Origin: Malacoraja senta
Lineage: Eukaryota
NCBI GenBank assembly: GCA_038087875.1
Contig: CM075996.1
Location: 6,450,001 to 6,514,000, forward strand
Direction of reading: 5' to 3'
Length of the DNA stretch: 64,000 nt
Within the stretch, counting starts at the first letter, position 1, and each line of letters begins with the position of its first letter. The notes below the pieces were generated by a model. That model saw nothing but the letters and a program-made list of their open reading frames with translations, was not told where the DNA came from and made no database searches. Made by a program: the position numbers and the translations under genes. Shown in pieces: positions 1-64,000 of this stretch.

Positions 1-1216
1 TAATCTAATTTTGCGAAAATGTTATTTGGGCCCCGTAGGAACCGGCCATGTCTTTCCTGCCGATATGGGGTTCAAATTCACCGCAAGCGCAATGTTCCAA
101 TCATTCGAGTTCCAGAAACACCCACTCGCAAGATAATTTAAATGCTCTTTTTTTTGGACAATCATGTCATAAGAGCATCTAAATTGTCTATATTTTGTGT
201 TACTGTCTATCCATAGTCAATATTTTTATACTAAATATACACAACAGTTTTAGCCACATCTATTGTGCAAAAAATAATAATTTTGATTGTATTGAGTGGA
301 TGTTTCTAGATTAATTTATGGAACTAAAACATTACATTCCTTCCATCTGGCATATAAATTAATGACTGAGATTTAAAAATCATGTTATATTGTGAATTCT
401 TGTGTGAATGGGATTATTGTTATTTGGATACTTAGGCTATTTAAAAAATATATCCTTTTCTTCAGAAATGGAATCTACAGGACATTCTTAATGGGAAAGT
501 AGTAGGCAGAAAGGGATGTCATGCGTAGTTTGAAGAGCAAAAACTTGTAGTTTATAATGCCAAAATTGAAAAGTTGAGGAAAAACAAGGTGTACAGAGTT
601 GCTTATTGGTTACAATCTGAGGAGTATGATGATGCTATTGATTATGATATGCCAATGTACCAGCTAGCAACTGATCTTCTCCATAAAGACTTGGTCTATT
701 GCTAGAAATTGTAATTTATTTACCTATCTGTTATGGACTTACAGCATATAATACAATAGTATTAAAGTTCTGATCTTGAGAATATCACATTTTTGAATTT
801 TCAAGGCAGTCTGGGTGTTTATTACTATTTCCGTCACAACGGTCAATTTTGTAATTAGCTACAATTAGGTAATTAGCTAATTATATGCTTTAATTTCAGT
901 TCATCCAAGTAAGATGTTTTATATTTGTTTCAGAATGCTTCAATCTATAATAACTGAAAATTTCATTCAGTTCTCTTAATTTTTAAGAAAGTTATGGGCT
1001 TTTGACTGTCCTCGATCACAGCTTTTATGTTAAGTCAATGGAAAAGCAATAGGGAACAAGATACTAATTTCCTAGTATGAAAATGGCCATAACTTTTTTA
1101 ATACTGAAGATGAAGAAAGTGAATTAGGTGTCAAATTAAACTTCTTTTTATGCTTTATCTGATGGGATAAATTGCAGACTTGATTTTTAAAATCTCAACA
1201 TTTTATAACATTGCTA
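1..1216 (+). mobile_element. Right end of a DNA transposon-like insertion (ends ...ATAACATTGCTA; superfamily uncertain, possibly Academ-like)
   Basis: AT-rich block absent from the paralogous units. Homology to the duplicated unit starts abruptly at 1217 (TAATATTGCAT.., cf. ~16640 and 29021). Contains a decayed terminal coding exon. The left end lies outside the window. Confidence 0.45.
466..705 (+). pseudogene. Decayed terminal coding exon inside the transposon (KWNLQDILNGKVVGRKGCHA*FEEQ...YRVAYW...QLATDLLHKDLVYC*)
   Basis: Acceptor TTTTCTTCAG ends at 465. 80 in-frame codons with one internal TAG (526-528), stop at 703-705, ATTAAA at 761. Confidence 0.45.
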
Positions 1217-1227
1217 TAATATTGCAT

Positions 1228-1520
1228 TTAGTTTAGAGATACAGTGTGCAAACAGGCCCTTCAGCCCATCAACTCCATGCTGACAACAAACCAATCGTCC
1301 AAATGAGTTCTATGTTATCCCAGTTTCGCATCCTACACACTAGAGGCCATTCACAAAAGCCAATTAACCGACAAACCTGGACGTCTTTAGAATGTCGGAG
1401 GAAACCGGAGCACCCCGAAAAAACCCACACGGTCACAGGGAGAATGTGCAAACTCCACACTGGCAGCACCCGTCATCGGGATCGAACCTGGGTCTCTGGC
1501 GCTGTGAGGCAGCTGCTCTA
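1228..1520 (-). mobile_element. tRNA-derived SINE (HE1/V-SINE-like), one of many copies
   Basis: The minus strand shows the CTGCCTCACAGCGCCAGAGACCCAGGTTCGATCC B-box head and a CTGTATCTCTAAACTAAA tail. Related copies at ~2360-2600, 6445-6720, 7195-7430, 9685-9960, 16650-16930, 58620-59120 and elsewhere. Confidence 0.8.
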
Positions 1521-1898
1521 CATCTCTTTGCAAAGCTTATTAAATGTTAACTATTTGATTTAATAATCAAAAGCTTTCCCAATATCCTCAATGATCCTTA
1601 CTGAAGTAAACTTGTATTGTATTAGTGCATTTGTTTACATCTTTTAACCATCTCATCATTATCGTTGGTAGTGTCAGTCCTCAGGAATCCTAAATGGATG
1701 AGTAATGCCTATGAGTGATCTCTCCAGCAATCCCATGGTGAACTCCAAACTACCTGCGGTGAACCCTCAGCTTTTTGGTACAATGGTGGGAGGGTGAAGA
1801 GTAAGGAGATAGTCACCGCCATCAAAAACATAGGAGCAATGCAGTTTTAAACTGATTTTAAACTAATGGCTAAATTACAAAAACTGGAACGCTGGAAT

Positions 1899-2203
1899 GT
1901 TTAGAGTTTAGAGATACAGCATGGAAACAGGTCCGTCATCCCATCGAGACCGCGTCGACCATCGATCGACCCGTTCACACTAGATCTATGTCCCACACTC
2001 TAGGGGCAATATACAGCAGCCAATTAGCCTACAAACCTGTACGTCTTTGGGATGTGGGAGGAAACCGGAGCACCCGGAGAAAACCCACACGGTCACAGGG
2101 AGAAGGTACAAACTCTGCATAGGCGGCACCCGCACTTGGGATCGAACCCGGTTCTCTGGCGCTGTGAGGTAGCAGATCTACAGCTGCGCCATTGTGCCGC
2201 CCT
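1899..2203 (-). mobile_element. tRNA-derived SINE (HE1/V-SINE-like)
   Basis: Minus strand starts GGGCGGCACAATGGCGCAGCTG (A box) and contains GGTTCGATCC (B box). Paralogs at ~17305-17608 and ~29692-29998. Confidence 0.8.
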
Positions 2204-2914
2204 TTCAAACAGATGCTGGAATATGAACCAATTATAGCATCTAAATGTGGACACCAAAGAAACATCGTCAGATGTACCACGGTAAAAAGTGAAGCTTGCT
2301 CACCTCTAACCAAACCCAGAACCCAAAGAACATCTCCATGTGGTTGGACCTCACCATTTTAGACTTTAGAGGTACAGTGCGGAAACAGGCCCTACGGCCC
2401 ACCAAGTCTGTGCTGACCAGCGATCACCCCATACACTAGGAGTATCCTACACACTAGGGACAATTATTTTATCCTTTCGTGTTTGGGAGGAAACCAGAGC
2501 ACCTGGAGAAAACCCACGTGGCCACGGGGAGAACTTGCAAACTCCGTAGACAGGATCAAACCTGTGTCTCTGACTCTGTAGGGCAGCAACTCTATCAGAG
2601 TTAGGCTATTCTGCCCATCGAGTCTACTCCACCGTTCAATCATGGCTGATCCATCTTTCCCTCTCATCCCCATTCTCCTACTTTCTCGACACCTGTACCA
2701 ATCGAGAATCTGTCGATCTTAAAGTCTGTCTAAAAAATATCCTGTGCACAGGTAGACTGCTCTGAGCTCGACTCAAAATACCGCCTGGATGTCAAGGACC
2801 GTTCCCTAACATAGCAGTCACTGACATACTCAGCGCCACATGCGTGAAACTTCAGTAGGGTGGTCCACGCTGAGGTAATGCTGAGGCTCTAGAAGGCGCT
2901 GGTTGGGCCGCATT

Positions 2915-3260
2915 AGGAGTATTGTGAGCAGTTGTGTGCCCCACATCCAAGGAGGGATGTGGAGGCGTTGGAGAGGGTCCAGAGAAGGATTACGAGAATG
3001 ATCCCAGGAATGAGTGGGTTCACGTATGATGAGCGTCTGATGGCACTGGGCCTGTACTCGCTGGAGTTTAAAAGGATGTGTGGGGGGGGGGGGGGGGGGG
3101 ACCTCATCGAAATTTACCAAATAATGAAAGGCCTGGATAGAGTGGATGTGGATAGGACGTTTCCACTAATGGGAGAGTGAAAGACCAGAGGCCACAGCCT
3201 CCAAATAAATTTCTTTAATCAGAGGGTGGTGAATCTGTGGAATTCATTCCCACAGAAGGC
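2915..3260 (+). mobile_element. Decayed CR1 LINE 3' fragment duplicated with the unit
   Basis: Translates to CAPHPRRDVEALERVQRRITRMIPGM...GLYSLE...DLIEIYQIMKGLDRVD, typical of the CR1 ORF2 C-terminus. Paralogs at ~10181-10535, ~20799-21060 and ~30729-31080. Confidence 0.85.
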
Positions 3261-3964
3261 AGGGTTGATGTTGAAATATATGATGCCAAAATATACTAAT
3301 CTAATCTACCTGTACATGGTCCATATCCCTCAATTTCCTGCATCCAGGAGATCACGCGGGTTCTTGGGGTGGAGAGGGGTGATAGCGATATAAAGGGGAG
3401 GGTAGTGTCTTGTGTTCTGTGTCTTGTGTCTACTGTTTGTGGGTAAGGGTGTCTGTTTAGTGTTCAGCCATTAGCGAATGGCGGTGCGGGCTCGATGGGC
3501 CTGGTGGTCTACTCTCGCACCTACTTTCTATGTTTATATGTTTCTATATCTACATGCCTGCCCATGTCACTTAAAGCACTGAGTCTATGCTGACCACCGA
3601 TCACATGTTCACACTAGTTCCATGTTATCCCAAATTCTCATCCACTCCCTACACACTAGGGGCAATCTACAGATGGCCGATTAACCTACAAACCCGCACG
3701 TCTTTGGGATGTGAGAGGAAATCCTTGCGGTCGCAGGGAGAACGTGCAAACTCCATACCCGCTGCGCCACAGGAGGCTGTGGAGGCCAAGTCAATGGGTA
3801 TTTTCAAGGCAGAGACAGAAACTGTAGATTCCTGTTTAGTACGGATGTCAGGGGTAATGGGAAGCAGAAGGGGGTTAGGAGGGAATGAGAGATCAGCCAT
3901 GACTGAATCGTGGAGTGGGACTCGATGGGCCGAGTGGCCTAGTTGTGCTCCTGTCACTGATGCA

Positions 3965-5945
3965 CTAAGAGAGGTCCAGCCGGTACACGGTGATGAACCC
4001 GTTGCCTTGGGTGACGACCAGGTTGTTGCAATTGTCGACGGTGATGACGCGTGGTTTGTGAAGGCCATCGGCGGCAGTCAGCAGCTCCTCCCTGAAGTCC
4101 CCGCCAGGCCAAAACAAGAGGATCCGGTTCCGCTCGGTAACCAGAATATTGTCGTCTTCGTCCGTGCAGATGCTGTAGGGGATTGATCGCCTGACCCACC
4201 CCATTCACGGTGACCTGATCGCAGTTGGTCAAGACACAGCCATCCCTGTCGAAGATCAGGATGCACTTCTTGCCGCAGTCGGCCACGATGAACTGCTCGA
4301 CGCTGTTGATGGCGAGGAAGAGGAAGCGCACCCCCTCGTAGCCGTACGGCTTCACCCTTTCAACCACCTGCCCATTGATGTCGTACAGTGAGAGGGAGCA
4401 CATGGAGCCCTCGCTCACCGCCACGTATTCATCCCGGTAGGCGGCAAGGGGGTAGACGGACTCAGAGCCGCGGAGCGAGAGCCTCCTCTGCATGGTCCCG
4501 TCCATGTCCAGCATGTACAGCTGGTTCCCAGACGAGCAGGCGATGATGTCGTCAAAGATGGCAACACTGCATGGATCGTCATCATCGTCCGGCAGTGAGA
4601 TAGTCGCGGTGAGGTGCCCGTAGTTGATGAAGCATTTCAGAAGGGAATTGTCCTCGTCCGCCACCACGATGATGCCGTCGTTGGAGACGCTGACGCCCGT
4701 CAGCTTCGCATCGCACTCGTCATCACCCAGCTCCGTGTTGAAGCAATGCAGATTCCACGCCCTCTGCCTGGGTTGGGGAAGGGGCGTGAAGGCCTGCGGG
4801 CTTTTCGCCGGGCTCTTGCGCGGTTTGCTTTTCGCTGGAGCGGCCGGCGCCTTGGCGGCCGATTCTTCGCCGAAGGCAATACTAAAAAGGTTGGAGTGAG
4901 ACAGTATGCTCTTGAGCGACTCGTTGACGGTCAGGCTTGGGCGGGTCTTCTTGTCATCCGGGACCCTCGGCGCTTGGAGTCCATCGATCTGTTCTTCCAC
5001 GACGGACCGCAGGCAGACTATTTCCCTCATTTTACCGGAATCCAGGACCCCCTGGGAAAATTCCCTGGTGTCCTTCGCCTTCTTGATCTTGAGCTGCAGA
5101 TCATCCCGCGCGACCTTGTACAACTCCTCCTGCTTCCTGACGTAACTGGAGAGCGTGTCCTTGATGGTGTCACCCTGTTTCATCAAGTTGTTTATGACCT
5201 CGGCCATGGTGCACTCTATCATAGACATCAGAGATCTTTCCGTCACCTTCATCCCCTCCATTGCCTGGACGATGTCGTCTTCCTGTTGGACCAGCGACTG
5301 CGTGTCAGTGTTCAGTCTCTCCATGAGATTCATCACCGTGGGTCTCGCTGTGGCCCCTGCCTTGGCCAGGGACACCTTCGAGTGCCTGGCGTGGGCGTGC
5401 GAGGAACAACTGCTGCAGATCACGCTGTTGCAGGTGATGCAGAGATCGTCCACCAGGGTTCCTGGGTGACCCTGGCAGTAGATCATCTTCTGCATCCTTG
5501 TCTCTGCCTCGCAAGGGGCGGCGCTGTGACCGGGCAGATCCTCCAGCACGTGGCGTGGGTTGGCAGTCCCGTGGGTGAGTTTGCAAGGCGGGCAGAGGCA
5601 CTTGAGGCAGGTTTTACACCGAGCCACGGCGGCAATCTCGCGGCGACCAGCTGTCGCGCACCAACTGCAGATCACCTTCTTGTTCTCGTTGCTCTTGACG
5701 ATATCCATCAGACTGTTGATGTGAAAGTTAGTCTTGAGTTTGCTGACGCCACCTCTCACGTCAAACTCGTCCCTGCACTCCGGGCACTGCACCTTCCGGT
5801 CTGACCTAACCATCTTCTCCAGGCACCCCTGGCAATAGGTGTGGGCACAAGGCAGCATCTTGGGCTGCGTGAACATACTGAGGCAGATCTTGCAGTTTAA
5901 TAGATCGTTTTGTATCTGATCCGTAATATCCCCCGACATGGCCAT
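3965..5945 (-). pseudogene. TRIM56-like: TRIM56-like E3 ligase copy 1 (RING-B1-B2-CC-NHL), 1-bp frameshift near the C-terminus (pseudogene or assembly error)
   Basis: C3HC4 RING (CKIC..LPCAHTYCQGC..CPEC), KTNFHINSLMD, two B-boxes, coiled coil and NHL-like repeats. GGGG at 4178-4181 versus GGG in the other three copies shifts the frame; the normal C-terminus (..YRLDLS*) continues in ORF 3965-4204. Confidence 0.8.
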
Positions 5946-6242
5946 GATGATACAACCTGCAACAGATCAGAGGACACAATAAAGTAGTTGAGGCTGGGAC
6001 TATCCCAACGTTTTAAGAAACAGTTAGAGGGACATATTGGCCGGTGGGACATATTGGCCGGTGTGGGGAAGTTGAGCCAAAGGGCATGATTCCACACTAT
6101 GAGATGTTTGGTCACAGAAAGTTTGCGTTTTAAAATACAAGTCTGGGAATCAAGAGTGTTTTATTGTCATATGTCCCAGATAGAATAATGAGATTCTTAC
6201 TTGTTTTTACACGCACACATACACAGAAAAAACAAACAATAA

Positions 6243-6925
6243 TACTCCACCACCGATTTTCTGGCAACTGGTGATCCAACACCTCCTTTAATCTGGACAA
6301 AATGACCAGTGCACTTGAAACCTCCTCCCAGGTCCCCCTGAAAATGAAGGGCCCTGGCTGGGTGAGGCGGCCGATATTGACCTCATTGGGACTTTCACGG
6401 CCGATTAAACTTGCCCTCCTGCGGCCAGGTTTTTTCTCATATTGCGGAAACATGGCCCTTCGGCCCACCGTGCCGACTGGCGATCACAGCTATCCTATCC
6501 ATTCACACACTTGGGACAATTTACAATTATACCAAGCCAATTAACCTGCAAACATGTACGTCTTTTGAGTGTGGGAGGAAACCGGAGTACCCGGAGAAAA
6601 CCCACGAGGGTCACGGGTAGAATGTACAAACTCTGTACAGATTCCACCCGTGGTCAGGATCAAACCCGGGTCTCTGGGGCTGTGAGGCAGCAACTCTACC
6701 GCTGTACCACCGTGCCGCCACTTACTCCAGCCCAGTCAGAGCCGGCAGACCCGTTCCCATAGATGGCTTCCAAGGCCGACTTTGCGGCCACCCGGTGGCC
6801 TAGGCGGAATGTTCCAAGACCCTTAGACTCCTCCCGGAGGCCGTGACCTCTGTTGGTCTGGCAAAACGGATCATCCGGCAAGGCTCTGGAACCAAGGGTG
6901 CCGGGAAATCGGTGGTGGACCTGTA
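6243..6925. mobile_element. Tigger/pogo-like non-autonomous DNA transposon with nested SINE, in intron 1 of every copy
   Basis: Imperfect TIRs: TCCACCACCGATTTTCTGGCA (6246-) versus the reverse complement TA-CAGGTCCACCACCGATTTCCCGGCA (-6925). Paralogs at 13302-13997, 23712-24408 and 41080-42418. Confidence 0.6.
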
Positions 6926-7851
6926 ATTGTTTAGATCAGAGCCCATTCATACCACACAACTAGGCAGCACAGAGGTGCAGCTGGAAGAGCCGCTACCTCA
7001 CAGTGCCAGAGTCCCTGGGTTCAACCCCGACCTTGGGTGATCTCTGTGTGGAGTTTGCACGTTCTCCCTGTGACGACGTAGTCAGGATCGAACCCGGAGT
7101 TCCTGGCGCTGGGAAGCAGCAACTCTACCAGGTGCACCACTGTTGAAATATTCTAAAAGATTTTTCTTTTGTATTCAGAGTAATTTCTTCAGAAAGGGCA
7201 GCACGGTGGCGCAGCGCTGTTCTGCCTCACAGCAGCAGAGACCCAGGTTCAATCCTGACGATGGGTGCTATCTGTGTGGAGTTTGCACGTGCTCCCTGTG
7301 ACCGCTTGGGTTTCCCCCGGGTACTCCGGTTTCCTCCCGCATCCCAAAGACGTGCGGGCTTGTGGATTAATCGGCCCTCTGTAAAATTGCCCCCAGTGCG
7401 TAGGGAGTGGATGAAAAATTGGGATAACATAGAACTATTGTTCAGTTCAGTTTAGAAACAGAACTAGTGTTCATGTACAGTAAAGGCTATTGTGTGCTAA
7501 TTGGGGCGGAAAGACAATACATGATTACAATCGATACATGATAAGGGAATAACGTTTAGTGCAAGGTAAAGCCAGTAAAGTCCGATCAAAGATAGTTCAA
7601 AGGTCACTAAAGAGGTAGATAATAGTTCAGGACTGCTCTCGAGTTGTGGTGAGATGATTCAGTTGCTTGATAACAGCCGGGAATAAACTATCCCTGAATC
7701 TGGAGGTGTGCGTGAATGAGTGATCGATTATCAGCATGGACTCTGTGGGCCGAAGTGGCTATTTCCATGCTGTATCTCCAACCCAAACTAAACTGCATGA
7801 GCTGTGATTCACCCCAGCTAGAAACGAAACTTAAAGAGAGATTCCAGAATC

Positions 7852-7863
7852 GAAAGTGAAAGT
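7852..7863 (+). promoter_or_regulatory. IRF-E/ISRE motif GAAAGTGAAAGT in intron 1 of copy 1
   Basis: Matches GAAANNGAAA and is identical in all four units. Copy 1 has an extra GAAACGAAACT at 7821-7831. Confidence 0.55.
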
Positions 7864-7906
7864 AATCACACGGCGACATTGTTGTTGAACAGCCCCTTTA
7901 TATGTA

Positions 7907-8004
7907 GAAGGGTCTGAAGAAGGGTTTCGGCCCGAAACGTTGCCTATTTCCTTCGCTCCATAGATGCTGCTGCACCCGCTGAGTTTCTCCAGCATTTTTG
8001 TGTA
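7907..8004 (+). mobile_element. Penelope-like element 3' fragment with a minimal hammerhead motif
   Basis: 13-bp TSD CCCTTTATATGTA (7894-7906 / 8005-8017); empty site in copies 2-4. Contains CTGAAGA-AGGGTTTCGGCCC-GAAAC. Confidence 0.7.
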
Positions 8005-8537
8005 CCCTTTATATGTACAGTGGTTTAAAACACTTACACCAGCGAACAGCCGAGGACCAGGTGGGAATGAGAGTCATTGCCCGGGAGAGGTGACACTTGG
8101 TTCCCAAAGTAAGTCACGCAAAGACCCCGTTTCATCTATGAACCTTGTGTGTTAACATACTCCCATTCATGCTCTCTCCTCTCTTCTTCTCCCCTCCCCT
8201 CCTCTCTTCTTCTCCCCTCCCCTACCCTACCATCTCCTGCTCTCCCCTCTCTACTCCTCCCCTCCCACCACCACCCCTCCCTTCCCTCCTCTCCTCTCCC
8301 CTCTCGTCCCAACCAGAGACAGGGCAACATCTCAGCGCCGTGTGATGGGCACTGTCCCACCAAGGGTCTGGGACGTTCTGGTGAGAAGGTCCCGACTTCC
8401 TAGCCCACCGCAGTGAGGCGGGTGTCCGGGCGCCAGGGGATTTAAAAAAACACGCTCCTACATCCTATCTCAATCTCACTCCATCCCTCCCTCCCTCTGA
8501 GCCCCCCCCCAGCCGCCGTCTGCAACATCTCACTCAC

Positions 8538-8680
8538 CTGAGCTGGGTTGGTGGTGAGCAAAGACGATCTTTGGAGGTGAGTGTGGAGGTCCACGTCTCT
8601 GCTGCGAGGCGAGAAAACGAACTGCGAACTGAGAGACAGAGGCGGGGCAGCCGGTCTCTCCGCCCCGCTGCCTTTTATGT
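8538..8680 (-). promoter_or_regulatory. Predicted promoter and non-coding exon 1 of TRIM copy 1
   Basis: Minus strand: CATAAAAGG TATA-like box (8671-8679), GGGGCGG GC box, CpG-rich ~110-nt exon, donor CAG|GTGAGT (8532-8540). Acceptor TGTTGCAG|G with AG at 5957-5958, just upstream of the ATG. Confidence 0.6.
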
Positions 8681-8844
8681 CTCACTGTGTGTGTGTACTC
8701 AGTGAGAATCCTGCTTGTTTACGCTGGAGAGCAAGGAACTGCAGGTGGTTGACGCCGTAGATAGACACAACGTAGATAGAATACAGCGGCTCTGGCAGCA
8801 TCTCTGGAGAGAAGGAATGGGTGACGTTTCGGGGTCGAGACCCT

Positions 8845-9160
8845 TCAACTACCTCCTCCGGCAGCTCGTTCCATACACCCACCACCCTTACGGTGAAAAA
8901 GTTATCCCTCAGATTCCTATTAAATAATTCCCCCTTCACCTTAAACATATGCCTCCTGGTCCTCAATTCCCCCTCTGAGACCCTCTGCATCTACCAGATC
9001 TATTCCTCTCATGATTTTGTACACCTCTTATAAGATCACCCCTCATCCTCCTGTGCTTCAGGGAATAAAGTCCTAGCCTGTCCAACCTCTTCCTGTAGCT
9101 GAGGCATCTCGAGTCCTGACAACGTCCTCGTAAATCTTCTCGGCACCCTTTCCAGCTTAA
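8845..9160 (-). mobile_element. Decayed CR1 3' fragment upstream of each promoter
   Basis: Translates to LDRLGLYSL..RRMRGDLI..FKVKGELFNRNLRDNFFT.RVVGVWNELPEEVVE. Paralogs at ~15775-16095, ~27480-27800 and ~51950-52270. Confidence 0.8.
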
Positions 9161-11022
9161 CGATTTTGCAGAGATGCTGCCTGACCCAGAGATCAGCCGT
9201 CGATGTCCTCCAGAAATGTTGGCTGAAGAGTAAAGATTCTGCCCAATGTTACTTGAAGATGCTTTTGACCAAATGTAGCAGCCTGAGGCAGATGGACACA
9301 GCCAGTGTAGATATGTCACCACTCTATACAAACTCACAGGAAACACACTGCTGTTAAAGAACTTCATAAAAGTTTATTTAATTTTCTAATTACAGCAACG
9401 AAAGAGCACATTGAGGCAAACGAGAGATTGGATAGAATGGAATGATTAGTTATGTTTTTTTGCTTGTACGAAAACGACATCAGAAATATGACTAGATTAA
9501 TTGGTGACTGCCATGCTTGAGGGAGCTAATCAAATATCAAAGAGACACAAAAAGCTGGAGTAACTCAATGGGTCAGACAGCATCTCTGGTGAAAAGGAAT
9601 TGGTGAGTTTTCGGGTCGAGACTTAATCAAAGTTCAATGTGGTCTTTAACCAATACTTGGTCAGTAATCACTAACATTGCATTTGGTTTAGAGATACAGT
9701 GTGGAAACAGACCCTTCAGCCCAACCAATCGTGACCCGTACACTAGTTCTATCCTACACACACTAGGGACAATTTACAGAAGCCAATTAAACTCGCGCGT
9801 CTTTGGTGTGTGGGAGGAATCTGGAGCAGCAGGAGGAAACCCACGCAGGTCACGGAGAGAACATACAAACTCTGTATAGACAGCACCCGAGGTCAGGATT
9901 GAACCCTGGTCTCTGGCGCTGTGAGGCAGCAACTCTACCGTTGCACCACCGTGCCGCCCATTTGTCATGTGCTGTAGCCACGATTGAGAAGGTGGAATGA
10001 TGGAGTTGGCTTGTCGTTTACGACTATCGCATGGTGGTGCAGTCTCATGTCTCGTGGGATCAAGTGTGGCTTACAGGTGGAAAGATAGGCACTAGAGTAT
10101 ATACCCTACACATTTTCCTTGACTTCCAAGTCTGGCTGTCTCCCTGTGAGTTTTGAGATACAAGAAATTGCTGATGGTGTATTGGAGTATCGTGAGCAGT
10201 TCTGGGCCCCACATCCAAGGCACGATGTGGAGGCGTTGGAGAGGGTCCAGAGGAGGATTACGAGAATGGTCCCAGGAATGAATGGATTCACGTATGATGA
10301 GCATCTGTGGCACTGGGCCTATACTCGCTGGATGTTGGGTGGGGGAGGGGGACCTCATTGAAAGTTACCAAATAGTGAAAGGCCTGGATAGAGTGGATGT
10401 GGAGAGGATGTTTCCACTAGTGGGAGATTCAAAGACCAGAGGCCACAGCCTCCGAATAAAAGGAAGGAGAGGAGATGAGGATAAATTTCTTCAGTCAGAG
10501 GGTGGTGAATCTGTGGAATTCATTGCCACAGAAGGCAGGGTTGATGGCCGAAATACATGAAGCCAAAATATACTAATCTAATCTGCCTGTACCTAGTCCA
10601 TATCCCTCAATTTCCTGCATCTGCCCATATCACTAAAAGCACTGAGTCCATGCTGACCATCGATCACCTGTTCACACTAGTTCTATGTTATCCCAAATTC
10701 TCATCCACTCCCTACACACTAGGGGCAATCTACAGAGGGCCGATTAACCTACAAACCCGCACGTCTTTGGGATGTGGGAGGAAATCCTCGCTGTTGCAGG
10801 GAGAACGTGCAAAACTCCATACCCGCTGCGCCACAGGAGGCTGGGGAGGCGAAGTCAATGGGTATTTTCCAGACACAGACAGATACTGTAGATTCCTGTT
10901 TAGTACGGATGTCAGGGATGATGGGGAGAAGGCAGGAGGGGGGTTGGGAGGGAATGAGAGATCAAATGGCGGAGTGGACTCGATGGGCTGAGTGGCCTAG
11001 TTGTGCTCCTTTCACCGATGCA

Positions 11023-12999
11023 CTAAGAGAGGTCCAGCTGGTATACGGTGATTAACCCCTTGCCTTGCGTGACGACCAGGTTGTTGCAATTGTCGACGGT
11101 GATGACGCGTGGTTTGTGAAGGCCGTCGGCGGCAGTCAGCAGCTCCTCCCTGAAGTCCCCGCCTGGCCAAAACAAGAGGATCCGCTTCCGCTCGGTGACC
11201 AGAATATTGTCGTCTTTGTCCGTGCAAATGCTGTAGGGACTGATCGCCCGGCCCACTCCGTTCACGGTGACCTGGTCACAGGTGGTGAAGACACAGCCAT
11301 CCATGTCGAAGATCAGGATACACTTCTTGCCGCAGTCGGCCACGATGAATCGTTCGTCGCTGTTGATGGCGATGAAGAGGAAGCGCACCCCCTCGTAGCC
11401 GCACGGCTTCACTCTGTTGACCATCTTCCCGTTGATGTCATACAGGGAGAGGGAGCACATGGAGCCCTCACTCACCGCCACGTATTCATCCCGGTAGGCG
11501 GCGAGGTGGTAGACGGACTCGGAGCCGCGGAGCAAGAGCTTCCTCTGCATGGTCCCGTCCATGTCCAGCATGTATAGCCGGTTCCCAGACGAGCAGGCGA
11601 TGGTGTCATCAAAGATGGCAACACTGCATGGATCGTCATCGTCCGGCAGTGAGATACTTATGGTATGGTCCCCGCAGTCGATGAAGCATTTCAGAAGGGA
11701 ATTGTTTTCGTCCGCCACCACCATGATGCCGTCGTTGGAGACGCTGACGCCCGTCAGCTTCGGTTCATACTGGTTGCCACACAGCTCCGTGTCGAAGCAG
11801 TGCAGATTCAACGGCCTCTTCCTAGGTTGTGGAAGGGGCGCGACGGCCAGTGGGCTTTTCGCTGGGCTCTTGCGCGGCTTGCTTTTCGCAGGTGTGGCCA
11901 ATGCCTTGGCGGCCGAGTCTTCGCCGAAGGTGACGCTGAAAAGGTTGGAGTGAGACAGCATGCTCTTGAGCGACTCATTGACGGTCAGGCTGGGGCGGGT
12001 CTTCTTGTCATCCGGGACCCTCGGCGCTTGGAGTCCATCCATCTGGTCTTCCATGACGGACCGCAGGCAGACTATTTCCCTCATTTTACCGGAATCCAGG
12101 ACCTCCTCGGAAAATCCCCTGGTGTACCTTGCCTTCCTGATCTTGAGCTGCAGATCATCCTGCGTGACCTTGTACAACTCTACCTGCTTCCTGACGTAAC
12201 TGGAGAGCGTGTCCTTGATGGTGTCACCCTGTTTTATCAAGTTGTTTATGACCTCGACCAGGGTGCACTCTATCATAGACATCAGAGATCTTTCCGTCGC
12301 CTTCATCCCCTCCATTGCCTGGACGATGTCGTTTTCCTGTTGGAGTAGCGACTGTGTGTCAGTCTTCAGTCTCTCCATGAGATTCATCACCGTAGGTCTC
12401 TCTGTGGCCCCTGCCTTGGCCAGGGACACCTTTGAGTGCTTGGCGTGGGCGTGCGAGGAACAACTGCTGCAGATCATGCTGTTGCAGGTGTTACAGAGAT
12501 AATCCACCAGGGTTCCTGGGTGGCCCTGGCAGTAGATCATCTTCTGCATCTTTGTCTCTGCCTCGCAAGGGCCGGCGACTTGACCGGGCAGATCCTCCAG
12601 CATGTGGCGTGGGTTAGTATACCTGTGGTTGAGCGTGCAAAGCGGGCAGAAGCACTTGAGGCAGGTTTTACACTGAGCCACGGCGGCAATCTCGCTGAGA
12701 CCAGCTGTCGCGCACCAACTGCAGATCACCTTCTCGTTCTCCTTGCTCTTGAAGATATCCATCAGACTGTTGATGTGAAAGTTAGTCTTGAGTTTGCTGA
12801 CGCCACCTCTCACGTTAAACTCTTCCCTGCACTCCGGGCACTGCACCTTCCGGTCTGACCTAACCATCTTCTCCAGGCACCCCTGGCAGTAGGTGTGGGC
12901 ACAAGGCAGCATCTTGGGCTGTGTGAACCTACTGAGGCAGATCTTGCAGTTTAATAGATCGTTTTGTATCAGATCCGTAATATCCCACGACATGGCCAT
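11023..12999 (-). CDS. TRIM56-like: TRIM56-like E3 ubiquitin ligase copy 2, intact 658 aa, single coding exon
   Basis: Uninterrupted ORF with RING, two B-boxes, coiled coil and NHL-like repeats. Acceptor AG at 13014-13015. Confidence 0.9.
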   Translation of the reverse strand: MAMSWDITDLIQNDLLNCKICLSRFTQPKMLPCAHTYCQGCLEKMVRSDRKVQCPECREEFNVRGGVSKLKTNFHINSLMDIFKSKENEKVICSWCATAGLSEIAAVAQCKTCLKCFCPLCTLNHRYTNPRHMLEDLPGQVAGPCEAETKMQKMIYCQGHPGTLVDYLCNTCNSMICSSCSSHAHAKHSKVSLAKAGATERPTVMNLMERLKTDTQSLLQQENDIVQAMEGMKATERSLMSMIECTLVEVINNLIKQGDTIKDTLSSYVRKQVELYKVTQDDLQLKIRKARYTRGFSEEVLDSGKMREIVCLRSVMEDQMDGLQAPRVPDDKKTRPSLTVNESLKSMLSHSNLFSVTFGEDSAAKALATPAKSKPRKSPAKSPLAVAPLPQPRKRPLNLHCFDTELCGNQYEPKLTGVSVSNDGIMVVADENNSLLKCFIDCGDHTISISLPDDDDPCSVAIFDDTIACSSGNRLYMLDMDGTMQRKLLLRGSESVYHLAAYRDEYVAVSEGSMCSLSLYDINGKMVNRVKPCGYEGVRFLFIAINSDERFIVADCGKKCILIFDMDGCVFTTCDQVTVNGVGRAISPYSICTDKDDNILVTERKRILLFWPGGDFREELLTAADGLHKPRVITVDNCNNLVVTQGKGLITVYQLDLS

Positions 13000-14887
13000 G
13001 ATGTGGACACAACCTGCAACAGATCAGAGGACACAATGAGGTAGTTGAGGCTTGGATTATCCCAACATTTTAAGAAACAGTTAGAGGGACTAGTGTAGTT
13101 TGGACATATTGGCCGGTGTGGGCAAGTTGAGTCAAAGGGCCTGTTTCCACACTATGAGAAGTTTGGTCACAGAAAGTTTGGGTTTTAAAATACAAGTCTG
13201 AGAATCAAGAGTGTTTTATTGTCATATGTCCCAGATAGAAAAATGAGATTCTTACTTGTTTTTACACGCACACATACATACCCAGAAAAAACAAACAATA
13301 ATACTCCACCACCGATTTTCTGGGAACTGGTGATCCAGCACCTCCTTTAATCCGGACAAAATGACCAGAGTGCACTTGAAACCTCCTCCCGGAAGTCCCC
13401 CCGAAAATGAAGCGCCCTGGCTGGGTGAGGCGGCCGATATTGACCTCATTGGGACTGTCACGGCCGATTAAACTTGCCCTCCTGCGGCCGGGTTTTTTCT
13501 CATATAGAGATACATTATGGAAACACGGCCTTTCGGCCCACCGCTCTGACTCCGATCCCAGCTATCCTATCCCTTCACACACTGGGGACAATTTACAATT
13601 ATACCAAGCCAATTAACCTGCAAACATGTACGTCTTTGGAGTGTGGGAGGAAACCGGAGCACCCGGAGAAAACCCACGCGGGTCACAGGGAGAATGTACA
13701 AACTCTGTACAGACTGCACCCGTGGTCAGGATCGAACCCGGGTCTCTGGGGCTGTGAGGCAGCAACTCTACCGCTGTGCTACCGTGCCGCCACTTGCTCC
13801 ATCCCAGTCGGAGCCGGCAGACCCGTTCCCATAGATGGCTTCCAATGCCGACTTTGCGGTCCCCTGGCGGCCTAGACGGAATGTTCCAAGACCGTTAGAC
13901 TCCTCTCAGAGGCTGTGACCTCTGTTGGTCTGGCAAAACGGATCATCCGGCAAGGCTCTGGAACCAAGGGTGCCGGGAAATCTGTGGTGGACCTGTAATT
14001 GTTTACATCAGAGCCCATTCATACCGCACAACTAGGCAGCACAGAGGTGCAGCTGGAAGATCCGCTGCCTCATAGTGCCAGAGTCCGTGGGTTCAACCCC
14101 GACCTCGGGTGATCTCTGTGTGGAGTTCTCCCCAGGACCACGTAGTCAGGATCGAACCTGGAGAACCAGGTGCACCACTGTTGAAATATTCTAAAGGATT
14201 CTTCTTTTGTATTCAGAGTAATTTCTTCAGAGGTTATAATGTACAAAGGGCAGCACGGTGGCGCAGCGCTGTTCTGCCTCACAGCGGCAGAGACCCAGGT
14301 TCAATCCTGACGATGGGTGCTATCTGTGTGGAGTTTGCACGTGCTCCCTGTGACCGCGTGGGTTTCCTCCGGGTACTGCGGCTTCCTCCCGCATCCCAAA
14401 GACGTGCGGGCTTGTGGGTTAATCGGCCCTCTGTAAAATTGCCCCCCGTGTGCAGAGTGGATGAGAAATTGGGATAACATAGAACTATTGTTCAGCTCCG
14501 TTTAGTTTAGTGTTCATATACAGTGTGTGCTAACCAGTTAGCGGAAAGACGATACATGATTACAATCGATACATGATAAGGGAATAACGTTTAGTGCAAG
14601 GTAAAGCCAGTAAAGTCCGATCAAAGATAGTTCGAGGGTCACTAAAGAGGTAGATAATAGTTCAGGACTGCTCTCGAGTTGTGGTGAGATGATTCAGTTG
14701 CCTGATAACTGCTGGGAAGAAACTATCCCTGAATCTGGAGGTGTGCGTGAATGAGTGATCGATTGTCAGCATGGACTCGGTGGGCCGAAGGGGTTATTTC
14801 CATGCTGTGTCTCCAACCCAAACTAAACTGCATGAGCTGTGATTCACCCCAGCTAGAAACTTAAAGAGTGAGGGAGATTCCAGAATC

Positions 14888-14899
14888 GAAAGTGAAAGT
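14888..14899 (+). promoter_or_regulatory. IRF-E/ISRE motif, copy 2 intron 1
   Basis: GAAAGTGAAAGT in the same context as in copy 1. Confidence 0.55.
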
Positions 14900-15457
14900 A
14901 ATCACACGGCGACATTGTTGGTAAACAGCCCCTTTAAATGGACAGTGGTTTAAAACGCTTCCACCAGCGAACAGCCGAGGATCAGGTGGGAATGAGTCAT
15001 TGCCCGGGAGAGGTGACACTTGGTTCGCAAAGTAAGTCACGCAAAGACCCCGTTTCATCTATGAACCTTGTGTGTTAGCATACTCCCATTCATGCTCTCT
15101 CCTCTCTTCTTCTCCCCTCCCCTCCTCTCTCTACTTCTCCCCTCCCCTACCCTACCATCTCCTGCTCTCCCCTCTCTACTCCTCCCCTCCCTTCCCCATC
15201 CCTCCTCTCCTCTCCCCTCCCGTCCCAACCAGAGACAGGGCAACATCTCAGCGCCGTGTGATGGGCACTGTCCCACCAAGGGTCTGGGACGTTCTGGTGA
15301 GAAGGTCCCGACTTCCTAGCCCACCGCAGTGAGGCGGGTGTCCGGGCGCCAGGGGATTAAAAAAACCACGCTCCTACATCCTATCTCAATCTCACTCCCT
15401 CTGAGGCCCCCCCCCCCCCCCTCCTCCCCCAGCCGCCCTCTGCAGCATCTCACTTAC

Positions 15458-15600
15458 CTGAGCTGGGGTTGTGGTGAGCAAAGACGATCTTTGGTGGTGA
15501 GTGTGGAGGTCCACGTCTCTGCTGCGAGGCGAGAAAATGAACTGCGAACTGAGAGACAGAGGCGGTGCAGCCGGTCTCTCCGCCCCGCTGCCCTTTATGT
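15458..15600 (-). promoter_or_regulatory. Predicted promoter and non-coding exon 1 of TRIM copy 2
   Basis: Donor CAG|GTAAGT (15452-15460), GC box, CATAAAGGG at ~15591-15599. Confidence 0.6.
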
Positions 15601-18600
15601 CTCACTGTGTGTGTGTGTGGGTGTACTCAGTGAGAATCCTGCTTGTTTACGCAGGTGAGCAAGGAACTGCAGGTGGTTGACGCCGTAGATAGACACAACG
15701 TGCTGGAGGAACTCAGCGGGTCACGCAGCATCTCTGGAGAGAAGGAATGGGTGACGTTTCGGGGTCGAGACCCTTCAACTACCTCCTCCGGCAGCTCGTT
15801 CAATACACCCACCCCCCCTTTGTGTGAAAAAGTTACCCCTCAGATTCCTATTAAATAATTCCCCCTTCACCTTAAACCTATGCCTCCTGGTCCTCAATTC
15901 CCCCATACTCTGGGCAAGGGACCCTCTGTGTCTACCAGATCTATTCCTCTCATGATTTTGTACACCACTTATAAGATCACCCCTCATTCTCCTGTGCTCC
16001 AGGGAATAAAGTCCTAGCGTGTCCAACCTCTCCCTGTAGCTCAGGCACCTCGAGTCCTGACAACGTCCTCGTAAATCTCAGCACCCTTTCCAGCTTAACG
16101 ATTTTGCAGAGATGCTGCCTGACCCAGAGATCAGCCATCCATGTCCTCCAGAAATGTTGTTTGAAGAGTAAACATTCTGCCCAATGTTACTTGAAGATGC
16201 TTTTGACCAAATGTAGCAGCCTGACGCAGATGAACACAGCCAGTGTAGATATGTCACCGCTCTATACAAACTCACAGGAAACACACTGATGTTAAACAAT
16301 TTCATAAAAGTTTATTTAATTTTCTAATTACAGCAGCGAAAGAGTACATTGAGGCAAATGAGAGATTGGATCGAATGGAATGATTAGTTTTTTTTAGCTT
16401 GAATGAAAGTGACATTTTGATAAGCTCTTGTACTCATGCTATCAACATAAATCACAAATATGACTAGATTAATTGGTGACTGCCATGCTTTAGAGAGCTA
16501 ATCAAAGATCAAAGAGAGAGACAAAAAGCTGGAGTAACAGCGGGTCAGACAGCAACTCTGGAGAAAAGGAATTGGTGACTTTTCGGGTCGAGACTCTTAA
16601 TCAAAGTGCAATGTGGACTTTAACCAAGACTTGGTCAAAAATATTGCATTCAGTTTAGAGATATAGTGTACAAACAGGCCCTTCAGCCCATCAAGTCCAC
16701 GCTGACCACCAATGACTCGTCCACTCGAGGTCAATGTTATCCCAGTTTCGCATCCTACAATTCACAAAAGCCAATTAACCGATAAACCTGCTTTAGAATG
16801 TGGGAGAAAACCAGAGCACCCGGAGAAAACCCACGCGGTCAAAGGGAGAACGTGCAAACTCCGCACAGGCAGCACCCGTCATCGGGATCAAACCCAGGTC
16901 TCTGGCGCTGTGAGGCAGCTGCTCTACATCTCTTTGCAAAGCTTGTTAAATGTTAACTATTTGATTTAATAATCAAAAGCTTTCCCTATTTCCTCAATGA
17001 TCCTTACTGAAGTAAACTTGTATTGTATCAGTGCATTTGTTTACATCTTTTAACCATCTCATCATTATCGTTGGTAGTGTCAGTCCTCAGGAATCCTAAA
17101 TGGATGAGTAATGCCTATGAGTGATCTCTCCAGCAATCCCATGGTGAACTCCAAACTACCTGCGGTGAACCCTCAGCTCTTTGGTACAATGGTGGGAGGG
17201 TGAAGAGTAAGGAGATAGTCACCGCCATCAAAAACACAGGAGCAATGCAGTTTTAAACTGATTCTGAACTAATGGATAAATTACAAAAACTGGAACGCTG
17301 GAATGTTTAGAGTTTAGAGATACAGCATGGAAACAGGTCCGTCATCCCACCGAGACCGCGTCGACCATCGATCGCCCGTTCATACTAGATCTATGTCCCA
17401 CACTCTAGGGGCAATATACAGCAGCCAATTAACCTACAAACCCGTACGTCTTTGGGATGTGGGAGGAAACCTGAGCACCCGGAGAAAACCCACACGGTCA
17501 CAGGGAGAAGGTACAAACTCTGCATAGGCGGCACCCGCACTTGGGATCGAACCCGGGTCTCTGGCGCTGTGAGGTAGCAGCTCTATAGCTGCGCCATTGT
17601 GCCGCCCTTTCAAACAGATGCTGGAATATGAACCAATTATAGCATCTTAATGTGGACACCAAAGAAACACCGTCAGATGTACCACGGTAAAAAGAGAAGC
17701 TTGCTCACCTCTAACCAAACCCAGAACCCAAAGAACATCTCCATGTGGTTGGACCTCACAATTTTAGACCTCAGAGGTACAGTGCGGAAACAGGCCCTTC
17801 GGCCCACCAAGTCTGTGCCGACCAGCGATCACCCCATACACTAGGATTATCCTACACACTAGGGACAATTATTTTCTCCCTGTACGTCTTTAGAGTTTTG
17901 GAGGAAACCAGAGCACCTGGAGAAAACCCACGTGGTCACGGGGAGAACTTGTAAACTCCATAGACAGCGCCCATAGACAGGATCAAACCTGGGTCTCTGA
18001 CGCTGTAGGGCAGCAAGTCTATCACTGCGCTGGCTATTCTGCCCATCGAGTCTACTCCGCCATCCAATCAAGGCTGATCCATCTTTCCCTCTCATCCCCT
18101 TTCTCCTGCTTTCTCGACACCCGTCCTAATCGAGAATCTGTTGATCTTAAAATCTGCCTTAAAAATATCCTGTGCACAGGTCGACTGCTCTGACCTAGAG
18201 TCAAATACAACCTGGATGTCAAGGACAGGTTCCTAACATAGCACAGTCACTGACATACTCAGCGCCACATGGTGAAATTTCAGTAGGGAGGTCCACGCTT
18301 AGGTAATGCTGAGGCTCGAGAAGGCGTGGGTCGGACCGCATTTGGAGTATTCAGGGCTCTCGCTTAACGTTTTTTCCCTGTTGCCAGCCGGGCAACCTTG
18401 GCAGCTTTTTAGGTTGCCAAATGACAGTTTAGGTGGTCATTTAAGACGGCTTGCATGACGCGTGCGATAATGTGCTCGGACGAAGTGCGTGTTACCAGTC
18501 GGAATTATACTCAATGAAGCATTCACATATTATTTCTGCTTCAAATAAAGTCACAACTAAACATATTCACCAATCAAGACATGATATATCCCACAATGAC

Positions 18601-19507
18601 ATGCAGCAAAATTATAAGACAGTATCTCAACTCTTTTTACACATTGCAATTAATGCAATTTCTATTAGTTCTTTCACTTCCAAACAAAATGTGGTTGGAT
18701 TATTCAGCGTATGATCAACCTGTGTCAATAAATCCTGGACCATGGTAAAATAATGAGTACGTATAGTTGTGAATGTTGCTCATTAAATAACTACAGTACT
18801 GATACTCCATATTAAGAGCATTGATTTGCCGTTAAAATGAAATTGTAATAACGTGTCAATGGTAGCAGTGACAATCGAACACTGCGGTTTTAATGTTTCA
18901 CGTGTTCACAATTTAATTAATCCATCTTTATGGATTAAACAAATAATAACATTGGGAATTAAAACACATTGATTGCATTCCGTTATCAAACATAGTCAAT
19001 GTTCGCTCTGAGAGACATTTCCAGCACAATAGGGTCAGGGAGGGGGTGTGTGTGTGAATCAGTGCGGGGTGGATAGTTGGCGGGGGTGGGGGTTTGAAGG
19101 CAGTCGGTGCAGAATGGATGGATGAGGCAGATGAATTAGTACGTGTTGGTTGGAGTAGGTAAAATTGTGAGGGGAGAGCACTGGGGATGTCAGTGGTGTT
19201 GAATGGGGGAGGGTTCAGTACGGGATGGATGGGGGTAGACAAACGTGCTGGAGAAACTCAGCGGGTGAGGCAGCATCTATGGAGCGAAGGAAATCGGCAA
19301 GGTTTCGGGTCGAGACCCTTCTTCAGACTGTTCCCCCATTCTTCTTGAATGGAGGATCAGTACAGGATGGATGGGGGGGGGAGATCAGCGCAGGATGAAT
19401 GGGGGGGGGTCAGAACAGTGTGGATCGGAGGGTCTGTGCAGGATGAAAGGGTGATCACTACAGGATGAATGAGGGGGAAGGGGGGAAGGTGCAGGGTAAA
19501 TGGTGGG

Positions 19508-19707
19508 NNNNNNNNNNNNNNNNNNNNNNNNNNNNNNNNNNNNNNNNNNNNNNNNNNNNNNNNNNNNNNNNNNNNNNNNNNNNNNNNNNNNNNNNNNNNN
19601 NNNNNNNNNNNNNNNNNNNNNNNNNNNNNNNNNNNNNNNNNNNNNNNNNNNNNNNNNNNNNNNNNNNNNNNNNNNNNNNNNNNNNNNNNNNNNNNNNNNN
19701 NNNNNNN
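19508..19707. other. Assembly gap (200 N)
   Basis: Run of N, flanked on both sides by GTAAATGGTGGG. Confidence 0.99.
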
Positions 19708-20217
19708 GTAAATGGTGGGTGGGTGGGTGAGTACGGGATGAATGCGTGGATTAGTACAGGATGATGGGGGATCAATACAGGATGGATGGAGAAGTGCAGG
19801 AGGGATGGGAAAGGAGTAAGTACAGGGTGAATTGGGGAACCAGTATAGGATGGATGGGGGGGGGTGGGTGGCAGGAGAATCAATGCGAGGTGAATAGGGT
19901 GATCAACGCAGGATGAATAGATGGGAGGGGGTAGATGGGGAGGGAAGCACGGGAATGGGGTCAGTGCGGGATGGAGTGGAGGGGTCCCAGGATAAGGGGG
20001 TGGAGGGGGCGTACGAGAGAGAGAGAGGGAGAGGGGGGGCGAGGTGGGGAGGAAGGAAGGTCAGCGCTCCTCGGACAACATCGCCCCGCTGCCTTGGCCG
20101 TTGGGAACTCCTCGCCACTGCCTCTCTCCTCCGCCAGCCAACAGCAAGGTGCGGGGCCGGGCGGTGCAGCTCAGAGATTCTACAGCTATAAGATCTTTGG
20201 TGCAGCTGCTTCAGACG

Positions 20218-20558
20218 AGTCGGAGCGAATGACGGGCCCCGCACAGCGGCAGCAGCGGCCGCGATAGAGGCTCCATCCCCTCCACCTCCCACACCCCGCC
20301 CGCCCTGATAAGCGCCTCCGCTTGTAAATCTGGTAACGGCGATAACCGCTTTCGAAACAAACCCTCCCGCACTCCGAGGCCTCCCCCTCCGTCCCTCCTC
20401 CCGGCCTCGGCGTGCGGGAGGGTTTGTTTCGAAAGCGGTTATCGCCGTTAGCGGATTTGCAAGCAGAGGCCCTTATCAGGGCGGGTGGGGGTGCGGGAGG
20501 AGGAGGCGGTGGAGCCGCTATCACGGCCGCTGTTCAGGGCCCGTCATTCGCTCCGACC
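20218..20558. repeat. Long GC-rich imperfect inverted repeat (~160-bp arms)
   Basis: ..GGCGATAACCGCTTTCGAAACAAACCCTCCCGCAC.CCGAGGCC / pyrimidine loop ~20382-20402 / GGCCTCGG.GTGCGGGAGGGTTTGTTTCGAAAGCGGTTATCGCC... Outer arms are GTCGGAGCGAATGACGGGCCC and GGGCCCGTCATTCGCTCCGAC. Confidence 0.9.
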
Positions 20559-21430
20559 CATCCTCACCCCGCACCTACTATCTTTGCCCGCAATACAGCC
20601 GTCACCGACACAACACGTCGCGTTCCTTTTCTCCAGAGATGCTGCCTGACCCGCGGAGTTACTCCAGTTTTTTGTGTCTATCTTCAGGACAAACCAGTAT
20701 CTGGTTGCCAAGCCGGGCAAAATGACTCGGTGTTTAGGTTGCCCGGCGGCGCTTTGAGTGGTCAGTGGCACCCGGGCAACAGCTAATTTCGAGCCCTGGT
20801 ATTGTGAGCAGTTCTTTGCCCCACATCCAAGGCAGGAGAGGGTCCAGAGGAGGATTATGAGAATGATCCCAGGAATGAATGTGTTCACGTATGATGAGCG
20901 TCTGATGGCACCGGGCCTGTACTCGCTGGAGTTTAGAAGGATGTGGGGGGGGGGGGGGGGGACCTCATTGAAACTTACCAAATAGTGAAAGAGTAGATGT
21001 GGAGAGGATGTTTCCACTAGTGGGAGGGTCAAGGACCAGAGGCCACAGCCTCCGAATAGTTCCATGTTATCCCATGTTACCTACTTCCATGTTTTCCCAA
21101 ATTCTCATCCACTCCCTACACACTGGGGGCAATCCACAGAGGGCCTATTAACCTACAAACCTGCAGATCTTTGGGATGTGGTAGGAAATCCTCGCGATCG
21201 TAGGGAGAACATACAAACTCCATAACCGCTGCGCCACAGGAGGCTGTGGAGGCCAAGCCAATGGGTATTTTCAAGGCAGAGACATATAGATTCCTGATTA
21301 GTACGGGTCAGGGGTAATGGGGAGAGGTTAGGAGAAGGGGGTTAGGAGGGAATGGGAGATTAGCCATGATTGAATCGTGGAGTGGACTCGATGGGCCGAG
21401 TGGCCAGGTTGTGCTCCTGTCACTGATGCA

Positions 21431-23409
21431 CTAAGAGAGGTCCAGCTGGTACACGATGATGAACCCGTTGCCTTGGGTGACGACCAGGTTGTTGCAATTG
21501 TCGATGGTGATGACGCGTGGTTTGTGAAGACCGTCGGCGGCAGTCAGCAGCTCCTCCCTGTAGTCCCCGTCGGGCCATAACAAGAGGATCCGGTTCCGCT
21601 CGGTGACCATAATATTGTCGTATTTGTCCGTGCAGATGCTGTAGGGACTGATCGCCCGGCCCTCCCCGTTCACGAAGAGCTGGTCGCAGTTGGTCAAGAC
21701 TAAGCCATCCCTGGTGAAGATCAGGATGCACTTCTTGCCGCAGTCGGCTACAATGAACTGCTCGACGCTGTTGATGGCGAGGAAGAGGAAGCGCCCCCCC
21801 TCGTAGCCGCACGGCTTCACCCTGTCGACCACCTGCCCGTTGGTGTCGTATAGTGAGAGGGAGCACATGGAGCCCTCGCTCACTGCCACGTATTCATTCC
21901 GGTAGGCGGCGAGGGGGTAGACGGACTCGGAGCCGCGGAGGGAGAGCTTCCTCTGCATGGTCCCGTCCATGTCCAGCATGTACAGGTGGTTCCCAGACGA
22001 GCAGGCGATGATGTTGTCAAAGATGGCAACACTGCATGGATCGTCATCATCGTCCGGCAGTGAGATGGTCGCGGTGAGGTGCCCGTAGTTGGTGAAGCAT
22101 TTCAGAAGGGAATTGTCCTCATCCGCCACCACGATGATGCCGTCGTTGGAGACGCTGACGCCCGTCAGCTTCGCATCGCACTCATCATCACCCAGCTCCG
22201 TGTTGAAGCAATGCAGATTCCACACCCTCTGCTTGGGTTGGGGAAAGGGCATGAAGGCCTGTGGGCTTTTCGCCGGGCTCTTGCGCGGCTCGATTTTCGC
22301 TGGTGTGACCAGCGCCTTGGCGGCCGATTCTTCGCCGAAGGTGACGCTGAAAAGGTTGGAGTGGGACAGCATGTTCTTAAGCGACTCGTTGACGGTCAGG
22401 CTGGGGCGGGTCTTCTTGTCGTCCGGGATCCTCGGCGCTTGGAGTCCATCGATCTGTTCTTCCACGACGGACCGCAGGCAGACTATTTCCCTCATTTTAC
22501 CGGAATCCAGGACCCCCTGGGAAAATTCCCTGGTGTCCTTCGCCTTCTTGATCTTGAGCTGCAGATCATCCGCGCGACCTTGTACAACTCCTCCTGCTTC
22601 CTGATGTAATCGGAGAGCGTGTCCTTGATGGTGTCACCCTGTTTCATCAAGTTGTTTGTGACCTCGGTCAGGGTGCACTCTATCATAGACATCAGAGATC
22701 CTTCCGTCACCTTCATCCCCTCCATTGCCTGGACGATGTCGTCTTCCTTTTGGACCAGCGACTGCGTGTCAGTCTTCAGTCTCTCCATGAGATTCATCAC
22801 CGTAGGTCTCTCTGTGGCCCCTGCCTTGGCCAGGGACACCTTCGAGTGCCTGGCGTGGGCGTGCAAGGAACAACTGCTGCAGATCACGCTGTTGCAGGTG
22901 TTGCAGAGATAGTCCACCAGGGTTCCTGGGTGGCCCTGGCAGTAGATCATCTTCTGCATCTTTGTCTCTGCCTCGCAAGGGGCGGCGCCGTGAGCGTGCA
23001 GATCCTCCAGCACGTGGCATGGGTAGGCAGTCCCGTGGGTGAGTTTGCAAGGCGGGCAGAGGCACTTGACGCAGGTTTTACACCGAGCCACGGCGGCAAT
23101 CTCACTGAGACCAGCTGTCGCGCACCAACTGCAGATCACCTTCTTGTTCTCGTTGCTCTTGAAGATATCCATCAGACTGTTGATGTAAAAGTTAGTCTTT
23201 AGTTTGCTGACGCCACCTCTCACGTCAAACTCTTCCCTGCACTCCGGGCACTGCCCCTTCCGGTTTGACCTAACCATCTTCTCCAGGCACCCCTGGCAGT
23301 AGGTGTGGGCACAAGGCAGCATCTTGGGCTGTGTGAACCTATTGAGGCAGATCTTGCAGTTTAATAGATCGTTTTGTATCTGATCCGTAATATCCCCCGA
23401 CATGGCCAT
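21431..23409 (-). pseudogene. TRIM56-like: TRIM56-like copy 3, 1-bp deletion in the coiled coil splits it into a 305-aa RBCC ORF and a 354-aa NHL ORF
   Basis: ATCATCCGCG at ~22565-22574 versus ATCATCCCGCG in copies 1 and 4. No other lesion visible. Confidence 0.8.
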
Positions 23410-24611
23410 GATGTGGACACAACCTGCAACAGATCAGAGGACACAATGAGACAGTTGAGGCTGGGACTATCCCAACGTTTTAAGAAACAGTTAGAGGGAC
23501 TAGTGTAGCTGGGACATATTGGCCAGTGTGGGCAAGTTGAGCCAAAGGGCCTGTTTCCACACTATGTGATGTTTGGTCACAGAAAGTTTGGGTTTTAAAA
23601 TACAAGTCTGAGAATCAAGAATGTTTTATTGTCATATGTCCCAGAGAGAATAATGAGATTCTTACTTGTTTTTACACGCACACATACATACACAGAAAAA
23701 ACAAACAATAATACTCCACCACTGATTTTCTGGCAACTGGTGATCCAGCACCTCCTTTAATCCAGGTAAAATGACCAGAGCGCACTTGAAACCTACTCCC
23801 GGAAGTCCCCCCGAAAATGAAGCGTCCTGGCTGGGTGAGGCGGCCGATATCGACCTCATTGGGACTGTCACGGCCGATTAAACTTGCCCTCCTGCGGCCG
23901 GGTTTTTTCTCATATAGAGATACATTGTGGAAACACGGCCCTTCGGCCCACCGCTCCGACTGGCGATCCCAGTTATCCTATCCCTTCACACACTGGGGAC
24001 AATTTACAATTATACCAAGCCAATTAACCTACAAACATGTATGTCTTTGGAGTTTGGGAGGAAACCGGAGCACCCGGAGGAAACCCACGCGGGTCACGGG
24101 GAGAACGTACAAACTCTGTACAGACTGCACCCGTGGTCAGGATCGAACCCGAGTCTCTGGGGCTATGAGGCAGCAACGCTACCGCTGTGCCACCGTGCCG
24201 CCACTTACTCCAGCCCAGTCACAGCTGGCAGACCCGTTCCCATATATGGCTTCCAAGGCCGACTTTGCAGACCCCCGGCGGCCTAGGCGGAATGTTCCAA
24301 GACCGTTAGACTCCTCTCGGAGGCCGTGACCTCTGTTGGTCTGGCAAAACGGATCATCCGGTAAGGCTCTTGAGCCAAGGGTGCCGGGAAATTGGTGGTG
24401 GACCTGTAATTGTTTAGATCAGAGCCCATTCATACCGCACAACTAGGCAGCACAGAGGTGCTGCTGGAAGTGCCGCTGCCTCATAGTGCCAGAGTCCCTG
24501 GGTTCCATCCCGACCATGGGTGATCTCTGTGTGGAGTTTGCATGTTCTCCCTAGGACCACGTAGTCAGGATCAAACCTGGAGAACCAGGTGCACCACTGT
24601 TGAAATATTCT

Positions 24612-25868
24612 TTTTATTTTTTAATTTTTTTAATTTTTATTTATTAGAAGTACATTACATTACAACCAATTACATTAGTACTCGTCACATATATCTTAAT
24701 GTATTCCGTTTATTTTTTTACACTAATAAAGGGAAAGGATGAGATTGAGAGAAAGAAGGAAGTGAAGGAAAAAAGTGAAAGTGTAAAAAACGTGACAACA
24801 AAAAAGAACAAAGACCCTATAAGAAAGAAATCTAAAAAAAGAGTTAAGAAATAGATCCTAAAAAAGAAGAAAAAAGAGAAAGAGGGAAAAGAGAAAAAAC
24901 AAATACTTTTTTATAAGCATCACGCAAATGGGACATACCAACTCTCCAGCTTTCATCCCCCCTTACCTGACCTCCGGTTGTTTTTTTTTAAGTACTTTTG
25001 CACCCTATACTTGTAATAATTCTATAAATGCAGACCACGTCAGGTGGAAGTGATCTGGTTTACCTGCCAGGAGGAGTCTTATCTCTTCTAGGTGTAATGT
25101 TTCAAACATATTTGAAATCCACATGTTTATAGTTGGTATTGGAGCGTTTTTCCAGAATTTTAGGATTAACTTTTTTCCAGTTATTAACCCATAGTCTATT
25201 AATTTCTTTTGGAACACATTTAATTCTGGACTATCTTCCGTTGTTCCAAAGATAATCCATTCTGCTTTGGGTATCAGTTTTATTTTAAATAATTTTGTAA
25301 AGATTTCAAAAATTTCAATCAAAAGTATGTCTTACATTAATCGAACATTTATGCACATTTAAAAAATGTTCATTCCACCTTTCCTTTGAGATTTTAATAG
25401 CTAATTCTTGCTCCCAGTCTCTTCTAATACCTTCCGTAGATGGTATTTCTACATAAGATAATATTATACAAATATGATATTAAGTTTGCTGATTCAGCTT
25501 TTATCTGCATTGCTTCATCCAATACATCTGCTGGGCTATTATAATGATCTTTTGTATATTTTTTCAAATAGTCAAATATTTGAAAATATTTAAAATATTG
25601 ATTATTTCCGAGCTTATATTTTATTTGTAATTGTTGGAATGATAATAATGTTCCAGTTTCATACAGGTCACCAAACGTTTTAATTCCTAGTCTATCCCAT
25701 TGTGTGAAAGATTTGTCTGTAATAGAGGGATTAAACGAAGGATTATTAACTATGGGAGATAAAAGTGATAAATTTCTTAATTTTAGATTTTGTTTTATTT
25801 GTTTCCTAGTTCTGATTGTACTATGTATAATTGGGTTTTTATTATAATTTATGTTATTCAGTTTCATT
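24612..25868 (-). mobile_element. 5'-truncated L1 LINE in intron 1 of copy 3
   Basis: 15-bp TSD CTGTTGAAATATTCT (24597-24611 / 25869-25883), TTCT/AAAA endonuclease site, A-rich tail, L1 ORF2 C-terminal peptides (..GKKLILKFWK..PTINMW..). Confidence 0.9.
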
Positions 25869-26593
25869 CTGTTGAAATATTCTAAAAGATTTTTCTTTTG
25901 TATTCAGAGTAATTTCTTCAGAGGTTATAATGTACAAAGGGCAGCACGGTGGCACAGCGCTGTTCTGCCTCACAGCGGCAGAGACCCAGGTTCAATCCTG
26001 ACAATGGGTGTTATCTGTGTGGAGTTTGCTCGTGCTCCCTGTGACTGCGTGGGTTTCCTCCGGGTACTCCGGTTTCCTTCCGCATCCCAAAGACGTGCGG
26101 GCTTGTGGGTTAATCGGTCCTCTGTAAAATTGCCCCCAGTGTGTAGGGAGTGGATGAGAAATTGGGATAACATAGAACTATTGTTCAGTTCAATTTAGTT
26201 TAGTGTTCATATACAGTGTGTGCTAACCAGTTAGCGGAAAGACGATACACGATTACAATCATGATAAGGGAATAACGTTTAGTGCAAGGTAAAGCCAGTA
26301 AAGTCTGATCAAAGATAGTTCGAGGGTCACTAAAGTGGTAGATAATAATAATAATAATAGATTTTATTTATATAGCGCTTTTCAGGACTCAAAGTCGTTC
26401 AGGACTGCTCTCGAGAGTTGTGGTAAGATGATTCAGTTGCCTGATAACTGCTGGGAAGGTGTGCGTGAATGAGTGATCGATTGTCAGCATGGACTCGGTG
26501 GGCCGAAGGGGCTATTTCCATGCCCAAACTAAACTGCATGAGCTGTGATTCATCCCAGCTAGAAACTTAAAGAGTGAGAGAGATTCCAGAATC

Positions 26594-26605
26594 GAAAGTG
26601 AAAGT
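26594..26605 (+). promoter_or_regulatory. IRF-E/ISRE motif, copy 3 intron 1
   Basis: GAAAGTGAAAGT in the same context. Confidence 0.55.
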
Positions 26606-27157
26606 AATCACACGGCGACATAGTTGTTGAACAGCCCCTTTAAATGGACAATGGTTTAAAACGCTTCCACCAGCGAACAGCCGAGGACCAGGTGGGAATG
26701 AGTCATTGCCCGGGAGAGGTGACACTTGTTTCCCAAAGTAAATCACGCAAAGACCCCGTTTCATCTATGAACCTTGTGTGTTAACATACTCCTATTCATG
26801 CTCTCTCCTCTCTTCTTCTCCCCCCCCCTCCTCTCTCTTCTCCCCTCCCCTCCCCTACCATCTCCTGCTCTCCCCTATCTTCTCCTCCCTTCCCACCTCC
26901 ACCCCTCCCTTCCCTTTCCCTCCTCTCCCCTCCCGTCCCAACCAGAGACAGGGCAACATCTCAGCGCCGTGTGATGGGCACTGTCCCACCAAGGGTCTGG
27001 GACGTTCTGGTGAGAAGGTCCCGACTTCCTAGCCCACCGCAGTGAGGTGGATGTCCGGGCGCCAGGGGATTAAAAAACACGCTCCTACATCCTATCTCAA
27101 TCTCACTCCCTCCCTCTGAGCCCCCTTCCCAGCCGCCCTCTGCAGCATCTCACTCAC

Positions 27158-27300
27158 CTGAGCTGGGGTGGTGGTGAGCAAAGACGATCTTTGGTGGTGA
27201 GTGTGGAGGTCCACGTCTCTGCTGCGAGGCGAGAAAATGAACTGCGAACTGAGAGACAGAGGCGGTGCAGCCGGTCTCTCCGCCCCGCTGCCCTCTATGT
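27158..27300 (-). promoter_or_regulatory. Predicted promoter and non-coding exon 1 of TRIM copy 3 (TATA-like box degenerate)
   Basis: Donor CAG|GTGAGT (27152-27160). The TATA-like box reads CATAGAGGG. Confidence 0.55.
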
Positions 27301-28331
27301 CTCACTTAGTGTGTGTGTGTGTGTGTGTACTCAGTGAGAATCCTGCATGTTTACGCTGGAGAGCAAGGATCTGCAGGTGGTTGACGCCGTAGATAGACAC
27401 AACGTGCTGGAGGAACTCAGCGGGTCAGGCAGCATCTCTGGAGAGAAGGAATGGGTGACGTTTCGGGGTCGAGACCCTTCAACTACCTCCTCCGGCAGCT
27501 CGTTCCATACACCCACCCCCCCTTTGTGTGAAAAAGTTATCCCTCAGATTCCTATTAAATAATTCCCCCTTCACCTTAAACCTATGCCTCCTGGTCCTCA
27601 ATTCCCCCATACTCTGGGCAAGAGACCATCTGCGTCTACCAGATCTATTCCTCTCATGATTTTGTACACCACTTATAAGATCACCCCTCATCCTCCTGTG
27701 CTCCAGGGAATAAAGTCCTAGCGTGTCCAACCTCTCCCTGTAGCTCAGGCATCTCGGTTCCTGACAACGTCCTCGTAAATCTTCTCAGCACCCTTTCCAG
27801 CTTAACGATTTCGCAGAGATGCTGCCTGACCCAGAGATCAGCCATCCATGTCCTCCAGAAATGTTGGCTGAAGAGTAAAGATTCTGCCCAATGTTACTTG
27901 AAGATGTAACAGCCTGAGGCAGATGGTCACAGCCAGTGTAGATATGTCACCACTCTATACAAACTCACAGGAAACACACTGCTGTTAAAGAACTTCATAA
28001 AAAAGTTGATTTAATTTTCTAATTACAGCAACGATACAGCACATTGAGGCAAACGAGAGATTGGATAGAATTGAATCATTAGTTGTATTTATAGCTTGTG
28101 CGAAAACGACAATTTGATAAGTTCTTGTATTCACTATAAACATAAATCAGAAATATGACTAGATTAATTGGCGACTGCCATGTTTGAGAGCTAATCACAT
28201 ATCAAAGAGACACAAAAAGCTGGAGTAACAGTGGGTCAGACAGCATCTCTGGAGAAAATGAATTGGTGACTTTTCGGGTCGAGACTCTTAATCAAAGTGC
28301 AATGTGGACTTTAACCAAGACTTGATCAGTA

Positions 28332-28926
28332 AAGGCCGTGTCTTACCTGTTTGCGGTCATCGGCGGTGAAGCGCGGTGCAGACGGTAGTTAGGACCGCGC
28401 GGCAACGGCGAGAGCGTCGAGGCTATCCAACGGAGCGCCGCACGGATGTTGCGCGGGGGCCGAGTTAATTCAAACACGGCGGGTCCCACGTGCTTGCGGT
28501 AAGTAAAAAAAGGGCGGGCCGACTGCGATGACGTTGGCCCCCCGCACGTGACTCACCAGCGGCGGCTGCCATCCTGATCGCGGCGCTGTAGCGATGGCTG
28601 TGCCTGCGGCCGCGCAGCACACGTGTCTCACTGGCGGCGGCACGTGCGTCACTGGCGGAGGCTGTGGCAGAGGAGGTTTGACGCACGGCGCTCGAGCCAT
28701 ACTGGCGGCGGCCCGTGCGAGCGGCCGTGCGCACACGTGCATCACTGGTGGAGGTTGTGCGGTGAGTATTTGGTTTTCGACATTGTCGATTTTATTTTTG
28801 CACCACGCGGTGTTGGGAACTCCGCCACACGGCCCGGGAATTGTTCTTTCTCACGAGTGCGCGGTCTATGGCGGCAGATTCTTCCCGTTTCGCCGCCAAT
28901 GACCGCAGATTCGTGAGACAGACCTT
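28332..28926. mobile_element. GC-rich MITE with ~40-bp imperfect TIRs (PIF/Harbinger-like)
   Basis: AAGGCCGTGTCTTACCTGTTTGCGGTCATCGGCGG versus the reverse complement AAGGTCTGTCTCACGAATCTGCGGTCATTGGCGG. TA/TWA target. Absent from the paralogous sites. Confidence 0.7.
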
Positions 28927-28928
28927 TA

Positions 28929-29011
28929 AGGGTTTCGGCCCGAAACGTTGCCTATTTCCTTCGCTCCATAGATGCTGCTGCACTCAGAGTTTCTCCAGCA
29001 TTTTTGTCTAC
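28929..29011 (+). mobile_element. Penelope-like 3' fragment
   Basis: AGGGTTTCGGCCCGAAACGTTGCCTATTTCC... with a near-duplicated target CTTG(A/G)TCAGTAA at 28321-28332 / 29012-29023. Confidence 0.65.
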
Positions 29012-32000
29012 CTTGGTCAGTAATATTGCGTTCAGTTTCGAGATAGTGTTCAAACAGGCCCTTCAGCCCATCAAGTCCACGCTAACCACCAATTACTCGT
29101 CCACTCGAGTTCAATGTTATCCCAGTTTCGCATCCTACAATTCACAAAAGCCAATTAACCGACAAACCTGCAGTCTTTAGAATGTGGGAGGAAACCAGAG
29201 CACCCGGAGAAAACCCACGCGGTCACAGGGAGAACGTGCAAACTCCGCACAGGCAGCACCCGTCATCGGGATCAAAGCCGGGTCTCTGGCGCTGTGAGGC
29301 ATCTGCTCTACATCTCTTTGCAAAGCTTATTAAATGTTAACTATTTAATAATAATAATAATCAAAAGCTTTCCCTATATCCTCAATGATCCTTACTGAAG
29401 TAAACTTGTATTGTATCAGTGCATTTGTTTACATCTTTTAACCATCTCATCATTATCGTTGGTAGTGTTGGTCCTCAGGAATCCTAAATAGATGAGTAAT
29501 GCCTATGAGTGATCTCTCCAGCAATCCCATGGTGAACTCCAAACTACCTGCGGTGAACCCTCAGCTCTTTGGTACAATGGTGGTAGGGTGAAGAGTAAGG
29601 AGATAGTCACCGCCATCAAAAACACAGGAGCAATGCAGTTTTAAACTGATTCTGAACTAATGACTAAATTACAAAAACTGGAACGCTGGAATGTTTAGAG
29701 TTTAGAGATACAGCATGGAAACAGGTCCGTCATCCCACCGAGACCGTGTCGACCATTGATTGACCCGTTCATACTAGATCTATGTCCCACACTCTAGGGG
29801 CAATATGCAGCAGCCAATTAGCCTACAAACCCGTATGTCTTTGGGATGTGGGAGGAAACCGGAGCACCCGGAGAAAACCCACATGGTCACAGGGAGAAGG
29901 TACAAACTCTGCATAGGCGGCACCCGCACTTGGGATCGAACCCGGTTCTCTGGCGCTGTGAGGTAGCAGATCTACAGCTGCGCCATTGTGCCGCCCTTGC
30001 AAACAGATGCTGGAATATGAACCAATTATAGCATCTAAATGTGGACACCAAAGAAACACCATCAGATGTACCACGGTAAAAGATAAGCTTGCTCACCTCT
30101 AACCAAACCCAGAACCCAAAGAACATCTGCATGTGGTTGGACCTCACAATTTTAGACTTTAGAGGTACAGTGCGGAAACAGACCCTTCGGCCCACCAAGT
30201 CTGTGCTGACCAGCGATCACCCCATACACTAGGAGTATCCTACACACTAGGGACAATTATTTTCTCCCTGTACGTCTTTAGAGTTTTGGAGGAAACCAGA
30301 GCACCTGGAGAAAACCCCCGTGGTCACGGGGAGAACTTGCAAATTCCGTAGACAGCGCCCGTAGACAGGAGCAAACCTGGGTCTCTGACGCTGTAGGGAA
30401 GCAAGTCTATCACTGCGCTGGTTATTCTGCCCAGCGAGTCTACTCCGCCATTCAATCAAGGCTGATCCATCTTTTCCTCTCATCCCTTCTCCTGTTTCTC
30501 GACACCCGTCCTAATCGAGAATCTGTCGATCTTAAAATCTTCCTTAAAAATATCCTGTGCACAGGTAGACTGCTCTGAGCTCGACTCAAAATACCGCCTG
30601 GATGTCAAGGACCGTTCCCTAACATAGCACAGTCACTGACATACTCAGCGCCACATGCGTGAAACGTCAGTAGGGTGGTCCACGCTCAGGTAATGCTGAG
30701 GCTCTAGAAGGCGCGGGACGGACCGCATTTGGAGTATTGTGAGCAGTTCTGGGCCCCACATCCAAGGAGGGATGTGGAGGCGTTGGAGAGGGTCCAGTGG
30801 AGGATTAGGAGAATGATCCCAGGAATGAGTGGGTTCACGTATGATGACCCTCTGATGGCACTGGGCCTGTACTCGCTGGAGTTTAAAAGGATGTGTTGGG
30901 GGGGGGGGGGGGGGAGAACCTCATTAAAATTTACCAAATAGTGAAAGGCCGGAATTGAGTGTATGTGGAGAGGATATTTCCACTAGTTGGGGAGTCAAAG
31001 ATCATAGGCCACAGGCTCCGAATAAAAGGAAGGAGATGAGGATGAATTTCTTTATTCAGAAGGTGGTGAATCTGTGGAATTTTACTTCGGAGTCAGGGAC
31101 GTCAGTCCGCATGCACGTCATTACGTCTGAAGCATGCGCCACCGACTGACTGGAAGGCGTGCAGCGTCCTTCCAGCGGTAAGTTTTAAAAACTGCAGGTA
31201 AGTGTTTCTAAAAACTACTCTGCAGTCGTTATGGCGGGTTCGTTAAACCTTGTTTTTTCAACAAGTTGGACCCAGCAATGTCTAAAGTGAGGAGACGGTC
31301 TGCGGGGAAGCCGGCTACCGAAGACCGCGGGAATACGGGTAGCGGGCGACTGTCTACATCAACGACCTTGTCGCTGGCGGTGGAGCCAGTGACAGCAGAC
31401 CCGGTGCCCGAGGAAAGCACCGTGGCGGTCCCGCAGGGACGCAAGGCCACACGAAAATCCGCAAGGCCCGTTGACTCAGATGAGTCGGGCCAGGAGGGAT
31501 CCCCTCCTTCATTGGGAAGCGTCCACGGATGACTTACCCACATGGAGCACCTTATGGAGAGGTGGCTCCAGAGTGATCTGCTCCGTAGGAGGGAGCAGTA
31601 TTAACACGGGTCTCCGCAGCAACCCGCGCCAGCGGCTTCATACATGGGGCTGCAAAATGTCTCCCTCACTGGAGGAGGGAGTACACCGGGTCAGTTTTTG
31701 ATTGACTCCGAGTTTGGGGGCACAGAAGGTGAGCATTCCCAGGGGCACGGGGCTGAAGTGCCACTTTTGGCATCCAGATTTGCCATTACCTCTCCGTTTG
31801 GAGCACCCCTGGATGAAGACCTGGCCAACAATATTAATTATTTGGCCCCTCACCAACTAAAAGAATTAACTATGGAAGAAACCACCAACAGGTACCCCTC
31901 TCCAGCTAACTGTGCCTCCCTCAATGTGCCGGCCGTAAACCACTCCATCTGGGGTCATATTGGAGCGGGTGTTAGAGCCCAGGAGATAAAACTCCAGAAA

Positions 32001-33364
32001 GTCCTGAAGTTACTGGCCTCTGGCATAACGGCCTTTGCAAGGTCAGTAGATGGGGAACTACTGACCGATACTCAACAGGACGCTGTGGCATTACTCTGTA
32101 ATGCTCACTTTTAAATAAATTGCCTGCGCAAAAACGCAATCCGGCCAGCGCTAAACCCCAAGTTTGCTGTGCTGTGCAAGGCCAGCAACGTCCAGCCGGC
32201 CAATTTTCTGTTTGGGGAAGATCTGCCAAAGCAGGTCCGGGAGCTGGACGATGAGGCGAAGGCCATCCGCCTCATGAGTAGAGCCGAAGCCACACCCAGG
32301 GGCTCATCATACCGGACTCACCCCTACAGCACCAGGTGACACCAGCCTAGGGCCACCGGAACTTGTGGAAGACCCGAACTGGAGGTATCGAGGTCTTTTT
32401 TAGGGGTGGGCCCCAGCCGACCCACGGCAAGGATGTGTAGGGGGCACCCACCACCAGCTCTACTTCCCAAGCCTCACGAACGAAAATCAGCACCACACCG
32501 CCGGTAACGACTGAGGTAGGTCTACCTAGTTCCTTGTGGAACACCTTACATATGCCCCACGCATGTTGGGGGAAGGTTGCAACATTTCTTGAATGAATGG
32601 TGTTGGGTCACAGCGGATCCGTTTATACTGCACAGTATACGAGGGTTCAAAATTGAGTTCATTATTGACTCATTACCACCCACACAACATTCACCTAACC
32701 GCACATATGTGTTTTCACACCAGGAGAGTTTGGATATACAAGCTGAAATCCAAATTCTATCCAATAAAGAGGTCATTGAGAGGTCGCATCCGGAACCTCA
32801 CCAATTTGTATCCAATATTTTCACCAAGCAGAAAAAGGATTGAGGAGTTCGTATTATCCTAGACTTGACTGAACTCAACTCTTTTGTGCAGTATAAACAT
32901 TTCAAGATGGATAATTTCTGAAGGTGGCTTTCTGAAGGATGCATCGACCTTAAAGATGCTTATTCACAGTACCTATTCACAGGGAGCACAGGAGGTATTT
33001 GAAATTTAACTGGATGGGTCAATTATGGCAGTTCAAAGCATTGCCCAATGGGCTGACTTCAGCTCCCAGACTATTTACCAAACTACTGAAACCCATTCTG
33101 GGGCTATTACGAGCTCAGAACCACATGGTCATGGCATATTTGGATGACATCCTCATTTTCGGGGTCACCGAGCTATCGGCAGAATCATCTGTCTCAGACA
33201 CCAAACTCATGTTTGAAAGATTGGGCTTTCTCATCCATCCAGTTAAGTCCAAGTTGACACCTACCAGGGTTATGGATTACCTAGGGTTTACAATTAACTC
33301 AATCCACATGTCAGTTAGAGTTAACCAAAGCTTGTAATGACCTTATTGTGAAACAAAAGTCAAT

Positions 33365-34249
33365 CAAATCTGCTTAACCTTACCCACTGCCTCGAGGATA
33401 TAAAGTGTTGGATGGCCCAGAACTTCCTCCAACTAAACGAGAGTAAGTCTGAGGTCATCCTTCTCGGCCCATCGGACTCAATCAAAATGATAGCAGGCAG
33501 CCTTGGAAGCCTTACCCCACTACTCAAACCTCACGTCAAAAACCTTGGCGTGACATTTGACTCAGCACTGAAATTTGACAAACAAGTCAATGCCGTGGTA
33601 AAAGCTAGCTTCTTATTCCAGTTTGATGACCTCGAAAAGATCATCCACACATTCATCTCCTCCCGCCTAGATTACTGCAACTCCCTTTACACTGGCATCA
33701 GCCAATCTTCCCTGTCCCGCCTGCAACTGGTCCAAAACGCCGCAGCGAGACCCCTGACGGGCACCCGAAAAAGGGACATCACCCCGATCCTGGCCTCTCT
33801 CCACTGGCTCACTATGTGGTTCCGTATAAACTTCAAGATCCTCCTCCATGACTACAAAGCCCTCAATAGGCTTGCCCCCACCTACATAAAAAGTCTTCTC
33901 ACCCACCACTCCACCTCCAGGCCCCTCAGATCGGCCGACTTGGGGTTGCTGAATATCCCACGGTCTACGCATAAGCTCAGGTGCGACCGCGCCTTTGCGG
34001 TTGCAGCCCCTAGACTGTGGAACAGCATCCCCTTTCCCATCAGAACTGCCCCCTCCATCGACTCTTTTAAGTCAAGACTAAAAACTTATCTATACTCCCA
34101 AGCCTTTCCTGACGTCCTCTGAGTGAGGGCTACATGTATATATGTATGTAGTTTGTTTTGTTTATGCTATTATAACAAATGTAAAGCACTTTGGCCAACG
34201 AGAGTTTTTAAATGTGCTATATAAATAAATGTGACTTGACTTGACTTGA
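33365..34249 (+). mobile_element. 5'-truncated L2 LINE inserted in the DIRS RT/RNase H ORF
   Basis: ORF MAQNFLQLNESKSE..SRLDYCNSL..LQLVQNAAAR; (GACTT)n tail; TSD TCAAT (33360-33364 / 34250-34254). Confidence 0.9.
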
Positions 34250-35358
34250 TCAATTAGACAAACAGCAAAATTGGCAAACTAGTGGCGGCTTTTCCAGCAG
34301 TGAGTTACTGACCTTTGCACTATCAAAATTTACAACGGGCAAAGGAACAGGCACTCAGATCCCCCGCTGGCCAATACGGTAGACCAATGCGATTGCCAGC
34401 CGAGGCCATTGCTGAACTACAATGGTGGGTGACGAATATACGTCATAGCTCCAGGGATATTTTGTTGGATACTCCATCGGTCGTCTTACAAACCGATGTA
34501 AGCGGCCTAGGATGGGGAGCAACTGATACCATCTCCAGCTGTGGTGGGAGGTGGAATGAGCACGAGTCCTTAATTCTTCAGCAACGTGGTATTAACTACT
34601 TAGAGTTGTTGGGGGGTCACTATGGGCTGAAGGCTTATTGCAGCACTATGCAACATGTGCATGTTCAGCTCCAGATTGACAAAACTACCGCGGTGGCGTA
34701 TATTAATCACATGGGTGGTGTTAAGTCTGTGTCTTGTGATAGATTGGCAAATCTTATTTGGCACTGGTGTATTACGAGGGACATTTGGGTCTCAGCTGTC
34801 TACCTACCAGGTAGATACAACACGGTAGTGGACACCAGATCACGAATTTTCAACGACAACACAGAATGGATGCTGAATCGTGCAGTATTTAACGATATAA
34901 TCACCCGGTATGGCATCCCAGATATTGATCTGTTCGCATCCAGATTAAATCACCAATTACCCAAATATGTGTCCTGGGAGCCAGACCCAGGGGCAGTGGC
35001 AGTAGATGCGTTTTCGCTACACAGTGGAGGAATTTTTCTATATGCTTTTCCCCCATTTTGCCTCATCGGCTGATGCTTGGCAAAAATCAAGGAAGACAAT
35101 GCCACAGGCATTTTGGTAGTGCCTGACTGGCCTACACAGTATTGGTTTTGGCTGCCCCTAAAAGCAAGGAACTTCTCGTTCACCCAGTAACGGGGAACAA
35201 TCATCCTCTACATGACCGAATCAATTTATTGGTTTGCAGATTCTGAGGAGACCATACCTGGGGCTTGGACTGTCTAAACGAACTGTGGATGTGATGACAG
35301 TGGCCTGGAGGGACAGTACACAAAACAGTACGTCTCTCACATCAAGAAGTGGGAGATG

Positions 35359-35432
35359 CTGCTGCACCCGCTGAGTTTCTCCAGCATTTTTGTGTACCTT
35401 CGATTTTCCAGCATCTGCAGTTCCTTCTTTAA
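35359..35432 (+). mobile_element. Penelope-like 3' fragment inserted in the DIRS recombinase ORF
   Basis: 16-bp TSD CAAGAAGTGGGAGATG (35343-35358 / 35433-35448). Confidence 0.8.
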
Positions 35433-35445
35433 CAAGAAGTGGGAG

Positions 35446-36306
35446 ATGTTCTGTTCTGTCTCAAATATCTTGTATAATACAGCACGCATCACGGATGTCC
35501 TGGAGTTTCTATCTGCCCTGTACTATGACCAAAAACTGAGCTACAGTGCCATCAATAGTGGCAGAAGCGCACTATCCTCCTATTTAATGCTGGGGTCAAG
35601 GCACCAGATGGTAGGGATGCACCCTTTAATAACTAGGTTCATGAAGGGCATTTTTAATTCCATACCACCAAGGCCCCGGTACACGGACATATGGGCTGTG
35701 TGCGTAGTTCTTACACTGCTTCGCCAGTGGGCGCCAGCTCCCTCTCTACCCTTATCAAAGCTCACCCTAAAAGTGGTCATGCTAATGGCGCTGGTAACTG
35801 CGCAGCGAGTCCAGACTTTGCACAAGCTGCGCCTCGACTTCATGACCACCAATGTAAATATAATAACCTTTTTCATAGAGGGCTTGATCAAACAGAGCAG
35901 GCCAGGGGTGCCAGGGCTCAAGATAGAGTTCCTGGCATATCCCGAGGACCCACGGTTGTGTGTCGTATCACATTTACGCCATTACATTAAAGTCACCAAG
36001 GACCTAAGAGGCTCTGAGCAATCGGTCCTAATCAGTTACGAAAAGCCTCACCATAAGGTATCAGCACAAACCATTTCCAGATGGTTAAAGGAGGTACTGG
36101 CGAGTGCAGGAGTGAACATTGACACTTTTAAATCTCACTCTACCAGGACTCCATCTACGTCGGCAGCAAGAGCAATGGGCGTACCCCACGAAAACATCCT
36201 AGCGGCTGCAGGATGGGCCAATGAACGAATGTTCCACCGGTTTTACAACAAACCTATTGCTGGACCAGGGGTGTTTGCACATACCATTTTAAATTCTGTT
36301 TTGTAG
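35446..36306 (+). pseudogene. DIRS tyrosine recombinase, C-terminal part
   Basis: LSYSAINSGRSALS, LMALVTAQR.Q, LCVV, TISRW, FKSHSTR, AAGW..F.RFYN motifs. The N-terminus is disrupted. Confidence 0.85.
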
Positions 36307-37328
36307 TTTCCCCCCAGGATGGAAGGGATTACTATTATTATTTTTTTCTTTTTCATATTAAAGCATCAGTTTTATTACCTAACTAAAGTTATGCCTGAAT
36401 GCTTTACCTTTTCACTCATCCATGGTCAATCCATTCAGTGTGTGACGCCTGGACTCGTATCCGGCGTGAAGTCACAGAGCTTTAAAATCTTCACGTAGTT
36501 ACTCACGTGACTCCGAAGTAAAATAGTAAGATTAAACGAGAACTTACCAGTTTGAAGTTTGATCTTGATTTTATGAGGAGTTACGATGAGCGATTACGTG
36601 CCCACCGCTCCCTCCCTCATATTATCAAGGTCATCTGGTAGTTTCCAGTTCTCAACCTTACTATCCTCAGGTAATTTCTCTTTTCTGTGATTTCACACCG
36701 CTGCTTTGAAGATTGACGCGCATGCGGACTTACGTCCCTTCATCATGTAATCGCTCATCGTAACTCCTCATACAATCAAGATCAGACTTCAAACTGGTAA
36801 GTTCTCGTTTAATCTTACTATTCATTGCCACAGAAGGCAGGGTTGATGGCCGAAATATATGATGCCAAAATATACTAATCTAATCTACCTGTACATGTTC
36901 CATATCCCTCAATTTCCTGCATATCCACATGCCTGCCCATGTCACTTAAAGCACTGAGTCCAATCTGACCACCGATTACCTGTTCAAACTTGTTCATGTT
37001 ATCCCAAATTCTCATCCACTGCCTACACACTAGGGGCAATCAACAGAGGGCCGATTAACCTACAAACCTGCACGTCTTTGGGATGTGGGAGGAAAACCTC
37101 GTGGTCGCAGGGAGAATGTGCAAACTCCATACCCGCTGCGCCACAGGAGGCCGCCAATGGGTATTTTCAAGGCAGAGACAGATAGATTCCTGATTAGAAT
37201 GGGTGTCAGGGGTGATGGGGAGAAGGCATGAGAAGGAGGTTAGATGGGAATGAGAGATCAGCCATGACTGAATGGCGGAATGGACTTGATGGGCCGAGTG
37301 GCTTAGTTGTGCTCCTGTCACCGATGCC

Positions 37329-39305
37329 CTAAGAGAGGTCCAGCTGGTAGACGGTGATGAACCCGTTGCCTTGGGTGATGACCAGGTTGTTGCAATTGTC
37401 GACAGTGATGACGCATGGTTTGCGAAGGCCGTCGGCGGAAGTCAGCAGCTCCTCCCTGAAGTCCCCGCCGGGCCAAAACAAGAGGATCCGTTTCCACTCG
37501 GTGACCAGAATATTGTCGTCTTTGTCCGTGCAGATGCTGTAGGGACTGATCGCCCGGTCCACTCCGTTCACGGTGACCTGGTCACAGGTAGTGAAGACGT
37601 AGCCGTCCCTGTTGAAGATCAGGATGCACTTCTTGCCGCAGTCGGCCACGATGAACCGCTCGTCGCTGTTGATGGCGAGGAAGAGGAAGCGCACCCCCTC
37701 GTATCCGCACGGCTTTACTCTGTTGAGCATCTTCCCGTTGATGTCGTACAGGGAGAGGGAGCACATGGAGCCCTCGCTCACCGCCACATATTCATCCCGG
37801 TAGGCGGCGATGTGGTAGACGGACTCGGAGCCGCGGAGCAAGAGCTTCCTCTGCATGGTCCCGCCCATGTCCAGCATGTACAGCCGGTTCCCAGACGAGC
37901 AGGCGATGGTGTCATCAAAGATGGCAACACTGCATGGATCGTCATCGTCCGGCAGTGAGATACTTATGGTATGGTCCCCGCAGTCGATGAAGCATTTCAG
38001 AAGGGAATTGGCTTCGTCCGCCACCACGATGATGCCGTCGTTGGAGACGCTGACGCTCGTCAGCTTCGCATCGCTCTTGTCACCACCCAGCTCCGTGTCG
38101 AAGCCATGCAGATTCCACGCCTTCTGCCTGGGTTGGGGAAGGGGCGCGACGGCCAGCGGGTTTTTCGCCGGGCTCTTGCGCGGCTTGTTTTTTGCTGGAG
38201 CGGCCAGGACCTTGGCGGCCGAGTCTTTGCCGAAGGTGATGCTGAAAAGGTTGGAGTGAGACAGCATGCTCTTGAGCGACTCGTTGACGGTCAGGCTGGG
38301 GCGGGTCTTCTTGTCGTCCGGGACCCTTGGAGCTTGGAGTCCATCGATCTGATCTTCCACGACGGACCGCAGGCAGACTATTTCCCTAATTTTACCGGAA
38401 TCCAGGACCCCCTGGGAAAATTCCCTGGTGTCCTTCGCCTTCTTGATCTTGAGCTGCAGATCATCCCGCGCGACCTTGTACAACTCTTCCTGCTCCCTGA
38501 CGTAATTGGAGAGCGTGTCCTTGATGGTTTCACCCTGTTTCATCAAGTTGTTTATGACCTCGGCCAGGGTGCACTCTATCATAGACATCAGAGATCTTTC
38601 CGTCGCCTTCATCCTCTCCATTGCCTGGACGATGTCGTCTTCCTGTTGGACCAGCGACTTTGTGTCAGTCTTCAGTCTCTCCATGAGATTCATCACCGTG
38701 GGTCTCGCTGTGGCCCCTGCCTTGGCCAGGGACACCTTTGAATGCTTGGCGTGGACGTGCGAGGAACAACTGCTGCAGATCACGCTGTTGCAGGTGTTAC
38801 AGAGATAGTCCACCAGGGTTCCTGGGTGACCCTGGCAGTAGATCATCTTCTGCATCCTTGTCTCTGCCTCGCAAGGGGCGGCGCTGTGACCGGGCAGATC
38901 TTCCAGCACGTGGCGTGGGTTGGCAGTCCTGTGGGTGAGTTTGCAAGGCGGGCAGAGGCACTTGAGGCAGGTTTTACACCGAGCCACGGCGGCAATCTCG
39001 CGGCGACCAGCAGTTGCGCACCAACTGCAGACCACCTTCTCGTTCTCCTTGCTCTTGAAGATATCCATCAGACTGTTGATGTGAAAGTTAGTTTTGAGTT
39101 TGCTGACGCCACCTCTCACGTCAAACTCTTCCCTGCACTCCGGGCACTGCACCTTCCGGTTTGACCTAACCATCTTCTCCAGGCACCCCTGGCAGTAGGT
39201 GTGGGCACAAGGCAGCATCTTGGGCTGCGTGAACCTACTGAGGCAGATCTTGCAGTTTAATAGATCGTTTTGTATCTGCTCCGTAATATCCCCCGACATG
39301 GCCAT
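37329..39305 (-). CDS. TRIM56-like: TRIM56-like E3 ubiquitin ligase copy 4, intact 658 aa
   Basis: Uninterrupted ORF with the same architecture. Acceptor AG at 39317-39318. Confidence 0.9.
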   Translation of the reverse strand: MAMSGDITEQIQNDLLNCKICLSRFTQPKMLPCAHTYCQGCLEKMVRSNRKVQCPECREEFDVRGGVSKLKTNFHINSLMDIFKSKENEKVVCSWCATAGRREIAAVARCKTCLKCLCPPCKLTHRTANPRHVLEDLPGHSAAPCEAETRMQKMIYCQGHPGTLVDYLCNTCNSVICSSCSSHVHAKHSKVSLAKAGATARPTVMNLMERLKTDTKSLVQQEDDIVQAMERMKATERSLMSMIECTLAEVINNLMKQGETIKDTLSNYVREQEELYKVARDDLQLKIKKAKDTREFSQGVLDSGKIREIVCLRSVVEDQIDGLQAPRVPDDKKTRPSLTVNESLKSMLSHSNLFSITFGKDSAAKVLAAPAKNKPRKSPAKNPLAVAPLPQPRQKAWNLHGFDTELGGDKSDAKLTSVSVSNDGIIVVADEANSLLKCFIDCGDHTISISLPDDDDPCSVAIFDDTIACSSGNRLYMLDMGGTMQRKLLLRGSESVYHIAAYRDEYVAVSEGSMCSLSLYDINGKMLNRVKPCGYEGVRFLFLAINSDERFIVADCGKKCILIFNRDGYVFTTCDQVTVNGVDRAISPYSICTDKDDNILVTEWKRILLFWPGGDFREELLTSADGLRKPCVITVDNCNNLVITQGNGFITVYQLDLS

Positions 39306-39341
39306 GATGACACAACCTGCAACAGATCAGAGGACACAATG

Positions 39342-40813
39342 TCAAGTCAAGTCACATTTATTTATATAGCACATTTAAAAAACAACTCTCGTTGGCCAAA
39401 GTGCTTTACATTTGTTATAAGAATAGCATAAACAAAACAAACTACATACATATATACATGTAGCCCTCACTCAGAGGACGTCAGGAAAGGCTTGGGAGTA
39501 TAGATAAGTTTTTAGTCTTGACTTAAAAGAGTCGATGGAGGGGGCAGTTCTGATGGGAAAGGGGATGCTGTTCCAGTCTAGGGGCTGCAACCGCAAAGGT
39601 GCGGTCGCCCCTGAGCTTATGCCTAGACCGTGGGATATTCAGCAACCCCAAGTCGGCCGATCTGAGGGGCCTGGAGGTGGAGTGGTGGGTGAGAAGACTT
39701 TTTATGTAGGTGGGGGCAAGCCCATTGAGGGCTTTGTAGACATGGAGGAGGATCTTGAAGTTTATACGGAACCGCACAGGGAGCCAGCGGAGAGAGGCCA
39801 GGATCGGGGTGATGTGGTCCCTTTTTCGGGTGCCCGTCAGGAGTCTCGCTGCGGCGTTTTGGACCAGTTGCAGGCGGGACAGGGAAGATTGCCTGATGCC
39901 AGTGTAAAGGGAGTTGCAGTAATCTAGGCAGGAGGAGATGAATGTGTGGATGATCTTTTCGAGGTCATCAAACTGGAGGAATTGTTTTATTTTAGCTATC
40001 GTCCGAAGCTGAAAGAAGCTAGCTTTTACCACGGCATTGACTTGTTTGTCAAATTTCAGTGTGAGTGAAATATCACGCCAAGGTTTATGACGTGAGGTTT
40101 GATTAGTGGGGTAAGGCTTCCAAGGCTGCCTATCATTTTGATTGAGTCCGAGGGGCCGAGAAGGATGACCTCAGACTTACTCTCGTTTAGTTGGAGGAAG
40201 TTCTGGGCCATCCAACACTTTATATCCTCGAGGCAGTGGGTAAGGTTAAGCAGATTTGATTGGTTTTTGGGCTTCAGGGGGAGATAGAGTTGTGTATCGT
40301 CTGCGTAGCAATGGAAGGAAATGCCGTGCCTTTCAATGACTTGGCCTAAGGGGAGCATATACAGGGAGAAGAGAATGGGGCCAAGGATGGAACCTTGTGG
40401 AACCCCACAGCAGAGATTAGCTGGGGAGGAGAAAGAGTTGCCTATGTTAGTCGAGAAACTCTTACCTTTGAGGTAGGAGATGAACCAGCTCAGGGCAGTG
40501 CCATCAAGACCAACCCCATACCGGAGACGGTCAATTAGGATGGTGTGGTCGACAGTATCAAATGCTGCGCTGAGGTCAAGAAGGAGCAGAATTGCACAGT
40601 CGCCGGAGTCAACGGTGAGCAGTAGGTCATTGTGTACCTTCAAGGCAGACTCTGTGCTATGGTGAGCCCTGAAATCTGATTGGAAAGTTTCCAAGATAGT
40701 GTTTTGGTGAAGGTAAGGTATAAGTTGACTTAAAATTACCTTTTCAAGGGCTTTTGAGAGGAAAGGCAGTTTAGAAATGGGTCTGTAGTTGCTTGGCAAG
40801 GTGGGGTCGAGGT
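39342..40813 (-). mobile_element. 5'-truncated L2 LINE at the 3' end of copy-4 intron 1
   Basis: RT motifs NYRPISKLPFLSK, LDLSAAFDTV, GVPQGSILGP, YADD; (GACTT)n tail; TSD ATG. Empty site GGACACAATGAGGTAG in copy 2. Confidence 0.92.
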
Positions 40814-41570
40814 ATGAGGTAGTTGAGGCTGGGACAATCCCAACGTTTTAAGAAACAGTTAGAGGGACTAGTGTAGCTGTGACATATTGGCCAGTGTGGG
40901 CAAGTTGAGCCAAAGGGCCTGTTTCCACACTATGAGAAGTTTGGTCACAGAAAGTTTGGGTTTTAAAATACAAGTCTGAGAATCAAGAATGTTTTATTGT
41001 CATATGTCCTAGATAGAATAATGAGATTCTTACTTGTTTTTACACGCACACATACATACACAGAAAAAACAAACAATAATACTCCACCACCGATTTTCTG
41101 GCAACTGGTGATCCAGCACCTCCTTTAATCCGGACAAAATGACCAGAGTGCACTTGAAACCTCCTCCCGGAAGTCCCCCCGAAAATGAAGCGCCTTGGCT
41201 GGGTGAGGCGGCCGATATCTACCTCATTGGGACTGTCACGGCCGATTAAACTTGCCCTCCTGCGGCTGTTTTTTTCTCATATAGATTCATTGTGGAAACA
41301 CGGCCCTTTGGCCCACCGCTCCGACTGCCGATCCCAGCTATCCTATCCCTTCACACACTAGGAACAATTTACAATTATACCAAGCCAATTAACCTGCAAA
41401 CATGTACGTCTTTGGAGTGTGGGAGGAAACCGGAGCATCCTGAGAAAACCCACGCTGGTCACGGGGAGAACGTACAAACTTCGCACAGACTGCACCCGTG
41501 GTCAGGATCGAACCCGGGTCTCTGGGGCTGTGAGGCAGCAACTCTACCGCTGCGCCACTGTGCCGCCACT

Positions 41571-42212
41571 TGAGAAAGTTTGATAGAATTAAAAGTTATA
41601 AAATGGATTCAGCTGTAGATTTAGAAGCAAAGAAACACTTTTCATCTTTCTCCTAATACACTAGCAAGGCTAGCAGAAAAGGCTTTCACCTTTCTCCTAT
41701 TACACTAACAAGGCTAACAAAGATGTTTTCACTATTCTTCCATAACACTAGCAAGATAACACTGCAACATCATTAATTTTTTCCTTTATGATATAAACAC
41801 CAGAAGCATGTTCAGACAACGGTTCTTTCCCTCTGTTCTACTGATTGCAATGTATAAACAATAGATCAACAAGGTCAAAAAACAAGAGTGCTTGAATCTG
41901 AAAAAAATAGCTTCTTTAGCATAACCATGTATGGGCTAACCTTTCCTATCTCGGAAGAACCTGTCAATCCTAACAAGCAAGAGGCTGTACAATGCTCTGT
42001 AAGATAAAGTATTGCTGAATCGTTGATTATTGGGGTATAAATATATCTAATTGAACATTACCCCTTTGTGTGGGGATAGTGTGAACCTATAGTCTGTATA
42101 TTACACACTGTAAGAGTTTACAGCCACACCCGCCTGGCGAAATAAAGATTTTACTACTTGATTATGAATTTTATTGTGTTTTTGTCTGTTTAAAGTGAAA
42201 CGAACCTTAACA
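41571..42212 (+). mobile_element. Solo LTR (642 bp)
   Basis: TG...CA termini, 4-bp TSD CACT (41567-41570 / 42213-42216), TATAAA at 42036, AATAAA at 42141. Empty site GCCGCCACTTACTCC in copies 1 and 3. Confidence 0.85.
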
Positions 42213-43570
42213 CACTTACTCCAGCCCAGTCAGAGCCGGCAGACCCATTCCCATAGCTGGCTTCCTAGGCCGACTTTTCGCCCCCCGCCGGCCGAGGTAG
42301 AATGTTCCAAGACCGTTAGACTCCTTTCGGAGGCCGTGACCTCTGTTGGTCCGGCAAAACAGATCATCCGGCAAGGCTCTGGAAGCAAGGGTGCCGGGAA
42401 ATCGGTGATGGACCTGTAATTGTTTAGATCAGAGCCCATTCATTCCACACAACTAGGCAGCACAGAGGTGCAGCTGGAAGAGCCGCTGCCTCACAGTGCC
42501 AGAGTCCCTGGGTTCAATCCCGACCTCGGGTGATCTCTGTGTGGAGTTTGCAAGTTCTCCCTATGACCACATAGTCGGGATCGAACCCGGAGTTCCTGGC
42601 GCTGTGAGGCAGCAACTCTACCAGGTGCACCACTGTTGAAATATTCTAAAAGATTTTCCTTTTGTATTCAGAGGAGTAATTTCTTCAGAGGTTATAATGT
42701 ACAAAGGGCAGCATGGTGGTGCAGCACTGTTCTGCCACAGCGGCAGAGACCCAGGTTCAATCCTGACGATGGGTGCTTTGTGTGGAGTTTGCTCGTGCTC
42801 CCTGTGACCGCGTGGGTTTCCTCCGGGTACTCCGGTTTCCTCCCGCATCCCACAGACATGCGGGTTTTTTGGGTTAATCGGCCATTTGTAAAATTGCCCC
42901 CAGTGTGTAGGGAGTGGATGAGAAATTGGGATAACATGGAACTATTGTTCAGTTCAGTCAGTTTAGTTCAGTTCATGTACAGTAAAAAGCTTTTGTGTGC
43001 TAACCAGTCAGCGGAAATACATGATTACAATCGAGCCATTTACAGTGTATGGATACATGATAAGTGAATAACGTTTAGTGCAAGGTAAAGTCAGTAAAGT
43101 CAGATCAAAGAGGGTCACTAAAGAGGTAGATGGTAGTTCAGGACTGCTCTCGAGTTGTGGTAAGATGATTCAGTTGCCTGATAACATAGAAACATAAAAA
43201 ATAGGTGCAGGAGGAAGCCATTTGGCCCTTCGAGCCAGCTCCGCCATTCATTGCGATCATGGCTGATCGTCCCCAATCAATAACCCGTGCCTGCCTTTTC
43301 CCCATATCCCATGATTCCACTAGCCCCATGAGCTCTAACTAACTCTCTCTTAAATTCATCCGGTGATTTGGCCTCCACTGCCCTCTGGCGGGGAATTCCA
43401 CAAATTCACAACTCTCTGGGTGAACAAGTATTTTCTCACCTCAGTCTTTAATGACCTCCCCTTTATTCGAAGACTGTGGCCCCTGGTTCTGGACTCGCCC
43501 AACATTGGGAACATTTTTCCTGCATCTAACTTGTCCAGTCCTTTTATAATTTTATAAGATCGCCCCTCAT

Positions 43571-46500
43571 AGAAACATAGAAAATAGGTGCAAGAGTAGG
43601 CCATTCGGCCCTTCGAGCCTGCACCGCCATTCAATATGATCATGGCTGATCATCCAACTCAGTATCCTGTACCTGCCTTCTCTCTATACCCCCTGATCCC
43701 TTTAGCCACAAGGGCCACATCTAACTCCCTCTTAAATATAGCCAATGAACTGACCTCAACTACTTTCTGTGGCAGAGAATTCCACAGATTCACCACTCTC
43801 TGTGTGAAAATTATTTTTCTCATCTCGGTCCTAAAAGACTTCCCCCTTATCCTTAAACTGTGACCCCTTGCTCTGGACTTCCCCAACATCGGGAACAATC
43901 TTCCTGCATCTAGCCGGTCCAACCCCTTAAGAATTTTGTAAGTTTCTATAAGATCCCCCCTCAATCTTCTAAATTCTAGCGAGTACAAGCCGAGTCTATC
44001 CAGTCTTTCTTCATATGAAAGTCCTGCCATCCCAGGAATCAGTCTGGTGAACCTTCTCTGTACACCCTCTAAGGTAAGAATGTCTTTCCTCAGATTAGGA
44101 GACCAAAACTGTACACTATACTCCAGGTGTGGTCTCACCAAGGCCCTGTACAACTGCAGCAGAACCTCCCTGCTGCTATACTCAAATCCTTTTGCTATGA
44201 ATGCTAACATACCATTCGCTTTCTTCACTGCCTGCTGCAGCTGCATGCCAATTTCAATGACTGGTGTACCATGACACCCAGGTCTCGTTGCATCTCCCCT
44301 TTTCCTAATCGTCCACCATTCAGATAATAGTCTACTTTCCTGTTCTTGCCACCAAAGTGGATAACCTCACATTTATCCACATTATACTGCATCTGCCCAG
44401 TCACGCATCCTATCCAAGTCACCTTGCAGCCTCCTAGCATCCTCCTCAGAGCTAACACTGCCCCCCAGCTTTGTGTCATCCGCAAACTTGGAGATGTTGC
44501 ATTCAATTCCCTCGTCCAAATCATTAATATATATTGTAAATAGCTGGGGTCCCAGCACTGAGCCTTGCGGTACCCCACTAGTCACTGCCTGCCATTCTGA
44601 AAAGGACCCGTTTACTCCTACTCTTTGCTTCCTGTCTGCCAGCCAGTTCTCTATCCACATCAATACTGAACCCCCAATACCGTGTGCTTTAAGTTTGCAT
44701 ACTAATCTCTTATGTGGGACCTTGTCGAAAGCCTTCTGAAAGTCCACATATAACACATCCACTGGTTCTCCCTTATCCACTCTACTAGTTACATCCTCGA
44801 AAAATTCTATAAGATTCGTCAGACATGATTTACCTTTCATAAATCCATGCTGACTTTCTCCAATGATTTCACCACTTTCCAAATGTGCTGCTATCCCATC
44901 TTTAATAACCGACTCTAGCATTTTCCCCACTACCGATGTTAGACTAACTGGTCTGTAATTCCCCATTTTCTCTCTCCTTCCCTTTTTAAAAAGTGGGGTT
45001 ACATTAGCTACCCTCCAATCATCAGGAACTACTCCAGAATCTAAAGAGTTTTGAAAAATTATCACTAATGCATCCACTATTTCTGGGGCTACTTCCTTAA
45101 GCACTCTGGGATGCAGCCTATCTGGCCCTGGGGATTTATCGGCCTTTAATCCATTCAATTTACCTAACACCACTTCCCGACTAACCTGGTTTTCACTCAG
45201 TTCCTCCATCTCATTTGACCCCCGGTCCCCTGCTATTTCCGGCAGATTATTTATGTCTTCCTTAGTGAAGACAGAACCAAAGTAGTTATTCAATTGGTTT
45301 GCCATGTCCTTGTTCCCCATGATCAATTCACCTGTTTCTGACTGCAAGGGACTTACATTTGTTTTAACTAATCTTTTTCTCTTCACATATCTATAAAAGC
45401 TTTTGCAGTTAGTTTTTATGTTCCCTGCCAGTTTTCTTTCATAATTTATTTTCCCTTTCCTAATTAAGCCCTTTGTCCTCCTCTGCTGGACTCCGAATTT
45501 CTCCCAGTCCTCTGGTAGGCTGCTTTTTCTGGCTAATTTGCATGCTTCATCTTTTGTTTTGATACTATCCCTGATTTCCCTTTTATCCACGGATGCACTA
45601 CCTTCCCTGATTTATTCTTTTGCCAAACTGGGATGAACAATTGTTGTAGTTCATCCATGCGGTCTTTAAATGCCTTCCATTGCATATCCACCGTCAACCC
45701 TTTAAGAATCAATTGCCAGTCTATCTTGGCCAATTCACGTCTCATACCCTCAAAGTTACCTTTCTTTAAGTTCACAACCCTTGTTTCTGAATTAACTATG
45801 TCACTCTCCATCCTAATGAAGAACTCAACCATATTATGATCACCCTTGCCCAAGGGGCCACGCACAACAAGACTGCTAACTAACCCTTCCTCATTACTCA
45901 ATACCCAGTCTAGAATAGCCTGCTCTCTCGTTGGTTCCTCTACATGTTGGTTTACAAAACTATCCCGCATACATTCCAAGAAATCCTCTTCCTCAGCACC
46001 CCTGCCAATTTGATTCAACCAATCTATATATAGATTGAAGTCACCCATTATAACTGTTTTACCTTTGTTGCACGCATTTCTAATTTCCTGTTTGATGCCA
46101 TCCCCAACTCCACTACTACTGTTAGGTGGCCTGTACACAACTCCCACTAGCGTTTTCTGCCCCTTAGTGTTTCGCAGCTCTACCCATATCGATTCCACAT
46201 CCTCCAAGCTAATGTCCTTCCTTTCTATTGCGTTAATCTCCTCTCTAACCAGCAACGCTACCCCACCTCCTTTTCCTTTCTGTCTATCCCCCCTGAATAT
46301 TGAATATCCCTGGATGTTCAGCTCCCAGCCTTGGTCACCCTGGAGCCATGTCTCCGTGATCCCAACTATATCATATTCATTAATAAATATCTGCACATTC
46401 AACTCATCCACCTTATTACGAATGCTCCTTGCATTGAGACACAAAGCCTTCAGGCTTGTTTTTACAACACTCTTAGGCAGTGAAGAAAGCAAATGGTATG

Positions 46501-48458
46501 TTAGCATTCATAGCAAAAGGATTTGAGTATAAGAGCAGGGAGGTTATACTGCAGTTGTACAGTGTCTTGGTGAGACCACACCTGGAGTATTGCGTACAGT
46601 TTTGGTCTCCTAATCTGAGGAAAGACATTCTTGCCATAGAGGGAGTACAGAGAAGATTCACCAGACTGATTCCTGGTATGGCAGGACTTTCATATGAGGA
46701 AAGACTGGATAGACTTGGCTTGTACACGTTGGAATTCAGAAGACTGAGGGGGGATCTTATAGAAACTTACAAAATTCTTAAGGGGTTGGACAGGCTAGAT
46801 GCAGGAAGATTATTCCTGATGTTGGGGAAGTCCAGAACTAGGAGTCACAGTTTAAGGATAAGAGGGAAGACTTTTAGGACCGAGACGAGGAAATCATTTT
46901 TTACACAGAGTGGTGAATCTGTGGAATTCTCTGCCACAGAAGGTAGTTGAGGCCAGTTCATTGGCTATATTTAAGAGGGAGTTAGATGTGGCCCTTGTGG
47001 CTAAAGGGGTCAGGGGGTATGGAGAGAAGGCAGGGATGGGATACCGAGTTGGATGATCAGCCATGATCATATCAAATGGCGGTGCAGGCTCGAAGGGCCG
47101 AATGGCCTACTCCTGCACCTATTTTCTACGTTTCTACCCCTTATACAATTATGTTGAAAAGTGGCCCTTTTTGATTTTTGCCCTGGATTTGTCTGCCTGC
47201 CACTTTTACTTTTCACCTTGTTACCTATTGCTTCTACCCTCATTTTACACCCATCTGTCTCTCTGCTCATGCTCCCATCCCCCTGCCACATTAGTTTAAA
47301 TCCTCCCCAACAGCACTAGCAAACACTCCCCCAAGGCTGGTTCCATTCCAGCCCAGGTGCAGACCGTCCTGTTTGTACTGGTCCCACCTCCCCCAGAACT
47401 GGTTCCAATTCCCTAGAAATTTGAATCCCTCCCCCTTGCACCATTTTTCAAGGCCCGTATTCATCTGAAATATCTTCCTATTTCTACTCTGACTAGCACG
47501 TGGCACTGGTAGTAATCCAGAGATTATTACCTTTGAGGTCCTACTTTTAAGTTTATCTCCTAGCACCCTAAATTCACCTTGTAGGACCTCATCCCGTTTT
47601 TTTACCTATATCGTTGGTGCCAATGTGCACCACGACAACTGACCCTTGCACCAGGGAGGCAACATACCATCCTGGAGTCTCGTTTGCGGCCGCAGAAACG
47701 CCTATCCCCCTTCCAATTGAATCCCCTATTACTATAGCCCTTCCACTCTTTTTCCTCCCCTCCTGTGCTGCAGAGCCACCCACGGTGCCATGAACTTGGC
47801 TGCTGCTGCCTTCCCCTGATGAGCAATCTCCCCTAACAGTATCCAAAATGGTATACCTGTTTAGGAGGGAGATGACCGCAGGGGACTCCTGCACTACATG
47901 CCTACTGCTATGCTGGCTAGTGGCCACCCGTTCCATTTCTGTCCACTTAACTTTTACCTGCGGTGTGGCCAACTCACTGTACGTGCTATTCACGACTTTC
48001 TCAGCATCGTGGATGCTCCAGTATGAATCCAACCGCAGCTCCAACTGTTCAATGCGGTCTGCCAGGAGCTGCAGCTGGACACACTTCCTGCGCACGTAGT
48101 CACCAGGGACACCGACAATATCCCTGATCTCCCACATGTTGCAGGATGAGCAATCCACGAAACCGATCTCAACTGACATGGCTTACCCCCACATTAAATC
48201 AACTCACTCCCACTATAAAAATCTTAATCCTTTAAACTGTACCTTTACTAAAAAGCACTGTACCCTTAACTCACTGTACCCTTAACTCACTGAACCCTTA
48301 ACTAAAAAGTACGAACAGAAAGCAGAAATACAAACCTGGGGTTACTCCCAAACAGCTGCTTCCTCTAGTCCGCTTCCACCAAACAGCGGCTTCCTCCGGA
48401 CCACTTCTTTTGAAGTGTGATGGAACGTTGCAGAGTGGGCGCTCCAACTGCTCCTGGG
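43571..48458 (-). mobile_element. Essentially full-length CR1 LINE nested in the outer CR1
   Basis: TSD CCTCAT (43565-43570 / 48459-48464). ORF1 ~47291-48179 has CxxC motifs and an SGNH esterase (VIGDS, HIGTND, DGLH). ORF2 has an APE endonuclease (45533-46470) and RT (43659-45590) with frameshifts. Confidence 0.92.
46476..47136 (+). mobile_element. CR1 3' fragment inserted antisense within the nested CR1
   Basis: KKANGMLAFIAKG..VRPHLEYCVQFWSP on the + strand, ending in a TTTCTA tail. It interrupts the ORF2 5' region. Confidence 0.88.
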
Positions 48459-49268
48459 CCTCATCCTTCTAAACTCCAGTGAATACGATCCTAGTCTTTT
48501 CAATCTTTCCTCATATGACAGTCCCGCCATCCCAGGGATCAATCTTGTGAACCTACTCTGCACTGCCTCAGTCACAAGGATGTCCTTCCTCAAATTAGGA
48601 GACCAAAACTGGACGCAATACTCCAGATGTGGTCTTACCAGAGCCCTATACAACTGCAGGAGAACCTCTCTACTCCTATACTGAAATCCTCTTGTTACGA
48701 AGGCCAACATTCCATTAGCTTTCTTCACTGCCTGCTGTACCTGTAAGCCAACTTTCAATGACCGGTGTACAAGGACACCCAGGTCGCGCTGTACCTCCCC
48801 CTTACCTAACCTAACCCCATTGAGATAATAATCTGCCCCCTTGTTTTTGCCACCAAAGTGGATAACCTCACATTTATCTATATTATACTGCATCTGCCAC
48901 GCATCTGCCCACTCACTCAACCTGTCCAGGTCACCCTGCAACCTCCTAACATCCTCTTCACAGTTCACACTGCCACCCAACTTTGTGTCATCCGCAAACT
49001 TGCTAGTGTTGCTCCTAATTCCCTCTTCCAAATCATTAATATATATGGTAAACAGTTGCAGCCCCAACACCGAGCCTTGCGGCACTCCACTCGCCACTGC
49101 CTGCCATTCTGAAAAGGACCCGTTCACTCCTACTCTTTGCTTCCTGTCTGCCAACCAATTTTATATCCACGTCAACACCCTACCCCCAATACCATGTGCT
49201 CTAATTTTAGTCACCAGCCTCCCGTGCGGGACCTTATCAAAGGCTTTCTGAAAGTCTAGAAACACTAC

Positions 49269-49631
49269 TTTGTATCTAGATAGACGACAGATGGCGCAAT
49301 GGGCTAAGTGTTCGGCTGGCAACCGGAAGGTAGCCGGTTCGAATCCCGCTTGGAGTGCATACTGTCGTTGTGTCCTTGGGCAAGACACTTCACCCACCTT
49401 TGCCTGCGTGTGAATGTGTGTGAATGTGTGTGAGTGATTGGTGGTGGTCGGAGGGGCCGTAGGCGCAGATTAGCAGCCACGCTTCCGTCAGTCTGCCCCA
49501 GGGCAGCTGTGGCTACAGAAGTAGCTCACCACCACCGAGTGTGACTGAGGAGTGAATGAATAATGCGATGTAAAGCGCCTTGAGTATTAGAAAGGCGCTA
49601 TATAAATCCAATCCATTATTATTATTATTAT
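49269..49631 (+). mobile_element. tRNA-head SINE with L2-type tail
   Basis: A box TGGCGCAATGG, B box GGTTCGAATCC, GTGTCCTTGGGCAAGACAC core, tail TGTAAAGCGCCTTGAG..AAAGGCGCTATATAAAT(ATT)n, short TSD TAC. Confidence 0.85.
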
Positions 49632-51119
49632 TACATCCACTGGCTCCCCTTCATCCATTTTAGTCACATCCTCAAAAAAATCCAGAAGATTAGTCAAGCA
49701 TGATTTTCCTTTCATAAATCCATGCTGACTTGGACTAATCCTTTTACTGCTATCCAATGTCCCAAAGATGCTGGAGTCTTTAATAATTGACTCCACCATC
49801 TTTCCCACCACCGAATTCAGGCTAACTGGTCTGTAATTCCCCGTTTTCTCTCTCACTGCTTCCTTGAAAAGTGGGATAACATTAGCTATCTTCCAATCCA
49901 CAGGAACTGATCCTGAATCTATTGAACATTGGAAAATGATCACCAATGCATCCACTATTTCTAGAGCCACCTCCCTGAGGACCCTTGTATGCAGTCCATC
50001 AGGCCCCGGGGATTTATCATCCTTCAGTCCCATTAGCCTACCCAATACTATTTCTCGCCTAATGAAAATTTATTTCAGTTCCTCGACCCCCTTAGATCCT
50101 CTGTCCTCCAGTACTTCTGGGAGATTGTTTGTGTCTTCCTTAGTGAAGACAGATCCGAAGTACCTGTTGAACTCTTCTGCCATTTCCTTGATCCCCATAA
50201 TAATTTCACCCGTGTCTGCCTTCAAGGGACCCACATTTAACTTTGTTACTCTTTTTCCCTTAACATATCTAAAGAAGCTTTTACTGTCCTTCTTTATATT
50301 CCTGGCCAGCTTCCCTTCGTACTTCATCTTTTCAGCCCGTATTGCCCGTTTTGTTTCCTTCTGTTGTCCTATGAAAGTTTCCCAATCCTTTGGCTTCCGG
50401 CTACTCTTTGCTGTGTTATACATCTTTTCTTTTCGTTTTATTCTGTCCCTAATTCTCTTGTCAGCCACGGTTGCCTCCTACTCCCCTTAGAATCTTTCTT
50501 CCTTTTTCAAATGAAATGATCCTGTGTCTTCCGGATTATGCCCAGAAATTCCTGCCATTGCTGTTCCACCGTCATTCCTGCTAGTATAACTTTCCAGTCT
50601 ACCTTGGCCAGCTCCTCTCTCATGCCTTCATGATCCCCTTTGTTCAACTGCATCACGGACACTTCCGATTTAACCTTCTCCTTCTCAAATTGCAGATTAA
50701 AACTAATCATATTATGATCACTACCTCCAAGCGGTTCCTTTACCTCGAGTTTTCTTATCAAATTTGGTTCATTGGACAAAACTAAATCCAGAATTGCCTT
50801 TTCTCTGGTCGGCTCCATTACAAGCTGCTCTAAGAATCCATTTCGGAGGCACTCTACAAACTCTCTTGGGGTCCTGAACCAACCTGATTTTCCCAGTCTA
50901 CTTGCATATTGAAATCCCCCATCACCACAGTGGCATTACCTTTGTTACATGCCAATTTTAACTCCTGCTGCAACTTACACCCTACATCCAGGCTACTATT
51001 TGGGGGTTGTAGATAACACCAATTAGTGTCGTCTTGCCTTTGCAATAACACCTGGGAAGAAACTGTCCTTGAACTGACAATGAATCTCTCTCACTTAAAG
51101 AGTGAGAGATTCCAGAATC

Positions 51120-51131
51120 GAAAGTGAAAGT
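51120..51131 (+). promoter_or_regulatory. IRF-E/ISRE motif, copy 4 intron 1
   Basis: GAAAGTGAAAGT in the same context. Confidence 0.55.
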
Positions 51132-51629
51132 AATCACACGGCGACATTGTTGGTAAACAGCCCCTTTAAATGTACAGTGGTTTAAAACGCTTCTACCAGC
51201 GAACAGCCGAGGGAATGAGAGTCATTGCCCGGGAGAGGTGACACTTGGTTCCCAAAGTAAGTCACGCAAAGACCCCGTTTCATCTATGAACCTTGTGTGT
51301 TAACATACTCCCCTCCCATCCCTGCTCTCTCCTCTCTTCTTCTCCCCCCCTACCATCTCCTCCCCTCCCCTCCCTGCTCTCTCCTCTCTTCTCCTCCCCT
51401 CCCCTCTTTTCTCCTCCCCTCCCATCTCCTCCCCTACCCCCCCTTTCCCTCCTCTCCTCTTCCCTCCCGTCCCAACCAGAGACGGGGCAACATCTCAGCG
51501 CCGACTTCCTAGCCCACCGCAGTGAGGCGGGTGTCCCGGCGCCAGGGGATTAAAACACAAACACGCTCCTACATCCTATCTCAATCTCACTCCCTCCCTC
51601 TGAGGCCGCCACAGCAGCATCTCACTCAC

Positions 51630-51775
51630 CTGAGCTGGGGTGGTGGTGAGCAAAGACGATCTTTGGTGGCGAGCGTGGAGGTCCACGTCTCTGCTGCAAC
51701 GCGAGACAATGAACAGAGGCGGGGCGAGAGACAGAGGCGGGGCAGCCGGTCTCTCCGCCCCGCTGCCCTTTATCT
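51630..51775 (-). promoter_or_regulatory. Predicted promoter and non-coding exon 1 of TRIM copy 4
   Basis: Donor CAG|GTGAGT (51624-51632), GC box, GATAAAGGG at ~51766-51774. About 12.3 kb from the coding exon because of TE insertions. Confidence 0.55.
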
Positions 51776-53243
51776 CTCACTGTGTGTGTGTGTGTGTGTA
51801 CTCAGTGAGAATCCTGCTTGTTTACGCTGGAGAGCAAGGAACTGCAGGTGGTTGACGCCGTAGATAGACACAACGTGCTGGAGGAACTCAGCGGGTCAGG
51901 CAGCATCTCTGGAGAGAAGGAATGGGTGACGTTTCGGGGTCGAGACCCTTCAACTACCTCCTCCGGCAGCTCGTTCCATACACCCACCCCCCTTTGTGTG
52001 AAAAAGTTATCCCTCAGATTTCTATTATATAATTCCCCCTTCACCTTAAACCTATGCCTCCTGGTCCTCAATTCCCCCATACTCTGGGCACGAGACCCTC
52101 TGTGTCTACCAGATCTATTCCTCTCATGATTTTGTACACCTCTTATAAGATCACCCCTCATCCTCCTGTGCTCCAGGGAATAAAGTCCTAGCCTGTCCAA
52201 CCTCTCCCTGTAGCTCAGGCATCTCGGGTCCTGACAACGTCCTCGAAAATCTTCTCAGCACCCTTTCCAGCTTAACGATTTCGCAGAGATGCTACCTGAC
52301 CCAGAGATCAGCCATCCATGTCCTCCAGAAATGTTGGCTGAAGAGTAAAGATTCTGCCCAATGTTACTTGAAGATGCTTTTGACCAAATGTAGCAGCCTG
52401 ACGCAGATGGACACAGCCAGTGTGGATATGTCACCACTCTATACAAACTCACAGGAAACACACTGCTGTTAAAGAACTTCATAAAAGTGTATTTAATTTT
52501 CTAATTACAGCAATGAAAGAGCACATTGAGGCAAACGAGAGATTGGATAGAATGGAATGATTAGTTCATTGGCTATATTTAAGAGGGAATTAGATGTGTC
52601 CCCTTGTGGCTAAAGGTATCAGGGGATATGGAGAGAAGGCAGGTACAGGATACTGAGTTGGATGATCAGCCATGATCATATTGAATGGCGGTGTAGGCTC
52701 GAAGGGCCGAATGGCCTACTCCTGCACCTATTTTCTATGTTTCTATGTTATGCTTTTTGCTTGTACGAAAACGACATTTTAATAAGCTCTTCTATTCACT
52801 ATAAACATAAATCAGAAATATAACTAGATTAATTGGCGACTGCCATGCTTGAGAGAGCTAATCAAATATCAAAGAGAGACACAAAAAGCTGGAGTAACTC
52901 AGCGGGTCAGACAGCATCTCTGGTGAAAAGGAATTGGTGCCTTTTCGGGTCGAGACTTAATCAAAGTTCAATGTGGACTTTAACCAAGACTTGGTCAGTA
53001 ATCACTAACATTGCCTTTGGTTTAGAGATACAGTGTGGAAACAGACCCTTCGGCCCAACGGGTCTGTGCTAACCAATCGTGACCCGTACACTAGTTCTAT
53101 CCTACACACACTAGGGACAATTTACAGAAGCCAATTAACCTGCAAACTCGCGCGTCTTTGGTGTGTGGGAGGAATCTGGAGCAGCAGGAGAAAACCCACG
53201 CAGGTCACGGAGAGAACATACAAACTCTGTATAGACAGCACCC

Positions 53244-55790
53244 GTCGTCCGCAAACTTGAGAAGTTTGACAGAGGAGTCAGTGGAGGTGCCGTCATTGGT
53301 GTAGAGAGAGTAGAGGAGCGGGGAGAGTACGCAGCCTTGCGGTGCTCCTATGCTGAGCATTTGCGGGTCTGAGATGTGCTTTCCTAGCCTCACATGCTGC
53401 TTCCTGTATGTCAGGAAGCTGGTGATCCACCGACAGAGGGGTTCAGGCACAGTCAACTCGGAAGTTTGGAGCATAGTAGCTCTGGCACAATGGTGTTGAA
53501 TGCAGAGCTAAAATCAACAAACAAAATCCTCGCATAGGTCCCCTGGCGGTCTAGGTGCTGGAGGATGAAGTGCAGCCAAATTGACTGCGTCATCCATAGA
53601 TCTATTGGCCCGATATGCAAACTGCAGAGGGTCCAGCAGGGGGATTGTGATCAAAGATCCTATAGCAGAGCAAGATAGACCATTCCTGTAAAATCCAATG
53701 AAACTGACTATGTACGGGTACGCAACGGAGCATAACTTCCGGCATTTTCAGTAACCCGACCCTATCTTTGACCCGACCCGACTTCAGTTATGCCTTCAGT
53801 TATAACGGCAATACCTTGTACAGGGAGGACCTGAGATGCTGGTTTAAACCGAAGATAGACACAAAAGGCTGGAGTAACTCAGCGGATCAGGCAGCATCTC
53901 TGGAAGAGAACGAAATAGCCCATGACCCGTTACAGCTATCGAAAAAGTCGACCCGAAATATCACCTATTCCTTCTCTCCAGAGATGCTGCCTGATCCGCT
54001 GAGTTACTGAGCGATTTCACACCTTCCTCCCTCCTTTATTAGAAAAAAATAGCCACTTTTCATTTCCCCGGACGGGTGGAAGGGGGGACCCGAATGCTGC
54101 AAAAAAAACACTTTTGTGTTCGTCAACAGCCATCTTAGCATGACATGAAGTGTAAGTAGACAACAAGCTGCCTGACTGTGTCTTAGCTCGCTGTAAACAT
54201 TTCTTGTTGCCTTTTTTAAAATAATTTCTCTCTCTCCGCCCCCTCCCTAACTCTGGAAAGTTGCAAACCCATCAAAGGTTGAGTGACGCTCCTGTTAACG
54301 CGGTATTTTCTCTTGTTTAAAGATTTTGGGTCGAGACCCTTCTCAGACTGAGTCGGGGAAAGAGGAACAAGTGATATAGACGGTACTAAGGACAAAATGA
54401 ATAGGGAGATGTGCCTATATCTCCCGTTTCCCTTTCCCTTGACTGTCAGTCTGAAGAAGGGTCTCGACCCGAAATGTCACCTATTCCGCTCTATGATCGT
54501 TGCTTTCGTCCGTCTGTCAGCACGTTCGCTCGCTCTTGGTGCCAGGCGCTTCTCCCTCAGACTTCGCAAAACAAACACACACACACACAACAGCTATGAC
54601 CGGCAGATCGGTGCAGGCCGAGAGACAGGAGCAGGGCGAAGGATGACATCAAACGGGTCAAGGCAGCTATCGAAAAAGTATGGAAAATGGTAAGGAACAA
54701 ATTAAAAAAAAACACCCGAAGGAAATAGATGTTTTAACAAAAAAAGGGGGGGGGGGGGCGCCGATCGTTCCATGTCCGTATCGGAGGGGGGGAGGGGAGG
54801 ATGGCTTGAAGTTGGCAGGATGGCAGGATTTCTGGAGTTCTTCCAAATGGCAATATTTTGTATGTTCAAAGTTAATAAGGAAGACTAGGCAGGAGTATCA
54901 AAATGATCACTGCAGCTGAGAAACAAAAAGATGATTTGTGTATGAAGACGCCATCACCAAAGCAAAGATACTAGAGCGGAGACGGAAGCCGGTTACGGAA
55001 ATGGCGTTAAAGATTCCCCATGACCTACTACGGCTTTTCCGTCGAGTGGACTATCTTGCTCTGCTATAGGATCTTTGATTGTGATATTTTTCAGCTTGGT
55101 GAGCACAAGCCTTTCAAGGGGTCTTCATGATACAGAGGTCAGTGTGAAAGGCCTGTAGTCATTTAAGACAAGTAATCCTTGCCTTTTGGGTTACAGGGAC
55201 AATAGTGGAGACTTTGAAGCAGGCAGGGGAGGGACTGGTTAAAAATGTCTGTGAGATTTCCGGCTTTTCTGTATTCTGAAAAGCCTCTCCACCTCCTCTA
55301 TTTTTATTGTTGATGAAATGATGTTGTTCAACCAGGAGGGAGTGGGTAATTGGGTGTGAAGTGGTGATTGGAGAGGGGTTGGTGTAGAGGGCCCAGTCTT
55401 TGCAGACTGAGGTCAGGCTGTGAGTGGGTGTGAAGTGTTGATTGGGGTGGGAAAGGTTCCAGTCTTTTCATACTGGAGTCTTGCCTTAAGTAGGTGTGAA
55501 GTGGTGAATGGGAAGGAGAGGGTGCAGGGTCCATTCTTTGCAGACTTGGGTCTGGCTGTGTTTGTTGGGGAGGGGGAACCAGGATTACGTTTCTGATTTT
55601 CAAACCTGCAGTAAAACGCATTCAGGTAGTTGGTCAGTTGACGATTGTCCAAAGAGCAGGGGGCTTTCCTCTTTTAGCTGGTAATTTCTTGCATGCCCTT
55701 CCAAACTAGCTGAGAACTTGCTCCTCAACTCCTCAGAGTACCTTTCTTTGGCAGCTCTGATTCCTCTTCTCAGCTCTTTATTGATTAGGC
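53244..55790 (-). mobile_element. Rex1/Babar-type LINE RT fragment, interrupted
   Basis: GAPQGCVLSPLLYSLYTND..KLLKFADD and LNAFYCRFE peptides. Split by the insertion at 53652-55077. Confidence 0.75.
53652..55077. mobile_element. Non-autonomous DNA transposon, 27-bp perfect TIR, 8-bp TSD (P- or hAT-type)
   Basis: TIR CAAAGATCCTATAGCAGAGCAAGATAG; TSD ATTGTGAT (53644-53651 / 55078-55085). Confidence 0.88.
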
Positions 55791-57496
55791 TATCTTTTAA
55801 CCCTTTAACGATTAGGCTATTGGCTTGACGCATATTTGCCCCCCCCCCCCTTAATCTCAAAATGGAAATGTTACATCTGTATATAATGATCCCATTAAAA
55901 TGTATATTTTATAAATTTCCAATATTTTATACTAAGTTTATTAAAATTGGTTAAGTACTTTTGTTATAAGATGGAAGGGGTAGATCCGCAAATGTCATCA
56001 TTTGAACATGGGAATTAAAATTGTTATTGACTTAATTCACACCTCTGTAACTTAGCTTTAAGGGGGGACACCGTACAGTGCAGATTTTGGTACCAAAATT
56101 CGCACTTCAATTACACAAAAACGTCAGAAAAGCCTGTGTCAAAATGTTTTAGTTTTTAACCATAAAGAATCACAATTAGCTCTGAATAAAATTGGTGATA
56201 ATGTTTTCCCTCTCCTAACCTTTGGTTTTCACTGCACCAAGGAGATCTTCCAACTCCATCTTCCCCCTAGCTTCCTCAGCAGCAACATCATCAATGGACT
56301 GCTGCATTACTGCAGACAGAACCATGATGACCCTGAAAACATGCAGAATTTTGTAATATTCAAATTATATTAAAAATATGATGCAAAAAGAAAGTCACAA
56401 ACTATGGAATTCATATTTTTCAGTATTGTTATCAAGGAAAAGAACAGTTCCAATTGTTTGCTGTTATTTGATATTCTTTAATATTATTCATATGGAGGAG
56501 AAAATATAATAGCTCTAAAACCTACCTTAATTTTGCAACCTCACTAAAGAGAATCCCCCTTTCCCTCTCCCCTCCTCCCCCCCTCTCTCTCTCCCCCTCC
56601 CCTCCTTCCCCTCTCTCCCCTCCCCTCCCCTCCTTCCCCTCTCTCTCTCCCCTTCCCTCCTTCCCCTCTCTCTCTCCCCCTCTCAAATTCCCCCCTCCCA
56701 CGCAGTGTTGGAGGGCCCGCAGCGGGAGGGGGGAGAGGCGAGGGCCTGCAGCGGGAGGGGGAAAGAGGCGAGGGTCCGCGGCAGGTGGGGGGGGGGAAGA
56801 GGCGAGGGTCCGCGGCGGGGAGGGTGGTGTTGTGGGCCCGCCGGCGGGACGGGCGAAGGCCTGGCCGGAGCGGCGTCTGGTGTCGAGGTTACGGCCGCTG
56901 CCAGTTATTCCCGCTCCCGCCCGGCGAAGGGAGAACGGTCTCCTGTTAGACCCCTCGCGGGTGGTTTGCCACCCAGGATAAAAACCAGACTCCTCCTCCT
57001 GCAACGCAATATTTCACTACCTACCCAGAGTAGACACGAGACAGGCATCGAGGCGATCGCTGATTGTGTGGACTGCAAAATGTGATCTGATCCCGCCCGG
57101 GCCCACCGCCCACACGCGGGAGCGTCATTTTGTGTCGCTACTGTATCACCGGCTTCCCCCAACTGCGCAAGCGCGGATGGTCGCAATTTTTTTCCCCCAA
57201 ATCATCCAGCAGGCGGGAATCAGAATTTCGGGTAAACGCTGATTGCGCTCCAAATTTTTTTTTCCTCGCGATTTTTTCTTACTGTGGGGGAAAAATGGGG
57301 GTGCGAGCGCACCCAACGCACCCCCCTTCGGGCGGCCATGAGTTAGACACAAAAAGCTGGAGTAACTCAGCGGGTCAGGCAGCATCTCTAGAAAAGGCTA
57401 GGTGATGTTTTGGGTCGAGACCCTCCTTCAGACTGAAAGTCATGAACAAGGGATACTGGAGGTATGAAAAGGTACAAAGAACAAATGAATGGAAGG

Positions 57497-57930
57497 TCAT
57501 AAGTGATAGGAGTAGAATTAGGCCATTCGGCCCAACAATTTTTCTCCGCCATTCAATCATGGCTGCTCTATCTCTCCTCCAAACCCCATTCTCCTGCCTT
57601 CTCCCCATAACCTCTGACACCTGTACTAATCAAACATCTATCTAACTTAAAAATATCCACTGACTTGGCCTCAATAGCAGTCTGTGGCAAAGAATTCCAC
57701 AGATTCAACACCCTCTAACGAAATAAATTTCTCCTCATCTCCTTCCTAAAGGAACATCCTTTAATTCTGAGGCTATGACCTCTAGTCCTAGTTTCTCCCA
57801 CTAGTGGAAACATCCTTCCCACATCCACTCTACCCAAGCCTTTCACTGTTCTGTATGTTTCAATGAGATACCCGCCCCCCCCCCCTCATTCTTCTAAACT
57901 CCAGCGAGTACAGGCCCAGTGCCGACAAAC
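57497..57930 (-). mobile_element. CR1 3' fragment
   Basis: Reverse complement of the CR1 3' end (CTAAACTCCAGCGAGTAC..., GGCCATTCGGCCC stem). Confidence 0.75.
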
Positions 57931-60408
57931 GATCTGCAAAAGGAAAAATCGTAGCCTCTTTGTAAGCCGTGCCAAGTTCCTGCAATGAGGTTAATCATGG
58001 CTCAGCACTGGGATTCAGGGCACTGAAGTTGCACCTTGCTCCAGCATGAGTCCACAAACTGTCCTGGCTGTTATCATTGCCTTGATTCAGGAGAGGTTGC
58101 AGTGATATCTCAGCATTGTGAATGATTGATCTCATCTCAAGCACTCGCATTACCCAGGGATAGCAAGGCTAGGTTGCAGGTATTCACTGCTACACTAGAT
58201 GTCACCCTTTCCATTTGGCTGAGCTGCAAGGAAAACCAGCCGTGCACAAAATCAGTTGTGAACCAGCTCGGACTTTAACGAGTAGCTACAATACTGGTTT
58301 AGTTCTGTTTAGTTTAGAGATACAGCGCGGAAACAGGCCCTTCAGCGATGCTGGAGTTACTCCAGCACTTTGTGTCAATTTTTGTAAACCAGCATCTGCA
58401 GTTCCTTGCGTCTACTGAGCCACTAAAGCCTTTCTCACCGATCAGTTCATTCTCGGCTGATTTGTGATCACACTCCCTATTCCCACCATCACCTGCATCC
58501 CTTGACCTCTGTTTAACATAAATCTCTCAACCTCCGATCTTAAGGTGGCCAAAATAAACCAGTACCAATACCATTGACCCAGCATTGAAATTCCATAACA
58601 GGAAGAACATTCCAACTTTAGACTTTAGTCTTTAGAGATACAGCGCGGAAACAGGCCCTTCGGCCCACCGAGTCCACATCGACCTGCGATCCCTGCACAC
58701 TAATACAATCCTATACACACTAAGGACAATCTCACATATGTGCAATTATACCAAGCTGATTAACCTTCAAACAAACCTGTACGTCTTTGGAGTGTGGGAG
58801 GAAACCGAAGATCTCGAAGAAAACCCAGGCAGGTCACGAGGAGAATGTACAAACTCTGCACAGACAAGCACCTATAGTCAGGATCAAACCAGGGTCTCTG
58901 GCGCTGTAAGGCAGGAACTCCACCACTATTTACTCCGGATACTCCGGTTTCCTCCCACACTCCAAAGACGTTCAGGTTTGCAGATTAATTGGCTTGGTAC
59001 AATTGTAAATTGTCCCTAGTGTGTGCAGAATAGTGTAAGTGTGTGGGGATCGCTGGTCGGCACGGACTCGATGGGCCAAAAGGGCTGTTTCCGAACTACA
59101 TCTCCAAACTAAACTAAACTAATCATTCAATAGACACCAAAAGCTGGAGTAACTCAGCGGGTCAGGCAGCATCTCTGGAGAAAAGGAATAGGTGACGTTT
59201 CGGTTCGAGACCCCTCTTCAGACTGAGAGTCAGGGGAGAGGGAAACGAGAGATAAAGAACAGCAAGAGAGGGTGTTGCAGAACTCTCATCGGAGAGATGA
59301 GGAGAACCTCTTCAGAGTAGGCATGCCTTGAGGAGATTTCGCAGTGGAGCCATCCTCAGATACAGGGCCCAAAACTGCTCACAATACTCTGAATATGGAG
59401 TATTTGTCACATCACGTATTTGTTAGTGTAATGCCCTGAATCTTCACTAGCCATTGGATCTTTGCCACAGGGCCAGAGTTTTGGCATGAGGGTGTAAATG
59501 GGAACATCATCTGTACGCTGATAACTATCGACAGCGTGATAAGCTGCACAAGAAGCTGCCCATTGAGAAACCCCTCGTCTTTTAGGACTTGTGTGAAAAT
59601 TGCAATTAACCAGCAAATCCAATAAATCTACTGGCTTCCCTGTGAAGTGCTTCCTCCCTCGACATTTCAAGGTACAAGGAGGAATCTTGAATTTACTTGG
59701 AAGATTCTCATTCTCTCCACACTTGGCTGTGAGCTCAGGGCATTGTCACCTCTGAACAACGCTGACGTTAGCTTTAGTTTAGTTTGGAGATACAGCGCGG
59801 AAACAGGCCCTTCGGCCCACCGGGTCCACGGCCACCGCGCGCTAGCACTAGAGGTGTATGTTTTCACACTTTGGTACCTCTTACCTGATGGGAGAAGGGG
59901 GAAGAGGGAGTGACTGGGGTGAGACTGGTCCTTGATTATGCTGCTGGCCTTGCCGAGGCAGCATGAGGTGTAGATGGGAGAAACTTATCAGCAGAGGCTG
60001 CCACAGGGAAAGGTGCAGGGGTGGACTGAAGGGAAAGGTGAGGGGGGAAGGGAGTAAAAGGAAAGGGGTAATGGTGGAAAATGATGGGGTACATTTGCAG
60101 AATAAACCATTTGGTGGAGTGACATCACACGCTGTGTAATCCTGTCCAAGTTTAGTTTAGTTTAGAGATACAGCACGGAAAGAGGCCCTTCGGCCCACCG
60201 GGTGTAGCATACAGGTTAAACAGACAATTCCAGCCAAAATATAAAATGGAGTTATCAGCGAAATTAGCAGCAACTGCATTCCATACCGTTCGAAAACAAG
60301 GTTCAAACATACTGTATCCCAGACAAGTGGGAGATGTTTTCTGCACCATGTCATGGGAAAGCGTGGCGTTGGTGAACAAAACACAACAGGAATAGTTGGG
60401 TAGACCAC

Positions 60409-61060
60409 AGCAGGCAGTGAAGAAAGCGAATGGCATGTTGGCCTTTATAACAAGAGGAGTCGAGTATAGGAGCAAAGAGGTCCTTCTGCAGTTGTATAGA
60501 GCCCTAGTGAGACCACAGCTGGAGTATTGTGTGCAGTTTTGGTCCCCACATTTGAGGAAGGACATTCTTCCTATTGAGGGAGTGCAGCGTGGGTTTTCAA
60601 GGTTAATTCCCGGGATGGCGGACTGTTATATGCTGGGAGAATGGAGCGGCTGGGCTTGTACACTCTGGAGTTTAGAAGGATGAGAGGGTATCTTATTGAA
60701 ACATATAAGATTGTTCAGGGTTTGGACATGCTAGAGGCAGGAAACATGTTCCCGATGTTGGGGGAGTCCAAAACCAGGGGCCACAATTTAAGAATAAGGA
60801 TAAGCCATTTAGAACGGAGACGAGGAAACACTTTTTCTCACAGAGAGTTGTGAGTCTGTGGAATTCTCTGCCTCAGTGGGCGGCGGAGGCCGGTTCTCCG
60901 GATACTTTCAAGAGAGAGCTAGATAGGGCTCTAAAAGATAGCGGAGTCAGGGGATATGGGAAGAAGGAAGGAATGGGATACTGATTGGGGATGATCAGCC
61001 ATGATCACATTGAATGGCTCGAAGGGCCGAATGGCCTACCCCTGCACCTATTGTCTATTG
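60409..61060 (+). mobile_element. CR1 3' fragment
   Basis: QQAVKKANGMLAFITRG..LEYCVQFWSP with a CTATTGT tail. Confidence 0.88.
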
Positions 61061-61331
61061 ACCACCCGCGCCCCCTGCTGTTAGTAGCAGAGCAACATTG
61101 CAGACGGGGGGGGGCCTTATGATTTTCCTCAGGGAGGGGGCAGTGGCATGGTCTGCTCTGATTAAGAAATGCCATAAACGATGGTGCAGGAAAGAACTGC
61201 AGACGCTGGTTTAAACCGAAGATAAGACACAAAAAGCTGGAGTAACTCGGCGGGGACACGCAGCATCTCTGGAGAGAAGGAATGGGTGACATTTCGGGTC
61301 GAGACCCTTCTTCAGACTGCTTAGGAATTTA

Positions 61332-63685
61332 GGCTGTGGGCCGAGGGGCTTTTTCGTTTTAAGTTGGTGACCCGAATCACGTGACTACCTGAATTTTTAA
61401 CATATTGTGTAAAAATATTATATAAATCATACCTGAAACTCGTCAAGAACAAAACCGGCACATATTTTTAAAATATGAGAAAAACCTCAAATTTTCCGAG
61501 TAGTAATTGTCCATTCAAAGCACGTTTGACATTGAGGTCGGACGCCAATTGACCAATCACGCGCTTTGTTTCATGGTCGCTTGGCAGCGAACACTCTGGG
61601 ATCATGGCTGCCTCCTAATTACATCAAAACAATAACAAACTTTCCAAGGACTAAAGGTAATGCTAACCTTGCTGATCATTTTGTTTTACAATTGATTTAT
61701 CTTTATAAAGTTATGATGTGAACTGTTAAAAAAAAAAGATAAATAACAAATGTAGAGCTAGGGTTAGGGTCAGAAGTCAGTCAGTCAGTCAGAAGTCAGT
61801 CAGTCGGTCGGGCTGTCAGTAGGTCGGTGGATGCGGTGAAGGATTGGTCGGGCTGTCGGGCCGCTGATGGGTGCTGCGATTGGTCGGATGGCCAGTGGGT
61901 GCTGCGAGTGGTCGGTCGGGCCGCCGGTGGGTGCTGCGAGTGGACGGTCGGGCTGTCGGTAGGCCGGTGTTGCAGCGAGCGGGCGGACTGACGGAGCCGG
62001 GTGGCGTGCATGGCAGTGCTGCTCCCCACCATCATCACCATGATGATCCAGCGAGGTGGAGGCGCTGCGGGGCCACACGTACGGAGCCCGCAGCCGGATC
62101 CAAAGCGGCTCCAGCTCCAGCCGTGGGCAGCTCTGGAAGGAGGGCGAGTTAGGGTTAGCCATTTTCCTCTCAGTGGAAGATGCCTTAGCCTCCCCCCAGC
62201 CTGGCACTGCCCCTGTCCCACTATGGCCGTGACCCCCACTCTGCACACTGGCAGTCAGTGAGGTTCAGTAAACGGGGGAACCCACAGGAACTGTCCTCAC
62301 CCATTAATTAGGCTGGTTCAGGAGCCTGACCTCTGCGGCAGTCTCATTCAAAATACACACAATATATTAATTATATTATTTATATATAATATAATTATAA
62401 TTATATATAATTATATATAATTACAGTCATATTCACAAGTCATATATATATATATAATAGACAATAGACATTAGGTGCAGGAGTAGGCCATTCGGCCCTT
62501 CGAGTCAGCACCGCCATTCAATGTGATCATGGCTGATCATCCCCAATCAGTACCCTGTTCCTGCCTTCTCCCCATATCCCCTGACTCCGCTATTTTTAAG
62601 AGCCCTATCTAGCTCTCTCTTGAAAGCATCCAGAGAACCCGCCTCCACCGCCCTCTGAGGCAGAGAATTCTAGACTCACAACTCTCTGTGAGAAAAACTG
62701 TTTCCTCGTCTCCGTTCTAAATGGCTTACTCCTTATTCTTAAACTGTGGCCCCTGGTTCTGGACTCCCCCAACATCAGGAACATTTTCCTGCCTCTAGCG
62801 TGTCCAAGACCTTACCAATCTTATATGTTTCAATGAGATCCCCTCTGATCCGTCTAAACTCCAGAGTGTACAAGCCCAGCTGCTCCATTCTCTCAGCATA
62901 TGACAGCCCCGCCATCCCGGGAATTAACATTGCAAACCTATGCTGCACTCCCTCAATGCTAAGAATGTCCTTCCTCAAATTAGGGGGCCAAAACTGCACA
63001 CAATATTCCAGGTGTGGTCTCACTAGGGCCCTGTACAACTGCAGAAGGACCTCTTTGCTCCTATATTTGATTCCTCTTGTTATAAAAGCCAACATGCCAT
63101 TCGCTTTCTTCACTGCCTGCTGTACCTGCATGCTTACTTTCATAGACTGATGTACAAGGACCCCCAGATCCCGTTGTACTTCCCCTTTTCCCAACTTGAC
63201 GCCATTTAGATAGTAATCTGCCTTCCTGTTTTTGCTACCAAAGTGGATAACCTCACATTTATCTGCTTTAAACTTCACCTGCCATGCATCTGCCCACTCC
63301 CCCAACCTGTCCAAGTCACTTTGCATTCTCATAGCATCCTCCTCACAGTTCACACTGCCACCCAGCTTTGTGTCATCTGCAAATTTGCTAATGTTACTTT
63401 GAATCCCTTCATCTAAATCATTGATGTATAATAATATATGGTTTAAACAGTCGGAATTAGGCTCCTCATGGAGTAATATGAGCATTGAACACTAGATAGC
63501 GGTTACTTTTTCGATCTCGTTTTCTAATTAGTTTAATTAATTAAAGTGCAGCTTTTGACACTGTCGTGTTATGACTTCCTCCTCAATTATATTTTATCTA
63601 AATCTGTGCAAAATTTCAAGTAGTTCCCAGACATGGGTCACGAAAGTCAAATTCTAGACACATTTTTGATGCTCGGCCCACAGCC
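61332..63685. mobile_element. Non-autonomous DNA transposon (Harbinger/ISL2EU-like) with nested CR1
   Basis: TIR GGCTGTGGGCCGAG...CTCGGCCCACAGCC flanked by TA; internal (GTCG/GTCA)n and AGGGTT repeats. Confidence 0.65.
62458..63430 (-). mobile_element. 5'-truncated CR1 inserted in a (TA)n tract
   Basis: ORF 62775-63485: [36 protein letters not shown] tail. Confidence 0.9.
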
Positions 63686-63699
63686 TAACAATCCTCCTC

Positions 63700-64000
63700 A
63701 TGTCTCCCTCAGTGTCCGGCTTGGCGCCAGTGCCCCGGGGTCGCGGGGTCGTGGCCGGAGCGAGCGGACAATCGCTTCGCGCCAACTTTCCCTGGCGCTC
63801 AAGTTTGGCGGGTTTCGCGCAGACGGACAGCGGTCTCCGCCAATTGGACGGACTGTCCTCCCATGGCCCAACGCTGTGGCCGGAGCGAGGTCCAATGGTC
63901 AGCGAGGGGGGGCGGGGCGGGACATGGCAGGGGTCTATAAAAGGCGGCGCTGCAGTCCAGTGTCCGCAGGCGAGTGGCCGGAGAGGAACCTCGACGCGCA
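63700..64000 (+). promoter_or_regulatory. CpG-rich Pol II promoter of the next (unseen) gene
   Basis: E2F-type TTTGGCGG (63804) and TTTCGCGC (63813-63820), CCAAT (63840, 63892), GGGGCGGGGCGGG, and TATAAAAG (63936-63943), in canonical order. Confidence 0.75.

What the first reader, a model, noticed from the sequence alone, without database searches (positions are those of the whole stretch)
3965..51775. Lineage-expanded tandem array of TRIM56-like RING-B1-B2-CC-NHL ligases, a candidate antiviral effector cluster
Seen: four highly similar, co-oriented ~658-aa genes, each duplicated with its promoter, non-coding exon and intron; no filamin domain; one coding exon. Known: mammalian TRIM56 is a single-copy, interferon-inducible antiviral ligase (STING/cGAS/TRIF signalling, RNA binding via an NHL-like domain). 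It has a single coding exon and a similar RING region (LPCLHTYC, CPECRE, KTNF), whereas TRIM2/3/71 are multi-exon with filamin. Inference: this is a cartilaginous-fish expansion of NHL-type restriction factors, analogous to B30.2-based finTRIM/TRIM5 expansions but using a different recognition domain.
Basis: partly seen in the sequence, partly recalled or inferred. Interest (0 to 1): 0.72.

Follow-up and report, generated by a model that had tools for sequence, protein, structure and literature searches.

The report
Skate-expanded TRIM56 sister-gene array
A skate carries at least four tandem copies (two broken in this assembly) of a ubiquitin-ligase gene that other sharks and rays appear to have once; it is an overlooked ancient sister of the mammalian antiviral gene TRIM56, and the skate copies differ mostly in their target-binding domain, as expected of a small immune-recognition family.

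Summary
The array is real: four minus-strand RING-B1-B2-coiled coil-NHL genes, 91-95% identical, each with its own upstream block. (1) Only g2 and g4 have intact 658-aa frames; g1 and g3 carry 1-nt frameshifts, not checked against reads. (2) The expansion is skate-specific: three annotated skates have 4-8 models, 18 other elasmobranchs gave one gene each. (3) Despite the database label they are probably not TRIM56 orthologues. They belong to a sister clade (B) that coexists with TRIM56 proper (A) in a lizard and a newt; rooted AU tests reject grouping with A (p 0.002-0.004), unrooted tests do not. For an immune role: a perfect IRF element in predicted intron 1 of every copy, and propellers about twice as diverged relative to the RBCC as in single-copy orthologues, most so in the top-face loops, with a mosaic break before the propeller. 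Against the finTRIM analogy: no positive selection among the four copies (NHL omega 0.32), and the top loops are net acidic, so RNA binding is doubtful. Best reading: an interferon-responsive ligase family under birth-and-death, with a shared scaffold and diversified propellers. Function and expression are untested.

The parts
3965..5945 (-). g1 coding exon; one extra base within 4175-4187 shifts the frame near codon 588 (out-of-frame stop at 3954)
7852..7863 (+). perfect IRF-binding consensus (GAAAGTGAAAGT) in predicted intron 1 of g1
8538..8671 (-). g1 predicted GC-box promoter (8658-8671) and non-coding exon 1 ending at the donor at 8537; start site not determined
   Evidence: prediction from signals only
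11023..12999 (-). g2 coding exon, intact, 658 aa RING-B1-B2-CC-linker-NHL
14888..14899 (+). IRF element in predicted intron 1 of g2
15458..15591 (-). g2 predicted GC box and non-coding exon 1 (donor at 15457)
19508..19707 (.). 200-N assembly gap between g2 and g3; further copies could be hidden here
21431..23409 (-). g3 coding exon; one base missing within 22565-22578 shifts the frame near codon 280 (305-aa product without NHL)
26594..26605 (+). IRF element in predicted intron 1 of g3
27158..27291 (-). g3 predicted GC box and non-coding exon 1 (donor at 27157)
37329..39305 (-). g4 coding exon, intact, 658 aa; AlphaFold2 model shows a six-bladed propeller at residues 396-655
39317..51629 (-). 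g4 predicted intron 1, 12.3 kb, swollen by copy-specific LINE insertions (about 39341-40813 and 43186-51092)
51120..51131 (+). IRF element in predicted intron 1 of g4
51630..51766 (-). g4 predicted GC box and non-coding exon 1 (donor at 51629)
1217..3244 (.). inter-unit spacer homologous to the spacers upstream of g2 (16640-18351) and g3 (29021-31081); suggests a further unit left of the window
   Evidence: 90.6-91.7% identity

Best explanation
A skate-specific tandem family of an old TRIM56 sister gene (clade B) that works like TRIM56. SHOWN: each intact copy encodes RING, two B-boxes, a coiled coil, a low-confidence linker and a six-bladed NHL propeller; the family multiplied only in skates; the 5' half of the unit (promoter, intron, RBCC) is more homogenised than the propeller half; residues fixed in all single-copy elasmobranch proteins became variable in skates mostly in the top-face loops. 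INFERRED from TRIM biology (recalled): IRF factors bind the intron-1 element and raise transcription during an interferon response; the proteins dimerise through the coiled coil; the propeller top face binds a target (more likely a protein than RNA, as its loops are net acidic); clustering on the target activates RING ubiquitin transfer, which degrades the target or amplifies innate signalling. Near-identical RBCC halves with several propeller types give a small repertoire of specificities. Copies are gained, converted and lost (birth and death), which accounts for frameshifted copies.
For: Copy number: Amblyraja 8 models (5 of them 642-658 aa), Leucoraja 4, Rhinoraja 4, each species' models listed on a contig of the same length; 18 of 18 other elasmobranch species returned gave one gene, duplicate entries being 99.7-100% identical. 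Skate copies form one clade (SH-aLRT 100, quick tree). IRF consensus: 4 matches, one per copy at the same place about 680 bp into predicted intron 1 (measured in g1), 0.14 expected per 64 kb, 0 of 100 shuffles reached 4; the four descend from one site and count as one observation. NHL/RBCC divergence among 18 skate proteins is 1.96 times that among 18 single-copy proteins (site bootstrap 1.62-2.39); top loops 1.37 times the rest of the NHL (1.03-1.85). ML tree length of the skate crown relative to non-skates 0.59 for NHL and 0.26 for RBCC, while the skate stem is alike (0.084 and 0.088), so the shift follows duplication. Sites invariant in 18 single-copy proteins but polymorphic in skates: top loops 7 of 31, rest of NHL 4 of 59 (p 0.043), RBCC 4 of 74 (p 0.014). 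Mosaicism: informative sites support g1g3|g2g4 in 31 of 32 cases from codon 384 on but 10 of 25 before (Fisher p 2e-6; break chosen after seeing the data). dS is 0.03-0.09 in the RBCC against 0.11-0.19 in the NHL, a gap also seen at non-CpG fourfold sites (0.035 on 33 sites, 0.093 on 41). NHL omega 0.32, below 1 at p 1e-8, and intact zinc ligands show a functional history. Human TRIM56 is a moderately interferon-inducible antiviral ligase whose NHL-like domain binds RNA, TRIF and a viral protease (PMC11768893, section 2 and passages); the NHL top face is the binding site (PMC9634614, passages).
Against: No positive selection among the four window copies: M2a vs M1a p 0.45 whole gene, 0.65 NHL, 0.51 RBCC (four sequences, low power). 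The NHL has lower omega (0.32) than the RBCC (0.69, not different from 1, p 0.10), so its greater divergence can be explained by older ancestry alone. The excess is uneven: NHL/RBCC ratio 2.2 and 2.5 in Amblyraja and Leucoraja, 1.29 in the window, 0.95 in Rhinoraja; in the window the top loops (0.148) are no more diverged than the whole NHL (0.151). NHL vs RBCC for invariant-site polymorphism is not significant (p 0.18). Site tests treat related sequences as independent and loop classes come from one predicted model. 2 of 4 copies are frameshifted and the g3 branch has omega 0.65-0.70 (vs background p 0.07). The IRF site is intronic and its pattern was chosen after seeing it. No expression, induction or binding data were obtained, and none of the papers seen addresses clade B.
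Confidence: 0.5

Rival explanations
1. Largely neutral birth-and-death. Unequal crossing-over in a repeat-rich region multiplied one functional gene; redundancy relaxed constraint; conversion spreading from the 5' end homogenised the RBCC half; propeller differences are old drift, and the extra copies add dosage at most.
For: 2 of 4 copies frameshifted; 3 of 8 Amblyraja models partial; RBCC omega not different from 1 and no site-model signal; Rhinoraja shows no NHL excess; units are full of SINE/LINE copies.
Against: Four or more copies in each of four skates, across two families, against one in 18 of 18 other species; propeller types shared between Amblyraja and Leucoraja in the NHL tree (fast tree without supports); top-loop enrichment of changes at otherwise invariant sites; strong purifying selection in the NHL.
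Confidence: 0.27
2. Functional, diversified family with a non-immune role (for example protein or mRNA turnover in germ line, muscle or development, as for TRIM2, 3, 32 and 71).
For: Clade B has no functional data; fold neighbours are TRIM71, TRIM2/3, Thin and Brat; the single-copy gene is conserved across elasmobranchs with a strongly constrained propeller (NHL/RBCC 0.73), which suits a host ligand.
Against: Perfect IRF element in all copies; nearest characterised relative is TRIM56; TRIM56 proper also appears duplicated in lacertid lizards, a pattern typical of defence genes.
Confidence: 0.13
3. They are direct co-orthologues of mammalian TRIM56 (the A/B split being a later, tetrapod-side duplication, or chondrichthyans having kept A) and act as viral-RNA-binding restriction factors.
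For: Human TRIM56 RING is the best PDB hit of g4; NCBI names them TRIM56-like; without outgroups the A + tetrapod-B grouping is not rejected (p 0.19 and 0.14); no chondrichthyan clade A protein was found.
Against: With six outgroups clade B has 100/99 support and A+chondrichthyans, A+tetrapod B and A+all bony vertebrates are each rejected (p 0.002, 0.003, 0.004; LG+G4); human RING scores 99.7-111.7 bits on 3 clade A proteins and 67.6-92 on 4 clade B proteins; top loops hold 8-11 basic and 12-17 acidic residues in the four copies.
Confidence: 0.08
4. The array is an assembly artefact (haplotype or read duplication).
For: A 200-N gap lies inside the array; no read depth was obtained.
Against: Copies differ by 5-9%, carry copy-specific transposon insertions, and three other skates have annotated multi-copy sets.
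Confidence: 0.02

Closest known systems
Mammalian TRIM56 (RNF109; clade A here)
   Same: RING-B1-B2-CC, disordered linker, NHL-like six-bladed propeller, no filamin (PMC11768893 section 2; PMC2533329 passages). Sister clade in all trees; best PDB hit for the RING.
   Different: Separate clade that coexists with clade B in Pogona (32.5% identity) and Pleurodeles (27.9%); shorter protein (658 vs 755 aa); net acidic top loops; multi-copy. No full-length mammalian TRIM56 sequence was retrieved, so its placement in A rests on RING scores, NCBI names and a Python model named after PAI-1 (SERPINE1 as neighbour of TRIM56 is recalled).
Single-copy 'TRIM56-like' of sharks, rays, chimaera, bichirs, sturgeon, bonefish, salamanders and Pogona (clade B)
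   Same: Direct orthologues: 47-65% identity in elasmobranchs, 43% chimaera, 29-37% bony vertebrates; shared propeller motif across blades 2-4.
   Different: One gene per species in 18 of 18 non-skate elasmobranchs; there the propeller is more conserved than the RBCC (ratio 0.73), while in Amblyraja, Leucoraja and the window it is the more diverged half.
TRIM-NHL class C-VII (TRIM2, TRIM3, TRIM32, TRIM71; Brat, Thin, Mei-P26)
   Same: NHL fold: top Foldseek hits TRIM71, TRIM2, TRIM3, Thin, Brat, TM-score by target about 0.72-0.79 for NHL-only chains.
   Different: About 20% identity in the propeller; no filamin domain detected; single coding exon.
finTRIM/btr/hltr and TRIM5 expansions (RBCC-B30.2)
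   Same: Lineage-specific tandem TRIM family with variable C-terminal recognition domain and recombination (PMC3137616, abstract and passages).
   Different: NHL instead of B30.2; 4-8 copies instead of large families; positive selection not detected here.

Membership tests
TRIM/RBCC ubiquitin ligases | N-terminal C3HC4 RING with 8 zinc ligands | tested here: met
   Pfam PF00097 E 4e-10 to 5e-10 in g2 and g4; ligands intact in 4 of 4 copies
TRIM/RBCC ubiquitin ligases | B-box(es) followed by a coiled coil | tested here: met
   PF00643 at 152-193; B1 ligand pattern conserved; helices 193-323 in the model
TRIM/RBCC ubiquitin ligases | E3 ligase activity | not testable with these tools
   inferred from the intact RING
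TRIM-NHL (C-VII) | six-bladed NHL propeller at the C terminus | tested here: met
   24 propeller strands at 396-655, pLDDT mostly 80-94; Foldseek E about 1e-18 to TRIM71/TRIM2 NHL; g2 and g4 only
TRIM2/3/71-type | filamin domain between coiled coil and NHL | tested here: not met
   no filamin hit at E up to 1; residues 325-392 pLDDT below 50
TRIM56 orthologues | groups with amniote/amphibian/lungfish TRIM56 to the exclusion of paralogues | tested here: not met
   clade B 100/99; A+chondrichthyans rejected p 0.002 with outgroups; unrooted test of the later-duplication alternative not rejected
TRIM56 orthologues | conserved synteny with the TRIM56 locus | not testable with these tools
   no genome held; no neighbouring gene recognised in 52600-64000
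TRIM56 orthologues | RNA binding through the NHL-like domain | tested here: inconclusive
   top loops net acidic by residue count; no electrostatics or binding test, and no comparison with the TRIM56 surface
Interferon-stimulated antiviral TRIMs | IRF/ISRE control element | tested here: met
   perfect IRF consensus (pattern recalled) in predicted intron 1 of 4 of 4 copies; binding not shown
Interferon-stimulated antiviral TRIMs | induction by interferon or virus, and restriction of a virus | not testable with these tools
   no expression data obtained
finTRIM/TRIM5-type expansions | B30.2 (PRY-SPRY) C-terminal domain | tested here: not met
   no such Pfam hit
finTRIM/TRIM5-type expansions | positive selection on the recognition domain | tested here: inconclusive
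   M2a vs M1a p 0.65 for NHL on four copies; protein-level enrichment of change in top loops across 19 skate proteins p 0.014-0.043

The most novel reading that the evidence does not exclude
Jawed vertebrates had two TRIM56-type genes from the start; the second (clade B, apparently absent from humans and mislabelled TRIM56 in databases) is an interferon-driven defence ligase, and skates turned it into a variable receptor family in which a common RBCC scaffold, kept alike by gene conversion, carries propellers with different binding faces that recognise different pathogen proteins: an NHL-based counterpart of finTRIM/TRIM5 in a vertebrate.
Probability: 0.3. Interest if true: 0.72.

Novelty: new variant of a known kind. 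Interest (0 to 1): 0.5.

Why it matters
Expanded vertebrate antiviral TRIM families described in the papers seen use B30.2 domains; a family diversifying an NHL propeller would add a second recognition module and point to a pathogen pressure peculiar to skates. Independently of function, the A/B split means many non-mammalian 'TRIM56' annotations name a different gene, which matters for dating the TRIM56-STING/cGAS/TRIF link. The natural series (one copy in rays, 4-8 in skates, a handful of top-face substitutions such as E431Q, P498H, K414N) makes specificity directly testable.

Tried and rejected
No whole genome is held, so synteny and full copy number could not be examined. The one read-laying run returned no data, so the frameshifts, read depth and splicing stay unchecked. 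Search for a chondrichthyan clade A protein: lungfish NHL query gave 2 hits of 1043 candidates, Pogona A query 52 of 6657, none a cartilaginous fish and none a mammal; these word-limited searches do not show absence. Site models found no positive selection. CpG hypermutability as sole cause of the higher NHL dS was considered (80 vs 48 CpG per kb) and is not favoured, since the gap is also seen at non-CpG sites, on few sites. The careful 65-row tree did not finish; the quick tree is cited. Rows dropped: Amb7 (508 aa) from the p-distance and tree-length analyses and the 215-aa Amblyraja model from all analyses; the non-homologous tail of the sturgeon protein P0051; only 8 of 52 clade A hits-or-representatives were used and 5; 15 then 6 of the unnamed distant hits served as outgroups. 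ORFs of 52600-64000 showed no recognisable neighbour gene by eye (not scanned against Pfam). Literature: 10 searches showed no paper on this array or on a second TRIM56 clade; 'TRIM56 + cartilaginous fish + expansion' and 'TRIM56 + SERPINE1 + synteny' gave 0, 'TRIM56-like' 1 (oyster; listing only), 'TRIM56 + shark + interferon' 1 (unrelated listing). Subscription journals and supplements were not searched. Earlier scan notes: nothing by sequence or place, three unrelated NHL notes by words.
Full report
Observation. The window holds four minus-strand copies of one gene, with starts at 5945, 12999, 23409 and 39305 and homologous stops at 3965, 11023, 21431 and 37329. Coding identity is 91.2-94.6% over the six pairs, and the homology extends over several kilobases of flank. 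g2 and g4 encode 658 aa. Both indels lie in short homopolymer runs and could be assembly errors; no read data were obtained. The g3 branch has the highest terminal omega (0.70 free-ratio; 0.65 vs 0.36 background, p 0.07; downstream of the break 0.48, p 0.06 against 1), while g1 has 0.20. That fits a young or spurious break in g1 and possibly some relaxation in g3, without settling either.

Gene anatomy. Each copy has a splice acceptor 11-14 nt before the ATG, and an upstream block with a GC box and a consensus donor, giving predicted introns of about 2.6, 2.4, 3.7 and 12.3 kb. The g4 intron is enlarged by LINE insertions. A perfect IRF consensus, GAAAGTGAAAGT (pattern recalled), lies in predicted intron 1 of all four copies and nowhere else in the window; 0.14 matches are expected by chance. 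The four sites descend from one, so this is a single modest observation. A 200-N gap between g2 and g3 and a spacer at 1217-3244 that matches the spacers upstream of g2 and g3 suggest more copies.

Protein. Pfam finds RING, B-box and NHL and no filamin or B30.2. All 24 zinc ligands are intact in the four copies. AlphaFold2 on a 20-sequence alignment gives a long coiled coil, a low-confidence linker (325-392) and 24 propeller strands at 396-655, whose closest solved folds are the NHL domains of TRIM71, TRIM2, TRIM3, Thin and Brat.

Who has it. The closest proteins are from skates (Amblyraja and Leucoraja 82-87%, Rhinoraja 80%), so the window is most likely a rajid skate (inference). Amblyraja has 8 models (three partial), Leucoraja 4 and Rhinoraja 4. 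Six other batoids and twelve sharks gave one gene each; repeated entries are 99.7-100% identical. This rests on annotated proteins and on a search that scored only 7999 candidates. The 19 skate proteins form one clade; Rhinoraja copies group together, Amblyraja and Leucoraja copies interleave, and the window copies form the pairs g1-g3 and g2-g4. The expansion is therefore a skate one, with continuing turnover.

Not quite TRIM56. The HMMER search and name look-up revealed two groups labelled TRIM56 or TRIM56-like. Clade A has lungfish, caecilian, newt, lizards, snakes and turtles. Clade B has chimaera, sharks, rays, skates, bichirs, sturgeon, bonefish, salamanders and a second Pogona gene. Pogona and Pleurodeles have both, at 32.5% and 27.9% identity. 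The human TRIM56 RING scores 99.7-111.7 bits on three A proteins and 67.6-92 on four B proteins, and one Python A model is named after PAI-1, whose gene neighbours human TRIM56 (recalled). With six outgroups clade B has 100/99 support and three alternative groupings are rejected (p 0.002-0.004, LG+G4, outgroup branch itself weak at 79/70). Without outgroups the best trees agree (86/84 and 91/92) but a later duplication on the tetrapod side is not rejected (p 0.19, 0.14). I put about 80% on B being a paralogue older than the split of cartilaginous and bony fishes. No full-length mammalian sequence and no synteny were available. PMC3503706 (passages) places TRIM56 in subfamily C with TRIM2/3/32/45/71; PMC2533329 (passages) reports TRIM56 as possibly lost in chick and fish; PMC10445537 and PMC12784883 (passages) did not discuss it; none of these passages mentions a second clade.

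How the copies evolve. Among the four window copies omega is 0.41 overall, 0.32 in the NHL and 0.69 in the RBCC, and M2a does not beat M1a (p 0.45, 0.65, 0.51). So the finTRIM-type signature (PMC3137616, abstract and passages) is not shown, on a test with little power. Synonymous divergence is 0.03-0.09 in the RBCC, like the promoter and intron (0.025-0.085), but 0.11-0.19 in the NHL, nearer the 3' flank (0.06-0.15). Informative sites conflict before codon 384 (10 of 25 for g1g3|g2g4) and agree after it (31 of 32), which indicates exchange between copies in the 5' half. Across 18 skate proteins the propeller is 1.96 times more diverged relative to the RBCC than across 18 single-copy proteins (1.62-2.39); tree lengths agree (0.59 vs 0.26) and the skate stem shows no such shift. 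Of sites invariant in all single-copy proteins, 7 of 31 in top-face loops are polymorphic in skates, against 4 of 59 elsewhere in the propeller and 4 of 74 in the RBCC. The effect is strong in Amblyraja and Leucoraja (2.2, 2.5), weak in the window (1.29) and absent in Rhinoraja (0.95), and these tests ignore relatedness. The top face is the binding site of NHL domains, and the RNA-binding TRIM71 face is strongly basic (PMC9634614, passages); here the top loops hold 8-11 basic and 12-17 acidic residues, which points to a protein ligand.

Mechanism and rivals. The most likely reading (0.5) is an interferon-responsive ligase family that works like TRIM56 (PMC11768893, section 2 and passages): IRF-driven expression, coiled-coil dimers, target capture on the propeller, RING-dependent ubiquitination, with a homogenised scaffold and several propeller types. 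The architecture, expansion, mosaicism and divergence pattern are shown; induction, ligand and antiviral effect are inferred. Rivals are neutral birth-and-death with relaxed constraint (0.27), a non-immune role (0.13), direct TRIM56 co-orthology with RNA binding (0.08) and artefact (0.02).

Novelty. The proteins of related skates are already annotated as TRIM56-like, and lineage-specific TRIM expansions are a known kind. Ten literature searches showed no description of the skate array or of the A/B split, within an open-access library only. TRIM56 proper also appears duplicated in lacertid lizards, so duplication recurs in this family. The scan's earlier notes held nothing on this sequence or place. 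Verdict: new variant of a known kind, interest 0.5; 0.72 if the variable-receptor reading (probability 0.3) proves true.

Noticed in passing
window 31600-36310: Retroelement with a tyrosine-recombinase ORF (35356-36306, Pfam PF00589 E 5e-8), read by eye as DIRS-like, interrupted at 33354-34245 by a LINE piece 92.7% identical to the insertion in the g4 intron.
   Followed up: partly
window 43186-51092 and 60400-63490: Several LINE copies with reverse-transcriptase and endonuclease ORFs (PF00078, PF03372), nested in the g4 intron and beyond the array.
   Followed up: partly
window 20253-20532: About 280-bp hairpin element: arms 20294-20381/20403-20490 (88 nt, 92% complementary) and 20253-20297/20488-20532; MITE-like, between g2 and g3.
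   Followed up: partly
window 56470-57100: GC-rich stretch beside a pyrimidine-rich repeat, a possible promoter of a neighbouring gene.
   Followed up: no
proteins P0200/P0216, P0201/P0205, P0219/P0234, P0209-P0213: TRIM56 proper (clade A) occurs as pairs 83-90% identical on contigs of the same length in Podarcis raffonei, Zootoca and Podarcis lilfordi, and as several entries in Podarcis muralis: a parallel duplication in lacertid lizards.
   Followed up: partly
proteins P0044 and P0061: Unnamed second clade B proteins: a 396-aa chimaera-like form lacking B2 and coiled coil (70% to Callorhinchus over 240 aa) and a 610-aa salamander-like form (50% to Ambystoma); clade B may be duplicated in these lineages too.
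   Followed up: no
protein P0223: A Python TRIM56 sequence is annotated as plasminogen activator inhibitor 1 isoform X1, probably a merged gene model with its neighbour.
   Followed up: no
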